Source: a virus
Reading direction: 5' to 3' (one strand)
IMG/VR virus record: IMGVR_UViG_3300025874_000001
Span: 1 to 35,863 of that record
DNA: 35,863 nt
Shown one piece after another: positions 1 through 35,863 of this stretch. Positions within the stretch are counted from its first letter, which is position 1. Each line of letters starts with the position of its first letter. A model generated the notes under the pieces. That model did not search any database. It was not told the DNA's origin and saw only the letters and a list, made by a program, of their open reading frames with translations. The position numbers were made by a program, and so were the translations under genes.

Positions 1-201
1 TATTACTCTCCGTTAAGGATGAAAAAGGACGCAGACTTGCGGATGATCTTGATGGCTTCAGTAGGGGAGATGCAGTAGTCCCGAATCATATCGTCAACCT
101 CAATGCAGAGGGAAGCTAGAGTGAAGAAGTCGAGATGCCGATCGGATTTAACGTGCGTGATGGTGACGCAGGGATGGTCTTGACCAAATGTTGGCTCCTC
201 G
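1..201. repeat. Terminal overlap, copy A (identical to 35663-35863)
   Basis: Read directly. The string tattactctccgttaaggatg...ttggctcctcg at 1-201 recurs base for base at 35663-35863. This implies a circular or circularly permuted 35,662-bp unit. Confidence 0.95.
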
Positions 202-239
202 TAGGAGATCCAGAATAGTTCGGTTTTGAATGAGTTCAT
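3..239 (-). CDS. Hypothetical protein (78 aa)
   Basis: ATG at 237-239 and TAA at 3-5. It belongs to the leftward gene block. No motif recognised. Confidence 0.6.
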   Translation of the reverse strand: MNSFKTELFWISYEEPTFGQDHPCVTITHVKSDRHLDFFTLASLCIEVDDMIRDYCISPTEAIKIIRKSASFFILNGE

Positions 240-284
240 AGTGTATTATTGTGGTTGTGGTTATTTTTAGTAGGTAATCAAAGA

Positions 285-314
285 TAGAAATATACGCTGT
301 TTACCCGATATAAT
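285..314 (+). promoter_or_regulatory. Possible sigma70-like promoter for the opposite-strand ORF 344-610
   Basis: TAGAAA (285-290), 18-nt spacer, then a perfect TATAAT (309-314) about 30 nt upstream of ATG 344/350. Only meaningful if the host uses sigma70-type promoters. Confidence 0.25.
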
Positions 315-343
315 TTTTCCTTGAGTTGAGTTATGATTGGTGG

Positions 344-610
344 ATGAAAATGCTCTGCCTATTCTTCCTGCTTGTTTCCAATTCACTTATCGCCTCACCA
401 GCAGCTATCGAGGTTCTGTCCGCTAGTGGCCTTACGCATTCGATTGCCCAAGCTAGGACTATTTATGCCGACATTGGTGACAGCGTATTCTTCAAGCAAG
501 TAGAGCCATCCGAGGGTATGCTGCTGCTTACTGATAATGGAGTCATAAAGTTCAAGCCGGGTGCTGAAAGTAATCGTGTGGTAGTTGCGGTGGTAAAGAA
601 TTACTCATAG
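344..610 (+). CDS. Small secreted or membrane-anchored protein, encoded antisense to the surrounding block
   Basis: The ORF track starts at TTG 326; the first ATGs are at 344 and 350. The N-terminus MKMLCLFFLLVSNSLIASPAA looks like a signal peptide. It fills a 375-bp gap in the minus-strand block that has no minus ORF of 60 aa or more. Confidence 0.4.
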   Translation: MKMLCLFFLLVSNSLIASPAAIEVLSASGLTHSIAQARTIYADIGDSVFFKQVEPSEGMLLLTDNGVIKFKPGAESNRVVVAVVKNYS

Positions 611-614
611 CGCA

Positions 615-776
615 TCATAATGAATTAGTAGCCTCATCCTTGAGGGCAGCGATTGCCTGCTTGAGTTGATTGTTCTCCTCCTGTAACCGGAGGTTCTCAT
701 TGCGTAGGTAGATGAAGTTCTCCCTTACATCCATAATGATGTCCGCAAGTGGTGGTTCGTTTAGGTTATCTGTCAT
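615..776 (-). CDS. Leucine-zipper/coiled-coil protein (53 aa)
   Basis: Internal ATG at 776 of track ORF 615-929. The product is MTDNLNEPPLADIIMDVRENFIYLRNENLRLQEENNQLKQAIAALKDEATNSL, with heptad leucines. It overlaps the end of the upstream HTH gene by 11 nt. Confidence 0.5.
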   Translation of the reverse strand: MTDNLNEPPLADIIMDVRENFIYLRNENLRLQEENNQLKQAIAALKDEATNSL

Positions 777-1119
777 AATGTTTTTGAGTTGTTTCCGTTT
801 TGGAAATAGTTGGTAGTTGATAATTAGGTAGCTTGAACTGTCGCCGCCATAGTGCGTAGGTTGACTTGTGGATGCCGGACTGATCAGCTGCTGTCTCAAG
901 TGATATACCACTGTCCCGCATTGCGTCAATCTTTTTCACTACCTCGGCCTTCTCCTCGGTGCTGAGTCGATGAGTAATTCGGTTGCAGTTACTGCCAGGG
1001 ATAAAGTGTCGTGTCCCTGCTGCCGCCTCAATCCTCTCATTGTCCTCAACCTCCTTGGCAATCCGAGCTGCTGCCCATTCCATAAAGCTGCTGTTTGATT
1101 CTGCTGTTGTTTCGTACAT
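766..1119 (-). CDS. Helix-turn-helix protein resembling IS3-type OrfA (HTH_Tnp_1-like) DNA-binding domain
   Basis: STEEKAEVVKKIDAMRDSGISLETAADQSGIHKSTYALWRRQF matches the pattern of IS3-family OrfA HTH domains as I recall it. No transposase catalytic ORF follows. Confidence 0.5.
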   Translation of the reverse strand: MYETTAESNSSFMEWAAARIAKEVEDNERIEAAAGTRHFIPGSNCNRITHRLSTEEKAEVVKKIDAMRDSGISLETAADQSGIHKSTYALWRRQFKLPNYQLPTISKTETTQKHYDR

Positions 1120-1124
1120 TCTTC

Positions 1125-1319
1125 TTATTTAGTTAATTCCTTTGTTGATAGTATTTTTCCTGTGCCTCCTCGCTTGAAGACACAGACACCGCTCTTGTCG
1201 GGCATCTTCTTGAGAAGCAGGCGCACTGCTCCTTGTTCATCGTGCGCCCACTTGTAAGTCCTGCCGACGTAGCCTTCTGGCATATCGTCGTGGTGTGTTC
1301 TGATCTCGTACTCAGTCAT
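1125..1319 (-). CDS. Hypothetical protein (64 aa)
   Basis: ATG at 1317-1319. It overlaps the upstream gene by 4 nt, which suggests translational coupling. Confidence 0.55.
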   Translation of the reverse strand: MTEYEIRTHHDDMPEGYVGRTYKWAHDEQGAVRLLLKKMPDKSGVCVFKRGGTGKILSTKELTK

Positions 1320-1561
1320 AGGAACAGGATGGTGAAGCCGTAGCCTCCATTAGTCCCTATCACGTTGTAGTTAATCCACTCCTCGGCCTCCTCTTCGGTC
1401 ATCCCTTGCTCTACAAATAGTCGAGTCATTATCTCGTATTCGTAAACTAGGTTGCCATTGTGGTCAGTCCCTACTACAGCGTCGTCGAGTCCGTCAAACC
1501 GGATGGCCTCGGGGTCGCAGCAGTCAAGATGCCGTTCGATATCTGATATTGGTTTAATCAT
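1316..1561 (-). CDS. Hypothetical conserved small phage protein (81 aa)
   Basis: ATG at 1559-1561, tightly packed in the operon. The C-terminal pattern EEAEEWINYNVIGTNGGYG resembles a recurrent small phage protein of unknown function. Confidence 0.55.
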   Translation of the reverse strand: MIKPISDIERHLDCCDPEAIRFDGLDDAVVGTDHNGNLVYEYEIMTRLFVEQGMTEEEAEEWINYNVIGTNGGYGFTILFL

Positions 1562-1562
1562 A

Positions 1563-2324
1563 TTACATTCTCAAGAGCCAGTAAAGCTCAGCGCATTTCT
1601 TTGCTACCTTGATACCCTTGTCAAGCTCCTTGTCATTCCAGACCTTGTGGTGGTGCTTCTTGGTATCGCAGTCAATGATTACGGAGATACAGCCTGGCAG
1701 GTAGTCCAGCTTGCGCTCCTTCATTAGCATATAAGCTTCGATGCCGAGCTGCTGGCAGTCCTTGTCATAGCACTTAGCCTTGCCCTTGGTATTTGTACGG
1801 CACTTGTAGTCCGCTAGGAATAGCTTATCGTCGCTGTCGTAGCCAATGAAGTCCACGCTGCCAGCGATCTTGATTCGACTGCTTGCAATGATGTGCTCAC
1901 AGGATACAGGCTTTACGCCCTCCTCGTGAACCCAATCCACAAACGGCATAGCCCATTCATTCCAGACGCTGTCATCCGGCGCACTACCCTCGGCGAGGTA
2001 GTTATGATTAATGAAGTCCTCGATTACCTTGTGGACTGTCGTACCGAACTCCGAGGACTCAATAGTTTCACCCGTAGCCGGATGCTCCCTTGTGCCATAG
2101 GTAAGACGCTCTAACTCCTGCCAAGCTAGGCTAGGGTATGCCCTCGCTAGTTGCGCCATCATACGGGGCTTATAGATGCTATCAAGGAACGCATCCTTTA
2201 CGATGCCAAGCACAGTCGTAACAGAAGGATACACCTTCGCTACTTTCCGCGCTTGTGCGGGTGTCATTATGTCGGCCTCGAACTCAGGGTTCAGGACATC
2301 GTTGCAATTATAGAAGTGGCTCAT
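1563..2324 (-). CDS. PD-(D/E)XK (RecB/Cas4/YqaJ-like) exonuclease
   Basis: GSVDFIGYD ... LADYKCR gives a D ... D/E-x-K core. It is followed by a QhxxY-like motif (CQQLGIEAYML). The same genome encodes an ERF annealing protein. Confidence 0.6.
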   Translation of the reverse strand: MSHFYNCNDVLNPEFEADIMTPAQARKVAKVYPSVTTVLGIVKDAFLDSIYKPRMMAQLARAYPSLAWQELERLTYGTREHPATGETIESSEFGTTVHKVIEDFINHNYLAEGSAPDDSVWNEWAMPFVDWVHEEGVKPVSCEHIIASSRIKIAGSVDFIGYDSDDKLFLADYKCRTNTKGKAKCYDKDCQQLGIEAYMLMKERKLDYLPGCISVIIDCDTKKHHHKVWNDKELDKGIKVAKKCAELYWLLRM

Positions 2325-2509
2325 TTTCTTTTCTTTCCGTATGTTGGGTACGATGCGCGTCCCGTTTTGGTACGCCGTGCATCTTTAATTAGACCTAGCT
2401 GCCGGAAGTGGTCAACCGCCTGGCGACCCTCCTCCATTAGCTTGCGATTCCGCATTACTGATTCGTAAAGGTCAGCGAACTTGTTTGCTAGTTGACTTGC
2501 GTTACTCAT
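2321..2509 (-). CDS. Hypothetical basic protein (62 aa)
   Basis: ATG at 2507-2509. It has 1-nt and 4-nt overlaps with its neighbours. Confidence 0.5.
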   Translation of the reverse strand: MSNASQLANKFADLYESVMRNRKLMEEGRQAVDHFRQLGLIKDARRTKTGRASYPTYGKKRK

Positions 2510-2775
2510 TACAGCTCCTCTTGGTCCATAATGAACTCCACACCTTCGCGGAGGATGTCGATGCGCTGCTCTGATTCCGCAAAGTAACGGCCAGCGTACA
2601 GCTCAATATTCTCTTGGTCAATAATGATTAGAGTATCCTGTCCGAGTGTGCTTTGGTCGGATTCCGGTATCATTGCACCTACCCAAATGAAACGCAGTTG
2701 CTCCTCCGCGATGAAGTGCAGGAGGTCATCGGAACTGCGGCGTAATGTTTCTAGTTCTGTTTTTTCTGTATCCAT
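2509..2775 (-). CDS. Hypothetical acidic protein (88 aa from the first ATG)
   Basis: The track ORF starts at TTG 2799. The first ATG is at 2773-2775 (MDTEKTELETL...), 10 nt after the upstream stop. Confidence 0.5.
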   Translation of the reverse strand: MDTEKTELETLRRSSDDLLHFIAEEQLRFIWVGAMIPESDQSTLGQDTLIIIDQENIELYAGRYFAESEQRIDILREGVEFIMDQEEL

Positions 2776-2785
2776 TGTATTGTCT

Positions 2786-2929
2786 TTAGAATTTAGCAAT
2801 GAGGGTGGCGACCAGTAGCATAATGCTGCCGCCTAGACAGCAGGCCAGCACCACACAGGCGGAGTAAAAGACCTTCTCGCCGCCTTTGACGAGATGATCG
2901 AGGTTAGTATTTTCTTTACGGTTTTTCAT
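2786..2929 (-). CDS. Small C-terminally anchored membrane protein (47 aa)
   Basis: Internal ATG at 2927-2929 gives MKNRKENTNLDHLVKGGEKVFYSACVVLACCLGGSIMLLVATLIAKF, with one hydrophobic helix. The longer track ORF would run into the operator-like intergenic region. Confidence 0.4.
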   Translation of the reverse strand: MKNRKENTNLDHLVKGGEKVFYSACVVLACCLGGSIMLLVATLIAKF

Positions 2930-3052
2930 TTTTATTGCGTTCTTATCGGTGTTTAGGTATATCAAGGCTTGACATACTTTTTGATGTGATGTGTACCTTA
3001 AGACAGTCAGCCCTTGGTAGTCAATCATTAATTAATATAAAAAAGGGAGTCA

Positions 3053-3082
3053 ATGACTGACAGTCATATGACTGACAGCCAT
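3053..3082. promoter_or_regulatory. Tandem 15-bp palindromic operator-like sites
   Basis: ATGACTGACAGTCAT (3053-3067) is a perfect palindrome. It is immediately followed by ATGACTGACAGCCAT (3068-3082). A related GACAGTCAG lies at 3002-3010. The sites sit in the 160-bp gap between two minus-strand genes. Confidence 0.5.
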
Positions 3083-3091
3083 ATGGTGGGC

Positions 3092-3367
3092 TTAGATTAG
3101 GTCCAGGGTCTCCTGAAAGATGGTCGCCCTGTCATCGTGGCTAAGTGACTCAATCGGTAGCTCACGGGGTGTCTCGCTGTCAGTCCAGTAGACTAGTTTC
3201 ACGATCTCGAACCCGTCAAGGTCGCGCTCCTCCCAAGCTTCTGTGACTTGGGACTCCCCGGCTTCGCTGCTGCTCTCGCAATGAGTTGTCACGGCCTCCG
3301 CTTCGACTGTTATGTCAAAGTATTTGTTGGGCCGTAGCTCGATGCCTTCTAGTTGTATAGTTTTCAT
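3092..3367 (-). CDS. Hypothetical acidic protein (91 aa), N-terminus MKTIQLEGIE
   Basis: ATG at 3365-3367. The first 10 codons are repeated at 4207-4235. Confidence 0.55.
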   Translation of the reverse strand: MKTIQLEGIELRPNKYFDITVEAEAVTTHCESSSEAGESQVTEAWEERDLDGFEIVKLVYWTDSETPRELPIESLSHDDRATIFQETLDLI

Positions 3368-3399
3368 TATGCGAATGTGATTTGGTTTTTATCTTTTGG

Positions 3400-4065
3400 C
3401 TACTGGCAGGTAAAGTCCGAGAGGTAGTCAGTTGACGCAATAGCCTTCTGCCGCGCCCACATTTCGAGTCCTTTGGCCTGCCAGTAGCCGCGGTTCCAGC
3501 CTGTGCCATCGCACGATTCAATGCCCATCGCCTCTAGCTCGTAGAGTTTCTCCGGCGAATTGCAGCGCAGCACGTGAACCCTAGGAAAGGCCCTTGCCCA
3601 CATCTCTACTGTCTGCCACTTCCATTCTGTCGTGCCGCCAATGGCAATAACTTCGGGACGCGGAAATAATGAGCGCACGTCGTCGCGTGTCATACCATCC
3701 TGTACGGCCACCGCCAAGGGTATGCCGCAGGACTGGATGATCGGCGCGTAGGTGCTCCACTGCTCGATGGTGGCAGCTCCGTCACCAATGACGTCGGGGA
3801 CGATGGCCCATCGCGCTTGTGTCTTTTGGGACTGCGACCAAACGAGCAAACGCCTCCACTCATCTTCTTTTTTCGCCCACTTGTCGTGGTCAAAGCAGTT
3901 AGCTCGCATATCCCAACAGCTAAACGCCCCATTATCGAGTGCGTACGGAAACCAGGGCCAAGGGCCGCGCTGCGCCCCCGGTGAAAACAAATGGCCGATG
4001 CGCCCAGTCTCACGACCAAGGCAATGCCAGAACCATCCAGTAGAGTTTGCAGGCATTACCAGCAT
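3400..4065 (-). CDS. Putative TGT-fold / DpdA-like DNA (deaza)guanine transglycosylase
   Basis: Alternating strand/loop motifs: YALDNGAFSCWD, WAIVPDVIGD, LAVAVQDG, VIAIGGTTEWK, RVHVLRCNSPEKL and ESCDGTGW. These resemble the DSGAFS ... PDv.gd ... iGG ... HlLG ... DS.DS.W pattern of phage DpdA / tRNA-guanine transglycosylase barrels as I recall them. Not verified by search. Confidence 0.4.
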   Translation of the reverse strand: MLVMPANSTGWFWHCLGRETGRIGHLFSPGAQRGPWPWFPYALDNGAFSCWDMRANCFDHDKWAKKEDEWRRLLVWSQSQKTQARWAIVPDVIGDGAATIEQWSTYAPIIQSCGIPLAVAVQDGMTRDDVRSLFPRPEVIAIGGTTEWKWQTVEMWARAFPRVHVLRCNSPEKLYELEAMGIESCDGTGWNRGYWQAKGLEMWARQKAIASTDYLSDFTCQ

Positions 4066-4235
4066 CGTATTGGCCTTTCTAAGCGACCCTCACGGATCAG
4101 TGCTAGCATTAATACTTCAGCCTCGTAAAGGGTATACATTCCCTCATCAATCATAAATGCCTCGACGTGGTCAAGCCACTCAGCGCGTGATAATCCCGGC
4201 ACAGTTTCGATGCCTTCTAGTTGTATTGTTTGCAT
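4056..4235 (-). CDS. Hypothetical protein (59 aa), N-terminus MQTIQLEGIE
   Basis: Hand-translated because it is below the track cut-off. ATG at 4233-4235 and TAA at 4056-4058. It overlaps the start of the DpdA-like gene by 10 nt. Confidence 0.45.
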   Translation of the reverse strand: MQTIQLEGIETVPGLSRAEWLDHVEAFMIDEGMYTLYEAEVLMLALIREGRLERPIRCW

Positions 4236-4236
4236 A

Positions 4237-4392
4237 TTAATCAGCGTTTAATTGTTCAAGTGTCCGGCATCCTGTCCGTACGAACAGAATATCTAGGTAA
4301 GTTTCCTCGCTGTTGCCATTGATTGACGTAACAAGGGAAATTTCCTCTTCGGTTGCTATGTTCATTTCTAGTAGTGTTTCGTATGTGTCCAT
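4237..4392 (-). CDS. Hypothetical acidic protein (51 aa)
   Basis: Hand-translated as MDTYETLLEMNIATEEEISLVTSINGNSEETYLDILFVRTGCRTLEQLNAD. It is preceded by AAGAAAGGAAAACA (SD-like) and ends 1 nt before the next start. Confidence 0.45.
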   Translation of the reverse strand: MDTYETLLEMNIATEEEISLVTSINGNSEETYLDILFVRTGCRTLEQLNAD

Positions 4393-4411
4393 TGTTTTCC
4401 TTTCTTATGTG

Positions 4412-4696
4412 TTATCTGTTTACCCAAGTTTCCCAATCACAAAGCATATCCGCCGGAGCGCATTCTGTGAATATAATAAACCTATCGAGTAGCTCCAAAG
4501 GAGCTTCCGTGTCAAGGGTTTGCTTGAACTTCAAGCGTATAGGTTTGAGCCAGCGTTCGTGAACCAGTAGCGAATTCCAATCGCAAGCGGGTAAAAGCCT
4601 TTTGAAAAGCTCCCATTCCGGCTTTGGTTCTACTAGATCATCCCAAGCTTTCAGCCTATCCTGAGAGAATGTTTTTAATGCAGTTTCTATTTTCAT
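4412..4696 (-). CDS. Hypothetical protein (94 aa)
   Basis: ATG at 4694-4696, preceded by the same 20-nt leader as the next gene (AAGAAAGGAAAAAA). Confidence 0.55.
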   Translation of the reverse strand: MKIETALKTFSQDRLKAWDDLVEPKPEWELFKRLLPACDWNSLLVHERWLKPIRLKFKQTLDTEAPLELLDRFIIFTECAPADMLCDWETWVNR

Positions 4697-4720
4697 TTTT
4701 TTCCTTTCTTATGTGTTAAA

Positions 4721-4739
4721 GCTTAATCTTCGATTAAGC
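4721..4739. promoter_or_regulatory. Perfect 8-bp stem / 3-nt loop hairpin
   Basis: GCTTAATC-ttc-GATTAAGC. It lies directly upstream (on the minus strand) of the conserved 20-nt leader of gene 4412-4696. Confidence 0.4.
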
Positions 4740-4830
4740 GCGATATGCAGCGGGCTTTTCCCGTGCCTCAATTACTGTTAAAGTCCCTTGTTTACTACGT
4801 GTCAAATATATTTTTAAAATATTTTCCCCT

Positions 4831-4875
4831 TGCTTCCCTAGCTTGCCTTCCCTGGCTCGCCTTCCCTGGCTCGCC
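4831..4875. repeat. Tandem 14-bp CT-rich repeats (about 3 copies)
   Basis: GCCTTCCCTGGCTC occurs at 4845-4858 and 4859-4872. A degenerate copy, GCTTCCCTAGCTT, lies just upstream. The repeats sit within a 300-bp non-coding island. Confidence 0.8.
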
Positions 4876-5043
4876 GGCGTCTTTCCTTAGTCATTACCCT
4901 TGCCACAAATCAAAAGGCCTTGTGTGGCCTTATAGCCGGTAAACCTTGTGCATTGGCGGGGTTTTCGGCGTGCCTTGCTTATGACTAGGCACAAAAAAAG
5001 CGCACGCTTTCACGTACACCGATTTGCTTTGTTTTTATGAGTG

Positions 5044-5259
5044 CTAGTCAATGCAAGATACTTTAGAAGCGTCAAAAGGCATTCGGTTTTTTTGTATCAA
5101 TTGACGGGCAAAGGATAAAGCACGAGGCCAACTTTCCGTTTTATAATCCTTTACAAAAGTCTTTCGCACTTTTCCGGCACGGTAAAACGTGTAAGGCGAA
5201 CAATTAGATTCGGAATGTTTAGTTGGAATGCCTTCGAGAATTTCAATCTTTAGTTTCAT
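5044..5259 (-). CDS. Hypothetical basic protein (71 aa), N-terminus MKLKIEILEGIP
   Basis: ATG at 5257-5259. Its N-terminus is related to the M(K/Q)TIQLEGIE starts at 3367 and 4235. Confidence 0.5.
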   Translation of the reverse strand: MKLKIEILEGIPTKHSESNCSPYTFYRAGKVRKTFVKDYKTESWPRALSFARQLIQKNRMPFDASKVSCID

Positions 5260-5305
5260 AATAAAAAGCGGTTTTACAGAACCGCAAACTGATTTGAGTT
5301 AGGTT

Positions 5306-6199
5306 TTACGCTTCGATCTGTGCAATGATTTGTTTCAATTCAGCAAGTGAGAGAATGAAGTTTTCCTTTATGCCTGCCGCTAGGTTTTCGGTTTGCTTGG
5401 CTTTTAATATGCCATATTTGCCCGCTTTATCCAAGAAGCGCAAATCAGTCGTATCCATAGAGAAGCAATCAACTAGGTTGCAAGCTTGCTCAAATTCATC
5501 GGAGCGCACCGGAAAGGCAATTGCTTGTCTGCGTGCTTGTGCTTGTTTATAGTGCTTTAAGCGCGCTTTATTTGCTTGGCTATAACTGAACGTTAAGTGA
5601 TAGTTAGGCAAAGGCACACGTTCAGGGTTTTTCGTATAATCGTAAAACTGCACCTTTGGAAAGCTTTGGTAGATCTCATAAAAGTCCAAGTCGCTTGTGC
5701 CATTCAAACGAACTGCAAACTTGTGGCCTTTCCTTTCCGCCCGTGCGCTTGCCAGTCGAATTTCGTGCTTTAACACGTCGCTTGCAATGTCTTTCCGATA
5801 TACTGTGAGCCAAGTTTTAACGATTCTAGAAACGTCAATCACGTGCTTTCCGGCCCGCTTTTCAATGAGCGAGTGCCCGCTGCCAACTAGGCAAGCCAAA
5901 CGGCAGCCAGTGCTTGCAAATGAGCAAATATCTTTGCCCGCGTTTTTACCAGCTGAAAGGTAAAGGATAAGCGTTTGAAAGTTTTCCTTTTTACCCTTTT
6001 CAACCTTCTGAGACGAATCCACAGAAGCAAAGTAGCTAATGCCTAATTCTTTAAAGAGCTTGCCCTTTGTGGTGTACGTTAACGCTTCAAAGTACTTTTC
6101 AGCTTTTAACAGAATACCAAACTTCTTTGCGGGCATTGGTTCAAGTAAATAGGCAAGTGCTAATTTCTTGATCTTTGATAGTGCTTTTTTGTTTTTCAT
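5306..6199 (-). CDS. GP88-family-like protein (297 aa), function unknown
   Basis: The combination CSFASTGCRLACLVGSG ... VRLNGTSDLDF ... VQFYDYTKNP matches my recollection of the Pfam GP88 phage family. It is the first gene of the leftward block. By eye it is more AT-rich than neighbouring genes. Confidence 0.4.
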   Translation of the reverse strand: MKNKKALSKIKKLALAYLLEPMPAKKFGILLKAEKYFEALTYTTKGKLFKELGISYFASVDSSQKVEKGKKENFQTLILYLSAGKNAGKDICSFASTGCRLACLVGSGHSLIEKRAGKHVIDVSRIVKTWLTVYRKDIASDVLKHEIRLASARAERKGHKFAVRLNGTSDLDFYEIYQSFPKVQFYDYTKNPERVPLPNYHLTFSYSQANKARLKHYKQAQARRQAIAFPVRSDEFEQACNLVDCFSMDTTDLRFLDKAGKYGILKAKQTENLAAGIKENFILSLAELKQIIAQIEA

Positions 6200-6338
6200 T
6201 TATTAAAGGCGGTTTTACAGTTCCGCGAACTGGTTATGTGTTAAGAGTGAGACGCTATCAATGCGGGTAAATAAAAGGTTGTCAAGTATATATTTCAAAT
6301 ACTTTTACCCGTCAAAGCCTACCACTATATGCAAAGCA

Positions 6339-6395
6339 ATAGCCGGGTGAATGATAGCCGGGTGAATGACGATCTTAATAATAGCCGGGTGAATG
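6339..6395. repeat. Iteron set 1: three direct copies of ATAGCCGGGTGAATG
   Basis: Exact 15-mers at 6339-6353, 6354-6368 and 6381-6395. Confidence 0.9.
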
Positions 6396-6466
6396 CATCC
6401 CATCATCCCAAAAGAAATAACAAGCTCACGCACGAAAGCGGGCCGTCAATATCCACCTGGTAACCA

Positions 6467-6536
6467 GTGAACAGCAGTGCAGTAGTGAACAGCAGTGCAG
6501 TAGTGAACGGATGGACAGTAGTGAACGTTTGAACAG
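6467..6536. repeat. Iteron set 2: 18-bp tandem repeats with core CAGTAGTGAAC
   Basis: GTGAACAGCAGTGCAGTA occurs twice, at 6467-6484 and 6485-6502. Then come GTGAACGGATGGACAGTA and a partial GTGAACGTTTGAACAG. The core repeats at 6480, 6498 and 6516, an 18-bp period. It is followed by GGGGGGGTGGGGG (6536-6548) and a TA tract (6571-6587). Confidence 0.9.
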
Positions 6537-6890
6537 GGGGGGTGGGGGTCAAGTTGAGTCGCGTCGTCAGTATATATATACATATACAGCCCCTTAAAAA
6601 AATTCAGTCCTCAAGGGGCTTCTACCCACCAGTACCAATCCCAGGACCGTGTACCATAAGATGTCAGTTTATGACTTCTCTTTTATGATTCCCTTTATTT
6701 TATATTCATTAAAGGAATAACCTTTAGGACTGCAAGTTGAACTGTCTTATGAAGTTGCTGCCTTATGGTACGCAGAGTATAACACGAAATCTGGGAATGT
6801 ATACATATATAATGTACTTTCTTTTATGTATTAGCATTACTAATAGTATATTAACTTGACAAGTAGTAAATCTAATGATGAGGTACAGGT

Positions 6891-7478
6891 ATGGAAGATA
6901 GAGAAATGAATGCTACTGAGAAGGAGAAGGAGGCTTTGCTGAGCGAGATCCAGCAGAGTATCCACGAGGTGGCTAATGAGAAGCGGGGTTTAAAGCTCAA
7001 GTGCTTGAGCGTCTATGATCCCGCGAAGGTAGCTAAGTTGCTTTATTTGTACAGTACGGGTAGTTCCCAGACTAGGCTGGTACGTCACTATGGTTTCGAG
7101 AGGGATACTGTTATTAGTGTACTCACGGACTACGCTGACCATATGGGTACGTTCAAGGAGTTAAGTGGTCGGATAGCGGCCAAGAACTATCTGAACCTCA
7201 GTAGCCTGGAGGAGGATTTAATTGATAAGGTACGCGACCGTCTGGAGAATGATCCGGAGATGGAGGTCGGGTTCAAGGACATCAAGGAGTTATCCATAGC
7301 TAAGTCCAATGCTTCCAGGGAGGCTATGACAGCTAGAGGAGAAGCTACGCAGATTACTGAGGACCGCAAGGTGTACACACAGGATGACTACGAGGCGACT
7401 ATAGCTGCTGCTAGGAAGAGAATCGAGCAGGCTAAGGTAGCTGATATAATAGAGATACAAGATGAAGATAACAATTAA
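6891..7478 (+). CDS. Putative terminase small subunit / HTH DNA-binding protein (195 aa)
   Basis: It is the first gene of the rightward block. It has an HTH-like segment (SSQTRLVRHYGFERDTVISVL) followed by charged helical regions, and lies 0.7 kb upstream of TerL. The assignment is positional only. Confidence 0.3.
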   Translation: MEDREMNATEKEKEALLSEIQQSIHEVANEKRGLKLKCLSVYDPAKVAKLLYLYSTGSSQTRLVRHYGFERDTVISVLTDYADHMGTFKELSGRIAAKNYLNLSSLEEDLIDKVRDRLENDPEMEVGFKDIKELSIAKSNASREAMTARGEATQITEDRKVYTQDDYEATIAAARKRIEQAKVADIIEIQDEDNN

Positions 7479-7644
7479 TAGCCACGACGAGGAGGTATCA
7501 ATTGATACTAAGCACGATGACCTTACCGCTAATCAAGTAGCTGAGCTTATGTTTCGTATTATCTTAGCTAATGGTTACCATCAACAAAACGTAGCTTACG
7601 CATTCTATGAAGTCGGTAAAGCACAGATAGAAATGGAGGAATAA
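7462..7644 (+). CDS. Hypothetical protein (60 aa)
   Basis: ATG at 7462, overlapping the upstream gene by 17 nt. Confidence 0.45.
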   Translation: MKITINSHDEEVSIDTKHDDLTANQVAELMFRIILANGYHQQNVAYAFYEVGKAQIEMEE

Positions 7645-7645
7645 T

Positions 7646-7825
7646 TTGAGCACTAAAGGAAGTAAAATGTACCACTCGGGATGGGAGAAGTTCGGAGATA
7701 TAATACAGATTTCTGATGGTTGGGTAACCGCTCGCCTAGATGGGGACAAGGGTATTGGATGCTGGGAGGTAGACGCACCGTATATTAAAATATTAGATGA
7801 AGGGGGCTGCAACGATGAGCACTAA
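7646..7825 (+). CDS. Hypothetical protein (59 aa from TTG 7646, or 52 aa from ATG 7667)
   Basis: Hand-translated as (M)STKGSKMYHSGWEKFGDIIQISDGWVTARLDGDKGIGCWEVDAPYIKILDEGGCNDEH. GGAGGA lies 5 nt upstream of the TTG. The N-terminal codons are repeated at 7815. Confidence 0.4.
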   Translation: MSTKGSKMYHSGWEKFGDIIQISDGWVTARLDGDKGIGCWEVDAPYIKILDEGGCNDEH

Positions 7826-7958
7826 AGGAAGCGGCCCCCGCAAGGGACACAATGCTGAGAAGCAGCGTAAAAACTACGATGATATTGATTGGTCAAATAA
7901 AACCAAGTCAACTAAATCAAAGCCACCTCCAACCGAACAACCCAAAGCAAGCAAATGA
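7815..7958 (+). CDS. Hypothetical basic protein (47 aa), N-terminus MSTKGS
   Basis: Hand-translated as MSTKGSGPRKGHNAEKQRKNYDDIDWSNKTKSTKSKPPPTEQPKASK. It shares an ATGA overlap with the next gene. Confidence 0.4.
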   Translation: MSTKGSGPRKGHNAEKQRKNYDDIDWSNKTKSTKSKPPPTEQPKASK

Positions 7959-8218
7959 GTAAGACACCTGATATTGATCCGGACATTGCCTTTAACCACG
8001 TTCGACGAATGCTTGGGGATATTTCTCCTAACTTTGCTTTTGTTGTAATGGATGAGGACGGGGATCTATTCTATGATTACACGAACTATCGTATTGGCAG
8101 AATGCTTATGACTGAGGCTTTGGATGATATGGACTCAGATTTCGGTGACCTTGACTGGGATGATTTAATTGAGGATGTCGAGGACGAGGACGACGACGAC
8201 GAGGATTACATATTTTAA
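7955..8218 (+). CDS. Highly acidic protein (87 aa)
   Basis: The C-terminal half is D/E-rich (DDMDSDFGDLDWDDLIEDVEDEDDDDEDYIF). It sits immediately upstream of TerL. Confidence 0.55.
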   Translation: MSKTPDIDPDIAFNHVRRMLGDISPNFAFVVMDEDGDLFYDYTNYRIGRMLMTEALDDMDSDFGDLDWDDLIEDVEDEDDDDEDYIF

Positions 8219-8220
8219 GT

Positions 8221-9891
8221 ATGCTTGATTTCACAGAGCACCCAATCCTCAAGCCGCCCACGGACGAGGAGATTGTCCTTCTAGGAGAAGCTGACCCAAA
8301 GCTACTAGAGGAACTGCACAGGGCGCACGAGGGTAGAATCCGGGCAGCTACGGATGATCCTATCCGCTATGGGTTCGACCTACCGGGCTGGGAGCGTATG
8401 TCGGACTCCTTCAGGGACTACAATGAGGTTCTAGCACTAGGTGGGAATCGTAGTGGCAAGACAACGGGCTGCGCTAAGCGGATAATGGAGGCCGTGAGTT
8501 CTAACTTCGATGGACACATAGTATGTTTTTCTCAGAATGCGGATACCTCTATTAAGGTACAGCAGCCAGCTATCTGGGAGATGATGCCCAGGGAGTTCCG
8601 GAAGAAGACTAAGAGCATTGACGGGTACATTAACTATTCAATGCAGAATGGCTTTACTGGGAGTTCGTTCGTGTTCCCGGATACTAGGACACGTGTGGAC
8701 TTCAAGACTTATACACAGTTCAGTAATAACTCCACTATCCTTGAGGGTTTTGAGTTCGGGTTCAAGAAGGGTAGCGTCAAGGCTGGGAATGAATCCAATA
8801 TCGGAGCCTGGCTGGACGAGTACTTAGGTGACGCTGCTCTGGTGAATACCCTACGGTTCCGCCTAGCTACACGGGATTCCAAGATGGTGATTGGGTTCAC
8901 ACCTATTGATGGCTATACACCCTTCATCGCTGACTATTTAAAGGGAGCAGAGACCCTTGAGACTAGACCTGCCGCCCTGTTACGGGGCAAGGAGGTTCCT
9001 ACTAAGCAGTACAGTCCAAGCCGTGATGCGGCTGTGATCTACCTGCATTCGGACGAGAACCCCTTCGGTGGTTACGAGCGAATCGCAAAGGATCTAGCCG
9101 GGCGACCAGAGGATGAGATAAAGGTCCGTGCGTACGGATTACCCGTGAAGTCAGCCAATGCTCTGCTCCCTTACTTTAATACTGAGGTAAATGTGCTCAA
9201 TGAGGAGCCAAACAAATACAAGATGACGTTCCCCGACATTTCCGATAAGTCGCAGTTCACCTGCTACCAGGTGGTTGACCCCGCTGGTGCTAGGAACTAT
9301 ACCTGCATCTGGGCTGGGGTAAACAAGGATGGAGAGATATACATCCGCAAGGAGTGGCCGGATCGTAACACGTACGGCGAGTGGGCTATGTTCGGGGACC
9401 CGAAGTGGAAGTACGGCCCAGCAGCCAAGAAGATTGGTCTAAATGTTGAGGGTTACTGCGAATTATTTGAGGAGATTGAGGACGATCTAGGAATTGAGGT
9501 AATTGAGAGAATTGGGGATTCGCGTTTCTTTGCTAGAGAGAATGAGAACAATGACGATCTATTTACATCATTCTATGACTTCGGTCTAAGCTTTCTACCA
9601 TCTGATGGTAAGATGGAAGAACAAGGCATCACAGCTCTGGATGACTGGTTTAACTACAATCCTAATGTGGACATTGACCAAGCCAATAGACCAAGATGCT
9701 ATATTCACGAGGACTGCGGTAATCTTATCGACAGCCTTATTAACTACAATGCAGGCGGAAAGCCTGAGGAAGCCCTAAAGGACTTCTTTGATGTCATTCG
9801 CTATTTGCGGATGTCGAATGGTGGAGAAGGTCCTGACTTTCTTTCATCAAACGATATGATGACAACTAAACCACGCAAGGGAGGATACTAA
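8221..9891 (+). CDS. terL: Terminase large subunit
   Basis: Walker A motif GGNRSGKT. The C-terminal RNase-H-like nuclease has acidic motifs (VVDPAGARNY, IGDSRF, FFDVIRYL). Size and position upstream of the portal fit. Confidence 0.9.
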   Translation: MLDFTEHPILKPPTDEEIVLLGEADPKLLEELHRAHEGRIRAATDDPIRYGFDLPGWERMSDSFRDYNEVLALGGNRSGKTTGCAKRIMEAVSSNFDGHIVCFSQNADTSIKVQQPAIWEMMPREFRKKTKSIDGYINYSMQNGFTGSSFVFPDTRTRVDFKTYTQFSNNSTILEGFEFGFKKGSVKAGNESNIGAWLDEYLGDAALVNTLRFRLATRDSKMVIGFTPIDGYTPFIADYLKGAETLETRPAALLRGKEVPTKQYSPSRDAAVIYLHSDENPFGGYERIAKDLAGRPEDEIKVRAYGLPVKSANALLPYFNTEVNVLNEEPNKYKMTFPDISDKSQFTCYQVVDPAGARNYTCIWAGVNKDGEIYIRKEWPDRNTYGEWAMFGDPKWKYGPAAKKIGLNVEGYCELFEEIEDDLGIEVIERIGDSRFFARENENNDDLFTSFYDFGLSFLPSDGKMEEQGITALDDWFNYNPNVDIDQANRPRCYIHEDCGNLIDSLINYNAGGKPEEALKDFFDVIRYLRMSNGGEGPDFLSSNDMMTTKPRKGGY

Positions 9892-10265
9892 TGCCAAAGA
9901 CAAGATTAAGTAAAATTGCAGAAGAACAAGAGGTTGAGTTCGATGAAGCTCTTAGAATCGCAACCGAAAAACTGCCAGAGGGTTCGGTTACTGGAACGGG
10001 ACGAAATACTTGGGTAACTGAAGAGGGTGCAAAAATCCTTGAGGATTCCTTTATGATTGAGGAGATTATCCCTAAGCACTTCACCGGAACCGTCATATCA
10101 GAATGCCCTAACCCGAAGTACAATGTTGTCTTCAGCAAAGAAATAGGGAAAAGAGTCAATGTGTTACTTCCTCGTAAGTGGCAGGGTAAGCTTATTAAAA
10201 AGATAATTATCTTTGAGGCTATTGAGGATTCAAAGGGAGTAAGCTATCGCTATGTCGGAAAGTAA
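9891..10265 (+). CDS. Hypothetical protein (124 aa)
   Basis: TAATG overlap with terL. No motif recognised. Confidence 0.55.
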   Translation: MPKTRLSKIAEEQEVEFDEALRIATEKLPEGSVTGTGRNTWVTEEGAKILEDSFMIEEIIPKHFTGTVISECPNPKYNVVFSKEIGKRVNVLLPRKWQGKLIKKIIIFEAIEDSKGVSYRYVGK

Positions 10266-10470
10266 GAATATAACTTTAGACAGGGATTGGTGCAGGGAGC
10301 AGTCCGACCGATTCGCTAGTTGGGAAATACTTCGCAGGTATGTGCTGCACGAAAGTGGAGTATCAATGACAAATGGTGACCTATGTGATACAATAGGCGT
10401 ATCATCGACTTACACTATCCGTTTGCTTAAATCTATACAAAAACGCCTCGCCGAACAAAATGCTAAATGA
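10252..10470 (+). CDS. Hypothetical protein with a possible HTH (72 aa)
   Basis: DLCDTIGVSSTYTIRLLKSIQKRL is HTH-like. It overlaps both neighbours. Confidence 0.45.
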   Translation: MSESKNITLDRDWCREQSDRFASWEILRRYVLHESGVSMTNGDLCDTIGVSSTYTIRLLKSIQKRLAEQNAK

Positions 10471-12544
10471 ATCAATCTCTGAGTCCTTGACTTATGTCCA
10501 GGACGAACCCGACATCAAGACTCTCCGTTACGCTTACGATCAGACTGTAAGTGAGCTTGAGTCCTACTTTGACCTATGCCGTACTAGTTACGATGACCGT
10601 CGCAACTGGTGGCCTGGCAAGAGTCGAGATCATCGCAAGCACGGGGCTGATGCTTTCCCTTGGGAAGGTGCATCCGATATGGAGTGCCACGTTATTGATG
10701 AGCGAATTACTCGTCTAGTATCTTTGTTTATGGCATCGTTGAATCGAGCCAATGTACGAGCGTTCCCAGTGGAGAGTGGTGATATTGCTCGCAGTAAGCT
10801 AGTATCCGGGTTCCTTAAGTGGATGGTTAGTTCTGGTTACATCCCTCGCTTCTATCGTGAGATGGAGTTAGGTGCTAACTACCTTCTTGAGCGCGGTTTA
10901 CTTATTACCTATGTTGGCTGGCAACAGGAGGATCGTCGATTCCTACAGAAGCTTGACTTGGATCAAATTGCTCAAATGTCCCCAGAGGTAGCCGATGCTA
11001 TTAACAGTGGGGAGATGGACGATGATCTAGTATCTTTGCTTCAAAACGTCTTTGAAGGAACATCCACTAAACGAGCAAAGAAAGCAATCAAGGAACTCCG
11101 CAAGTTTGGAGTAGCCGAATTGCCTATTACTCGTCGCCAAGTCAATGCGCCGGACGTTAAGACCCTAGCACCTGATGGTGATTTCTTTTTCCCAACTTAT
11201 GTAACTGATCCGCAGCGAGCACCTTACTGCTTCTGGCGCACTTACTATACACCACAAGAACTAGAAAACAAGGTCGTCACCGATGGATGGGATGAGGACT
11301 TCGTTGAGCACGTTATTGAGAAATACCGTGGAGTCAATATAGATAGTATAGAGCGCGAGCAGGAGGGCCGTCGCAGCATTAGCCTAACAGATAGTACATA
11401 CGAAGCAGGTGAATTAATTGAAATCTGCTACGGATACCAACGCCTAATCGACCGAGAGGATGGCGCGGAAGGTATTTACTGTACGGTTTTTCATCGCGAA
11501 TTTAGCGGTGATGAAATCACACCTGGCTATGCTAAGTTTGAGTTGCTTAACGGATATGAGGATTATCCCGTAGTTGTCACCAAGTTGTCCGAGGACAGCA
11601 AACGTCTATATGACACGATGACTATCCCCTCGGTTCTTAGGGGTATCCAGAATCAAGTAAAAGTTGAGCGAGATTCTCGTATTGACCGCAATAGTCTAGC
11701 AACCATACCTCCGATTATGCACCCAGTTGGTCAAGCACCATCTGATTGGGGTCCAGGTCGTATGATTCCCTATCGCCGTAAAGGTGACTTGGACTTTGCT
11801 CCCATCCCAGCTTACAATAGTGGATCACTCGAAATTGAGAAAACCCTTACTGATACCGCTGACCGTCTAGTTGGACTGGACGAAGGATCAAATATTAGCC
11901 AAGTTCGCCAGCAGTTCTTAGTTGATAAGTTTCTTAGCCACACTGCGGAGGTTATTCGTATGGCGTTTAAATGCTTTCAGCGTTTCGGACCCGATGAAGT
12001 ATTCTATCGTGTAACAGGTATCCCTGATCCACAGGTAATGACCAAGGGTGAGCCGGACGAAAACTTTGACATCCTTATTGCCTTTGATGTTCAGAACACT
12101 GATCCAGAGACTGTGCAGACAAAGCTACAGCAGTTCGTTGCGCTCAATCAGCTCAATGCAAATGGCCGTCTAAATGTAGACAGCCTGCTTGATATTGCTG
12201 CCGCTAGTATTGACCCAGTGATGGCTGATGCAGTTCTACAGCCAGTGGAGACGGCTCAACAGCAAGTAATCAAGGATGTAACCGATGACTTGACTAAGAT
12301 CTTTTCGGGGATCGAAGTACCAGCACGTCCAGCGGGAGCACAGATTGCGATGCAAGCTATCCAGCAGTACGCTCAGCAACCAGACATTGCACAACGCCTA
12401 GAACAAGATGAAGCGTTCAGCGCACGTCTGGAGAAGTACGCAGGTCAGTACACCTTCCAGATGCAGCAAGCACAGAATGCTCAGATTGGTCGAGTAGGTA
12501 CAACGCCTGCACAGATGGGTGAAATTCAAACACAAGGAATGTAG
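10460..12544 (+). CDS. Portal protein
   Basis: 694 aa, located between terL and the scaffold/capsid genes. The Q-rich C-terminal tail is typical of podovirus portals. No explicit motif search was possible. Confidence 0.75.
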   Translation: MLNESISESLTYVQDEPDIKTLRYAYDQTVSELESYFDLCRTSYDDRRNWWPGKSRDHRKHGADAFPWEGASDMECHVIDERITRLVSLFMASLNRANVRAFPVESGDIARSKLVSGFLKWMVSSGYIPRFYREMELGANYLLERGLLITYVGWQQEDRRFLQKLDLDQIAQMSPEVADAINSGEMDDDLVSLLQNVFEGTSTKRAKKAIKELRKFGVAELPITRRQVNAPDVKTLAPDGDFFFPTYVTDPQRAPYCFWRTYYTPQELENKVVTDGWDEDFVEHVIEKYRGVNIDSIEREQEGRRSISLTDSTYEAGELIEICYGYQRLIDREDGAEGIYCTVFHREFSGDEITPGYAKFELLNGYEDYPVVVTKLSEDSKRLYDTMTIPSVLRGIQNQVKVERDSRIDRNSLATIPPIMHPVGQAPSDWGPGRMIPYRRKGDLDFAPIPAYNSGSLEIEKTLTDTADRLVGLDEGSNISQVRQQFLVDKFLSHTAEVIRMAFKCFQRFGPDEVFYRVTGIPDPQVMTKGEPDENFDILIAFDVQNTDPETVQTKLQQFVALNQLNANGRLNVDSLLDIAAASIDPVMADAVLQPVETAQQQVIKDVTDDLTKIFSGIEVPARPAGAQIAMQAIQQYAQQPDIAQRLEQDEAFSARLEKYAGQYTFQMQQAQNAQIGRVGTTPAQMGEIQTQGM

Positions 12545-12547
12545 GAT

Positions 12548-13063
12548 ATGACACCTGATCAATACGCAAACAAACGAGCAAAGGATCTACGAGCACAGGA
12601 ATACTACGATATGATTGCCCTCAATGAGGGTGTCAAACCAAAGGTATACAAGGACAGCAAGGGTCATAGAACCATTGGTGTTGGTTTTAATTTAGAGGAT
12701 GCCGGTAATCGAAAGATCCTGAAGAAGGAGGGTATCAATATTAATGAACTCTTTAAGGGTAAAGAACTGAGTGACAAGGAAATTAAAACCCTGTACAATC
12801 ATAGTCTAACCCAAGCCTTCAATGATGCTCAAAAGTTTGATAAGGGATTTGCTAAGCGACCTGAGCCAGTAAAGAAGGCAATTGTCGATATGTCATTTAA
12901 CCTTGGCCTTACTAAACTTAATAAGTTCAAGAAAATGCGTGAAGGTCTAGAAGCAAATGACTACAGCGTAGCAGCAGACGAAATGGTTGACAGTGAGTGG
13001 TTCAAGCAAATCAAGTCCCGTGGTCCACGGACAGTAGGTTTAATGCGTTCAGCAGCTAAGTAA
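12548..13063 (+). CDS. T4-type lysozyme (GH24 muramidase)
   Basis: LNEGVKPKVYKDSKGHRTIGVGFNL carries E-x8-D-x5-T with the same spacing as the T4 lysozyme E11/D20/T26. No signal peptide. Confidence 0.85.
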   Translation: MTPDQYANKRAKDLRAQEYYDMIALNEGVKPKVYKDSKGHRTIGVGFNLEDAGNRKILKKEGININELFKGKELSDKEIKTLYNHSLTQAFNDAQKFDKGFAKRPEPVKKAIVDMSFNLGLTKLNKFKKMREGLEANDYSVAADEMVDSEWFKQIKSRGPRTVGLMRSAAK

Positions 13064-13064
13064 T

Positions 13065-13283
13065 ATGAATATACAAGATGACATCAATAGCTTGCATAGC
13101 TATGAATCCTTTGCTCGGTTTATTAAGATGGTTCACGAACTCCGTGAAGAAGCTATCAGCGAGATGCACGAATCCTCAAGCGAGACTATCCAGCAGATTT
13201 CTGGTCGAATCATTACATATGATCAGATCCTACAAATCTCCGGCTGGGATAAGCTTCGATTAAAGCATTCGGATCGAATGTAA
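13065..13283 (+). CDS. Hypothetical protein (72 aa)
   Basis: ATG at 13065, 2 nt after the lysozyme stop. Confidence 0.5.
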   Translation: MNIQDDINSLHSYESFARFIKMVHELREEAISEMHESSSETIQQISGRIITYDQILQISGWDKLRLKHSDRM

Positions 13284-13324
13284 CCCATATGTTATAATGC
13301 GCTCATCGCCCTCGCTCGGCGTTA

Positions 13325-14425
13325 ATGAGTGGTAACAATATGACAGACGAAATCGAAACTGCTAACGCTGAAGCAGACAAAAATTCAGTGGACAACAATA
13401 ATATATCCGTCGAGGATTTCGCAATGCGGAGACTTGGGGAACTTAATCCTGCGGCTGAAGAGCCACAAGAGGAAGTAACCGAAGAAACCGAGGAGCCGGA
13501 AACTGATGAAGTAACTGAGGAGGCAACTGAAGAGTCAGTTGAGTCCGAGGAAGCTACTGAGGAGACCGAGGAATCCGATGATGTTCTTTCACAGTTAGAC
13601 TTGGACGATATGTCCGAGGAGGACCTAAGGGAACTGGCTGACAAGCTAGGTAGCCGTGCTGTAGCTCGATTCGGTGAATTGACTGCTAAGCGCAAAGCTG
13701 CCGAAGAACGTCTAGCTAGTTTAGAAGCTGAACTTAAAAAAGCTCCGAACCCACTTGATACAAAAAAGAAAGTCGAAAACAATCCTTTTAGTAATCTTGA
13801 TACAATTGAAAAATTGCAAGAGAAAGCTGTTGAGGTTGACGACATTGTTGAGTGGGCTGAGGATGTTCTTTTTCAGAGTGACGGCTATTCCGCAGATGAA
13901 GTAGTAACCGAGGTAGAAGGAAAGGACCTGACAAAGGCCGACGTACGAAGAGCTTTACTACAAGCACGTAAAGCACAGAAGACATTCCTTCCTGATCAAT
14001 TGAATAACCTTCAATCGATTGAGCAAAGCACTCAAATGCAAGAGCACCTAAGTGCTCAGGCTGAAGCTGAGCTACCCTGGATGAAAGGTGAAGATAACGA
14101 CACACGTCGTCAATACGAAGCCATTATGAGCGACCCACGGGTTGATACATTAATGACCAATCTTCCCCCTGATGTTAAAGCTCAAATGCCATATTTACTA
14201 GCACACGCTGCTAATAGTATTTATGGACGAAAGCCAGTAGCAAATACTAAATCATCAGTGAAATTAAATCCCCCAAGAACAGGTACACCCTCCTCGTCCA
14301 AACCAGAAAAGTCTATGGGAAAAACAGCCAAGGCTCTAAAAGAATTAGAGGCTCGGTTCAAAGAGACGGGTAGCGCAAACGATTTCGCCAACCTAAGAAA
14401 ACTTAAAATGGCAAACCGCCACTAA
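13325..14425 (+). CDS. Scaffolding protein
   Basis: It lies directly upstream of the capsid gene. It has an extremely acidic, repetitive N-terminal region (EEPQEEVTEETEEPETDEVTEEATEESVESEEATEETEESDD) followed by charged helical segments. Confidence 0.6.
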   Translation: MSGNNMTDEIETANAEADKNSVDNNNISVEDFAMRRLGELNPAAEEPQEEVTEETEEPETDEVTEEATEESVESEEATEETEESDDVLSQLDLDDMSEEDLRELADKLGSRAVARFGELTAKRKAAEERLASLEAELKKAPNPLDTKKKVENNPFSNLDTIEKLQEKAVEVDDIVEWAEDVLFQSDGYSADEVVTEVEGKDLTKADVRRALLQARKAQKTFLPDQLNNLQSIEQSTQMQEHLSAQAEAELPWMKGEDNDTRRQYEAIMSDPRVDTLMTNLPPDVKAQMPYLLAHAANSIYGRKPVANTKSSVKLNPPRTGTPSSSKPEKSMGKTAKALKELEARFKETGSANDFANLRKLKMANRH

Positions 14426-14456
14426 CCTATTCATTAACACAACTATATAACTAATT

Positions 14457-15455
14457 ATGGCATTCTCAAATACATTTGACACTACAAACCTCGGTTCGGG
14501 TGTTTCTAATCGTGAAGACCTCACTGACGTCTTGACTATCCTTGCACCAGAAGAAACACCTATTCTTTCTTCTGCTAACAAAAAGGGCGCATCCGCAACT
14601 AAGGTTGAATGGACTGTTGACTCTCTTTCGGCTCCCAGCACCGCTGGTATCGCTGAAGGTGCTGACGTTACAGCATTCACTGATCAATTCGCTGGCCGCG
14701 CTCGCCTTGGCAATCGCGTTCAAAAGTTCCGCCGGGACTATATGGTTTCCGATCTGCAAGAAGCAGTCGATTCCGTTGGCCCAGCTAAGATTGCTCAAGC
14801 AGAAGCTAAAGCACTTCGTGAACTCAAGCGCGACATCGAAGCAAGTCTTGCTTCAGCTAACACTCAGACAACCGAAGACGGTGCTGGTGTAGTTAATCGC
14901 CTTGGTGGTCTTGGTGACTGGATTCAAAATGCTGCTGGTTCGGGTAACGTTCCTGCTCCATTCCAAACTCCAGCTGCAAGCATCGCTGACGTAACTGATG
15001 GCAATTTCGCAGAAAGCGAATTGAACTCTCTGATCTCTTCGATCTTCAAGGTTACTGGTACATCCAACAACCTTATGTTGGTTGCTGATACAGCACTCCG
15101 TCAAGACATCAGCGACTTCGCTCGCATCGGTGGCGTATCGGGTGACTCAGTTCGTGCAGTGAACTACAACGGCGAAAGCGGCACTATTAAGCTTTCCGTT
15201 GATCTGTATCAAAGCGATCACGGCATCGTATCTGTTGTCAACGCTAACCCTGACTGTATGCCAGTACAAGCCGGTACTGCTGGAATGGCTGGTTACTTGG
15301 TGAATCCTGAATACTACGGTGTTCACGAACTCATCCCTATGGGCAGCACTCGTCTTCCAAATCTTGGTGGCGGCGACCGTGGCTTCGTTGATTGCGCTTT
15401 GACCCTCGGTGTTTACCACCCTGGTGCTCACGGCAAGATTGTCAGCACAAGCTAA
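14457..15455 (+). CDS. Major capsid protein (HK97 fold, SU10/DUF5309-like)
   Basis: The N-terminus NREDLTDVLTILAPEETPILSS ... ATKVEWTVDSL ... AEGADV is typical of this capsid family as I recall it. It follows the scaffold and is itself followed by a strong terminator. Confidence 0.8.
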   Translation: MAFSNTFDTTNLGSGVSNREDLTDVLTILAPEETPILSSANKKGASATKVEWTVDSLSAPSTAGIAEGADVTAFTDQFAGRARLGNRVQKFRRDYMVSDLQEAVDSVGPAKIAQAEAKALRELKRDIEASLASANTQTTEDGAGVVNRLGGLGDWIQNAAGSGNVPAPFQTPAASIADVTDGNFAESELNSLISSIFKVTGTSNNLMLVADTALRQDISDFARIGGVSGDSVRAVNYNGESGTIKLSVDLYQSDHGIVSVVNANPDCMPVQAGTAGMAGYLVNPEYYGVHELIPMGSTRLPNLGGGDRGFVDCALTLGVYHPGAHGKIVSTS

Positions 15456-15467
15456 ATAATTCTGGTT

Positions 15468-15497
15468 GGGGGGCGAAAGCCCCCCTGCCTTTTTTTT
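15468..15497 (+). terminator. Rho-independent terminator after the capsid gene
   Basis: GGGGGGC-gaaa-GCCCCCC (15468-15485) followed by tgcc and T8 (15490-15497). Confidence 0.85.
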
Positions 15498-15806
15498 ATG
15501 GATATTATTATTCCTGATTCGAATACTTACTCCGATGAGGAGATTAATCGTGCCTTAATGCAAGAGATTCAGGGTAGCCTAGATCTGGAGAGAGCGACCG
15601 AAAAGAATCGCTATCAACAAGCAGCTAAGGAGGCACATCAATTGAAAGGAACTGTTCATCCTACATTAGGACGGCCAGTGGCTACAATTCCAGCACGCGA
15701 GTTTTTTCGACTCGTAAAGAAGTACGGTCAAGAGACTGTGCATTCTAAAGAATTTTTGCAGTACTACAATAAGAAGTTCCCAGAACTCAGCCCCAATAAA
15801 ATTTAA
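15498..15806 (+). CDS. Hypothetical virion-module protein (102 aa)
   Basis: The ATG immediately follows the terminator T-run. Confidence 0.5.
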   Translation: MDIIIPDSNTYSDEEINRALMQEIQGSLDLERATEKNRYQQAAKEAHQLKGTVHPTLGRPVATIPAREFFRLVKKYGQETVHSKEFLQYYNKKFPELSPNKI

Positions 15807-16414
15807 TGCAGACAAAAACCTACAGCGATTTATATAATTTAGTGCAAGCACTTTCGGGTGTAGGTAGTTTCACCGCAGAGGAGAAGCTTAATATTTTACA
15901 GTTCGTCAATCGGCGAGCATTTGAAGCATATCGGACTAGCTCAAGTTGGCCTCGTTACGCAGTAATCGGAGAGGAGCGCACCCTTGGTACAAACGGACTT
16001 GTACCTTATGTTCAAGCTGGACTAGATAATATTTCTGATTTTCAGCGTATTTACCGTAGTCAACCATTCCTTCGTAACTCTGCATTGGAGTACGAGTTCT
16101 ACGTTGATTCAAACGGAGCGCACGTAATTAATATAGTTACAAATGATTCGACTTCTGTATTTGTAAACTACCAGAAAGAACTCCCTACGTTTAGTGAGGA
16201 ATCCACAAATATTCCTTATGAGTTCTTCTTCTACCTAGCGCACTCAGTGTATGCTGACTTCCTACGAATGGATGGCCAGACTGACAAGGCTATCACTGAA
16301 GAACAAGTTGCCGGGACTTACCTAGCACTTGAGCTGGAGAAGATCGACCTACGTTCTAACAACAACACAATTAACAAGAAATTTTCAACTTACGTAAATC
16401 GTCAAGCACGATAA
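15806..16414 (+). CDS. Tail tubular protein A / adaptor (T7 gp11-like)
   Basis: 202 aa, against 196 aa for T7 gp11. The N-terminal DLYNLVQALSGVGSFTAEEKLNILQFVNRRAFEAYRTSSSW parallels T7 gp11 ELSAVNDILASIGEPP...ARRILNKINRQIQSRGW. Confidence 0.45.
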   Translation: MQTKTYSDLYNLVQALSGVGSFTAEEKLNILQFVNRRAFEAYRTSSSWPRYAVIGEERTLGTNGLVPYVQAGLDNISDFQRIYRSQPFLRNSALEYEFYVDSNGAHVINIVTNDSTSVFVNYQKELPTFSEESTNIPYEFFFYLAHSVYADFLRMDGQTDKAITEEQVAGTYLALELEKIDLRSNNNTINKKFSTYVNRQAR

Positions 16415-16438
16415 CAACCCCTGTGATATAATAAAATT

Positions 16439-16696
16439 ATGGCTAACTCAAAAAACAACGCACTAGAATTTTCGTCGGCTGGATCGGAGATCCTTGAAGC
16501 TGCGGATGCAGTAACCGGTAAACGCTATGGAGCGTTGCAAATCTTAAATGACACTGTGTTCAGTGCTTTGACTGCATCCAGCATTGACGGTACAGCTAAG
16601 CTAGTTGGACCAACTTTTGCTGCTGGAACAATCCTTTATGGAGCATTCAGCGAAGTAACAGTAACTTCTGGTCTCGTAGCAGCGCACAAGTACTAG
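16439..16696 (+). CDS. Hypothetical protein (85 aa)
   Basis: Clean ATG with an AU-rich leader. Confidence 0.5.
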   Translation: MANSKNNALEFSSAGSEILEAADAVTGKRYGALQILNDTVFSALTASSIDGTAKLVGPTFAAGTILYGAFSEVTVTSGLVAAHKY

Positions 16697-16697
16697 T

Positions 16698-16853
16698 ATG
16701 AACCTTAACCTTAGTAGCCGCTTGGGTCGAGGCAGGTTAGTTGCGTCAGCTCCACCTACACCTCCAACAGAATCGTCCTTATATTTAAGACCTGGCGGTA
16801 CTTTTTTATATTTACGACCTAACTCAACATTTAAATACCTTAGACCAGAATAA
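16698..16853 (+). CDS. Micro-ORF (51 aa) with a triple YLRP repeat
   Basis: Hand-translated as MNLNLSSRLGRGRLVASAPPTPPTESSLYLRPGGTFLYLRPNSTFKYLRPE. It exactly fills the gap between two genes. It is encoded by about 2.7 copies of a 27-bp tandem repeat (16777-16853). Confidence 0.4.
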   Translation: MNLNLSSRLGRGRLVASAPPTPPTESSLYLRPGGTFLYLRPNSTFKYLRPE

Positions 16854-16855
16854 TT

Positions 16856-18016
16856 ATGGCAGACGTTACAGTTAACACAGACATAGACACTTTCCTACAG
16901 AGTGCAGATAAAGCAGCAGCTAGGACTAGCTTAGAGCTTGGTGCTACTGACACCGTAGAATTTGGGGGCTTTGTGCCGCCGACAGGAACAACTGCCGAGA
17001 TTGATGCTTTGTTCTCTAGTTCGCTTGCGACTCCAGATGCTATTTACTTTGACCGTGATAAAAAAATACAGTGGCAAGCGTTGACCAGTTCGACCCGACA
17101 AGAAGTATCTGGAAGGACGGTAAGCGATGGGTATAGTGTTTATGTTGATAGTGAAAATGGTGACGACGCTATTGGCGCAATAAACGACCAACGCTACCCT
17201 TTCTTGACGATAAAATCAGCCCTAAACGCTTTGGATTCTGAAAACTTCGGCAACCAGTGGACGGTCTATATCGGTCCAGGGTTGTATGACGAAATTGACG
17301 TTTTTGGTGATTTTGTAAATTCAGCAAACAGGAAGATTACAATTGTATGCGCTCCATCTGTCTTTTTTGCATCATCTCTGGCTGGCACTGTCTTTGAAAA
17401 TGGTAGTGGATATTGCAAATTCGGTGGAATACTTGGATACCCCGAAATTTTAGGAACAAACAAAGCACAGCTATATTTAGGCGACGGGTTATCTGACATT
17501 GATGGTGGAATCGCTAGATTTGAAATTGGAAGAATTACAGTTTCCGATGCCTCTTACGTATCCCTCATTAAGATCACGGACGATAGGGCTAAAATTGTCA
17601 CTTTGACGGTTACGCTTACTGCTGGATCGGTCGCCTCAAACTTTGCTTTGATTGAAGCGGCGGGAGGATCACGTGTATTAGTGAAAGTTCCCTATATGTT
17701 GGCGCAAGGCGACGGAACGTGCATATTGAAGTTAGAGGGTTCGTCGCACGGGACTTTACAGGATTCGACTTGCCAAAAAACATCGCTGGCAAGGCTGGTC
17801 GATGCTAATTCTATATTAGTTCTAAAGTCGTGCGTTCAAAATGTTCCTGCATTTCCACCAGTAACCGCTCCCTCAGTTCTTGCTGACGTGGCAACTTCAA
17901 ATGTATTCGCTTGGGGTGTTAGTGTGGCAAGCAAGGTGGTTGATGCTGACATCACACTAGACACGACCTTTGGGTCACTTGTGATTGACGCAGATTCCAT
18001 AAAGGTTCTACGATAA
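16856..18016 (+). CDS. Tail spike/fibre with a right-handed beta-helix (pectin-lyase-fold-like) domain
   Basis: The N-terminal AARTSLELGATD motif is common in fibre proteins. VYVDSENGDDAIGAINDQRYPFLTIKSALNAL ... IGPGLYDE matches the canonical N-terminal cap of beta-helix enzymes. Confidence 0.5.
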   Translation: MADVTVNTDIDTFLQSADKAAARTSLELGATDTVEFGGFVPPTGTTAEIDALFSSSLATPDAIYFDRDKKIQWQALTSSTRQEVSGRTVSDGYSVYVDSENGDDAIGAINDQRYPFLTIKSALNALDSENFGNQWTVYIGPGLYDEIDVFGDFVNSANRKITIVCAPSVFFASSLAGTVFENGSGYCKFGGILGYPEILGTNKAQLYLGDGLSDIDGGIARFEIGRITVSDASYVSLIKITDDRAKIVTLTVTLTAGSVASNFALIEAAGGSRVLVKVPYMLAQGDGTCILKLEGSSHGTLQDSTCQKTSLARLVDANSILVLKSCVQNVPAFPPVTAPSVLADVATSNVFAWGVSVASKVVDADITLDTTFGSLVIDADSIKVLR

Positions 18017-18018
18017 AT

Positions 18019-19254
18019 ATGTCAACACTCGGGACAACGTCCATTAACGAGGGCAAAATCCTCCGCTTCTGGTTTGAAATAGACCAGTTTCGTGAGCCTA
18101 CGCAAATCACTCCAGATACAAACGCACCATACACGGAGGACGACAAGGAGGGAACACGGTACACCACGGCTTCCACTGGCGAGCAAGTCACGCTAATCCC
18201 AAGTGTCACATACTCACTTAACGACGGCCCAATCTCATTTGCCTACTCATCGGACAACCCAACCGAAATCGACGTAGCGCCCGATGGTCAGGTAGCGTTT
18301 ATGGTAGCACCTGAGGCTACTGCCAGTGCAATAATTACCATCGTTGGAGCAAACGGCACTGCAACAATCACACGAAACGTCAGCGTGACACTCACACTTT
18401 CGGGTGCATCGATTGTTGAGGTCATCGAAGGTGGGGTAGCTGGTAGCGCACGTAAGGCACTGTCCGACCCAATGGACACAGCACTAAGTGGCGCTAATCC
18501 AGCGACACAGCAGAAAGTTTACACGTCACAGGATCACGTCACTCCAGCATACGTCCGCAACACGAGCTTCTTCCTGCAAGGGACACACGCAGAGGCACTC
18601 ACCTGCGCTTCGCCTTGGAACTCTACTGGAGGCACTCAACGTGCTGGGACAGCAATTACACCAAGACACGCAGTCTGTGCAAACCACTATCCCGTCCCAG
18701 TTGGGGCAACAATTCGATTCATTGCATCTGACAACACGGTAATAACCAGAACGGTTGTTCAAGCTGGTATCGTTACCACTAGCGCCCTAGATGCTTGGAT
18801 GGTTCTACTGGACTCAGACCTTCCAGCCTCAATCACACCCTGCAAGCTATTCCCAGACGGCTACGAGACATATTTACCTGCTGGTGCAACAACTGCCGCA
18901 GCCGCAGCACTTCCACTGCTTGCAATGGACTTCAGCGAGAATGGCATCGCCCTTGACCTTATTACTGAGGTAAATGAGGTTGGGCCGAAAATGAATTATG
19001 GCGCTCCGACAATACCGCACCGCCTAGCATTCTACGACCCGATCATAATCGGGGACTCTGGCAACCCAATCTTTGGGGTCATCGGCTCTGAGCTGTGGTT
19101 ACTGTCTACGTTCCACGGACCTGGCGGTGGCCCGTTCTACGGCGGTCTAGTCACAGAGCTTAACGCAATGATCACAACTCTCGACACACTTCAGGGCGAC
19201 ATTACTGGACACACAGTTACAGTTGGCGATCTATCATCTTATACCGCCTATTAA
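18019..19254 (+). CDS. Tail-associated protein with a C-terminal chymotrypsin-like serine peptidase domain
   Basis: Candidate triad in the correct order and spacing: ITPRHAVCANH (His), about 41 aa, then LDAWMVLLD (Asp), about 85 aa, then IIIGDSGNPIF (Ser, GDSGxP). An Ig-like segment lies in the N-terminal half. Confidence 0.45.
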   Translation: MSTLGTTSINEGKILRFWFEIDQFREPTQITPDTNAPYTEDDKEGTRYTTASTGEQVTLIPSVTYSLNDGPISFAYSSDNPTEIDVAPDGQVAFMVAPEATASAIITIVGANGTATITRNVSVTLTLSGASIVEVIEGGVAGSARKALSDPMDTALSGANPATQQKVYTSQDHVTPAYVRNTSFFLQGTHAEALTCASPWNSTGGTQRAGTAITPRHAVCANHYPVPVGATIRFIASDNTVITRTVVQAGIVTTSALDAWMVLLDSDLPASITPCKLFPDGYETYLPAGATTAAAAALPLLAMDFSENGIALDLITEVNEVGPKMNYGAPTIPHRLAFYDPIIIGDSGNPIFGVIGSELWLLSTFHGPGGGPFYGGLVTELNAMITTLDTLQGDITGHTVTVGDLSSYTAY

Positions 19255-19256
19255 AA

Positions 19257-19424
19257 ATGCACGATATTCTTTACAAATCAACCATAGGAACAGGGGGCTT
19301 TATCGCTACTATCGAACTGGGGCATATTAACGAACTTCTAGGACTAGTTGTGGGTCTTGCTACTCTAGTCTATATGACTGCATCCGCAGTCAAGGTAATC
19401 AAGGAACTCATAGATAAGGATTAA
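19257..19424 (+). CDS. Small single-pass membrane protein (55 aa), holin/spanin-like
   Basis: Hand-translated as MHDILYKSTIGTGGFIATIELGHINELLGLVVGLATLVYMTASAVKVIKELIDKD. It has a hydrophobic helix and a charged C-terminus. Confidence 0.4.
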   Translation: MHDILYKSTIGTGGFIATIELGHINELLGLVVGLATLVYMTASAVKVIKELIDKD

Positions 19425-19425
19425 T

Positions 19426-19821
19426 ATGACACCAGAACTGATAGCAATGCTAGGCGGGGGCGTAAGCGGCTTCGTAATGAAGATGATTGCGGCACAGGCC
19501 GACAACCAGGCTCGTCTCTTTGAGCGTATGATTGCTCGTCAGACTGTAGCGGATGACTCAGCAGATAAGGCAGCAGCCCGTGGTGGTGTCTATATGCGGC
19601 GTGCAATTACGGCGGCAGTTATCTTTGCCATTGTAATAGCCCCATTTGTCTTTGCATTTACGGACATAGGTGTTAGTATACAATCAGAATCCAAAGGCTT
19701 TCTAGGGCTATTCAAGCGTCTAGAATGGTCCACTGTACAGGGTTTTGTTATACTACCAGAGATCCGCCAAACAGCTTTAGCCATCGTAGGGTTCTACTTT
19801 GGTTCCTCACAAGTCAAATAA
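19426..19821 (+). CDS. Three-TM membrane protein (131 aa), holin candidate
   Basis: Hydrophobic segments LIAMLGGGVSGFVMKMIAA, AITAAVIFAIVIAPFVFAF and GFVILPEIRQTALAIVGFYFG. Confidence 0.45.
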   Translation: MTPELIAMLGGGVSGFVMKMIAAQADNQARLFERMIARQTVADDSADKAAARGGVYMRRAITAAVIFAIVIAPFVFAFTDIGVSIQSESKGFLGLFKRLEWSTVQGFVILPEIRQTALAIVGFYFGSSQVK

Positions 19822-19832
19822 CAAATAATATT

Positions 19833-19916
19833 ATGTACGGACGACAAACAAAAAGTGCTGGTAAGGGTTCCTGCGGTGAGAACAAGAGCTGCGGTTGTGG
19901 AAAGAAAGGCAAGTAG
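19833..19916 (+). CDS. Possible 27-aa Cys/Gly/Lys-rich peptide
   Basis: MYGRQTKSAGKGSCGENKSCGCGKKGK. It has the AATAATATTATG context shared with other late genes. Its stop overlaps a GTG of the next ORF (TAGTG). Confidence 0.25.
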   Translation: MYGRQTKSAGKGSCGENKSCGCGKKGK

Positions 19917-20161
19917 TGCCTGACAAATCCAAAATGAAGTGCAACGTACCCCGCCGTGAAGTTCAAGGTGGGAAGAAGTTCGTCGTGAAAGCCTGCCAAG
20001 GTGGGACAGAAAAAATCGTACGATTCGGCGATGCTAATATGAGCATCAAGAAAGATCAGCCAAAACGGAAGAAAAGCTACTGCGCTCGCAGCGGTGGCAT
20101 CAAAGGGAAGACAAATAAACTATCTGCTAACTACTGGAGCCGCAAGGCTTGGGACTGCTAA
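19895..20161 (+). CDS. Small basic conserved phage protein (about 75-88 aa)
   Basis: KCNVPRRE ... KKFVVKACQGGTEKIVRFGD ... PKRKKSYCARSGG ... YWSRKAWDC resembles a small basic protein family seen in marine podoviruses and giant viruses as I recall it. The true start may be GTG 19916 or ATG 19934. Confidence 0.45.
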   Translation: MWKERQVVPDKSKMKCNVPRREVQGGKKFVVKACQGGTEKIVRFGDANMSIKKDQPKRKKSYCARSGGIKGKTNKLSANYWSRKAWDC

Positions 20162-20167
20162 AACATA

Positions 20168-22945
20168 ATGCCTGAATACCGCACATACGGAGCAAAAGAC
20201 GATAAAATCCTAGAGGACCTCGATATGGGGTACACTGGGTTTAATGACTACCTACGTCCCGATCAATTGCAACGTGGTATATTAGCAACCAGCAACAATG
20301 GTCGGCTTGGGCGTAACGGTGAATGGCAGGTTAGACCAGGGATTGATTTGGTCAAGGCTCCCTTTGCTAGTGGTGACGATGTTCTTAGACTTCCAACTAC
20401 TTCCGAATTGGAAACAGTTCCTCCAGTTGTTGGCTTACTGCCAACTACAATTAGGTCCGCTTCTTTAACTAGTGACGTAGTTACTATTGTTATCGATGAC
20501 CCAGCCGTTGAGCCAGGTCACGTGTTTATTACAGGGGACGAAATTACAGTCAGCGGTATTCCGTTTGGGGTAGATACAGATCCCAATGGGACTTTTGAAC
20601 TTACTTCTGTAACAGATAACGGCAGCACAAAATCTCTTACGTATGCTTTAGTCGGGGCAGATGCAACATACGCTTTGCCAGTTGCTTTGCCTCAAGTTCT
20701 TCCATTTGCACTAAATGATGTCCAAGGTTCTGCAGTCATTGGTTACAATATGCTACTGGATCAAGGTGGCATTTCAGCAGTTTATGCTAGTACTCCTTAT
20801 AGCAATCCAAATGATTCCGCAAGTCAGTGGGTGCTACTAGGGTCAAACGTAAGCGCACTGGCCATTAACCTAGCGGACCCAACAGTTACATATGACCTCC
20901 CGTACAAGCGTGGAGAGACAGCACCTGTGCTTTCGGATATGATTCAAGCCTTCAACAAGGTGTTCTTGTTTCGTGATGGTCAGACTGCGCTAGAATGGGA
21001 CGGAAGCTTTGATAATGTTAATTTAACAGACCTTAATTTAGATAATACATATCTGATTACTGACTTAGGTGACACGACTCAATCGCAGTGGAACACAATT
21101 GCTGGAACTACGGCAGTAACCTATGAAGTTAATGATATTATTACAATTGATGCCATAGGCACAGGAACTGGTACAGTTCGCTCTGGATTTAGTTTAGTAA
21201 AAAGCGGAGTATACACGCAGCCAGTTCAGATTGATTGCCTACCTGGAGAATTTGCAATTACAAATAGTATAGCAACAGTTTTTGGATCTCACGATGTAAA
21301 GGTTGGGGATGATATTACTGTAATGTCAGCAAGTATCAGCGGAGCCGCTGGCGCAGACTCTGGACTTACCATTGGTCAGGACTACGTTGTAAATAAAATT
21401 TACGAATTTGGTGAATCCCTTACTGATATTACTCTTGCTGTAAATGATGGGTTACAAGGACCTGGGGATTATGAGGGTCTTTATAAATATACTATCACTA
21501 CAGATGTAGCGCATAATCTAGTGAGTGGTGAACCGATCATTATGGATCAATGGGTTCCAAATGGCGTTGCCTTTAATGGATCATTTTTTGTCCAAGGATT
21601 ACCAAGTTTAAATACCTTTGTTATCTATACTGACTTTAATGTCAATCCAACTGAATCGTCATATGCAGATGCTCGTGCAGGAATTAATGCAGGGTTCCAG
21701 TTTGTACTTGATTCACGAACAGTTACTACGCACGTAAATGACGGTGCATCTTTATTGACTGATCCTATCTTCACCAAGAGAGTTTCAGCTGGACTGGGCT
21801 TCACCCATATGCCAGCACCTCCATATGCTACATATCACCAGCGTAGATTGGTTATGCCGTATCGCTATGCGGTTAATGATGCAGAAGGCCAATATACAGC
21901 TCGTGATAACCTGGATGAGATTATTGTGTCGGACATCTTGGACGCAGATACCTATGACCAGATATATGGTCAGTACAGGTTCAATGCTGGAACGGCTGAC
22001 TTTAATGTTGGACTACTGTCCTTTGCGGATGACAAGCTAGTAGTATTTAACCGTAACTCAATTCACTTAGTGATAGGCAGCAGCCCTGATTCCTCTTCGG
22101 TTCAATTAATCACAAATGAGGTAGGTTGTTTAGCCCGTAAGACGATTGTTCAAATTGGTAACAACATAATGTTCCTTTCTGACAATGGTGTATACGGAGC
22201 AAACTTCCAGGATCTATACAACCTTCGTGGTAGCGAACTACCACTGAGTAGCAGCATCCAGACTACCATTGATAAGATTAACCGTCAGTACTGGGATCAG
22301 TCCGTAGCTGTTTACTTTAACAACCGCTATTACATTGCTGTTCCGACTGGATCAAGCACCGTCAATAATACTATCCTTGTGTTTAACTTTATCAACAAGC
22401 AGTGGGAGTCCGTGGATAGCACCTCTGACGTGGACTGGGACATCGAGAACCTGATCGTAGCTGGTAAGAAAGGTGACCGTGCAGTATACGCAGTGAATGC
22501 CCTTGGAGGGCTTCACAGGGTTGACGCTCGACCTGATGGCGTTGATCGACTGGCTACTACTATTCCAGTTGAAGGAGGACAGGAGGGCGTTATCTACAGC
22601 ATTCCTGCTGAAGTAACTACCCGTCAGTTTACCTTTAATGACTTCGGTCGTAAGCGTTGGAGTGAATTTGAGATGCACGTGCAGTCCAGTGCCTCAGAGC
22701 AGTCCGACTTTGATCTTTCAGCGGAAGTAGAAAACATTGACGCAGAGGTAAATCTTAATACATTGAGTTCATACATTGGTGGAAGTCTTGACATTGACGA
22801 AGATGTTTCCGTCCGTGGTAGAATAGGTAACCGCCGAGGATACGGCATTCAATTTACAATTAATAATACACAGGGTCGCCCAAGAGTCCGAGGAATCAAA
22901 GTCTCAGGAGCACCTGCATCAAGATCAACAACTAGCGTACAATAA
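20168..22945 (+). CDS. Tail tubular protein B / nozzle (T7 gp12-like)
   Basis: 925 aa. The N-terminal GFNDYLRPDQLQRGILATSNNGRL...WQVRPG parallels T7 gp12 GISQQPDILRYPDQGSRQVNGW...LQKRPP. The C-terminal end has the gp12-like pattern GIQFTINNTQGRPRVRGIKVSG. Confidence 0.55.
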   Translation: MPEYRTYGAKDDKILEDLDMGYTGFNDYLRPDQLQRGILATSNNGRLGRNGEWQVRPGIDLVKAPFASGDDVLRLPTTSELETVPPVVGLLPTTIRSASLTSDVVTIVIDDPAVEPGHVFITGDEITVSGIPFGVDTDPNGTFELTSVTDNGSTKSLTYALVGADATYALPVALPQVLPFALNDVQGSAVIGYNMLLDQGGISAVYASTPYSNPNDSASQWVLLGSNVSALAINLADPTVTYDLPYKRGETAPVLSDMIQAFNKVFLFRDGQTALEWDGSFDNVNLTDLNLDNTYLITDLGDTTQSQWNTIAGTTAVTYEVNDIITIDAIGTGTGTVRSGFSLVKSGVYTQPVQIDCLPGEFAITNSIATVFGSHDVKVGDDITVMSASISGAAGADSGLTIGQDYVVNKIYEFGESLTDITLAVNDGLQGPGDYEGLYKYTITTDVAHNLVSGEPIIMDQWVPNGVAFNGSFFVQGLPSLNTFVIYTDFNVNPTESSYADARAGINAGFQFVLDSRTVTTHVNDGASLLTDPIFTKRVSAGLGFTHMPAPPYATYHQRRLVMPYRYAVNDAEGQYTARDNLDEIIVSDILDADTYDQIYGQYRFNAGTADFNVGLLSFADDKLVVFNRNSIHLVIGSSPDSSSVQLITNEVGCLARKTIVQIGNNIMFLSDNGVYGANFQDLYNLRGSELPLSSSIQTTIDKINRQYWDQSVAVYFNNRYYIAVPTGSSTVNNTILVFNFINKQWESVDSTSDVDWDIENLIVAGKKGDRAVYAVNALGGLHRVDARPDGVDRLATTIPVEGGQEGVIYSIPAEVTTRQFTFNDFGRKRWSEFEMHVQSSASEQSDFDLSAEVENIDAEVNLNTLSSYIGGSLDIDEDVSVRGRIGNRRGYGIQFTINNTQGRPRVRGIKVSGAPASRSTTSVQ

Positions 22946-22947
22946 TT

Positions 22948-23670
22948 ATGGCGGATATTACAATTACTCCAACGGGTGCAGCATTTGACCCAACAGATAC
23001 CGTAACTTCAACTCGGCTCAATGAAGCCCGTAACCCTACGGCTGCCTTGACTACTGGTTCTATTGTACCAACTGATTTGAGCACTGGTGCTCCAAGTTGG
23101 GACGGTAGTGGAACTCTCAACGTTATTGGAAGTCTAGCTTCTGGCTCTATTTTTACAAGTAACGAAGCGATAGAAATTAATCAAAGTGGTACTGGCGACC
23201 GCAATGCATATGTAGATTTTCATACTGCTGACCCTAGCGGTACTGATTTCAATGCTAGAATTTATCGTGCTGGTGGTTTAGATAGCGACTTGGAAATATT
23301 AAACTCTGGAACAGGAAGCATTGTTGTTAATTCTACAGTTGCCCAAGTTAGTAACAATGCTCAATCCGTTGCTACTAAGGCTTATGTTGATAGTGTGGTT
23401 GCTCCAAGCACTTATACAGGAGGAGAAAGTGTAACGTTTCCTAATGGTTTGATTATGAAGATGGGATCTACTAGTAGTAAGACACTTGATTTCGGTACTC
23501 CTTTTCCAGGGGGTGTCGTAAGTGTCACTATCTCCAATCAAAGTAGTTACGGCGATACTTACGGAAATGCATCATTTGTGACCAGCTCTAGTCCTAGTCA
23601 ATTTACAATTAGCTCGGGAGTAAGTGTGAGCGGCAATGGACCTTGGTTCTGGCAAGCAATCGGATACTAA
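22948..23670 (+). CDS. Tail fibre protein 1 (240 aa)
   Basis: A KAYVD collar motif is followed by FPNGLIMKMGS and a C-terminal WFWQAIGY. The C-terminal domain is paralogous to that of the next gene. Confidence 0.65.
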   Translation: MADITITPTGAAFDPTDTVTSTRLNEARNPTAALTTGSIVPTDLSTGAPSWDGSGTLNVIGSLASGSIFTSNEAIEINQSGTGDRNAYVDFHTADPSGTDFNARIYRAGGLDSDLEILNSGTGSIVVNSTVAQVSNNAQSVATKAYVDSVVAPSTYTGGESVTFPNGLIMKMGSTSSKTLDFGTPFPGGVVSVTISNQSSYGDTYGNASFVTSSSPSQFTISSGVSVSGNGPWFWQAIGY

Positions 23671-23707
23671 TGAACCCCATCCTCCAATCAGTACAACAAT
23701 TTAAATT

Positions 23708-24340
23708 ATGGCCATTATAAATAAAGGAACAGCTTTCTCCAACGGGGAACAACTATCAGCAAGCAAGCTTAATGATTTAGTAGACGGAGCTACCTTTGGT
23801 ACTGACTCCGTTGATAACGCTAGTACAATCGTAAACGCCAACGGAGCTATTACGGTTCGTGACAGCGGTGTTACCGCTGCTAAACTAGCTACGGGTTCTG
23901 TTACTACAAATAAGATCGTAGACGCTAATGTTACTTTTGCTAAGCTTACCGATGTCATTGACGATGACACAATGGATACAGCTACCAATACGACCTTGGC
24001 TACTTCGGAAAGCATTAAGGCTTATGTTAATGGAACATCGGATTTATCTACCAATGGTTATCAAATTTTTCCAAGTGGATTAATTATGCAGTGGGGAACA
24101 TATAATACTGCAGGAACTCCTGCTGGTAATGTGACTATTGATTTTCCAATTCATTTTACAACAGCTTGTTTAAATCTTTCCGCAACACTAAGACAACCAC
24201 TTGGGAGTGCTGATGGAGCAAACACTGTGTCCGCAGAATTGGACGACTCTTTGCCACTTGAAAAATTCACGCTTGGATTTGATGAACACGACGTTCCAGC
24301 AGGCGATAAATATGCGTGGTGGCAAGCAATCGGATACTAA
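23708..24340 (+). CDS. Tail fibre protein 2 (210 aa)
   Basis: A KAYVN collar motif is followed by FPSGLIMQWGT and a C-terminal AWWQAIGY. The N-terminus has repeated (D/T)xxV(T/D)xxK(L/I) segments typical of fibre shafts. Confidence 0.65.
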   Translation: MAIINKGTAFSNGEQLSASKLNDLVDGATFGTDSVDNASTIVNANGAITVRDSGVTAAKLATGSVTTNKIVDANVTFAKLTDVIDDDTMDTATNTTLATSESIKAYVNGTSDLSTNGYQIFPSGLIMQWGTYNTAGTPAGNVTIDFPIHFTTACLNLSATLRQPLGSADGANTVSAELDDSLPLEKFTLGFDEHDVPAGDKYAWWQAIGY

Positions 24341-24822
24341 TGAACCCTCTCCTTCAATCAGTACAACTAGCGTTGCAAAACGCTACGCAAAAGGAAGCCC
24401 TTGTCTACATCGACAAGGTAGTGGACTTCTGTATTGAAAAGGAGAACGGTAAGGTACTGGACGGATGGCCCCGTGACTTAATACAACTACTTGTATCCTA
24501 CCATATGGCTAAGGATACCTTTATTGCAGAGCAGGACGCAGAGGGTAATATCTTAGGGGTCTTTATGTGGTATAATTGCGACGAGGAAGACGACTGGTTC
24601 TTTGTTCAGAACTGGGAGTCGGACAAGGAAGACGGCAATGCAATCTTTATGGCCTTCCTATTTGCGGAGGATAATCAAACTTTTAAGAAACTTACACATA
24701 ACTTCATTACTCAATGCCCTGAGGTTATGCAGAAAAAACTACTAGGCATACGATACAGGCAAGGTGCTCCCACTAAAGTGGTATACAGCACTGCATTATT
24801 CAACAAAATCTTAGGAATATAA
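24340..24822 (+). CDS. Hypothetical protein (160 aa from ATG 24340)
   Basis: The track ORF begins at 24316 inside the fibre gene. ATG 24340 (MNPLLQSVQ...) overlaps the fibre stop as TAATG. It is also the start that is duplicated as a relic at 23670. Confidence 0.5.
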   Translation: MNPLLQSVQLALQNATQKEALVYIDKVVDFCIEKENGKVLDGWPRDLIQLLVSYHMAKDTFIAEQDAEGNILGVFMWYNCDEEDDWFFVQNWESDKEDGNAIFMAFLFAEDNQTFKKLTHNFITQCPEVMQKKLLGIRYRQGAPTKVVYSTALFNKILGI

Positions 24823-24826
24823 TATT

Positions 24827-26020
24827 ATGGGAGGCGGAAAAGGAGGATCATCAGCACCACCACCAATTGACCCTGGAAAGTCAATGGGTGAATACTTATT
24901 CGGTAAAGACTTTAGTGGTCAATACCAAGGCATCACGGACCCTCGATTGCAGGAGCGATTGATCGGTGCTGAACGGACGTACCGTCCGCAGTACACGGCC
25001 CTAGAGCTGGCTGACATCGGCGTAATGGCTCGTGGCATTGAGGCTGGTGCAGCTAACCCTGAGTACGCACGTTTAAACGCAGAGCTTGCTGGGTTAAAGG
25101 CTGGTGCAGAGATTGGAGGTTCACGTACACAAGAAGACATTAAAGCCGCTGCTGAAAAGCTTTATCCAACACCACAAAAAAGCAGAGGGCTGAGAGGTCG
25201 TAGAGGGACCTCAGGCTCTAAACGCAGGGAAGACCTAGCCGAACAACGTAAAGCCTTTATAAGTGCTGCTGGAGATCCAGGGCAGGATCGTGCAGCTAAA
25301 ATTGCACAGCTTGAGACACAACTTGAAGGTATGTCTCCGACCCTTGAGGGTACTCCTGGCTTGTTTGACCTCCTTGAGGAGCAGTCAACCCGTGCAGGTG
25401 CATTACAGCGTGAGCAACTAGGCTTACAGCGTGAATCAGATGTAGCTGCACTAGAGGAGTTCGCCCCTCAAGTAGTAGAAGCCTACCGTGCCGCTGACCC
25501 TTACAGCACAGGACTTGCTGAGTCTCAGACTGCTATGGCCCAGGACCTGTATCAGCGTTCACAGGGCTTAAACCCAGAGCAACAGCGTCTAGCAGATCAG
25601 CAGGCATTACAAATGTCCCAGCGTGTAGGTCGTGTAGGAGATGAAAGCTCGGTAGCTGGACAGATCCTTGGACGTGAGCAGTACTTGTCAGGGCTTCGTG
25701 GTCAGGCAGCAGGTATGGGGCAACAAGCTTTTGGGATGAACCGTCAGCTTGCGGGTGACGTAGGTATGACTATTCTTGGTCGTCCTTCTCAATCTATTGG
25801 TCTAGGTAGTCAAGTACTAGGACAGGCACAGCAGGGTGCAGCAGGGCCTATGGGGCCTCAGTTGTTCGACCCTAATGTAGGTATCAATATGGCATTGCAA
25901 CAGCGAGGACAGGACGTTACGTTCCAAGGAATGCAGGCTCAAGCTAAGGCAGCGGGGCAGGCTGGTACTATGGGTGCTATTGGTGCAATTGGTGGTGGCT
26001 TCTTGGGTGGCCTAGGTTAA
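24827..26020 (+). CDS. Internal virion / ejection protein (Gly/Gln/Ala-rich, 397 aa)
   Basis: Low-complexity G/Q/A-rich sequence with N-terminus MGGGKGGSSAPPP and a glycine-rich C-terminus. It sits where T7 gp13/14 would be, upstream of the giant core protein. Confidence 0.45.
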   Translation: MGGGKGGSSAPPPIDPGKSMGEYLFGKDFSGQYQGITDPRLQERLIGAERTYRPQYTALELADIGVMARGIEAGAANPEYARLNAELAGLKAGAEIGGSRTQEDIKAAAEKLYPTPQKSRGLRGRRGTSGSKRREDLAEQRKAFISAAGDPGQDRAAKIAQLETQLEGMSPTLEGTPGLFDLLEEQSTRAGALQREQLGLQRESDVAALEEFAPQVVEAYRAADPYSTGLAESQTAMAQDLYQRSQGLNPEQQRLADQQALQMSQRVGRVGDESSVAGQILGREQYLSGLRGQAAGMGQQAFGMNRQLAGDVGMTILGRPSQSIGLGSQVLGQAQQGAAGPMGPQLFDPNVGINMALQQRGQDVTFQGMQAQAKAAGQAGTMGAIGAIGGGFLGGLG

Positions 26021-26039
26021 AACTTAAAAATAATATATT

Positions 26040-26876
26040 ATGGCATTTCAAACAGGATCACAAATTCGCCCAGAGCTGGGCAACGCTGACTACAGCGGCT
26101 TTACAAACGCCGCTAATATACGAGCGAACGCACTAGCTAACCTTGGTGAGCAGATTGGTGGGGCTATTGAGTCCTACGGCATCAAGAAGGAAAAGAAAGC
26201 TAACCAGAAGCTTAGATACGAATCCATATTGCCGTATACAACTCAACAGTTCGGAGCTGAAGAAGGAGAAAAAATGGCACAGCAATTTGCACTTGATCCG
26301 GCATTGACATCCCAGGTAATGCAGTTTGCTACAATCCAAAAGGATCAAGAAGTTCTTGATAAAGCTCTTGCAGTAAGTACGAATACTGATGGCACGACTG
26401 ACTGGGGACAAACTGTTCAATCTTATATTGAATTAGGCGGAAGTGATCCACGTATGGTTGCCGGTCTAGCTTCGGAAGCACGTAAGTCCGATCCTAAGGA
26501 AGCATTTACTCCATCAGTAATGGAAGTAGATGGCGTAACATTCGCTATAACTAGCAAGGGAGGTGCTCAAGTTATTAGTACCCCTGACGGTGGTGAGATG
26601 AAATTACCAGCAGGTGCTCAAGTAAGCGAGTACAAGGTTAAGCAGCTTCAAAAAGCTAGAGAAGCTTTTTCATCGGGAAATGAAAATATGGCTCAGGACA
26701 TTATTACATCTTTAGATATGATAGACAAAATTACTGGATCCCCATTGACCCCAGAGGAAATTTTTGGAGTCTCTCCAGGTGTACCTGAAGTTGTTACCCC
26801 AGATGGTACTACAGTTGGTGATGAAGAAGAAAGCCTTCAAGATATTATTGCCAGAAATCTAACACCAAATCAATAA
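26040..26876 (+). CDS. Internal virion protein (278 aa)
   Basis: Assigned from its position between the two other core-protein candidates. Confidence 0.4.
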   Translation: MAFQTGSQIRPELGNADYSGFTNAANIRANALANLGEQIGGAIESYGIKKEKKANQKLRYESILPYTTQQFGAEEGEKMAQQFALDPALTSQVMQFATIQKDQEVLDKALAVSTNTDGTTDWGQTVQSYIELGGSDPRMVAGLASEARKSDPKEAFTPSVMEVDGVTFAITSKGGAQVISTPDGGEMKLPAGAQVSEYKVKQLQKAREAFSSGNENMAQDIITSLDMIDKITGSPLTPEEIFGVSPGVPEVVTPDGTTVGDEEESLQDIIARNLTPNQ

Positions 26877-29800
26877 TGGAGTTTACCGATGAACAGCTCG
26901 AAACCGCTATTCGTAATGCTGATTCTGCTGGTAACGTACAGGACGTACAGGCATTAGCAGTTGAATACAATCGCCGCAAGGAGGCATCTCAACAGGATCA
27001 AGGTCTAGTTGAGGAAGCAGCTTATCTTGCGGATGACTTTGCGAATCAGTTCAACCTATCAATAGCTAATATAGCTGGTGCTCCAGTTGATCTTATTAGC
27101 TTCGGATTGAACAAGATATCCAATGCTATCATTGACGAGGATATAGTGTCCCCGGATGCCTTTGGTAGTTCATCGAGTATCAAGAGTGCTATGGAGTACA
27201 TAGGGACTCGTGACGAGGCTCCTAGGACTAAAGCTGGTTATGTGGGTCAAGTGGGAGGTGAAGCTGTTACTGCTACTATGCCTCTGCTCAAGCTGGCTCA
27301 GGTAACAAGTAAGACAAAGGCAGTCACGGGAGCTGGTAAGGTTGCTCAAGCTATTGCAAAGGACTTCACAGATGAAGCGGTTAATAAAACTGGGAGGCTC
27401 CTTGCCATTGAGTCCGGGGCAGCCACTACTGCTGGAGTTGCTAGGGAATACGCTGAGAATGAAGATCTAAGCCCAGGTGCTGCATTGGCCGTAGAGGTCC
27501 TTGCTGGCGTAGCTGGTGGCTTTGCTGGTGCTGGTGCGTATAAGATTCCAAAGTCCCTCCTCAAGAAGGTACAGGGCAAGAATGCTACAGAGATAATGGA
27601 AATGGTATCCAACGGTTCCATTGAGTACAAGGATCTGGACTGGGCGTTGGAAAGTAAGCCGTTGTTTAAGGACGATGGAGCATTCAATATGGATGCCCCA
27701 GTGACACCCAAGGACAAGACGCAACCACTAGAGGTTCTTGTGGATGGTAAAAAGATTCCCCAGACACCAAAGCCAACAATGCCGGGTGTTGTCCGTGAAT
27801 CATTTGAGTTCCAAGCTGCACGTCAAGAGATAGCCAATAACGTTTCCAACAAACAAAAGGTTGAGGCTGCTGTTGCATTGAACAACTTGAACAACTACGG
27901 ACCCGAAGCTCCATTCAATCCAAAGAGGATGATTAACAAGATCCTTTCGGTATTTGCTCCGTCAAAGGTTCTTGGTAACGATATTGTAAATGAAATTGAA
28001 ATGGCCAAGGGTACTATTAACCGAGCACAGGAGTTAGGTGCTAGAGTTAAACGTGTAGTAGGTCGTCTGGAAAAGAAGGACCCAACCGTACGAGAAAGTG
28101 TTGACGTTTTCCTAAAGGGCGGAGAGATGGCCCCATCACTTGACCCAGTAAAGGTTGAGTTAATTAAGTGGAGAGAAACAATTCGGGAGTTACAGGGTAC
28201 ATTACTTCAAGGTATGGATGATGAAGTCTTTGAGGCACTATCGAAGGCAGGCCAGAAGGAAGTACGTGAAACTATCGAGGCTTCTATCGAGCAGGGTTAC
28301 TTGACTCAGACATATAAGATTTTCCAGGACCCTGACTATCGACCCACCAAGGCTCAAGAAGATGCTGCACTCAAGGAGATACAGCTAAAGATTATGATGT
28401 CCTCGGATGCTGGGACGATGACAATGCCCCAAGCTGAGGACTTAGCCCGTAAGCAAATGGACCACCTGAGGAAAAGTTCAGCGCGGCAGAGAAAGGCAGA
28501 GGGAAGGCAACAGGGAGCCGTGAAGGAATCCAAGGGTATACTACGTGAGCGCAGTAATCCTGGACCAGCGGAACGCGCTTGGCTTGGTGAGGTCAAGGAT
28601 CCCAAGGAGCGAGCATTTAGTACAGCTAATAGATTAGCTAGACTAGCATCATCAAAAGCTGAGGATGTTGCGATAGCTAAATTCCTTTTGGATTCTGGAG
28701 TTGCTACACGCAGGCCAGCCAACCCCGATCAAGTTCAGATGAAGTTCCGCACCATTGAGGGGGACTCATCAGTGTTCATTGACCCAGAGGTAGCGCACTC
28801 ATTAGATATGATGCGCTTTGGAGAAGCCAATACTGTTAAGTCCGGGATAGCTGGGTATCTAGATAGAATCTGGAATACTTGGGTTGGTACTTCAAAGTCA
28901 ACCAAGGTTCTACAGAATCCTGAGTCCTATATGGTCAATTTATTTGGAGCTGTGGCTAGTACTATTTCCTCTGGAATTATACCAACCCCAAAGGGGTTCC
29001 GTGCTGCTCTGTCTGACTTCGGATCACTAGATGATTTACTTTCCGGCAAGAACACTGTAGGCCGACGCGCACTGCTGGATGACATCGATAAGATGAACCA
29101 GTACGGATTGAAGCCCAAGAGCGTTAATGCTGCTGACATTGAGCAAAACGTTATTAGGGGACTGGAGGGATTAAATAAATCCTTGAAGGGCGGCATAAAG
29201 GCAACAATGGATTGGTTCGGCAAGGCTTACTCCGTTGGTGATACATCAATGCGATATGTAGTATGGAAAGGTAACCAGAGGCAATTAAAGAAAATGTTCC
29301 CGGACTACAGCGTTGCTGAAATCGAAGCGGCTGCTGCTCGACTTACAAATAATACATTCCAGAATTATGACAAGCTGAGTAATGTAATTCGCCAAGTATC
29401 AAGGGCTGGGTTGGCTGACCAGTTCGTGCCATTCACGGCTGAACTTACTCGCAATATGTACAACCAGGGTAAGTACGTTGCTCAGATGACTGCTGGTACG
29501 TTCGGCAAGGACATCGGCCTTGACCCAACTAGGGCAAATAAAACTCAAATGCGCTTACAAGGCGTAAAGCGTGGGGCAGCATTAGCTGCGGTAACAGCCG
29601 GAACGGATGCCGCCATCACACAGTATAACGAATTAAAGGGAGTAACGGAGAAGGACGAGGAACAGTTCGGGTTTTCAATTGCCCCAGAATGGGACAGCAG
29701 TAAGAGGTTAATCATCATCCCGGATGAAACTGGAAGGAAGGGTCGATACGTCAACCCAAGCTATTTGGTCCCGCAGGGTATGGCCGCACAAGCGTTTGAG

Positions 29801-30736
29801 GCTGGGTTTAGTGGATCTCCAGTATCTCAGCTCGCAGAATTTGTTAAGGATCAGTATCTCGGAGCACCTGGTACATTCCCTGTACGAGCAATAGGCCAGA
29901 TAATATCTGGACGTGACCTAAATGGAAAGCTGATTAGTGTAGATCCCCGCACACAAGAGGTAGCTAAGGATGTTATGGGTGTCATCTACGATGAAACATT
30001 AAAGCCAGGTGCTCAAAACACTATAGAAAGATGGAGTGATTCACTCTCCGGTATAGGTGATCGTACTATAAAAGATAACGCACTACGTATGCTGGGTATC
30101 CGTGACTACCAGTGGGATGCCGAGAAGTCATTCACCAATAAACTCCGTGAAATATCTGAACCAATGCGCCAAGCAAAGGGTACTTACTCGTCGGCACTTC
30201 GTAAGTTCACGGATAATAACATACCAAGAGAAGAACTGGATGCTACCTATGAGGAGATGAATACTGCTCGACGCTTGAATATGGATATTATGCGCCAGCA
30301 CTACCTGAACCTAGGTGGTGGAACGTGGAAGTACTCACAGGATGAACGCATTGTTATGATGAAGGAAGCTGGGGTATCATCCGCAGATATCCTGGACGTA
30401 ATAGAAGGAACTTATACCGATATGCCACTGGTAAAAGAGGAATCAACATCTCAAATATACGATGACATTCCTGGTGGCACTAAGGAGAAGACGGCCTACT
30501 TGAGAAAATTAGCAAAGACTGATCCATCCTTGGCTAGAAAACTAATAGCTATTCATACGAAGTCCGACAACCTTACTGAAAAGGAACACCTAATACGTAC
30601 ACTAAGCCCACAGCGTAGAGCTGATCGTCTCATTGAAATGGGTGCTCACAAGAATCGAGCACTTATGAGGGAGATGATGTTAAAGAATATCGCAAACCCA
30701 GAGGTTAGGCGCATCATAAAACTACGTACTCAGTAA
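26876..30736 (+). CDS. Large internal core / DNA-ejection protein (1286 aa, T7 gp16 analogue)
   Basis: It is the largest ORF, the last gene of the late block, and mostly helical by composition. No lytic transglycosylase motif was recognised. Confidence 0.5.
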   Translation: MEFTDEQLETAIRNADSAGNVQDVQALAVEYNRRKEASQQDQGLVEEAAYLADDFANQFNLSIANIAGAPVDLISFGLNKISNAIIDEDIVSPDAFGSSSSIKSAMEYIGTRDEAPRTKAGYVGQVGGEAVTATMPLLKLAQVTSKTKAVTGAGKVAQAIAKDFTDEAVNKTGRLLAIESGAATTAGVAREYAENEDLSPGAALAVEVLAGVAGGFAGAGAYKIPKSLLKKVQGKNATEIMEMVSNGSIEYKDLDWALESKPLFKDDGAFNMDAPVTPKDKTQPLEVLVDGKKIPQTPKPTMPGVVRESFEFQAARQEIANNVSNKQKVEAAVALNNLNNYGPEAPFNPKRMINKILSVFAPSKVLGNDIVNEIEMAKGTINRAQELGARVKRVVGRLEKKDPTVRESVDVFLKGGEMAPSLDPVKVELIKWRETIRELQGTLLQGMDDEVFEALSKAGQKEVRETIEASIEQGYLTQTYKIFQDPDYRPTKAQEDAALKEIQLKIMMSSDAGTMTMPQAEDLARKQMDHLRKSSARQRKAEGRQQGAVKESKGILRERSNPGPAERAWLGEVKDPKERAFSTANRLARLASSKAEDVAIAKFLLDSGVATRRPANPDQVQMKFRTIEGDSSVFIDPEVAHSLDMMRFGEANTVKSGIAGYLDRIWNTWVGTSKSTKVLQNPESYMVNLFGAVASTISSGIIPTPKGFRAALSDFGSLDDLLSGKNTVGRRALLDDIDKMNQYGLKPKSVNAADIEQNVIRGLEGLNKSLKGGIKATMDWFGKAYSVGDTSMRYVVWKGNQRQLKKMFPDYSVAEIEAAAARLTNNTFQNYDKLSNVIRQVSRAGLADQFVPFTAELTRNMYNQGKYVAQMTAGTFGKDIGLDPTRANKTQMRLQGVKRGAALAAVTAGTDAAITQYNELKGVTEKDEEQFGFSIAPEWDSSKRLIIIPDETGRKGRYVNPSYLVPQGMAAQAFEAGFSGSPVSQLAEFVKDQYLGAPGTFPVRAIGQIISGRDLNGKLISVDPRTQEVAKDVMGVIYDETLKPGAQNTIERWSDSLSGIGDRTIKDNALRMLGIRDYQWDAEKSFTNKLREISEPMRQAKGTYSSALRKFTDNNIPREELDATYEEMNTARRLNMDIMRQHYLNLGGGTWKYSQDERIVMMKEAGVSSADILDVIEGTYTDMPLVKEESTSQIYDDIPGGTKEKTAYLRKLAKTDPSLARKLIAIHTKSDNLTEKEHLIRTLSPQRRADRLIEMGAHKNRALMREMMLKNIANPEVRRIIKLRTQ

Positions 30737-30741
30737 CGAAA

Positions 30742-30773
30742 AGCCCCGTCCTCCACATAAAAAGGACGGGGCT
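30742..30773. terminator. GC-rich hairpin between the convergent late and early blocks
   Basis: AGCCCCGTCCT (30742-30752) pairs with AGGACGGGGCT (30763-30773): an 11-bp stem with a 10-nt loop. A run of As precedes it on the + strand, which gives a U-run on the - strand. Confidence 0.65.
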
Positions 30774-30893
30774 ACCGTAACGAAACAAGGAATCAAATAG
30801 GACATAAACCGATCCCGCTGCGGATTACTCCAACAGCTTACCTTGTTATTTCAGTGAGAACAAGGAAGCAAACTCACTGATAAGTATTATACA

Positions 30894-31622
30894 CTATGGG
30901 TTCTTATAATTGATAAGTAAATCTTTTAGGTTACGCTTCTCATCCTGTAGTTCCTTACGCTGCTCAATCATACGATCAATGCGGTAGGATAGAAGCCGGG
31001 ATTCCTGCCGAATCATATCGATCTGAGTCTGGATTCTTTCGATGTTTTCTTCGGTGTCTTGCATACTCTGAACTTGTGCGGAAGCCTCCTCCTTGTCAAC
31101 AAATAACTCGGGAAAATTTAACCCTTCTAATGGATAATTTAACGCCTCGTAGCAGAAGGTATCACGGGCGATAGCGGCCTCCTTCTCGTCATCAAAGTAG
31201 CCCAGTTCGTACCGCCTCCTGCTCTTGCCTTTACCTACATCAATTGTAACGCGGCATTTTTTCTTGCCAGCTGGCCAGCGCACCCCCCGATACTTAGAAT
31301 TACCTGTTATCTTTCGTGATCCCCTAAGATTCTGAGAGTGTGTGACATACCGCAAGTTGGATGGTGCATTATTTGAACTATCTCCATTGATATGATCAAT
31401 GTCGTAGTTGTCCGGTCTAGGTCCAAGGAAGGCTCTTGCGATTAATCCGTGAACGCTAAGGACTTTCAATCCTACGCCCAAGCTCCGATACCCCTTTCCA
31501 TCATCATAGCCGAATGATCTTCCTCGACTGGAACGTCCGTGCCTCTCTACACTTCCGTCCGAGTAACAGGTTACTCTTATTCCGTTTACGCTTATATCCT
31601 TTGATGTTTCTGTAGCTATCAT
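30894..31622 (-). CDS. HNH homing endonuclease with an AP2 DNA-binding domain
   Basis: DHINGDSSNNAPSNLRYVTHSQN is an HNH motif. YRGVRW ... CRVTIDV ... YELGYFDDEKEAAIARD is AP2-like. The C-terminal tail is coiled-coil. Confidence 0.8.
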   Translation of the reverse strand: MIATETSKDISVNGIRVTCYSDGSVERHGRSSRGRSFGYDDGKGYRSLGVGLKVLSVHGLIARAFLGPRPDNYDIDHINGDSSNNAPSNLRYVTHSQNLRGSRKITGNSKYRGVRWPAGKKKCRVTIDVGKGKSRRRYELGYFDDEKEAAIARDTFCYEALNYPLEGLNFPELFVDKEEASAQVQSMQDTEENIERIQTQIDMIRQESRLLSYRIDRMIEQRKELQDEKRNLKDLLINYKNP

Positions 31623-32029
31623 AGTTCTTGTGTATTGATGGTGTGTGCGCTGCGATTGTATAGGTAACCGGTACGCTTGGTTATTATTTGTACTGCTTCA
31701 AAGTCCGTAGTCCAAGGCATCTCACGATCCTCGAACCCGAAGTCGTAGTCATCCCGAATTAGCTTAGAGATATTCCAGACATACAGAAGATGTTGGTATC
31801 CATTAACATAGATGAAATCCTTCTTTACTGATTCAGCGATACCGATATTGGTATCAAGCTTTAGCTGCTCAATAATCCAGGGATCATATGCCTTTCGGCG
31901 TACCTTGATTTCCACTAAGTAGTCAATGCTCTCGTAATCAAAAGGACTGAACTGGTCCTCGGCCTTTATCAGCTTATTCATCTTAGGAAAAGCCAACATT
32001 ATATTTTGTGCTACTTGTTCTTCTGTCAT
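31619..32029 (-). CDS. PD-(D/E)XK-like nuclease-fold protein (136 aa)
   Basis: SPFDYESIDYLVEIKVRRK gives D-x9-E-x-K. It overlaps both neighbours by 1-4 nt. Confidence 0.3.
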   Translation of the reverse strand: MTEEQVAQNIMLAFPKMNKLIKAEDQFSPFDYESIDYLVEIKVRRKAYDPWIIEQLKLDTNIGIAESVKKDFIYVNGYQHLLYVWNISKLIRDDYDFGFEDREMPWTTDFEAVQIITKRTGYLYNRSAHTINTQEL

Positions 32030-33363
32030 TATCCGAACCTCCCTGTGCAGTGATAGAATTTAAACGTACCTCCGATGTCGCGCTCACCTTCACGGTTCTT
32101 AGCTATCTCGTAGGTTAGACTGGTATAACCCCCACGGGCATCTTGACTCTTTGACGAATCAACATCTCCGTTTGATGGGTACATAAGCAGAACAACGTCG
32201 GCATCATTCTCGATGTCCCCGGAATCCTTTAGGTCATACAGTTTGAGTCGGCCATTCTTGGCTCCCTCTCGGTTGACCTGTGCTAGTAGGATAATGGCGA
32301 TATTGAGATCAATAGCCATCTGCTTAATTTTGTGAGAGATACTGGCGATGCCCTCGGCCTTACCCATCTTGGAAGAAAAAGGTATAAGCTGTAAGTAATC
32401 AATGACCAGTAGCTTTACTCCGTGCTTGTTGACGAACTGTCGTGTCTGGCTGTATAGATCATCGGCACTCTTGACTGAGTGCGAGGTGTACACAGGCATT
32501 GTCTTGAGATTAGAGATAGTCTCGTGAACTCGCTTGACCTGTTCCGGCTGGGCTACGTTGTCCTCCACGCTGCGTAGGTTAACGCCGGAGATAACTTGCG
32601 TCAGTCGCTTAGTAAGCTGCTTCTGTGGCATCTCCAAGGAGAAGACTCCACAAGCGTGACCATCCTTTGCTACAGCCTGGGATACAATATACAGGGCCAG
32701 TGCTGACTTACCACAGGAGGTAGGTGCAGCTACAGTCATTACTTCACCAGCGGCTATGCCCCGATTGCCAAGCTCACTATCCAAGTTATTGGTATGCGTC
32801 TTAACAACGTCAGGTACGTAGTCCCCTGCCTGCATCCTAGCGATGTCCTCCAGTAGCTCGTCAGCGGACGAACCGATCCCGGTTTTATCTTGGCTGAATA
32901 AAGGACGTGCAGTAATCTCGGACTCAAGGGTGCTACGAATCTCGTCATAGCTAAGAGCCTCGGACTCGACATTCTCGACAGCAATCCGGCAGGACCGCAT
33001 AATCTCACGGAGCCTAGCCTTCTCTGCTACGATGTTAGCATAGAACTTAGCCGTAAGCTCGCTGTAAACGCCGTCAGCTACCGATAGGATACCTGCTATG
33101 CCACCGACATCGTCAAGCCCTCTAAGGGACTTCAGATGCTCTGCAATGGACACCTCGTCAATAGGCTTACTCAGTTGAGCAAGGTCACCTATAGCTTGGA
33201 ACAGTAATCTAAATCGTAGTACGTAAAAATCCTCGGCCTCCAGTAAAGGACGCACCATATCATATACGGATGCGTCACCTGGGAATAGGCAGGATGCTAT
33301 TAATTTTCTTTCAGCCTCGGCACTATGTGGCTGGTTCGTCGTCAGTAGGTTTATTTCGTTCAT
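32029..33363 (-). CDS. dnaB: DnaB-type replicative DNA helicase
   Basis: N-terminal AEAERKLIASCLF, Walker A APTSCGKSALALYI, Walker B LLVIDYLQL, and an arginine-finger region AQVNREG. The track start at 33369 is TTG; the first ATG is 33363. Confidence 0.9.
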   Translation of the reverse strand: MNEINLLTTNQPHSAEAERKLIASCLFPGDASVYDMVRPLLEAEDFYVLRFRLLFQAIGDLAQLSKPIDEVSIAEHLKSLRGLDDVGGIAGILSVADGVYSELTAKFYANIVAEKARLREIMRSCRIAVENVESEALSYDEIRSTLESEITARPLFSQDKTGIGSSADELLEDIARMQAGDYVPDVVKTHTNNLDSELGNRGIAAGEVMTVAAPTSCGKSALALYIVSQAVAKDGHACGVFSLEMPQKQLTKRLTQVISGVNLRSVEDNVAQPEQVKRVHETISNLKTMPVYTSHSVKSADDLYSQTRQFVNKHGVKLLVIDYLQLIPFSSKMGKAEGIASISHKIKQMAIDLNIAIILLAQVNREGAKNGRLKLYDLKDSGDIENDADVVLLMYPSNGDVDSSKSQDARGGYTSLTYEIAKNREGERDIGGTFKFYHCTGRFG

Positions 33364-33535
33364 TATCAAGTAATTCTACCAGAGAACGAAGGACTTGTCC
33401 AAGGGACTTATGGGCTACACGATTTAACTCTGGCATATGATAACAATCAATTGTGTTATAGATGGAGAGTGATACTTCGGCGGCTTCTTTTATTTTAGTC
33501 ATTTCGTTGCGGTCTATTTTATTATGTTGGGTCAT
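33323..33535 (-). CDS. Hypothetical protein (70 aa)
   Basis: ATG at 33533-33535. It overlaps the dnaB start. Confidence 0.45.
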   Translation of the reverse strand: MTQHNKIDRNEMTKIKEAAEVSLSIYNTIDCYHMPELNRVAHKSLGQVLRSLVELLDNERNKPTDDEPAT

Positions 33536-33590
33536 AAGAATTACTTGCCCCCTACCGAATTGTAAGGGGCAAGCATCTTAGCACAGGGAC

Positions 33591-33926
33591 TTACTCCGAC
33601 TCTGCTCTTTCGAGCATCCCTATGGCTATCAACGAGTAGCCAATTAGGTCGCGGAATATGTCCTTGGATTGGTCGCCATTAGTAACTACTTTTAGCTGAC
33701 CATCGTTACAGAAAGCCTTCGCTCTCTGGAATTTGTCCTGCATCCGAATGCATACACCTGTTAAGGGATGAACACCGAACTCGGAGGAGCCGTCAAAGTT
33801 TGCGAAGGGGTTATCGCAGCTTTCGCCTCCTGTGTAATCCGAGCATTTGTGAGCGGTTAGTTCCAAAATGGAACTGACCTCGTCACGCCGGAATGTTTCC
33901 CACCAGATCTTATCGAATGAGGACAT
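33591..33926 (-). CDS. DUF1599-like (all-alpha, MazG-related; nucleotide-modification-associated) protein
   Basis: HKCSDYTGG ... GVCIRMQDKFQRAKAF ... SKDIFRDLIGYSLIAIGMLE matches the K..DYG ... R..DK..R ... D...DL.nY pattern I recall for DUF1599. Confidence 0.45.
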   Translation of the reverse strand: MSSFDKIWWETFRRDEVSSILELTAHKCSDYTGGESCDNPFANFDGSSEFGVHPLTGVCIRMQDKFQRAKAFCNDGQLKVVTNGDQSKDIFRDLIGYSLIAIGMLERAESE

Positions 33927-33928
33927 TC

Positions 33929-34186
33929 TTAGAATGGGGTGTTGTCATTGGTTGGCGCACTTGCAGCTTTTGGCTCAGATGAACCACCGGCTGCTGCTCC
34001 GCCCTCTACTGGATTCAATGCCAGGGAGAGGAAGTTAGTACCGCTCTTGGCCGTCTTCTTCCAGCCCTTGAGGTAGTAGTCCTTACCTTCGACATTAATC
34101 TTCCCGCTGTAGTCAGGATGATTTGGTTTTTCTTTACGGTCATTGACGAAGAATGTACCGGAGTTTGTGTTATCGTATTGTGACAT
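33929..34186 (-). CDS. Mini ssDNA-binding-like protein (85 aa) with an SSB-type C-terminal tip
   Basis: GTFFVNDRKEKPNHPDYSGKINVEGKDYYLKGWKKTAKSGTNFLSLAL has a DUF736-like/OB-like pattern. It is followed by a Gly/Ala/Ser linker and a terminal NDNTPF, comparable to the bacterial SSB DDDIPF. Confidence 0.35.
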   Translation of the reverse strand: MSQYDNTNSGTFFVNDRKEKPNHPDYSGKINVEGKDYYLKGWKKTAKSGTNFLSLALNPVEGGAAAGGSSEPKAASAPTNDNTPF

Positions 34187-34212
34187 AATATTACTTTCGT
34201 TATTGGTTATGA

Positions 34213-34458
34213 TTAGGCGACATCTTCATCCAGCTTTACGGCACGGATGGTTGTGTCAGGTTGTTCTAGCTTGACGCTCAAGTGTTTAGCAAGTGCGTCG
34301 ATCTTCTGATTAAGCAATTGATTCTGCTTATCCAAGAGGTTATTGTGCAGGTGTACTGCTTCAATGTTTTCTTTCATCTCCCCGATGATAGTTTCGTAGT
34401 GGTTGTCCAGCATTTGAATGCTTGAGATGACATCTATGATTTCGTTTCGTAAGTCCAT
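34213..34458 (-). CDS. Coiled-coil protein (81 aa)
   Basis: Internal ATG at 34456-34458 of track ORF 34213-34773 (MDLRNEIIDVISSIQ...). The upstream part of that ORF overlaps the ERF gene out of frame. Confidence 0.45.
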   Translation of the reverse strand: MDLRNEIIDVISSIQMLDNHYETIIGEMKENIEAVHLHNNLLDKQNQLLNQKIDALAKHLSVKLEQPDTTIRAVKLDEDVA

Positions 34459-34486
34459 ATTATTTGTGCGCAACAGAATGTTTCGC

Positions 34487-34963
34487 TTAGAATCCTTGTG
34501 ATTGTTTAGTTGTAGGTTTAGGCAATTTGCTGCCGTGGTCATTAGTAGCGTCCGGATCTTTGGTATCGTCAATAGCAAAGAGTCCATTAAGTGCATATTT
34601 TCTGGCGTAGGATGAGGCACTGCCAGTAATCTGGGCATCGTCCATACCTTTCTTTGTCTCCGCCTCACGAGCGTAGGCATTAACGTGAATCGAGCTATCA
34701 CTGCTATCATCTGTGGATGCAATAACGGCGGTTGACTTGACGTATACCCGGCCACCGACCTCAACCATTTCATCGGTGATTACTAAGGTGCAGGACCACT
34801 CAGCCAGCAATGGCTTGACGGATGTAAGGATGTCCTCAGCGGAACGGTAGCGGTAACCACCGAACTTATTAGTCTGTCCCTTCGGTGCTTTCAAAGAGGA
34901 CTGAATCCCCTGGAGTTTCTTATGTATGTTCATCGTGATTAATTTGGTTTTGTTATTACTCAT
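34487..34963 (-). CDS. erf: ERF-family single-strand annealing protein
   Basis: KFGGYRYRSAEDILTSVKPLL ... ITGSASSYARKYALNGLFAIDD is characteristic of the ERF superfamily. Confidence 0.75.
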   Translation of the reverse strand: MSNNKTKLITMNIHKKLQGIQSSLKAPKGQTNKFGGYRYRSAEDILTSVKPLLAEWSCTLVITDEMVEVGGRVYVKSTAVIASTDDSSDSSIHVNAYAREAETKKGMDDAQITGSASSYARKYALNGLFAIDDTKDPDATNDHGSKLPKPTTKQSQGF

Positions 34964-35402
34964 ATGTTTTTTTGGTTAGTTTACGGAACAGCTCTTTACG
35001 CTGCTTTTGATTTTTACAGGAATCAAGATCACCTTCACTTGCTCCTAGGTCTTTTAACTCTGTGACTTGTTCAGAGGCTGTCAAGGAATTTCCGAACTTT
35101 CTTGTAAGTTGCGTAAGTCCTACGGGATGAAGGACATCGGTCATCTCCTGCTCCAAGTAAGCGGCCATTGCCTCTAAAGTATTTGGCAAATCTTCCTTAT
35201 TACCCTTGCACATCTTGAGGAAAAAGTTCTCAACCTTTCCGAGAAGACTGTTGGCCTGGCGAGAGATTACACCGCGGACCATTCCGGTCTGGTGGTCGTG
35301 ATCCAGCACCCAGTCCTGCGTCTTAATGTCCAAGATGGGACAGGAGATTGGCTTGTTAGCCTCCCGGAACTCCTTGATTTGGTTCTGTGATAAGTAAGTC
35401 AT
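34956..35402 (-). CDS. Endonuclease VII-like (HNH-fold) junction resolvase, cysteine-poor variant
   Basis: VLDHDHQTGMVRGVISRQANSLLGKVEN aligns with T4 endo VII HLDHDH...GKVRGLLCNLCNAAEG. Only one of the four zinc-ligand cysteines is retained. Confidence 0.65.
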   Translation of the reverse strand: MTYLSQNQIKEFREANKPISCPILDIKTQDWVLDHDHQTGMVRGVISRQANSLLGKVENFFLKMCKGNKEDLPNTLEAMAAYLEQEMTDVLHPVGLTQLTRKFGNSLTASEQVTELKDLGASEGDLDSCKNQKQRKELFRKLTKKTYE

Positions 35403-35491
35403 AGGTATGTTGATTTGGTTATAATTAATCCTGAGGCAGTCCCAAGAGAAGCTCCGATGCAGTAAGTTAATCTAGTTTTCCACTCACTCAT
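35399..35491 (-). CDS. Possible 30-aa hydrophobic peptide
   Basis: Hand-translated as MSEWKTRLTYCIGASLGTASGLIITKSTYL. It shares ATGA-type overlaps with both neighbours. Confidence 0.25.
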   Translation of the reverse strand: MSEWKTRLTYCIGASLGTASGLIITKSTYL

Positions 35492-35657
35492 ATTCTGGGT
35501 AGTCATCTCTAAGCCACTCGATGACATCTGTTGCGCCGAACATTAAGTCCCTAATCTCTCCGTCCAGAGAAGTATTAACTCCGATTGCGTTGTCGAGGGC
35601 CTCTCTGGCTTGTTTCATAAGCTCTAGTTTCTGTGTGTATTTTTCTTGGTTCATCAT
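35484..35657 (-). CDS. Hypothetical protein (57 aa)
   Basis: Hand-translated as MMNQEKYTQKLELMKQAREALDNAIGVNTSLDGEIRDLMFGATDVIEWLRDDYPEYE. It starts 8 nt after the stop of the 78-aa gene once the circle is closed. Confidence 0.4.
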   Translation of the reverse strand: MMNQEKYTQKLELMKQAREALDNAIGVNTSLDGEIRDLMFGATDVIEWLRDDYPEYE

Positions 35658-35662
35658 TATTG

Positions 35663-35863
35663 TATTACTCTCCGTTAAGGATGAAAAAGGACGCAGACTT
35701 GCGGATGATCTTGATGGCTTCAGTAGGGGAGATGCAGTAGTCCCGAATCATATCGTCAACCTCAATGCAGAGGGAAGCTAGAGTGAAGAAGTCGAGATGC
35801 CGATCGGATTTAACGTGCGTGATGGTGACGCAGGGATGGTCTTGACCAAATGTTGGCTCCTCG
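35663..35863. repeat. Terminal overlap, copy B (duplicate of 1-201, containing a truncated second copy of CDS 3-239)
   Basis: Base-for-base identity with 1-201. The minus-strand ORF here is cut by the window edge. Confidence 0.95.

Follow-up and report, generated by a model that had tools for sequence, protein, structure and literature searches.

In the viral DNA stretch analysed here (the window, 35,863 nt), accessory genes lie as cassettes between short direct repeats that coincide with the starts or ends of neighbouring genes. In four of the five cases (pairs 1, 2, 4 and 5) the repeats are probably junction duplications, i.e., second copies of a start or junction that belongs to the resident gene itself, generated by the insertion. 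Pair 3 would represent a second class, in which a reiterated early leader preceding each small early gene serves as a common linker for varying genes.

Results

All five repeat pairs of the first-pass annotation were located where it had placed them (Table 1), with 27/29 (pair 1), 24/25 (pair 2), 28/34 (pair 3), 16/18 (pair 4) and 45/48 (pair 5) identical positions. They had been described as 83–100% identical; the repeats exist, but none of the five is fully identical over its stated length. Exact cores span 16–28 nt in four pairs, including a 20-mer at 4395/4699 in pair 2 and a 28-mer in pair 5, and 12 nt in pair 3. As had been claimed, each pair falls on translational boundaries, and four of the five are the genome's four longest dispersed exact direct repeats, with a start or stop codon within both copies. 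Five exact direct repeats of at least 16 nt were seen against 0.19 expected (100 dinucleotide shuffles, maximum 2), and three of at least 18 nt against none in the shuffles (n = 100). Among the eight best extended repeats (those with at least 16 matches), four have a start or stop codon in both copies; the permutation mean is 0.021 and no permutation out of 20,000 reached this number (P < 5e-5). The boundary repeats thus lie far above random expectation in the proposed enrichment check, and a chance origin is excluded. Pair 3 is weaker as a pairwise repeat but is part of a family of conserved elements, of which the lineage has 29 distinct copies. Comparison of the five pairs revealed no motif common to all.

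Table 1. Repeat copies, bracketed cargos and recombination genes in the window.
Feature	Position	Strand	Description
PD-(D/E)XK nuclease	1563..2324	-	Pfam PF12705, 2.3e-7; candidate partner exonuclease
Repeat 1, right copy	3339..3367	-	ATG and first 9 codons (MKTIQLEGIE) of resident gene 3092-3367
Cargo 1	3368..4206	-	839 bp: truncated-gene codons, 221-aa gene, 32-nt spacer
Repeat 1, left copy	4207..4235	-	captured start MQTIQLEGIE; in-frame fusion with the first cargo gene
Repeat 2, copy at start of gene 4237-4392	4390..4414	-	coding strand TAA-CACAT-AAGAAAGGAAAA-C-AATG
Cargo 2	4415..4693	-	exactly 93 codons, body of ORF 4412-4696
Repeat 2, copy at early leader 3' end	4694..4718	-	RBS and ATG of gene 4412-4696
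Repeat 3, copy	5261..5294	-	upstream of gene 5044-5259
Cargo 3	5295..6201	-	gene 5306-6199, 297 aa, Pfam GP88, phrog_1617
Repeat 3, copy	6202..6235	-	upstream of gene 5306-6199
Repeat 4, left copy	7646..7663	+	TTG and 5 codons (STKGS), start of cargo gene 7646-7825
Cargo 4	7664..7814	+	body of 59-aa gene; stop TAA 7823-7825 inside right repeat copy
Repeat 4, right copy	7815..7832	+	ATG and 5 codons (MSTKGS) of resident gene 7815-7958
Repeat 5, left copy	23650..23697	+	last 7 codons (WQAIGY*) of fibre gene 22948-23670, TAATG, remnant of gene 24340-24822
Cargo 5	23698..24319	+	second fibre gene 23708-24340, phrog tail fibre, variable cassette slot
Repeat 5, right copy	24320..24367	+	end of fibre 2, TAATG, true start of conserved 160-aa gene 24340-24822
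SSB-like protein	33929..34186	-	phrog_7364 and phrog_18154, 3e-16
ERF-family single-strand annealing protein	34487..34963	-	Pfam PF04404, 9.7e-39; candidate catalyst
Endonuclease VII-like resolvase	34956..35402	-	Pfam PF02945, 3.1e-10

Pair 1 comprises the first 10 codons of two adjacent genes. The annotation spoke of single genes between repeats, which fails here: the unit carries two ORFs, a truncated fusion gene and the 221-aa gene 3400-4065 (GC 0.58). The latter encodes a TGT-fold protein (AlphaFold pLDDT 92) with a TIM barrel resembling transglycosylases, the best PDB matches being tRNA-guanine transglycosylase. The former (4056-4235, 59 aa) consists of codons 1–10 of gene 3092 followed by the final 49 codons for an 80-aa protein, which in L158, a putative outside donor, starts with an N-terminus of its own; the gene is chimeric in origin. 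Cargo 1 matches L158 (3860-4701) in one HSP with 72% nucleotide identity, ending exactly at 4206 and 3368, so the homology stops precisely at the inner repeat edges. In unrelated phages a homologous TGT-fold cargo lies between duplicated starts of other resident genes (MTQRKNI, KSKRGGKRKGAG), and cargo-free genomes of that lineage have a single repeat copy.

Pair 2 is composed of a stop codon, RBS and ATG. The ORF of cargo 2 takes both its ATG and its stop codon from the two repeat copies, the TAA in 4390..4414 being the stop codon of gene 4412-4696. The early leader carrying the other copy also stands before other genes in relatives, and the leader/RBS partly acts as a reiterated linker. Pair 4 corresponds to the first six codons of two adjacent genes; its cargo is carried by L076, L104, L116 and L198.

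Pair 3 is a terminator-like hairpin/T-run leader element of early genes that adjoins the ATG (coding-strand consensus CAGTTTGCGGnnCTGTAAAACCGCyTTTwATwATG). Each genome has one to three copies of it, and the flanked genes vary from genome to genome: cargo 3 is missing in L099, and L101 has other genes between copies of the element.

Pair 5 combines the last seven codons of two fibre genes, TAATG and the first nine codons of the downstream gene (g160). The fibre locus is a cassette slot whose right border is the conserved 5' end of g160, which bears out the inclusion of fibre genes in the pattern. Different relatives carry remnants of this 5' end at -33, -77, -565 and about -700 nt, which points to joining that recurred independently a few codons inside g160. 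Ahead of the g160 5' sequence, at least 17 relatives have fibre genes whose C-termini are unrelated. In the window, a 16-codon mini-ORF (23670-23720) begins with the left-copy remnant and overlaps the start of fibre 2. Variation in the remnant falls chiefly on third codon positions, and the mini-ORF, of 8 or 16 codons, is conserved; selection, for instance on translational coupling, may therefore act on the remnant, which would then not be a mere scar.

The comparison set contained more than 300 metagenomic relatives. Bracketed genes are present in some and absent in others, and cargo-free genomes retain exactly one repeat copy, which places the indel endpoints on the repeats. Flank alignments in cargo-free relatives overlap by 29, 25 (e.g., L076, which lacks cargo 2), 47–60 and 16–20 nt (pair 4), exactly matching the repeat lengths. 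The indel polymorphism suggested as a check therefore exists, and its endpoints agree with the repeats to single-base precision. At most loci it may reflect either gain or loss: an empty site that starts with TTG (L077 type) resembles a deletion, and one reading ACGATG could be ancestral. At covered sites the cargo-bearing allele is the minority one: 3400 is found at 2/24 (missing in 22/24 relatives), 7646 at 3/48 (missing in 45/48) and 4412 at 3/7 (carried by L079, L081 and L091). Nucleotide identity among relatives shifts in blocks at the repeat junctions. All relatives, and apparently the window, are metagenome assemblies, in which strain-switching at shared k-mers could inflate the mosaic block borders; it cannot create the cassettes themselves. 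Repeat copies covary within a genome: both read ATGGGTAAAGGA in L116 and L198 and both TGAGCACTAAAGGAAG in the window, and L111 has a local TIEL variant in both copies. This within-genome match could alternatively stem from gene conversion.

Similar architectures recur at other modules of the relatives, including an insert of 83 aa that begins MSNNKT and precedes ERF (start MSNNKTKL), another that begins MKNHKE and precedes a gene with the start MKNRKE, and duplicated terminators on either side of a gene that follows the capsid gene; further examples exist. A systematic scan yielded 19 neighbour pairs with a shared ATG/ATG start, 12 of them with unrelated protein bodies, against two pairs, one with unrelated bodies, in reversed-sequence controls. 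Several other indels overlap by only 1–5 nt and about half of the indels by only 1–13 nt, so that long duplications are not obligatory; the boundary-repeat pattern is frequent, not universal.

Discussion

The enzymes involved, the sequence of events at the individual loci and the part played by selection as against a targeting mechanism are inferred as follows. The genome is tightly packed, with neighbouring genes abutting or overlapping (TAATG, ATGA), so that new DNA would be fixed only where it is joined inside a resident gene and rejoined before its start. Foreign DNA would be joined 6–25 codons past the resident ATG, or inside the RBS/leader, and rejoined upstream of the resident start, leaving the resident gene boundary present twice. 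By such a 'start capture' the left copy would give the first cargo gene its translation start, often together with its first codons, while the right copy would restore the resident gene. The founding joint may be illegitimate or microhomology-mediated, probably involving two recipient genome copies and a donor, or template switching during replication, and selection would retain only products with both neighbours intact and the cargo expressed. Once made, the 16–48-nt repeats would be short-homology substrates: recombination between the two copies would remove the cargo precisely and leave one copy, and recombination with the single copy of a co-infecting related genome would transfer the cassette and produce mosaic block borders.

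The annotated recombination kit is indeed encoded, with ERF, PD-(D/E)XK nuclease and Endo VII identified by Pfam and the SSB-like protein, which has no Pfam match, by PHROG. A homolog of the nuclease in phage C75C1 carries an exonuclease annotation. Rad52-like recombinases perform relaxed homologous recombination, and Erf/Exo pairs, which recombine short, diverged homologies efficiently, drive phage mosaicism (De Paepe et al., 2014, PMC3945230). That work dealt with temperate coliphages and longer homologies. The present lineage encodes an Erf/Exo-type pair, and its ERF annealase and PD-(D/E)XK exonuclease would be the most likely catalysts of the repeat recombination.

The annotation had read the boundary sequences as recombination joints comparable to linkers. 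Exact indel endpoints and identity blocks support joints, but pairs 1, 2, 4 and 5 do not behave as pre-existing ones and are probably duplicated resident boundaries; linker behaviour holds only for pair 3 and partly for the leader/RBS of pair 2. A strict linker model (Botstein linkers/PeSLs), in which conserved boundary sequences came first and cassettes were swapped between them by homologous recombination, is possible, though we consider it doubtful. It would accommodate the changing genes beside the pair 3 element, the TAACACATAAGAAAGGAAAA-ATG leader standing before different first genes across relatives, the unrelated fibre C-termini ahead of g160 and the identity breaks at junctions. It is difficult to reconcile with pairs 1 and 4, which are the resident gene's own first codons and vary by lineage in step with that gene, with the truncation chimera, with one cargo family having different flanking repeats in different phages, with the missing common motif, and with L158, where cargo 1 already has its own start and unrelated native flanks.

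Insertion at gene starts by a dedicated mobile element (transposon-like target-site duplication, homing endonuclease or integron-like recombinase) is improbable. The TGT-fold cargo does recur at gene 5' ends in unrelated phages, the window contains an HNH endonuclease gene (30894-31622), and relatives have an intein in the terminase gene. Yet the duplications vary in length from 14 to 65 nt, the cargo ends have no terminal inverted repeats, no mobility enzyme is encoded in the cargo and no integrase or transposase among any ORFs searched, the cargo protein is a transglycosylase-like TIM barrel, and the pattern is common to many unrelated cargos. Rather less credible still is common descent or convergence, by which tandem duplicates diverged except at their ends or optimal translation-initiation regions were selected independently. 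The two fibres are distantly paralogous (29% identity across 117 aa, with WWQAIGY at the end of each), an AATAATT-ATGGC start context is common to late genes, and L041 has a true tandem duplicate of an 85-aa gene; against this, the protein bodies at pairs 1, 2 and 4 are unrelated, repeats are identical at synonymous positions and reach into non-coding remnants, the 48-mer is 94% identical against 29% amino-acid identity of the fibre bodies, and the exact indel endpoints are left unexplained. Mis-joined metagenomic contigs, conceivable where short shared k-mers make an assembler switch strains, are a most implausible source, as the architecture recurs in independent samples (L091, L111, L076, L116, L198) with intact reading frames and in-frame fusions, and a cargo with a repeat on both sides requires real molecules that an assembler cannot make.

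Junction duplication by insertion, our preferred reading, shares features with several known systems. The promoter-early stem-loops (PeSLs) of T4-type phages (Arbiol et al., 2010, PMC2839356; Comeau et al., 2014, PMC4122927) are likewise short conserved units that directly precede small non-essential ORFs of a hyperplastic early region, border indels and replacements between close relatives, and were proposed as homology for excision or insertion by the phage's own recombination system. The pair 3 element functions similarly, but no sigma-70-like promoter was found in it and its stem is just 4 bp of GC; in addition, four of the five pairs consist of coding starts or ends in duplicate and are not regulatory cassettes, and the 35.7-kb podovirus-like genome encodes ERF in contrast to the UvsX system of T4. 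In the Botstein/Susskind 'linker' model and at lambdoid boundary sequences (summaries in PMC2839356 and PMC3029335), non-homologous modules are swapped between short conserved gene-boundary sequences, which fits the fibre slot at g160 well, whereas most 'linkers' here would be made by insertion, as lineage-specific duplicates of a resident start. Morons, in the summary of Hendrix/Juhala 2000 in PMC2839356, are also single accessory genes, placed among resident genes whose order is otherwise syntenic; as described there, each has a promoter and a terminator of its own, and repeats at the flanks have no role, whereas the cargos here mostly lack their own start codon and borrow the neighbour's. 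Precise removal of non-essential DNA between direct repeats of at most tens of bases, with one copy left behind, is similarly described for T7, lambda and Sf6 (Studier 1979; Kong & Masker 1994, cited in PMC5630979), but those accounts concern laboratory deletions at fortuitous repeats, whereas here the repeats lie systematically at gene boundaries and accompany natural gene gain. In mycobacteriophage Island3, one ORFan (gene 68) is inserted compared to Brujita and has about 50 bp (18 terminal residues) in common with its neighbour, which was read as short-repeat recombination with the direction left unresolved (Pope et al., 2011, PMC3029335). There a C-terminus is duplicated at a single locus in one genome pair; in the present case the duplication mostly concerns N-terminal starts, which serve for translation, and it occurs at many loci, among hundreds of relatives and with a cargo homolog outside. 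The window thereby provides an unusually clear case of a known route of viral gene gain and loss, in which cassettes lie between duplicated starts or ends of neighbouring genes.

Genome Organization and Comparative Set

The window is a complete phage genome, and its first 201 bases recur exactly at its end (1-201 = 35663-35863). This exact terminal repeat, into which an ORF at 3-239(-) runs from unique sequence, could be either a true direct terminal repeat or the assembly overlap of a circularly assembled genome. Leftward blocks at ~1-6200 and 30894-35657 contain the early and replication genes, while the rightward late block (6891-30736) encodes the terminase large subunit, the major head protein, and tail-fibre-like and large internal-virion-like proteins. 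The replication block ends with a free-standing homing-endonuclease-like gene (30894-31622(-)) encoding an HNH_3 endonuclease with a weak AP2-like domain. Tandem repeats are present at 6335-6395 and 6466-6526 (AATGATAGCCGGGTGAATG x3, AGTGAACAGCAGTGCAGT x3, then a G-run) in the 700-bp divergent intergenic region of the early and late blocks, and are candidate iterons/origin or regulator-binding sites. Some late structural genes have start contexts in common, namely 16849-16874 and 22941-22966 (AATAATT-ATGGCrGAyrTTACArTTA; MADVTV, MADITI) and 14434-14464 and 26017-26047 (TTATGGCATT; MAF...). These genes have no Shine-Dalgarno sequence and some early genes have AGGA-type sites, which suggests that late and some early genes may use two different modes of translation initiation.

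The terminase large-subunit gene (8221-9891) represents an intein-free allele. At site 8450-8455, the Walker-A motif (GGNR/SGKTT) of eight relatives is interrupted by an in-frame insertion of 311 codons. The insertion starts with Cys (CLAAEQ...) and ends with ...VVNHN followed by Ser, an intein signature; an HNH-like motif is present in a 241-aa ORF on its opposite strand.

A megablast of 25 kb of the window against 50,697 deposited phages gave zero matches, so none of them is close in DNA sequence. The nearest one, Phage C75C1, has the replication module in common and 62% capsid identity, which makes it too distant as a partner for indel comparison; our literature search found it mentioned in no paper. 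The lineage is abundant in IMG/VR, where one scan with the protein encoded by 6891-7478 yielded 302 relatives. We took 155 related loci from this database (numbered with the prefix L) and aligned the window to all of them. Since all relatives are assemblies, some apparent mosaic breakpoints could be exaggerated.

Repeats at Gene Boundaries

The five repeat pairs reported in the first-pass annotation are all present, and each is located on a translational boundary (Table). Exact direct repeats of at least 16 nt occur five times genome-wide compared to 0.19 expected from dinucleotide shuffles, and those of at least 18 nt three times compared to none expected. Four of the five repeats of at least 16 nt belong to the reported pairs. 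The enrichment at boundaries also withstood a permutation test based on mismatch-tolerant ungapped x-drop extension: in four of the eight best extended repeats, the two copies each extend across a start or stop codon, with a permutation mean of 0.021 and 0 of 20,000 permutations reaching four. A narrower criterion, in which the exact core must touch the start or stop codon, counts two of four repeats, an undercount because the cores end a few bases short of the codon.

Table. Repeat pairs of the window and insertions observed in its relatives (positions refer to the window unless a locus is named)
Feature	Position	Strand	Identical positions	Sequence context
Pair 1	3339/4207	-	27/29	ATG and nine codons of two leftward genes (MKTIQLEGIE, MQTIQLEGIE)
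Pair 2	4390/4694		24/25	Coding strand TAA-CACAT-AAGAAAGGAAAA-n-AATG (stop, RBS, start)
Pair 3	5261/6202		28/34	Hairpin and T-run element abutting ATG
Pair 4	7646/7815		16/18	Start codon and five codons (STKGS)
Pair 5	23650/24320		45/48	Last seven codons of two fibre genes (WQAIGY and stop), overlapping TAATG, nine first codons of next gene
83-aa insert beginning MSNNKT	34944-34981			Ahead of ERF gene (begins MSNNKTKL); 38-nt duplication
58-aa insert beginning MKNHKE	2911-2930			Ahead of gene beginning MKNRKE
194-aa insert	1558-1571			14-nt duplication including ATG
112-aa insert (L110)	15458-15498			After capsid gene, between duplicated terminator hairpins
681-aa insert	16825-16846			Collagen-like fibre gene
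Walker-A insertion	L078 3191-4127; L097 9268-10204; L110 1699-2635			In-frame insertion in terminase gene

Empty Sites in Relatives

Indel polymorphism at the repeats, the absence of which would have spoken against the initial proposal, is clearly present among the relatives. In those that do not contain the bracketed segment (the cargo), the two flanking alignments overlap there by the length of the repeat. The overlap at pair 1 (3367 to 4207) is 29 nt in L076, L079 and L097 and 24 nt in L083; at pair 2 (4414 to 4694) it is 25 nt in L076; at pair 3 (5301 to 6194) 47-60 nt in L099 and L101; and at pair 4 (7662 to 7812/7816) 16-20 nt in 16 relatives. Three-way junction alignments of pairs 1, 2 and 4 show that the empty allele contains one repeat copy, flanked on the left like the first copy of the window and on the right like the second. 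Such retention of a single copy corresponds to deletion or insertion between short direct repeats of the T7 or Island3/Brujita type. The cargos are minority alleles: of the covered sites, 2 of 24 have the 221-aa gene of cargo 1 (3400-4065(-)), 3 of 48 the 59-aa gene 7646-7825 and 3 of 7 the gene 4412-4696.

In addition, nucleotide identity to close relatives shifts blockwise at the junctions. Compared to L091 the successive blocks have 91.9, 98.7, 96.1 and 86.1% identity with breaks at 1320/1558, 4871 and 7662/7816, and compared to L076 87.5, 98.6 and 89.8%, changing at repeat pairs 1 and 2. The 98.7% block stops (4871) in the early leader/promoter region, where the 17-nt sequence GCCTTCCCTGGCTCGCC is repeated with 14-nt spacing (4845-4875).

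Origin of the Repeats

The repeats are boundary duplications tied to insertions. In the case of pair 1, the outside cargo homolog L158 matches the window in a single alignment from 4206 to 3368, exactly from inner edge to inner edge of the pair. The small gene upstream of the 221-aa homolog in L158 encodes an 80-aa protein with its own N-terminus, and the 59-aa "gene" of the window at pair 1 consists of the ten first codons of the resident (pre-existing neighbouring) gene 3092-3367, continued in frame by the final 49 codons of this 80-aa protein. Given these alignment ends and this truncation chimera, the 29-nt repeat was therefore no linker beforehand. It is a duplicated resident start, made as 839 bp of foreign DNA became attached behind codon 10 at one end and immediately ahead of the ATG at the other.

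The other pairs are built on the same principle. Cargo 2 has exactly 93 codons, with the ATG provided by one repeat copy and the stop codon by the other, and for cargo 4 the left copy contributes the start and the right copy the stop (TAA, 7823-7825). L116 and L198, two divergent relatives, have ATGGGTAAAGGA at the start of both the 7646-like and the 7815-like gene, where the window has TGAGCACTAAAGGAAG twice, and in L111 the two copies of repeat 1 agree in a local "TIEL" variant; this concordance of repeat copies within a genome could alternatively be produced by gene conversion. In L195, L196, L197 and L199 (~2960-3030), the 7646-like gene contains a stretch of 18-19 nt duplicated in tandem (TAGAATGTACCACTCAGGG x2) and one additional G in the captured start, which gives it the look of a frameshifted or decaying form of the cassette.

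The proposed role of boundary sequences as recombination joints is partly supported, in that cargo-free alleles keep one copy and identity blocks break at these sites, but a pre-existing linker is not what pairs 1 and 4 contain: these repeats are the resident's own first codons, which covary with the resident gene, and a truncation chimera is present. The cargos also differ from morons, which are inserted with their own promoter and terminator, as cargos 1, 2 and 4 have no start codon or RBS of their own and use the duplicated one. Paralogy by tandem duplication was rejected as source of the repeats, as distant paralogy is confined to the fibres.

At the fibre locus, a remnant with the nine first codons of g160, a conserved 160-aa gene (24340-24822) downstream of the fibre slot, is still present behind fibre 1, where it opens a mini-ORF of 16 codons. 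In at least 17 relatives, fibre genes whose C-termini are unrelated are followed by TA-ATGAACCCnCTCCTnCAATCAG, and the slot is occupied by one, two or more different cassettes. A short boundary sequence is thus kept across genomes with non-homologous modules, as in the linker model. Remnants of the g160 5' end are found at -33, -77, -565 and ~-700 nt in different relatives, indicating several joints, apparently independent, a few codons into g160. The remnant may be under selection as a mini-ORF for coupling, and its variation affects mainly third codon positions.

Duplicated Starts at Other Sites

Five further inserts were found in relatives at sites that are single-copy in the window (Table). 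One of them, the collagen-like (GLQGIQGLQGEAGETG) fibre gene, is located at 1321-3474 in L001, upstream of a homolog of the 386-aa gene. A scan for shared starts in the window and 154 loci, restricted to ATG, retrieved 19 neighbouring ATG/ATG pairs, 12 with unrelated protein bodies, compared to 2 and 1 in reversed-sequence controls; a version including GTG and TTG starts was too noisy (54 matches vs. 25 in the control). In unrelated phages, homologous cargo is enclosed by duplicated starts of different resident genes (MTQRKNI..., KSKRGGKRKGAG...), and in the cargo-free genomes of that unrelated lineage a RusA-like gene is directly followed by the resident gene, whose start is present once. Duplications are common but not universal: other indels, for example at genes 1316-1561 and 2321-2509 and at segment 19828-20114, overlap by only 1-5 nt.

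Some individual loci deserve mention. The 80-aa ORF at 2786-3028(-) probably represents two genes; relatives have inserts of 156-382 bp precisely at 2911-2930, and the internal ATG 2929 begins the downstream part (MKNRKE). This internal start coincides with the first copy of a direct repeat (GTATTTwCTkTACGGTTTTTCAT, 21/23 identical; 2907-2929 and 11472-11494), the second copy of which is inside the 694-aa gene 10460-12544 in opposite coding sense; this repeat may be due to chance. L041 contains a tandemly duplicated 85-aa gene (757/1079), and L048 two fibre-2-type genes with identical N-termini (7397/8705).

The 221-aa Cargo Protein

The family of the 221-aa protein of cargo 1 comprises 2,267 proteins, every one of them annotated as "hypothetical" and without Pfam domain. 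In IMG/VR the protein occurs at 38 loci, many of them in unrelated phages. Searches with its sequence against Pfam, NCBIfam and PDB gave no match, hence structure prediction was needed. The predicted structure is a TIM barrel (pLDDT 92) with tRNA-guanine transglycosylases (TGT) as best matches and weak PHROG support, and the family has an invariant LDNGAF motif. On this model the protein is a probable base-exchange enzyme and not a recombinase. In other phages the homolog is often accompanied by a gene with the N-terminal motif IYLCGPING, the product of which, judged by the motif, presumably resembles nucleoside 2-deoxyribosyltransferases. The cargo is possibly a DNA or tRNA base-modification module for counter-defence.

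The Pair 3 Element

Read on the coding strand, the element at 5261/6202 is CAGTTTGCGGnnCTGTAAAACCGCyTTTwATwATG. We found 29 distinct copies, 1-3 per genome, each directly next to the ATG of an early gene in the region 4700-6300 or in the equivalent region of relatives. With this copy number, this constant position and different flanked genes, it therefore acts like the PeSL cassettes of T4-type phages (PMC2839356). Like PeSLs, it directly precedes small ORFans in a hyperplastic region and bounds indels and replacements between close relatives, with alignment overlaps of 42-60 nt: gene 5306 is missing from L099, and L101 has three copies around two other genes. Its composition differs from theirs: a scan of 4200-7000 with the sigma-70 consensus, which may not be that of the host, detected no sigma-70-like promoter overlapping either copy on the coding (-) strand. 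The copy at 5285-5268(-) has a terminator-like score with a 6-bp stem and a T-run. Across 20 copies, the conserved stem comprises only 4 bp of GC (-4.4 kcal/mol); it shows one compensatory change and two disruptions, on which ground a strongly structured RNA was rejected. With neither a consensus promoter nor more than this stem, the element does not appear to be a member of the PeSL family. The pair 2 leader, TAACACATAAGAAAGGAAAA-ATG, likewise precedes different first genes in different relatives.

Discussion

We propose that the founding joint of each cassette would be illegitimate or microhomology-mediated, either between a donor and two recipient copies or by template switching. Selection would then determine which joints persist. 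Where genes overlap as TAATG or ATGA, an insert would spare both neighbours only if the junction is duplicated, and a short start-proximal duplication would give the cargo a translation start and be less prone to immediate loss. Later, short-homology recombination at the repeats would delete cassettes precisely or transfer them from one co-infecting relative to another. The recombination kit noted in the initial annotation is indeed encoded, comprising ERF (34487-34963(-); PF04404, 9.7e-39), a PD-(D/E)XK nuclease (PF12705, 2.3e-7), Endo VII and an SSB-like protein. Erf/Exo pairs efficiently recombine short, diverged homologies (PMC3945230), and by analogy it is plausible that the phage's own ERF/Exo and associated proteins catalyse these events.

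Insertion of the cassettes by a dedicated mobility mechanism, either transposon or homing, is unlikely because the 221-aa cargo has a predicted TGT-like TIM barrel, the duplications vary in length (14-65 nt), the cargo ends have no pairing inverted repeats and no integrase or transposase was found in any ORF. The cassettes thus show neither the fixed-length duplication nor the terminal inverted repeats and own transposase of transposable elements. We give little credence to the reading that gene starts are the preferred integration sites of a recombinase-free cassette system, in which the cargo, together with one repeat copy, would leave as a small circle or be copied through template switching, and would enter related or unrelated phage genomes again a few codons past an ATG, systematically capturing the resident translation start. 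Start capture by ERF-type annealing with an integron-like logic would then constitute a distinct general acquisition route in compact phage genomes, and the joints would not be mere survivors of random illegitimate joining.

The phenomenon belongs with the short-homology and boundary-sequence models of phage mosaicism, and in this respect it is of an already known kind, yet unusually well documented here. Botstein linkers and PeSLs are kindred boundary-sequence models (PMC2839356). The closest case is the inserted gene 68 of mycobacteriophage Island3, which has ~50 bp (18 C-terminal residues) in common with its neighbour, but this is a single case (PMC3029335). New are the many loci and the hundreds of natural relatives, as well as the same cargo with different captured starts in unrelated phages. 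In addition, the genome comparisons show the repeats to be insertion-made duplications of resident starts, which would subsequently be used for translation. An earlier formal description of such N-terminal "start capture", in which the first cargo gene uses the duplicated start of the resident gene, was not found in our literature search, whose partial coverage makes this weak evidence.

For annotation, neighbouring small phage genes with common first codons are probably insertion scars and not paralogs. The TGT-fold cargo looks like counter-defence equipment. It has long been disputed whether mosaicism results from homologous recombination at short boundary sequences or from random illegitimate joining followed by selection (PMC3029335, PMC3945230). 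This question becomes tractable both experimentally and statistically in a lineage with hundreds of natural relatives, with several polymorphic cassettes (150-900 bp) whose junctions are base-exact, and with an encoded ERF/Exo. The lineage described here offers both stages, with founding joints that are non-homologous, as seen from a truncation chimera and a duplicated resident start, followed by probable short-homology loss and spread.

Follow-up and report, generated by a model that had tools for sequence, protein, structure and literature searches.

Sharp mosaic joints at phage gene boundaries have long raised the question of whether they are formed via homologous recombination at short linkers or by random illegitimate joining followed by selection. 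The locus described here poses a specific form of this question: why do two nearby genes share just their first codons, and how did the genes between these two starts come to lie there? We analyzed the whole 35,863-nt stretch of viral DNA that carries the locus (hereafter, the window) together with its relatives. The evidence base is comparative and is drawn from metagenome assemblies.

Two gene starts sharing a 29-nt repeat

The first-pass annotation of the window had described a 29-bp direct repeat whose copies form two minus-strand gene starts. This was borne out, as positions 3339-3367 and 4207-4235 are identical at 27 of 29 bases, with an exact core of 20 nt, and both copies start at a minus-strand ATG. 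The left (upstream) copy, 4207-4235, opens a 59-aa ORF (4056-4235; MQTIQLEGIE) and spans ATG to codon 10 of this chimeric gene, and the right (downstream) copy, 3339-3367, opens a 91-aa ORF (3092-3367; MKTIQLEGIE). Identity on the minus strand was 7/30 nt before the ATG, 27/29 within the repeat and 6/30 nt after it, indicating sharp edges. BLASTP similarity between the two encoded proteins is limited to residues 1-14. No copies of the 20-mer beyond these two were found on either strand of the 35.9-kb window when up to 3 mismatches were allowed (chance expectation, 0.01), and two copies in a genome do not make the general motif that the annotation had considered as an objection to its own reading. 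The third, more diverged copy that it had proposed at 5228-5238 did not hold up: this is an 11-mer with one mismatch, and the window contains 3 such matches, 2 of which are the true copies, with 0.72 expected by chance, so that the additional match is not above chance.

As had also been claimed, the ORF positions place solely the remainder of the 59-aa ORF and a 221-aa ORF (3400-4065), the TGT/DpdA-like gene, between the two copies. We refer to these 839 bp (3368-4206) as the cassette, which comprises the body of the 59-aa gene (4056-4206, minus strand, from TVPGLSR on) as the first cargo gene and the DpdA-like gene of predicted TGT fold as the second, and which stands immediately before the resident 91-aa gene, an early gene. 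Homology to contig L009 covers exactly 4206-3368, stopping at the edges of the repeat. Stops and starts overlap or abut at both sides of the cassette, and the stop of the 59-aa gene overlaps the start of the DpdA-like gene. The resident gene (3092-3367, minus strand), whose start is the duplicated one, encodes an acidic protein (22 D/E, 7 K/R); this protein had no family match in any library searched, and its AF2 model (pLDDT 42) was unusable. On the gene strand, no promoter-like or terminator-like site overlaps the repeat or lies at the cassette ends, and the sole promoter-like consensus match on this strand (3693-3666) falls inside the DpdA-like ORF.

The repeat might be read as a regulatory operator, in which case the 29 nt would be the site for a translational repressor or a small RNA that co-regulates both genes. 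In its favor, the repeat lies over the translation starts of two genes that share an operon, and in one lineage (MERKNI, see below) the copies share a lineage-specific variant, resembling concerted evolution. However, searching the entire window for Rfam families and tRNAs returned nothing, indicating no RNA family and no suppressor tRNA. The genome holds the two copies only, and they are not similar upstream of the ATG, the expected place of a ribosome-binding operator. Furthermore, the repeated sequence is wholly different in each lineage and always equals the start of the gene after the insert. We consider an operator very improbable.

Simple paralogy would explain the shared codons differently, since the 59-aa and 91-aa proteins would then retain an old N-terminal motif under protein selection, and the repeat would be unrelated to mobility. 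In line with this, other leaders of the 59-aa family end in ...L(Q/K)DIE followed by T, like ...LEGIE, and a 71-aa gene begins MKLKIEILEGIP. On the other hand, the nucleotide similarity ends abruptly at nt 29, and 6 of the 8 synonymous positions within the repeat are identical between the copies, as read from the sequence. These observations, together with the empty sites presented below, leave paralogy with little credibility.

The DpdA-like cargo gene

The second cargo gene (3400-4065, minus strand) encodes a 221-aa protein whose AF2 model reached a pLDDT of 92.5. In a Foldseek search of the PDB with this model, the top 50 matches were all tRNA-guanine transglycosylases (E 1.6e-5 to 1.7e-4, probability 1.00), with a TM-score over the query of only 0.51-0.58, and the matches in BFVD included phage proteins named queuine tRNA-ribosyltransferase. 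By tblastn, the protein matched mycobacteriophage genes annotated as DpdA-like with 36% identity (E 3e-14), and PHROG matches were obtained for phrog_15826 (1e-27) and phrog_887 (TGT; 1.5e-3). No Pfam (including PF01702 and DUF6610) or NCBIfam match was found at E <= 0.1, and searches against the PDB by single sequence and by profile gave no relevant chain, the three matches at E 0.4-0.9 being unrelated proteins. D44 (LDNGAF), D91 (IVPDV) and D186 (SCDGTGW) are invariant across the family, and these motifs appear to resemble those of TGT. The protein is thus probably DpdA-like, as judged by its predicted fold and its distant annotated homologues. The 59-aa gene body had no Pfam, PHROG or NCBIfam match, and elsewhere it carries the leaders MERQIGVPTP, MNKLEYLQDIE, MHKLKDIE and MYESITEETTTPT.

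The DpdA-like ORF of the window ends at an in-frame TAG, 11 codons short of the usual stop of the family (~2,270 proteins); homologues are 231-235 aa long. Since no tRNA was found in the window, it encodes no suppressor tRNA able to read this TAG. The seeming spacer at 3368-3399 (minus strand) is the former 3' tail of the ORF, as indicated by alignment with full-length homologues and by the junctions of L008, L063, L066, L067 and L068; it still encodes PKDKNQITFA, and the 91-aa gene has its ATG in overlap with the ancestral TAA stop (TAATG). Among the window ORFs scanned with Pfam, none belonged to the 7-deazaguanine/preQ0 synthesis families (FolE, QueD, QueE, QueC); preQ0 would have to come from the host. 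By placing a 7-deazaguanine base made by the host in phage DNA, the cargo might shield this DNA from restriction. Counting against this role are the lack of sequence matches in Pfam, NCBIfam and the PDB, the TAG truncation and the lack of preQ0 genes in the window.

The DpdA-like gene had been described as richer in G+C than the neighboring 4412-4696 gene, which both sliding G+C and GC3 analyses bore out. Its 57.5% G+C is the highest value of any 666-nt interval of the genome (mean 46.1%, sd 3.3%), and its GC3 is 0.66 vs 0.40-0.43 in the neighboring 51-aa and 94-aa genes. The G+C content of this gene is atypical in the window and in L008, and it tracks the local value in other phage groups.

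Empty and filled sites in related contigs

A blastn search with positions 2700-5300 against 50,697 phage records gave no match, indicating that no cultured relative is among them. Homologues of the 91-aa gene were found in 15 viral contigs, 13 of which lack the cassette and have one start copy. The second start copy was present in 2 of the 15, exactly the 2 with the cassette, and nothing within 8 mismatches of the 29 nt was found as a second copy in the other 13; repeat and cassette therefore agree in 15/15 contigs. The annotation had suggested looking for relatives with an empty site and had taken the presence of both copies in all relatives as contrary to its reading. Empty sites with the window's own left flank were found in L002, L005/L057, L046 and L049, and single copies prevail, as counted above. 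This left flank is the conserved 3' end of the 51-aa gene (4237-4392, minus strand), and in the empty contigs the end of this gene (...AATTAAACGCTGATTAAT) joins the single ATG of a full-length 91-aa gene directly. Identity of the flanks reaches 98-99.5%. By these empty sites, simple paralogy is already largely refuted, given that the second copy is missing whenever the cassette is missing.

The block of the 59-aa body and the DpdA-like gene was found in at least 9 contigs, with both repeat copies every time and in three left-flank contexts; filled contigs beyond the 15 counted above were L061-L069 and L072. The left flanks of filled L063 and empty L005 are 99.5% identical and their right flanks 95-97%, and similar filled/empty pairs are L069 vs L053 and L067 vs L002. 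Phage genomes that are otherwise colinear thus differ in whether they have the cassette, and the breakpoints fall inside the repeat.

Three different left flanks precede one and the same cassette. In every case the left copy has the bases of the local lineage, its variant bases matching the flank-matched empty genome in each of the three contexts. Specifically, the left copy of the window is identical to the lone gene-start copy of the empty-site contig L005, and the left copy of L066 (AAA ACC ATA CAA TTA) equals the corresponding bases of the flank-matched empty contig L045. L008 has GAA ACT ATA GAA CTA of its own lineage followed by the cassette-type GAA GCC ATC GAA, a pattern expected of a crossover within the repeat. 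The right copy, ATGAAAACTATACAACTAGAAGGCATCGAG, is common to the window and L062-L066, whatever the left flank. Because its variants match the local empty genome in three contexts, and the 59-aa body has other leaders in other phages, the left copy is supported as the duplicated start of the resident 91-aa gene. The empty sites, the lineage-matched left copy and the G+C maximum at the DpdA-like gene likewise support the earlier proposal that the unit entered by recombination at a gene start and duplicated the start of the recipient gene.

An alternative is loss only, in which the cassette and both copies would be ancestral and the 13 cassette-free genomes would be independent deletions, with no insertion or transfer. 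Direct repeats promote deletion, the single copy of L005 (ATGCAAACA...ATCGAG) is an exact hybrid of the two copies of the window, and two diverged cassette alleles at one site (L067/L068 vs the window) suggest long residence. Nevertheless, loss only does not agree well with one cassette behind three unrelated left flanks whose left copy fits each local lineage, with a DpdA-like gene whose composition is foreign in the window and L008, though not in other phage groups, or with a 59-aa gene body that has other leaders in other genomes. In addition, L002, which has ATGAAAACT right after the left flank, would require a crossover within 3 nt. We therefore regard loss only as unlikely. Note that gain or loss in a given genome is not set by these data because recombination between repeats works both ways.

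The 91-aa gene of the window is itself a mosaic, its 3' third sharing just 55-75% identity with the most similar empty genomes, and for this reason the right-hand crossover could not be placed. For the same reason, comparing filled with empty genomes over the right copy and the body of the resident gene did not separate a double crossover from the integration of a circle.

Duplicated gene starts in other lineages and comparison with known systems

The same architecture recurs elsewhere with four unrelated repeats (MYESI, MTQRKNI, MKSKRGGKRKGAG and MSNNKT at erf), also with other cargo. The MYESI repeat, 17 nt long, was found in L073-L080, the MKSKRGGKRKGAG repeat in L014, and the MSNNKT repeat at erf in L007, for whose insert the window represents the empty site. 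For the MTQRKNI repeat (20-25 nt), a second copy was present at 6/6 DpdA loci vs 2/33 loci without DpdA, and those two bracket a different, 294-aa cargo. Across lineages, the duplications are 17-36 nt long, always run from the start codon and equal the start of the gene after the insert; in L022, the duplicated start heads just a 15-codon mini-ORF. This recurrence with unrelated repeats and other cargo, as well as the mini-ORF, is a further point against paralogy. One lineage-specific variant is common to both copies in the MERKNI lineage (L020/L093), which a single crossover does not predict, so that either gene conversion or a separate origin has to be invoked there. No duplicated start was seen around the distant DpdA-like genes of three cultured phages (Phegasus, phiG7 and vB_EliS_R6L), indicating that the architecture is not universal.

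Two neighboring units of the window are similarly bracketed. The unit of the 94-aa gene (4390-4718, minus strand; gene at 4412-4696) lies between 25-nt repeats at 4390-4414 and 4694-4718 (minus strand, TAACACATAAGAAAGGAAAAnnATG), and L005 has a single copy and lacks 4415-4693. The unit of the GP88-family gene (5261-6235, minus strand; gene at 5306-6199) has a copy of a 34-nt terminator-like hairpin repeat at each end (5261-5294 and 6202-6235), and L007, the closest relative, has kept one hairpin without the GP88 gene.

We also considered mobility encoded by the element, in which the repeat would be a target-site duplication or attachment core produced by a transposase, integrase or homing endonuclease. 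Direct repeats around a discrete insert would be expected from it, and the window encodes an HNH endonuclease (30894-31622). However, no recombinase or nuclease match was found in the cargo, no terminal inverted repeats in the cassette, and no integrase among the ORFs scanned in the window. Transposon target-site duplications are typically 2-14 bp long, and the duplications here, at 17-36 nt, are longer; they differ by lineage, always begin at the start codon, and in the window the 29-nt duplication is imperfect, its copies differing at 2/29 positions. Neither a transposase with terminal inverted repeats and a short duplication nor a fixed att- or integron-like core with a linked integrase was seen. 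A transposon/integrase model was rejected given the lack of inverted repeats and of a recombinase and the lineage-specific duplicated sequence, and element-encoded mobility as a whole is extremely unlikely.

Judged from the comparison of sequences, the best explanation of the locus is, with good probability, modular shuffling in which homologous recombination takes place at a short duplicate of a gene start. The first cargo gene takes its start codon and its first ten codons from the upstream copy, and the downstream copy leaves the resident 91-aa gene intact. The cassette would move in and out by homologous recombination over the short duplicated start and over longer homology in and beyond the resident gene, either between co-infecting genomes or via an excised circle with one repeat copy. 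Probable catalysts are the phage's own Erf-like single-strand annealing protein (34487-34963, minus strand; phrog_155, E 1.4e-44), a candidate recombinase on short repeats, and a PD-(D/E)XK exonuclease (1563-2324, minus strand; PF12705, E 2.3e-7; phrog_298, E 1e-17), its likely partner; endonuclease VII is also encoded in the window. The original duplication could perhaps have come from an in-frame microhomology junction (ATC GA / ATT GA, the 'IE' codons), and it may have been retained through use of the resident translation start by the cargo with restoration of the resident gene. Counting against the mechanism, 20-29 nt is short for homologous recombination.

More tentatively, duplication of the first 5-13 codons of a resident gene could regularly mark a general 'start-capture' route for installing accessory genes, although we hold this broader proposal to be doubtful. 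The cargo would be fused or coupled to an existing start, the resident gene would be rebuilt behind it, and the duplicated start would serve as a private recombination handle by which cargo hops among relatives, possibly as small circles. If true, start-capture would constitute an integron-like platform for expression and exchange that needs no integrase. The cargo here would mostly be for DNA modification and anti-restriction.

The locus offers natural before/after pairs, with flanks 95-99.5% identical, breakpoints within 29 nt and one cargo behind three flanks. The architecture also recurs independently at least four times with unrelated sequences, and these features together make the question of mosaic joints testable. 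A probable DNA-modification gene appears to be a freely exchanged accessory in this marine podovirus-like group, and, as a rule for annotation, two nearby genes sharing just their first codons can mark an insertion. A full-text search of open-access papers returned no specific prior description of start-codon-proximal duplications around phage insertions.

Among known systems, a moron (Hendrix) is usually defined as an accessory gene that brings its own promoter and terminator. The cassette is like a moron in being an extra block of atypical G+C between two genes that are adjacent in relatives, but it has no flanking promoter or terminator, is fused in frame to a resident start and is translationally coupled on both sides. 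As for its cargo, some viruses have been reported with a single DpdA modification gene without a synthesis pathway (Hutinet et al. 2019, PMC6884629; Cui et al. 2023, PMC10516641). The protein here is similar in its predicted TGT-like barrel fold, in being a lone modification gene of this kind, and in its distant homology to DpdA-like-annotated genes in mycobacteriophages and Arthrobacter phages; it differs in being short (221-235 aa) and TAG-truncated in this copy, without a PF01702/DUF6610 match and without Que/FolE genes.

Phage mosaicism is promoted by Rad52-like recombinases, among them Erf, which are efficient at recombining diverged sequences (De Paepe et al. 2014, PMC3945230). As in this linker/relaxed-recombination model, exchange here would occur at short gene-border homology with traces at block borders, and an Erf-like annealing protein and an exonuclease are encoded. 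However, the cases in that study are temperate lambdoid phages with longer diverged homologies, and unlike boundary linkers, the homology here is the target gene's own first codons, duplicated and not shared by many genes.

Shuffling by promoter-early stem-loops (PeSLs) in T4-type phages involves both excision and insertion (Arbiol et al. 2010, PMC2839356; Comeau et al. 2014, PMC4122927). PeSLs are intergenic elements of ~100 bp with a promoter, stem-loop, Shine-Dalgarno sequence and start codon, and they occur at many sites, so that all modules are able to pair with one another (PMC2839356, PMC4122927). Unlike them, the repeat described here is 29 nt of coding sequence of one specific gene, has two copies only and no promoter or hairpin, and gives the cargo a chimeric N-terminus. 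Common to both are small non-essential genes in a hyperplastic early region with short direct repeats around them, close relatives that differ by exact presence or absence with one hybrid repeat at the empty site, and a reversible excision through a one-repeat circle, the circle being a proposal here. Closer still to PeSLs are the neighboring units of the window, the 94-aa unit with its RBS-type repeat and the GP88 unit with its terminator-like hairpin.

The duplicated gene start and its empty sites

We compared the two copies of a 29-nt repeat that lie on the minus strand, one (left, 4207-4235) at the start of a 59-aa gene (4056-4235) and the other (right, 3339-3367) at the start of a resident 91-aa gene (3092-3367). 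As the first-pass annotation had described, the copies were identical at 27 of 29 positions, both opened with ATG when read on the minus strand, and nothing lay between them except the remainder of the 59-aa ORF together with the 221-aa DpdA-like ORF (3400-4065); we refer to this segment (3368-4206) as the cassette. The exact core of the repeat was 20 nt. Identity of the two loci was 7/30 directly upstream of the repeat and 6/30 directly downstream, and likeness between the 59-aa protein (MQTIQLEGIE...) and the 91-aa protein (MKTIQLEGIE...) was limited to residues 1-14. No further site in the window matched the 20-nt core with up to 3 mismatches (chance expectation, 0.01), and a proposed third copy at 5228-5238 proved to be an 11-mer with one mismatch, which is no more than chance. 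The genes on both sides of the cassette abut or overlap, the cassette has no terminal inverted repeats, and no promoter-like or terminator-like site flanks it on its own strand. The 91-aa protein was strongly acidic, and its predicted-structure model was unusable.

Viral contigs were searched for the exact 20-nt core, which was present as two copies in one contig (L001/L007, a 93-99% relative of the window) and as one copy in five contigs. Empty sites, anticipated in the first-pass annotation, were indeed found: in contigs L002 and L005, the left flank, i.e., the end of a 51-aa gene (4237-4392 in the window; ...AATTAAACGCTGATTAAT), was joined directly to the lone ATG of a full-length 91-aa gene, and L046 and L049 had an empty site of the same form. 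Over the left flank, the empty contigs were 98-100% identical to the window; from there to about two thirds of the way through the 91-aa gene, identity was 90-97%. L063 (filled) and L005 (empty) formed a closer pair, with identities of 99.5% and 95-97% for the left and right sides, respectively. The 91-aa gene was found in 15 viral contigs. A second start copy was present only in the two with the cassette; in the remaining 13, nothing came within 8 mismatches of 29. Scanning metagenomes with the 59-aa protein gave further filled sites (L061-L069 and L072), and both start copies were present in every one that reached far enough. Note that comparison with L002, L005, L046, L049 and L008 showed the 91-aa gene to be a mosaic: over its last third (3092-3192), identity to the nearest genomes with an empty site was just 55-75%, and the protein encoded there is similar to that of the L008 lineage, which is more distant (KLVYWTDSETP.ELP...).

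The cassette was found behind three different left flanks. Specifically, the 51-aa-gene flank was filled in the window, L062-L065, L067 and L068 and empty in L002/L005/L046/L049; an RBS-type flank (...AGGATAAAAACATAA) was filled in L066 and empty in L045; and a hairpin flank (GCCCCGAAAGGGGC...) was filled in L008/L069/L072 and empty in L053/L054. Toward the 5' end, the bases of the left copy agreed with the local lineage: AAA ACC ATA CAA TTA in L066 was exactly that of L045, and the left copy of L008 read GAA ACT ATA GAA CTA, as in L053, followed by the cassette-type GAA GCC ATC GAA. Codon 10 was GAA in all left copies examined and GAG in all right copies; at empty sites it was GAG in those of the QLEGIE type and GAA in the L053-L056 lineage. 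The lineage-specific bases, the switch and codon 10 together form the pattern expected were crossovers to fall within the repeat. These comparisons show that the cassette is present or absent with breakpoints within the duplicated gene start.

Limits, composition and predicted identity of the cargo

Homology between the window and L009, where the phage context is unrelated, spanned exactly 4206..3368, the segment between the repeats. The apparent 32-nt spacer at 3368-3399 was a 3' remnant of the DpdA-like ORF, whose homologues were 231-235 aa long and ended in ...DKNQITFA, with a TAA stop overlapping the ATG of the next gene; the ORF in the window has an in-frame TAG (3398-3402) 11 codons ahead of the family's normal stop, and the 30 nt past it still code for the conserved tail PKDKNQITFA. 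An independent TGA lay two codons before this position in L064, and the ORF was full-length in L063, L066-L068 and L008. The tail has therefore been truncated on two separate occasions, by the TAG of the window and by the TGA of L064. No suppressor tRNA was found in the window. Elsewhere, the 59-aa gene body (TVPGLSR onward) was preceded by other leaders (MERQIGVPTP in L009, MNKLEYLQDIE in L070, MHKLKDIE in L071 and MYESITEETTTPT in L073), indicating that its leader in the window was borrowed from the 91-aa gene. Shared 'IE' codons suggest a joint at microhomology.

The high G+C content claimed for the DpdA-like gene was borne out, since, at 57.5%, it ranked highest among all 666-nt windows genome-wide (mean 46.1%, sd 3.3%); GC3 was 0.66, versus 0.40-0.43 in the 51-aa and 94-aa neighbours. 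Homologues in other phage groups had the same G+C as their surroundings, indicating that the excess in the window and L008 reflects foreign origin and not amino-acid composition.

The 221-aa protein, whose family comprises ~2,270 unnamed proteins, had no match by sequence in Pfam, NCBIfam or the PDB. The top matches of its structure model (pLDDT 92.5) in a PDB structure search were tRNA-guanine transglycosylases only (E ~1e-5, TM-score 0.51-0.58), BFVD matches were phage proteins named queuine tRNA-ribosyltransferase, and mycobacteriophage genes annotated 'DpdA-like tRNA-guanine transglycosylase' were matched by tblastn at 36% identity (E 3e-14). Given the model, the fold matches and tblastn, 'DpdA-like' is a reasonable prediction at the level of fold, set apart from assignment to characterised DpdA subfamilies (PMC6884629, PMC10516641). 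FolE or Que genes were not found among the ORFs scanned in the window. In Escherichia phage phiG7 (L121, 13244-13836), the region matching the protein is split over hypothetical ORFs phiG7_20 and phiG7_21; because a 7-deazaguanosine-inserting enzyme is annotated separately in phiG7, this region may be a second, disrupted TGT-fold gene.

Recurrence at other gene starts and in neighbouring units

The duplicated-start architecture recurred with unrelated repeat sequences. In L073-L080, a 54-aa gene related to the 59-aa one and a DpdA-like gene are followed by a 182-aa gene, and the 54-aa and 182-aa genes both start with MYESI (17 nt identical). In a large group with ~59% DpdA identity, a 131-aa gene (MTQRKNI, then YLCG...) and a DpdA-like gene precede a 61-69-aa gene starting with MTQRKNI. 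Over 39 loci with this small gene, a second start copy (at most 1 mismatch) was present in 6/6 with DpdA upstream and absent from 31/33 without it, the other 2 bracketing a different, 294-aa cargo. In L022, the duplicated start heads merely a 15-codon mini-ORF overlapping the DpdA start, and in L014, which has a homologous upstream gene (...IYLCGPING...) and a DpdA-like gene, the leader is a different one, MKSKRGGKRKGAG, which again equals the start of a downstream gene. Three cultured phages with distant DpdA-like genes had no duplicated start.

The start of the 61-69-aa gene (L081-L119, L116/L118 and L022, a phage group unrelated to the window) is an insertion hotspot, where DpdA alone, the YLCG-motif 131-aa gene with DpdA, or the 294-aa protein is inserted, each with a duplicated start. 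The SLGAGVQSS motif of the 294-aa protein looks PAPS-reductase-like. A MERKNI variant lineage has the identical variant in both start copies.

In L007, the closest relative, this architecture was found at another gene and with cargo unrelated to DpdA: 264 bp are inserted precisely where erf begins (~10020-10310). The insert is an 83-aa ORF whose first six codons are those of erf (MSNNKT), and a 26-nt repeat, AAAACATATGAGTAATAACAAAACCA, brackets it; the window (34944-34981, erf start 34963) is the empty site. The repeat-bracketed indel pattern was also seen in two units neighbouring the cassette. The 94-aa gene (4412-4696) is bracketed by a 25-nt repeat of stop codon, RBS and ATG (4390-4414 and 4694-4718); L005 lacks the gene and keeps one repeat, and L046 and L049 have different sequence in its slot. 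Variants of this RBS motif also lie upstream of the 91-aa gene or cassette in L047, L052 and L066. The GP88-family gene (PF17338; 5306-6199) is bracketed by a 34-nt terminator-like hairpin repeat (5261-5294 and 6202-6235), of which one copy is kept in L007 without the gene and three copies, spaced by ~390 nt, are present in L006.

Genome context and comparison with known systems

The phage genome in the window is complete and ~35.66 kb long, with 1-201 repeated at 35663-35863. Early genes (~0.2-6.2 kb and 30.9-35.4 kb) are on the minus strand, and structural genes, including an SU10-type capsid protein, lysozyme and tail fibres, are on the plus strand. An Erf-like annealing protein, a PD-(D/E)XK exonuclease and endonuclease VII are encoded, and no integrase or transposase was seen among the ORFs scanned. 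Two adjacent tail-fibre paralogues (22948-23670 and 23708-24340), each with a Gp53-like C-terminal domain, have their 3' ends marked by a 48-nt repeat of 94% identity (23650-23697 and 24320-24367). Short tandem or near-tandem repeats, AGTGAACAGCAGTGCAGT (18-nt period) and AATGATAGCCGGGTGAATG, occupy 6335-6526 between the divergent early and structural blocks, and this region may be an origin or regulatory region.

Both the observation and the interpretation of the first-pass annotation, that a DpdA-like unit entered by recombination at a gene-start boundary and duplicated the start of the recipient gene, stood, except for the third copy. The cassette would recombine by the phage's own annealing system, possibly via circles, and the duplicated start could have arisen from microhomology. 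With the cassette and two neighbouring repeat-bracketed indel units, 3.0-6.3 kb behaves as a hyperplastic region, like those described in T4-type phages (PMC2839356, PMC4122927). Among known mechanisms, PeSL or boundary-sequence modular shuffling comes closest; the cassette differs, however, in having as its handle the coding start of a single specific gene, and in that this repeat also supplies the cargo's translation start.

Follow-up and report, generated by a model that had tools for sequence, protein, structure and literature searches.

A compact TGT-fold, DpdA-like protein encoded by an orphan and prematurely terminated gene of a marine phage

The gene at positions 3400 to 4065 (minus strand) of the window, the whole 35,863-nucleotide stretch of viral DNA that was analyzed, encodes a TGT-fold, DpdA-like protein (221 amino acids as encoded, with an ATG start). 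This assignment is based on predicted structure, on profile comparison, and above all on the gene neighborhood of homologues. The protein belongs to a large, uncurated family that is distinct from DpdA1, DpdA2, and DpdA4 and probably also from DpdA3. On balance we judge it probable, though not strongly so, that the family is a compact TGT/DpdA subfamily with DpdA-like action, and that the copy in this marine phage is an orphan fed by its host, truncated, and probably weakened or newly disabled.

All six motifs that an initial, sequence-only reading of this DNA had singled out are present in the translation: LDNGAFS (residues 43 to 49), VPDVIGD (89 to 95), AVQDG (120 to 124), IGGT (142 to 145), HVLRCN (164 to 169), and SCDGTGW (184 to 190). 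They are not chance resemblances. Residues D44, D91, T99, Q122, G143, G144, H164, S184, and D186 are invariant across 59 diverse representatives of the family, which are 31 to 64% identical to the phage protein. The same reading had found the protein short for a DpdA, and it is, compared with DpdA1 (306 amino acids), DpdA3 (259 amino acids), DpdA2 (459 amino acids), and the NCBIfam model of bacterial DpdA (406 positions), but a length of about 205 to 240 amino acids is the norm for its own family. Clustering at 50% identity divides the family into about 1,500 clusters. The phage protein matches PHROG 15826 (E = 1.3e-27), which PHROGs labels as "unknown function," and PHROG 887, "queuine tRNA-ribosyltransferase" (E = 0.0015). 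The start of the gene overlaps by 10 nucleotides an ORF of 59 amino acids (4056 to 4235, minus strand). Five other loci (L003 to L005, L007, and L058) have a homologue of this ORF upstream of the family gene, directly so in L003 to L005.

Neither Pfam PF01702 (TGT) nor NCBIfam NF041059 (DpdA) matched the 221-amino-acid protein or any of the 59 family members, and NCBIfam has no model for the family. This test discriminates poorly because validated DpdA1 also fails both models, having no precomputed Pfam domain and scoring 17 bits against a cutoff of 200 in the NCBIfam DpdA model. Sequence searches of the PDB with family profiles A1 and A2 returned nothing or chance matches alone. Thus, the likeness to TGT and DpdA that had been proposed did not extend to a sequence match with PF01702, but it held at the level of fold, where TGT and phage DpdA-type proteins were the best matches. 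The AlphaFold2 model (pLDDT 91.1, pTM 0.88) has eight beta/alpha units that form a (beta/alpha)8 barrel. When this model was compared with the PDB in Foldseek, the best 27 matches were all bacterial TGT (E = 2e-5 to 2e-4, query TM-score 0.50 to 0.58), with QTRT1, archaeosine TGT, and Cap10 lower among the matches. One generic TIM barrel, 1rpx, was matched at E = 2e-4, the same order as the TGT matches. The best named matches in BFVD were phage "queuine tRNA-ribosyltransferases" or DpdA-type proteins. Comparison of the family profile with a DpdA1 profile in hhalign (E = 2-3e-4) placed the motifs of the two in register across strands beta3 to beta8, pairing LDNGAF of the family with LDSGAF of DpdA1, VPDVxGD with VLDGIGD, IGG with LGG, and ESCDGTGW with YSCDSSSW. 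The DpdA1 profile was needed because the family profile gave nothing useful against the single sequence of E. coli TGT and a weak match against that of phiG7 DpdA. With no sequence match in Pfam, NCBIfam, or the PDB, the homology of the compact family to TGT and DpdA is remote. Identity as an aGPT-Pplase3 enzyme (PF18746) was considered and dropped: two of the 59 members matched weakly (E of about 0.1), the window encodes no 5-hmdU kinase or hydroxymethylase, and the fold differs, aGPT-Pplase3 enzymes adopting a glycosylase-like fold of the helix-hairpin-helix type instead of a TIM barrel (PMC8989533).

The predicted active site has D44 as the general acid/base, D91 and Q122 in base recognition, and D186 as the nucleophile. 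D44, D91, and D186 align with D63, D105, and D206 of DpdA1, which are themselves invariant in DpdA1. By motif position the three residues correspond to Asp95, Asp130, and Asp256 of bacterial DpdA, in which alanine at the acid/base or nucleophile aspartate abolishes exchange (PMC10164549). Q122 aligns with H132 of DpdA1, and the compact family has glutamine where bacterial DpdA and DpdA1 have a conserved histidine at the base-recognition position. TGT has glutamine at this position. The protein ends about 35 residues past the predicted nucleophile, and alignments A1 and A2 contain no CxCxxC...H motif and no conserved cysteine or histidine after D186 that would indicate a structural Zn2+ site. 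Bacterial TGT and DpdA (PF01702, NF041059) are the best structural match to the compact protein and have in common with it the predicted three-aspartate, double-displacement chemistry, but the compact protein lacks their N-terminal lid, insertions, and structural Zn site and is about half their size.

The strongest functional evidence is the genomic coupling of the compact family to preQ0 genes. Que genes directly adjoin the family gene in 20 of 80 IMG/VR viral loci and in 4 of 17 bacterial-genome loci. For example, in five loci (L034, L043, L044, L048, and L059) whose family proteins are 57 to 60% identical to the 221-amino-acid protein, the gene order is FAM-QueC-QueD-QueE-FolE2, with QueE not detected in the operon of L059. 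Pfam matches in these operons were QueC (9e-69), PTPS (1e-24), Radical_SAM, and GCHY-1 (8e-95). No DpdA1 match was found in these five loci, and TGT and DUF6610 were absent among the 25 listed of the 50 Pfam families matching 90 neighboring proteins. Taken with the AlphaFold2 barrel, the top Foldseek matches, and the DpdA1 profile match, this neighborhood bears out the earlier proposal of a TGT-superfamily barrel of the DpdA type. Arthrobacter phage Sonali and coliphage phiG7 carry a compact family gene together with a canonical DpdA1 beside Que genes, and thus in these two phages base insertion need not fall mainly to the compact protein.

Comparison with the recognized phage enzymes places the family apart from DpdA1, DpdA2, and DpdA4 and probably from DpdA3. 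DpdA1 (Escherichia phages CAjan and 9g; Seuratvirus phiG7 gp16), which inserts preQ0, resembles the family in its TIM barrel, in the ordered motifs LDxGAF, xDxxGD, xGG, and SCDxxxW, in aligned aspartates that are invariant in both, and in the lack of a Pfam TGT match. However, the compact family lacks the approximately 90-amino-acid C-terminal extension of DpdA1, and the HMMs of the two do not recognize each other's members, which are separate genes in Sonali and phiG7. For example, the DpdA1 (A3) HMM scored Sonali gp81 at E = 1.3 and Phegasus gp54 at E = 0.87, but Sonali gp87 at 5e-23. Proteins called "DpdA-like tRNA-guanine transglycosylase" by SEA-PHAGES (Fishburnevirus gp54, Sonali gp81, and Aoka gp40; about 205 amino acids) belong to the same family as the window protein, with matches to the family A2 HMM of 1e-41 (Fishburnevirus) and 1e-38 and tblastn identities of 31 to 36%. 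They were named by annotation alone. DpdA3 (Cellulophaga phage phiST gp042, CGPG_00065; Campylobacter phage CP220), for which insertion of CDG, DG, or ADG and replacement of every guanine are presumed, is likewise a short, highly divergent, TGT-like protein encoded beside Que genes, with a motif order that is similar by eye (LDNGA, PxD, CPQG, HFLGxG, and S(S/T)DSC). The hhalign comparison of the family with a three-sequence DpdA3 alignment gave E = 0.008 over 44 columns at a probability of 5%, and the HMM gave E = 0.37. The compact family and DpdA3 are probably sister subfamilies rather than one. DpdA2, for which Vibrio phages KVP40 (NP_899370) and nt-1 (YP_008125322) provided the references, gave E = 0.31 for the KVP40 protein against the family profile in hhalign, and no Schizotequatrovirus was among the tblastn matches of the family. 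None of the 59 members matched DpdA4 (DUF6610, PF20314) at an E-value of 1 or below. The DpdA3 and DpdA2 reference genes, phiST gp042 and KVP40 NP_899370, were located from papers; other candidates, a DpdA2 next to the QueE and FolE genes of Phage NCTB and a DpdA3 at phiST gp065/gp066, did not match.

The DpdA-like gene of the marine phage is a true orphan. An exact 201-bp terminal direct repeat (positions 1 to 201, identical to 35663 to 35863) shows that the genome is complete, with 35,662 unique bp, and thus the absence of preQ0 genes holds genome-wide. None of 31 ORFs (all gene-like ORFs of at least 90 amino acids minus three small unassigned ones, which the six-frame scan covered) matched the FolE, QueD, QueE, or QueC families in Pfam or PHROGs. 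A six-frame scan of the window likewise gave no match to phage QueC, QueD, QueE, or FolE2 HMMs, or to phiG7 FolE with phmmer, in agreement with the sequence-only reading, which had recognized no FolE, QueD, QueE, or QueC ORF. GP88 (5306 to 6199) was considered as a hidden QueE-like radical-SAM enzyme and rejected; it matches Pfam PF17338, with no Radical_SAM, PDB, or QueE-HMM match. Any substrate of this orphan enzyme would have to be drawn from the queuosine pathway of the host (preQ0 or preQ1), and host supply of preQ0 is an assumption. The phage genome had no nucleotide match in the phage collection, the nearest capsid (62% identity) is that of "Phage C75C1," which has no listed host, and among bacterial genomes the family gene has its closest copies in Verrucomicrobia.

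The composition of the proposed modification module had been described as unusually minimal, but an orphan DpdA has precedent in the singleton DpdAs of Hutinet et al. 2019 (PMC6884629). Of the phages with such genes, Mycobacterium phage Orion had no 7-deazaguanine and Salmonella phage 7-11 had a trace of dADG, about 0.02% (PMC6884629). Like the present phage, these phages have a DpdA-type gene without a phage-encoded preQ0 pathway, but their proteins are DpdA1-like, and none of the cultured phages checked for the compact family was in the supplement or census of that study (PMC6884629). Substrate supply by the host also has a precedent: when DpdA of phage 9g was produced by itself in E. coli, it introduced dPreQ0 into plasmid DNA (PMC6884629). 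The host of Fishburnevirus is reported to lack the preQ0 pathway (Hutinet 2019, PMC6884629), and together with a singleton phage that has no 7-deazaguanine this suggests that orphans may do something else, a functional divergence of singleton DpdAs that was raised in the same paper. A preQ0-independent role might be the exchange or excision of another DNA base, or action on host tRNA or host DNA in takeover or counter-defense. We consider such a role unlikely, because orthologues that are 57 to 63% identical sit in Que operons as the sole TGT-like gene detected, the guanine/7-deazaguanine recognition residues are the same in Que-linked and orphan members, and the protein has no tRNA-binding or Zn subdomain. 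Conservation of the family in mycobacteriophages, whose host reportedly does not synthesize preQ0, would nevertheless fit it, as would the lack of a Que gene in 14 of the 21 loci that are flanked by 5 kb or more on each side and the presence of a second paralogue beside DpdA1 in Sonali.

The sequence-only reading had also joined the DpdA-like gene with a DUF1599-like gene in a putative anti-restriction module. The second ORF is real (33591 to 33926, minus strand) and encodes a helical protein of 111 amino acids that matches PHROG 1485 (E = 1.3e-7). Its match to DUF1599 (PF07659, nucleotide modification associated domain 1; E = 0.036, 14.8 bits) is below the gathering cutoff of 25, and although the match is consistent, with 45 of 46 close homologues sharing it below threshold (best E = 3e-4), these matches are not independent because the homologues are 67 to 95% identical to the window protein. 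The AlphaFold2 model (pLDDT 71.5) has four helices, and its fold search of the PDB gave nothing significant, the one suggestive match being MazG-like YpjD at E = 2.6. The gene lies within a conserved block, EndoVII-Erf-SSB-DUF1599like-DnaB. Four sister-phage loci keep this block with no DpdA-like gene within 10 kb on either side, and their variable early region encodes a C5 DNA methylase. A DUF1599-like homologue was present in 2 of the 80 loci encoding the DpdA-like family. Because the DUF1599-like gene is retained in sister phages without a DpdA-like gene nearby, a module of the two is not supported; the DUF1599-like gene is a core gene of the replication/recombination module, and nothing in these data ties it to the DpdA-like gene.

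The DpdA-like gene of the phage ends prematurely. An in-frame TAG (3400 to 3402) is followed in the read-through translation of the DNA by 10 codons, PKDKNQITFA, and then by the ancestral TAA (3367 to 3369), all on the minus strand (3367 to 3402). The following gene has an ATG that overlaps this ancestral TAA (TAATG). The C terminus therefore reads ...FTCQ-stop-PKDKNQITFA-stop, compared with ...YTCKKPKDKNQITFA in the closest homologue, and in a codon-by-codon comparison with L003/P0001 the ten codons after the stop agree at every residue with that homologue. The TAG removes the last 11 codons, which include a conserved C-terminal Q-x-x-F-A tail. A Q-x-x-hydrophobic tail was seen in 113 of the 120 close homologues compared and is missing from many distant family members. 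Recoding of TAG was rejected since TAG terminates 8 of the 54 ORFs, one of them the portal gene, and the genome encodes no tRNA. Neither the premature stop nor the still-encoded tail had been mentioned in the sequence-only reading.

Loss of the tail lowers the odds that the 221-amino-acid copy is fully functional, and in this orphan, truncated form the enzyme is probably weakened or newly disabled. It is also conceivable that the gene is a decaying remnant of an ancestor linked to or reliant on a Que operon, in which the transglycosylase alone was kept and is now nonsense-mutated, leaving the phage DNA unmodified. The TAG with an intact conserved tail behind it, the complete genome without pathway genes, the sister phages that have a C5 methylase instead of the gene, and the splitting of a family gene copy into two ORFs in phiG7 and SHIN8 are all consistent with decay. 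However, the nine residues that are invariant in the family are all intact and 221 of approximately 232 codons are undisturbed, and the ten matching codons indicate a mutation that arose very recently or is polymorphic, or else an error of assembly or sequencing. Furthermore, the catalytic barrel may work without the tail, as the many tail-less distant members suggest. Decay is a doubtful explanation. A generic TIM-barrel enzyme with convergent motif likeness, for which the lack of a curated model match and a ribulose-phosphate epimerase among the Foldseek matches (E = 2e-4) could be cited, is highly improbable given six motifs in register with DpdA1, 27 top structural matches to TGT, and the adjoining Que genes, which largely refute it.

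If, as we favor, the family acts as DpdA does, it would carry out an exchange in double-stranded DNA. D186 in SCDGTGW would displace guanine, creating a covalent intermediate between enzyme and DNA, D44 in LDNGAF would serve as the general acid/base, and a free 7-deazaguanine base, preQ0 or a relative, would be installed, shielding the phage DNA from restriction. With a host-supplied base, the modification would be partial and motif-limited at most. The lost Q-I-T-F-A is similar to a beta-sliding-clamp-binding motif, through which the enzyme may be tethered to DNA undergoing replication.

A further, more tentative possibility is that the family constitutes a fifth, unnamed subfamily of phage DpdA, with a minimal barrel of about 220 amino acids and no Zn subdomain. 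In the clade of the present phage it might be clamp-tethered to the host replisome via a C-terminal Q-x-x-[F/L/W]-A, and orphans, such as the present one and those of mycobacteriophages whose host makes no preQ0, might use a host-derived or a different base. If so, a clamp tether would couple 7-deazaguanine insertion to replication, and the TAG-truncated copy would represent a naturally occurring tail-less form.

DpdA is regarded as the signature gene of viral 7-deazaguanine DNA modification (Hutinet 2023). The orphan DpdA configuration is already known, and the compact family is without a curated model. Phage DNA modification surveys probably undercount the family because it is invisible to Pfam and NCBIfam, and is of "unknown function" in PHROGs, and because the cultured carriers that were checked do not appear in the 2019 census. 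For the present phage the consequence is modest, in that its DNA may be modified slightly or not at all. With so many orphan copies, the question of what a singleton DpdA does when phage and host both lack preQ0 becomes sharper. Among the TGT-fold enzymes compared, the family is the smallest whose active site appears to be complete, and its small size would make it an attractive minimal scaffold for the study and engineering of DNA base exchange.

The DpdA-like gene of the window (3400..4065, minus strand) starts with ATG, encodes 221 amino acids, and carries all six motifs that led the sequence-only reading to propose a DpdA-type enzyme. The gene is one of a run of small early genes on the minus strand, and a 59-amino-acid ORF upstream overlaps its start by 10 nt. 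The small ORFs on either side (4056-4235 and 3092-3367, both minus strand) have similar N termini (MQTIQLEGIE and MKTIQLEGIE), and homologues of the first, the 59-amino-acid ORF, are found upstream of the family gene in loci L003-L005, L007, and L058. The DpdA-like protein had no match in Pfam, NCBIfam, or PDB sequences, profiles included. In PHROGs it matched phrog_15826 ("unknown function"; E 1.3e-27) and, weakly, phrog_887 ("queuine tRNA-ribosyltransferase"; E 0.0015). Family matches comprised 2,268 clusters at 90% identity and 1,547 representatives at 50% identity, 344 of the latter with E below 1e-10. Nearly all members have 205 to 240 amino acids. Therefore, the protein is short, as had been remarked, but its brevity is the norm for the family.

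A confident AlphaFold2 model of the protein, made with 43 homologues as input, had eight beta/alpha units (pLDDT 91.1, pTM 0.88). The first 27 Foldseek matches in the PDB were all bacterial tRNA-guanine transglycosylase (TGT) (E 2e-5 to 2e-4; TM-score on the query 0.50-0.58), followed by human QTRT1, archaeosine TGT, and the TGT-like Cap10. Named matches among viral models were phage "queuine tRNA-ribosyltransferases," i.e., DpdA-type proteins. The search thus returned the TGT/DpdA fold that had been anticipated. However, the generic barrel ribulose-phosphate epimerase also matched at E 2e-4, so the fold by itself is not decisive.

In a one-to-one test, a profile of 59 diverse family members matched a profile of validated-type DpdA1 from Seuratvirus at E 2-3e-4. 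At a relaxed alignment threshold, family motifs LDNGAF, VPDVxGD, AVQDG, IGG, and ESCDGTGW aligned with DpdA1 motifs LDSGAF, VLDGIGD, CFHxGE, LGG, and YSCDSSSW, respectively. Residues D44, D91, and D186 are invariant in the family, as are their aligned partners in DpdA1. Asp95 (general acid/base), Asp130 (base recognition), and Asp256 (nucleophile) of bacterial DpdA are invariant across TGTs and DpdAs, and replacing the acid/base or nucleophile Asp with Ala abolishes guanine exchange (PMC10164549). By motif position, D44, D91, and D186 would correspond to these three residues. The base-stacking Phe99 of bacterial DpdA is matched by F48, four residues past D44. A position that is histidine in bacterial DpdA and DpdA1 is Gln122 in the window protein, as in bacterial TGT. 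No Cys/His cluster follows the putative nucleophile, and so the window protein lacks the structural zinc site found in TGT and bacterial DpdA. The catalytic barrel is intact.

Gene neighborhood is the strongest functional evidence for the family. Relatives were encoded at 345 IMG/VR loci, the best 80 of which were analyzed with their flanks. Clustering of all neighboring ORFs at the 80 loci revealed no universal partner gene; DnaB was present at 27 loci and terminase at 20, and three neighbor clusters were QueE, QueD, and QueC. Dedicated HMMs detected preQ0-pathway genes at 20 of the 80 loci; in every case, the closest of them is directly adjacent to the family gene or overlaps it. For example, L034, L043, L044, L048, and L059, whose family proteins are 57 to 60% identical to that of the window, have a tight operon of the family gene followed by QueC, QueD, QueE, and FolE2 (QueE was undetected in L059), with Pfam support from QueC (9e-69), PTPS (1e-24), Radical_SAM, and GCHY-1 (8e-95). 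More distant loci, some from T7-like phages, have the family gene with QueD, QueE, and QueC in different orders. Among bacterial genomes and metagenome-assembled genomes, 4 of 17 loci had Que adjacency, one of them on a Verrucomicrobiales contig with a protein 63% identical to that of the window. DpdA1 was absent from the Que-bearing IMG/VR loci described above, and neither TGT nor DUF6610 was among the 25 families listed out of the 50 in Pfam that matched 90 neighboring proteins. Therefore, we consider the family members genuine DpdA-type enzymes that act in 7-deazaguanine DNA modification, and where the family is Que-linked it probably inserts a 7-deazaguanine base into phage DNA.

At eight loci (L072, L076, L080-L083, L112, and L113) a QueD-like T-fold protein is the sole Que-type gene adjoining the family gene; this protein may be not QueD but a CDG decarboxylase of the DpdL type (Hutinet 2023). 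A pooled scan of Que-linked loci L044, L066, L070, L071, L075, L084, and L086 found two proteins matching dGTP_diPhyd_N (PF18909, the N-terminal domain of MazZ-like dATP/dGTP diphosphohydrolase).

The family appears distinct from the named DpdA subfamilies. HMMs of DpdA1 and of the family do not recognize each other. Arthrobacter phage Sonali (L088) encodes both: gp81 (4054-4671) belongs to this family (1e-38), and gp87 (7041-7931) is a DpdA1 (5e-23) that adjoins QueC, QueD, QueE, and a GTP cyclohydrolase. Coliphage phiG7 (L002) likewise has DpdA1 (3602-4522) and a compact-family copy (5938-6530), the latter split into two ORFs, as is the copy in SHIN8. This coexistence and the split copies suggest either paralogue specialization or decay. 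In hhalign, DpdA2 (KVP40 NP_899370, 459 amino acids) gave E 0.31 and DpdA3 (phiST gp042) E 0.008 over 44 columns, DpdA3 and the family probably being sister subfamilies; the family had no Pfam match to DpdA4 (DUF6610). Actinophage members carry the SEA-PHAGES label "DpdA-like tRNA-guanine transglycosylase." The cultured carriers of the family that were checked are all missing from the 2019 census supplement, and our literature search found no paper naming a further DpdA subfamily. We are highly confident in placing the window protein in the TGT superfamily, within a compact DpdA-like subfamily.

The window genome itself is complete. An exact 201-bp terminal direct repeat (1-201 = 35663-35863) is either a circular-assembly overlap or true terminal redundancy and leaves a unique length of 35,662 bp (46% G+C), with no tRNA genes. 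An early/replication block encodes PD-(D/E)XK exonuclease, GP88 (PF17338), HNH endonuclease, DnaB, SSB, Erf, and endonuclease VII; other identified genes encode terminase, major head protein, lysozyme, and tail-fibre-like proteins. The GP88-family protein (5306-6199, minus strand; 297 amino acids; PF17338 E 1.3e-25; phrog_1617, "unknown function") has a C-x7-C-x3-C motif and no relative in the PDB or NCBIfam; its homologues lie within a few kilobases of the DpdA-like gene at 4 of the 80 loci (L013, L014, L040, and L042). The HNH endonuclease (30894-31622, minus strand; PF13392 E 2.4e-15, with a weak AP2 domain match), two genes downstream of DnaB (32029-33369) with a 136-amino-acid ORF (31619-32029) in between, is likely a homing endonuclease.

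No window ORF matched FolE, QueD, QueE, or QueC families in Pfam or PHROGs, and a six-frame scan with HMMs of phage QueC, QueD, QueE, and FolE2, plus phmmer with phiG7 FolE, was also empty. The absence of a precursor pathway that had been noted by eye therefore holds, and the gene is an orphan with respect to the entire genome. Such loci are common: of 21 flanked by 5 kb or more on each side, 14 have no Que gene, and the closest homologue, 81% identical, belongs to a PrimPol/DEAD-helicase replication module that lacks Que genes.

The window copy is also cut short. An in-frame TAG (3400-3402) opens a minus-strand stretch of residual tail codons ending in TAA (3367-3402); continuing in frame past the TAG gives PKDKNQITFA before the ancestral TAA, which shares bases with the ATG that starts the following gene. 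The closest homologue ends in ...CKKPKDKNQITFA, and it has AAA AAA where the window has CAG TAG. TAG is an ordinary stop codon in this genome and here removes 11 residues. Most simply, the stop arose by a recent nonsense mutation, is a variant within the population, or reflects an error in assembly. Among 120 close homologues, 113 end in Q-x-x-[hydrophobic]-A, the hydrophobic residue being F, L, or W; Que-operon-linked members end in QQITFA and certain distant members in QLSLF or QLELEL. Peptides of the QL[SD]LF type at C termini are beta-sliding-clamp-binding motifs. From this resemblance, the clade of the window protein may be tethered to the clamp, which, if true, would be in keeping with a DNA substrate and with activity near replication.

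The orphan configuration itself is already described. Among singleton-DpdA phages, Salmonella phage 7-11 has ca. 0.02% dADG, and Mycobacterium phage Orion, whose host lacks the pathway, has no 7-deazaguanine (Hutinet et al. 2019, PMC6884629). The proposal that the window enzyme uses a host-made base has precedent, because 9g DpdA alone in E. coli inserts host-made preQ0 into plasmid DNA, but at ca. 0.3% of G (PMC6884629) the expected yield is low. A preQ0-independent role for orphan family members is kept alive by Fishburnevirus gp54, a member of the compact family that lacks Que genes across the 12.5 kb examined, the host of which is reported to lack preQ0 synthesis (Hutinet et al. 2019, PMC6884629). 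That the orphan, cut-short window copy modifies its own phage's DNA with host preQ0 or preQ1 is somewhat less likely than not.

A DUF1599-like gene (33591-33926) had been proposed to form a modification module with the DpdA-like gene. Its product matches PF07659 only below threshold, yet 45 of 46 homologues give the same sub-threshold match. Detectable relatives number 199, all close (the 120 listed are 70 to 95% identical); they stem from metagenome assemblies, including several of Tara Oceans, and often lie on contigs of ca. 36 kb. The AlphaFold2 model has four helices at middling confidence and no significant PDB neighbor. The order endonuclease VII-Erf-SSB-DUF1599-like-DnaB is kept in four sister-phage contigs (L096-L099), in which the 10 kb on either side of the replication block encode no DpdA-like gene. 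A DUF1599-like homologue occurs at only 2 of 80 DpdA-like loci. These results contradict the proposed module: in this phage lineage the gene is part of the replication module and lies outside any modification module with DpdA. The sister phages, on contigs of 16 to 36 kb that include one from Tara Oceans, share the window's genome architecture. Their variable early region encodes a C5 cytosine DNA methylase (PF00145) and a 204-amino-acid His-rich protein, which suggests that the methylase and the DpdA-like gene are alternative anti-restriction cargo.

What is modestly new is the family itself, which is uncurated, distinct from DpdA1, DpdA2, and DpdA4 and probably from DpdA3, very widespread, and of minimal size, with a tail that resembles a clamp motif.

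What the first reader, a model, noticed from the sequence alone, without database searches (positions are those of the whole stretch)
23650..24367. Second tail-fibre gene sits between 48-bp direct repeats, leaving a relic start of the downstream gene
23650-23697 and 24320-24367 match at 45 of 48 positions. Each copy covers the last codons of a fibre gene (WQAIGY, stop) and the overlapping start MNP(I/L)LQSVQ. After fibre 2 this start opens the 160-aa gene. After fibre 1 it is a 16-codon relic (MNPILQSVQQFKLWPL, stop). The two fibres share only the C-terminal KAYV(D/N) ... FP(N/S)GLIM(K/Q)xG ... WQAIGY domain and have unrelated N-terminal parts. This looks like a recent cassette duplication or insertion that created a dual-fibre phage with possibly broadened host range.
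Basis: partly seen in the sequence, partly recalled or inferred. Interest (0 to 1): 0.65.

Follow-up and report, generated by a model that had tools for sequence, protein, structure and literature searches.

The report
Recombination scar between two tail-fibre genes
The 48-base repeat is real: it is a decaying, non-coding copy of the next gene's start that travelled with a receptor-binding tip moved from the last fibre gene into the first, in a marine phage group that already had two fibres and swaps tips constantly.

Summary
23650-23697 and 24320-24367 match at 45/48, with none expected by chance. Each copy holds a fibre stop (WQAIGY*) and an overlapping MNP(I/L)LQSVQ start. The second copy opens the 160-aa gene and the first is a 16-codon dead end.

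- **Not a recent gain of a fibre.** Of 93 distinct relatives, 63 have two fibres. Among 23 with a near-identical tail gene, 22 do.
- **Fibre 2 is not the insert.** Its leader and N-terminal part are conserved even in relatives that lack the relic.
- **Fibre 1 is a chimera.** Its N-terminal part is about 97% identical in DNA to L073-type fibres, which have another tip and no relic. Its tip plus relic is 87-88% identical to L003/L083.
- **The tip came from the last slot.** The same tip family sits directly in front of the real 160-aa gene in other phages.
- **The relic is not a gene.** Similar relics occur in about 40 of 127 loci, behind at least 8 tip families. They show neutral decay (24 synonymous to 36 non-synonymous codon changes, against 42 to 4 in real starts) and lost ATGs.

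The relic is best read as a scar that probably also serves, with the KAYV(D/N) motif, as a homology anchor for tip exchange. This is ordinary in kind, though an unusually clear example.

The parts
20168..22945 (+). Conserved 925-aa tail (nozzle / 'head closure Hc3'-like) gene. It forms the left backbone flank of the fibre locus.
   Evidence: ORF. PHROG hits to virion and tail proteins. 162 relatives in IMG/VR. Annotated 'head closure' in Phage C75C1.
22948..23375 (+). N-terminal module of fibre 1 (the internal-slot fibre).
   Evidence: About 97% DNA identity to fibre 1 of L073, L014, L060 and L015, whose tips are different. By BLASTP it matches only fibres in the internal slot.
23376..23391 (+). 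Left anchor of tip 1: TAAGGCTTATGTTGAT (KAYVD). It is a direct repeat of 24016-24031.
   Evidence: Repeat D11, 15/16. Identity to L073 ends here and identity to L003 begins just after it. Alternative upstream sequences join at 23402 in Logan contigs.
23392..23649 (+). Variable receptor-binding tip of fibre 1 (Gp53-like_C domain).
   Evidence: Pfam PF21882, 31.8 bits against a cut-off of 24.9. Only 6 loci align here, the best at 88% (L083) and 87% (L090, L141). The same tip family lies next to the real 160-aa gene in L143, L144, L145, L023 and L024.
23650..23697 (+). Repeat copy 1: the last 7 codons of fibre 1 (6 residues WQAIGY plus the stop) followed by 28 nt of the relic start of the 160-aa gene.
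   Evidence: 45/48 to 24320-24367.
23670..23720 (+). Relic ORF of 16 codons (MNPILQSVQQFKLWPL*). It is non-functional and runs into the start of fibre 2 in another reading frame.
   Evidence: Sequence. Relics in relatives lose the ATG and gain stop codons. Synonymous to non-synonymous codon changes are 24:36, against 42:4 in real starts.
23697..23707 (+). Conserved leader of fibre 2, CAATTTAAATT.
   Evidence: Present before fibre 2 in loci with and without a relic. It resembles the tail-gene end plus spacer of the single-fibre loci L019 and L021; this is weak evidence.
23708..24015 (+). N-terminal module of fibre 2 (the terminal-slot fibre).
   Evidence: 24-36 loci align here at 75% identity or more. 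By BLASTP it matches only terminal-slot fibres. Logan depth rises here 2- to 4-fold.
24016..24031 (+). Left anchor of tip 2: TAAGGCTTATGTTAAT (KAYVN).
   Evidence: Repeat D11.
24032..24319 (+). Variable receptor-binding tip of fibre 2 (Gp53-like_C, the lectin-type 'foot' domain).
   Evidence: Pfam PF21882, 56.4 bits. Sequence match to the R1 pyocin fibre foot 6cxb (E 2.3e-6) and to AP22 gp53 4mtm. No fetched locus aligns here in DNA.
24320..24367 (+). Repeat copy 2: the last 7 codons of fibre 2 (6 residues WQAIGY plus the stop) followed by the real start of the 160-aa gene.
   Evidence: 44-55 loci align here, and Logan depth rises up to 6-fold.
24340..24822 (+). The 160-aa gene (p160), the right backbone flank. 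Its predicted fold is GNAT / acyltransferase-like.
   Evidence: 116 homologues, nearly all 160 aa, which supports the ATG at 24340 as the start. AlphaFold2 pLDDT 90.7. Best Foldseek match is 4whn, E 3e-4, TM 0.56.

Best explanation
The window is an uncultured marine podovirus. Its receptor-binding locus has two slots. Fibre 1 is the internal slot and fibre 2 is the terminal slot, whose stop codon overlaps the start of a conserved 160-aa gene (TAATG).

Each fibre has a slot-typical N-terminal module and a short exchangeable C-terminal tip. The tip is bracketed on the left by the KAYV(D/N) motif and on the right by the stop codon and next-gene junction.

Copy 1 of the 48-nt repeat is a scar. A tip that once sat in the terminal slot was copied into the internal slot together with its stop codon and the first ~28 nt of the 160-aa gene. 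The right end of the event joined that gene start to the leader of fibre 2 at a few bases of microhomology (...CAGTACAAC|AATTTAAATT).

The tip plus relic then moved as one cassette between different fibre-1 N-terminal modules, by homologous exchange at KAYVD on the left and in the leader and start of fibre 2 on the right. The window's fibre 1 is one such chimera.

The relic codes for nothing and decays with time. While it is still fresh, it gives 22-28 nt of identity with every real 160-aa-gene start. That probably lets tips pass between the two slots and between co-infecting relatives. It could also delete fibre 2 by recombination between the two direct repeats.

Shown: the repeat, the chimera, the relic's spread and its neutral decay, and the occurrence of tip families in both slots. 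Inferred: the direction of the original transfer, the microhomology junction, and the use of the relic as a homology arm.
For: - **Repeat is real and non-random**.
- **Chimera.** The window is about 97% identical to L073, L014 and L060 up to KAYVD. After that it matches L003, whose tip-plus-relic segment is 87% identical; L083 is 88%.
- **Conserved and variable blocks.** The profile of how many loci align at each position, and the metagenome depth, show conserved anchors at 23400-23470, 23650-24040 and from 24320. The tips lie between them as variable islands.
- **Tip family in both slots.** This tip family lies next to the real 160-aa gene in L143, L144, L145, L023 and L024 (65-69% aa). In L083/L140, L141, L090 and L146 it sits in the internal slot, always with a relic.
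- **Gp53-like tip cluster.** It has 26 terminal or single-fibre members and 8 internal members, and all 8 internal members carry a relic. All 7 internal DVAVFR tips also carry one. The MWTRTA tip has 20 internal members and none carries a relic.
- **One shared right boundary.** The same boundary (CAG|CTTAACAATTTAAATT, spacer of 37 nt) follows at least 8 unrelated tip clusters. That argues for crossovers inside the relic rather than repeated independent illegitimate joins.
- **Not a gene.** Relics are not under coding constraint: 24 synonymous to 36 non-synonymous codon changes, against 42 to 4 in real starts (Fisher p = 3e-8). ATGs are lost in several relics.
- **Dual fibres are the norm**.
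- **Stable genotype.** The same arrangement appears in six assemblies.
- **No regulatory signal.** No terminator or promoter on the + strand, and the RNA is less structured than shuffled sequence.
- **Recombination enzymes.** The genome encodes a PD-(D/E)XK nuclease and an endonuclease VII.
Against: - Some tip families occur in both slots without any relic (MWKRTA, TEIPQ, LEVKS). The relic is therefore not required for exchange between slots.
- 22-28 nt is a short homology arm, and no single-strand annealing recombinase was identified in the window.
- The direction of the founding transfer cannot be proven from present-day sequences. The order of the relic types (I before II, or the reverse) is also unresolved.
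- Most comparison loci are metagenomic contigs. An assembler can switch between strains at conserved anchors, so some mosaics may be artefacts. Only the window's own genotype was verified across several assemblies.
- The clustering thresholds for tips are arbitrary.
- No experiment or raw-read evidence shows ongoing exchange or deletion between the two repeat copies.
Confidence: 0.7

Rival explanations
1. A recent tandem duplication or insertion of a whole fibre cassette (fibre 2, lying between the repeats) turned a single-fibre phage into a dual-fibre one.
For: Direct repeats flank fibre 2, and the left copy is a dead start. Single-fibre relatives exist (22 of 93). An unequal crossover between a 160-aa-gene start and a tail-gene end would produce this kind of junction. 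The fibre-2 leader resembles the tail-gene end of single-fibre L019 and L021, so an ancient event of this kind may underlie the two-slot layout.
Against: 22 of 23 close relatives already have two fibres, and 13 of them have no relic. The tips are 29% identical. The N-terminal part and leader of fibre 2 are the conserved elements, while the tip of fibre 1 plus the relic is the mobile one. Carriers of the same relic type differ by 12-13% in the tip.
Confidence: 0.12
2. The small ORF is functional. It would be a leader or bridging mini-ORF that couples translation of fibre 1 to fibre 2, or a conserved small peptide.
For: The TAATG overlap is kept. Most relics (36 of 49 hits) keep an ATG. The common form is a fixed 8-codon ORF ending 11 nt before the ATG of fibre 2. 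The region is unstructured RNA, as expected for a translation start region.
Against: Non-synonymous changes, internal stops and lost ATGs are frequent. ORF length varies (5, 6, 8, 10, 16 or 23 codons). 46 of 76 internal junctions were scored as lacking a relic, yet fibre 2 follows with the same leader. The window's 16-codon form exists only because three bases removed the usual stop.
Confidence: 0.1
3. The similarity reflects selection rather than shared descent. Both copies would be kept alike because the WQAIGY end of the domain and an optimal start region are constrained.
For: The codons for WQAIGY* are almost invariant even in phages whose tail proteins are 53-55% identical. AT-rich leaders are common throughout this genome.
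Against: The 27 nt after the stop encode the N-terminus of the 160-aa protein. They have no reason to be selected behind fibre 1, and they decay there. The sharp edge of identity at the W codon, and the co-inheritance of relic type with tip clade, fit descent by recombination.
Confidence: 0.05
4. Assembly artefact: a chimeric contig joined at a repeat.
For: The window is a metagenomic sequence and contains repeats.
Against: Six independent assemblies and Logan contigs from three samples give the same junctions at 99.6-100% identity. The longest exact run shared by the two copies is 28 nt.
Confidence: 0.02

Closest known systems
[quoted passage not shown] 1998, as cited in PMC3157838; Trojet et al. 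2011, PMC3157838)
   Same: Hypervariable receptor-binding segments lie between short conserved motifs. Natural chimeras have breakpoints in or next to those motifs. A large shared pool of interchangeable tips exists across related phages.
   Different: There is no sequence relationship. Here the right-hand anchor is not a motif within the protein but the stop codon plus the start of the next gene. Its displaced copy survives as a dead start between two fibre genes.
Dual receptor-binding-protein podoviruses (K1-5/SP6, G7C, Klebsiella KP32- and KP34-like phages; Latka et al. 2019, PMC6872550)
   Same: Two adjacent fibre or spike genes sit within a conserved structural gene order. N-terminal parts are conserved and C-terminal specificity parts are horizontally exchanged. 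Related single-RBP and dual-RBP groups both exist.
   Different: No T4gp10-like branching domain or depolymerase was detected. The fibres are small (210-240 aa) with lectin-type tips. How the two fibres attach to the virion is unknown.
R-type pyocin and phage AP22 gp53 fibre 'foot' domain (Pfam PF21882; PMC6363177)
   Same: Both tips match this domain family. Fibre 2 matches the R1 pyocin foot directly (E 2.3e-6). In pyocins this jellyroll foot is proposed to be the subtype-specific sugar-binding domain.
   Different: Those are myovirus or tailocin fibres of around 700 aa with a downstream chaperone. Here the domain sits on short podovirus fibres, and the downstream gene does not co-vary with the tip.
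Mosaic module boundaries in phage genomes and relaxed homologous recombination by phage recombinases (De Paepe et al. 2014, PMC3945230; the linker-sequence idea of modular evolution, from my own knowledge)
   Same: Exchange occurs at short conserved sequences near gene borders, mixed with illegitimate joins at microhomology that leave gene fragments behind.
   Different: Here the fragment is a repeated, recognisable gene start found in about a third of loci, with a constant boundary behind many different tips.
Phage C75C1 (OQ984151), the nearest deposited genome
   Same: Major capsid protein 62% identical and tail protein 40% identical. A tail fibre gene follows the tail gene.
   Different: It has a single fibre gene, no DNA-level similarity, and no host or paper on record.

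Membership tests
Gp53-like_C tail-fibre tip (Pfam PF21882) | Sequence match above Pfam's gathering score | tested here: met
   Fibre 1 scores 31.8 bits and fibre 2 scores 56.4 bits, against a cut-off of 24.9.
Gp53-like_C tail-fibre tip (Pfam PF21882) | The domain forms the extreme C-terminus of a fibre protein | tested here: met
   Residues 164-240 of 240 and 121-210 of 210, covering profile positions 2-84 of 84.
Gp53-like_C tail-fibre tip (Pfam PF21882) | Sequence similarity to solved members (R pyocin foot, AP22 gp53) | tested here: inconclusive
   Fibre 2 matches 6cxb (E 2.3e-6), 6cl5 (3.3e-5) and 4mtm (0.011). Fibre 1 has no PDB match.
Gp53-like_C tail-fibre tip (Pfam PF21882) | Trimeric jellyroll (discoidin-like) fold | tested here: inconclusive
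   The single-sequence AlphaFold2 model of fibre 1 is unusable at pLDDT 33.5. No multimer prediction was available.
Gp53-like_C tail-fibre tip (Pfam PF21882) | Binds a host surface carbohydrate | not testable with these tools
   The host is unknown and no assay is possible.
Anchor-branch dual-RBP podovirus system (K1-5, G7C, KP32 type) | Two adjacent RBP genes in a conserved structural gene order | tested here: met
Anchor-branch dual-RBP podovirus system (K1-5, G7C, KP32 type) | T4gp10-like branching domain in the first RBP or in an adapter | tested here: not met
   Pfam and PHROG scans of fibre 1 found only the C-terminal tip domain, or nothing. No profile-profile search was run.
Anchor-branch dual-RBP podovirus system (K1-5, G7C, KP32 type) | Second RBP carries a conserved N-terminal attachment peptide | tested here: met
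   The N-terminal ~85-110 aa of fibre 2 are 78-93% identical across terminal-slot fibres that have different tips.
Tip swapping mediated by conserved motifs (T-even gp37/gp38 type) | Variable specificity segments bracketed by conserved motifs | tested here: met
   Repeats D1 and D11 and the profile of loci aligning per position.
Tip swapping mediated by conserved motifs (T-even gp37/gp38 type) | Natural chimeras with breakpoints at the motifs | tested here: met
   The window combines the L073-type N module with the L003-type tip, switching at KAYVD. Alternative joins appear at 23402, 23705 and 24338 in the same samples.
Tip swapping mediated by conserved motifs (T-even gp37/gp38 type) | Homology to gp37/gp38 (membership by descent) | tested here: not met
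   No such family appeared in the Pfam or PHROG hits.
Programmed fibre switching (Mu/P1 invertible segment) | Inverted repeats flanking alternative tips | tested here: not met
   The repeats are direct. No inverted pair flanks either tip.
Programmed fibre switching (Mu/P1 invertible segment) | A site-specific invertase gene | tested here: inconclusive
   No invertase appeared among the ORFs scanned. Not every ORF of the window was scanned.
Real small protein-coding gene | ORF conserved under purifying selection | tested here: not met
   24 synonymous to 36 non-synonymous codon changes, lost ATGs and variable length.

The most novel reading that the evidence does not exclude
The displaced gene start may be more than a passive scar. 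It could be a maintained, portable homology arm. Together with the KAYV motif it would turn the two fibre genes of a widespread marine phage lineage into a two-slot cassette system. Any tip could then be moved between slots and between co-infecting genomes, and the second fibre could be gained or lost by recombination between the direct repeats. Relics would be continually renewed by each exchange.
Probability: 0.3. Interest if true: 0.6.

Novelty: new member of a known kind. Interest (0 to 1): 0.38.

Why it matters
- **Breakpoints at base resolution.** The locus shows how receptor-binding tips are shuffled in an abundant, uncultured marine phage group. On tail genes that are at least 95% identical, there are 8 tip families in the first slot and 10 in the second.
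- **A marker of slot history.** In the two best-sampled tip clusters, every tip found in the internal slot carries a relic. The relic can therefore help trace host-range evolution from metagenomes.
- **Exchange boundaries defined by nature.** The KAYV motif and the stop/start junction mark where tips are naturally exchanged.
- **Annotation.** The 16-codon ORF should not be called a gene. The 160-aa gene starts at ATG 24340, not at GTG 24316.
- **Assembly and binning.** Assemblers and binning tools can switch strains at these anchors.

Tried and rejected
- **DNA search against 50,697 deposited phages.** A search with the 5.9-kb locus found no match. The nearest record, Phage C75C1, is related only at protein level and has one fibre. 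The only paper containing 'C75C1' is unrelated.
- **Structure of fibre 1.** The single-sequence prediction gave pLDDT 33.5 and was not used.
- **PDB sequence searches.** Fibre 1 and the 160-aa protein found nothing useful.
- **Regulatory RNA, terminator or promoter at the relic.** No + strand site lies near 23650-23720. The RNA folds worse than shuffled sequence, z = +2.9. Rejected.
- **Fibre 2 as the inserted element.** Rejected, because its leader and N-terminal part are the conserved parts.
- **Recent tandem duplication of a fibre.** Rejected: the tips are 29% identical and the N-terminal parts show no significant match.
- **Deletion between the two repeat copies.** None of the listed joints in Logan contigs has the expected 670-nt skip, and four further joints were not shown. 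Contigs also drop rare variants, so this says little.
- **The fibre-2 leader as a relic of the tail gene's end.** It matches L019 and L021 at 14/15. AT-rich leaders are common here, so I keep it only as a possibility.
- **N-module clustering at 50% identity.** It collapsed into one cluster and could not be used to count N-module and tip combinations.
Full report
**1. The observation**

The repeat finder reports 23650-23697 and 24320-24367 as a 48-nt direct repeat at 45/48. A search with the 48-mer and up to 3 mismatches finds only these two sites, with 0.00 expected in 100 dinucleotide-preserving shuffles.

- Fibre 1 is 22948-23670 (240 aa, ends WFWQAIGY*).
- The ATG at 23670 overlaps that stop and opens MNPILQSVQQFKLWPL* (to 23720).
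- Fibre 2 is 23708-24340 (210 aa, ends AWWQAIGY*).
- The ATG at 24340 opens a 160-aa gene (to 24822).

The ATG at 24340, not the upstream GTG at 24316 listed by the ORF finder, is the real start. Nearly all of the 116 homologues are 160 aa.

The fibres align only over their last ~117 residues, at 29% identity. Both tips pass Pfam's cut-off for PF21882 Gp53-like_C. Fibre 2's tip also matches the receptor-binding 'foot' of R-type pyocin fibres (6cxb, E 2.3e-6) and AP22 gp53 (4mtm) by sequence. In pyocins that jellyroll foot is proposed to be the subtype-specific sugar-binding domain (PMC6363177).

A second, shorter direct repeat, TAAGGCTTATGTT(G/A)AT (KAYVD/KAYVN, 23376-23391 and 24016-24031), lies at the left edge of each tip (D11).

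**2. The arrangement is real**

Proteins identical to fibre 1 and fibre 2 occur together, in the same order and with a relic region identical to the window's, in six independent public assemblies. These are 99.6-100% identical to the window over the region. Logan contigs from three marine samples span both junctions without a difference.

**3. Genome context**

The window is a ~36-kb podovirus-like genome. It carries a terminase, a major capsid protein, a 925-aa tail gene, the two fibres, the 160-aa gene, three larger virion-type genes, and a replication and recombination block on the other strand. That block includes a DnaB-like helicase, an HNH endonuclease, a PD-(D/E)XK nuclease and an endonuclease VII.

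It has no DNA-level relative among deposited phages. The nearest is Phage C75C1, with capsid 62% and tail protein 40% identical and a single fibre. IMG/VR and metagenomes hold many relatives from marine and estuarine samples.

**4. What relatives show**

*Number of fibres.* I compared 93 distinct intervals between the tail gene and the 160-aa gene.
- 63 have two fibre-sized genes, 22 have one, 7 have three, and 1 has none. In at least one of the three-gene loci (L060) the third ORF is an extra copy of the 160-aa gene.
- Among the 23 loci whose tail-gene end is at least 95% identical to the window, 22 have two fibres.
- Single-fibre genomes are mostly distant, with tail protein 46-56% identical.

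Two fibres is therefore the standing architecture of this clade, not a recent gain.

*Tip diversity.* On those 23 near-identical backbones the first slot carries 8 different tip clusters and the second carries 10.

*Conserved and variable blocks.* Counting how many loci align to each position of the window gives a clear pattern.

| Region | Coordinates | Loci aligning |
|---|---|---|
| Start of fibre 1 (conserved) | 22960-23049 | about 20 |
| Middle of fibre 1 (variable) | 23080-23380 | 3 |
| KAYVD-FPNGLIM (conserved) | 23410-23469 | 36-41 |
| Tip 1 (variable) | 23470-23650 | 6 |
| Relic, leader and fibre 2 N-part (conserved) | 23650-24040 | 24-41 |
| Tip 2 (variable) | 24100-24310 | 0 |
| 160-aa gene (conserved) | from 24340 | 37-55 |

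Metagenome depth shows the same thing. In run X4 the tips sit at about 675x. The fibre-2 start reaches 1,244-1,367x and the 160-aa-gene start reaches 4,178x. Contigs carrying other modules join the window's sequence at 23402, 23705 and 24338.

**5. Fibre 1 is a chimera, and the relic belongs to its tip**

In a DNA alignment, the window is about 97% identical to fibre 1 of L073, L014 and L060 from the start codon through AAGGCTTATGTTGAT (KAYVD). Those fibres then continue into an unrelated tip that ends MWTRTA* and is followed directly by TAACAATTTAATATTATG, with no relic.

From just after KAYVD to the fibre-2 start, the window instead matches L003. L003 has a different N-terminal part but the same tip and the same relic. 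Segment identities confirm this:
- N-module: 96-97% to L015, L080 and L083.
- Tip: 88% to L083 and 87% to L090 and L141.
- Repeat copy 1: 92-94% to these loci.

The mobile unit is therefore the tip plus stop plus relic. Carriers of this relic type have diverged by 12-13% in the tip, so the relic is older than the window's own lineage.

**6. Where the tip came from**

A metagenome scan with the tip of fibre 1 found the same tip family (65-69% aa) in two settings:
- In the terminal or sole fibre, with its stop overlapping the start of a full-length 160-aa gene (L143, the TARA contigs L144 and L145, and also L023 and L024).
- In the internal slot, always followed by a relic (L083/L140, L141, L090, and L146 with a decayed relic).

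I clustered all 168 fibres by tip.
- The Gp53-like cluster has 26 terminal or single members and 8 internal members. All 8 internal members carry a relic.
- All 7 internal members of the DVAVFR cluster carry a relic.
- The MWTRTA cluster is almost purely internal (20 of 22) and never carries a relic.

In these clusters a relic marks a tip that came from the slot next to the 160-aa gene.

**7. Relics are common, come in a few types, and decay**

Scanning 127 non-redundant loci for the 22-nt start of the 160-aa gene gave 66 real starts and 49 short dead ends in 45 loci. About five of the 49 dead ends (in four or five loci) are chance matches at 6 mismatches.

The types found between fibres are:
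- **Type I**, the commonest: TAATGAACCCxCTCCTxCAATCAG|CTTAACAATTTAAATTATG. It is an 8-codon ORF with a 37-nt spacer, seen in about 17-19 loci behind at least 8 unrelated tip clusters.
- **Type II**...CAATCAGT(A/T)CAAC|AATTTAAATTATG. It has the same 37-nt length but three bases differ, which removes the stop and yields 16 codons. The TAC form occurs in the window, L090, L141 and L083; the TTC variant occurs in L036 and L104. In L036 it sits in a 62-nt spacer.
- **A third boundary**: ...CAAT|CAATTTAAT..., in a more distant clade.
- **Truncated remains**, such as TAATCAGCTTAACAATTT.

Two further kinds sit in front of the real gene. One is a 10-codon tandem relic. The other is a 69-nt relic preceding a divergent version of the 160-aa gene.

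Real starts vary almost only synonymously, with 42 synonymous to 4 non-synonymous codon changes. Relics change at all codon positions (24 to 36; Fisher p = 3e-8), lose the ATG, or gain stop codons. The small ORF is therefore not a gene.

No promoter-like or terminator-like site lies on the + strand at the relic. The RNA there is less structured than shuffled sequence.

**8. Mechanism**

*Shown.* Tips are exchanged as cassettes between conserved anchors. Terminal-slot tips have repeatedly ended up in the internal slot carrying the start of the next gene. The relic is non-coding and decays.

*Inferred.*
- The founding joins used microhomology of a few bases. For type I, CAG is shared by ...CAATCAG of the gene start and ...ACAGCTTAA of the MWTRTA* end. 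For type II, AAC is the shared sequence.
- Many unrelated tips share one right boundary. Later exchanges therefore had their right crossover inside the 22-28-nt relic or to its right. Every transfer of a tip family between the two slots, in either direction, needs the relic to pair with the real start.
- Because the two copies are direct repeats, recombination between them would delete fibre 2 and fuse fibre 1 precisely to the 160-aa gene. L067 is a single-fibre genome on a 96%-identical backbone. It combines an internal-type N-module with a terminal-type tip and a relic, which shows that such reductions do occur.

*Against the homology-arm idea.*
- A few tip families occur in both slots without relics.
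- The arm is short.
- I found no annealing recombinase, only a PD-(D/E)XK nuclease and an endonuclease VII. Relaxed recombination at short, diverged homology is documented for phage recombinases (PMC3945230).
- Mosaics in metagenomic contigs can be assembly artefacts. Only the window's own genotype was checked across several assemblies.

**9. Comparison with known systems**

In how it works, the locus is closest to the T-even fibre and adhesin locus. There, recombination in conserved motifs swaps hypervariable specificity segments (PMC3157838, citing Tetart et al. 1998). There is no sequence relationship between the two.

In layout it resembles the dual receptor-binding-protein podoviruses, with conserved N-terminal parts and horizontally exchanged C-terminal parts (PMC6872550). 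No T4gp10-like branching domain was detected here.

The tips belong to the Gp53-like / pyocin foot family. Nothing points to programmed switching. The repeats are direct, not inverted, and no invertase appeared among the ORFs scanned (not every ORF was scanned).

**10. Verdict**

This is a clear new example of a known process in an uncultured marine phage lineage. It is of moderate interest. The possibility that the relic acts as a portable homology arm remains open.

Noticed in passing
window 24340-24822: The 160-aa gene after the fibres has no Pfam or PDB sequence match. Its AlphaFold2 model is confident (pLDDT 90.7). The nearest solved folds are the toxin-activating acyltransferase 4whn (E 3e-4, TM 0.56) and GNAT acetyltransferases. 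It does not co-vary with the neighbouring tip.
   Followed up: partly
L060 5507-5998 and L080; also L067, L070, L076, L136: Some relatives carry a divergent version of the 160-aa gene (starts MKGNPLLLSV, about 50% identical), preceded by a 69-nt relic of the standard version's 5' end. L060 and L080 have this variant followed by a second copy of the gene.
   Followed up: partly
L008 4150, L010 3021, L025 3915, L134 9623, L143 1287: A 10-codon tandem relic (ATGAACCCCCTCCTTCAGACAGAGTTGCGATAA) sits directly in front of the real start of the 160-aa gene, behind several different terminal tips.
   Followed up: no
window 23697-23707; L019 and L021 tail-fibre junction: The fibre-2 leader CAATTTAAATT matches the tail-gene end plus spacer (GCAATTTAAATTATG) of two single-fibre relatives at 14/15. 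It may be a second relic from the event that first created two slots. AT-rich leaders are common in this genome, so the evidence is weak.
   Followed up: partly
window 24032-24319: The tip of fibre 2 has no DNA-level relative in any of the 126 non-redundant loci fetched. By protein it is at most about 39% identical over its length to other tips. Even so, the genotype occurs in at least six assemblies.
   Followed up: partly
window 23630-23740: The RNA around the relic and the fibre-2 start is markedly less structured than shuffled sequence (z = +2.94; all 200 shuffles fold at least as well).
   Followed up: no
window 1563-2324 (-), 30894-31622 (-), 34956-35402 (-): Recombination-related genes: a PD-(D/E)XK nuclease, an HNH endonuclease beside the DnaB-like helicase, and an endonuclease VII. 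No single-strand annealing protein was recognised.
   Followed up: no
L021 2899-4769 compared with L019 3533-5401: The long single fibre (622 aa in L019) stops about 61 nt early in L021. The normal end (PISFAAIW*) is still readable in another frame, which indicates a frameshift or a sequencing error.
   Followed up: no
window 24316-24339: The mechanical ORF list starts the 160-aa gene at GTG 24316 (168 aa), inside the end of fibre 2. Homologue lengths support ATG 24340 as the real start.
   Followed up: yes
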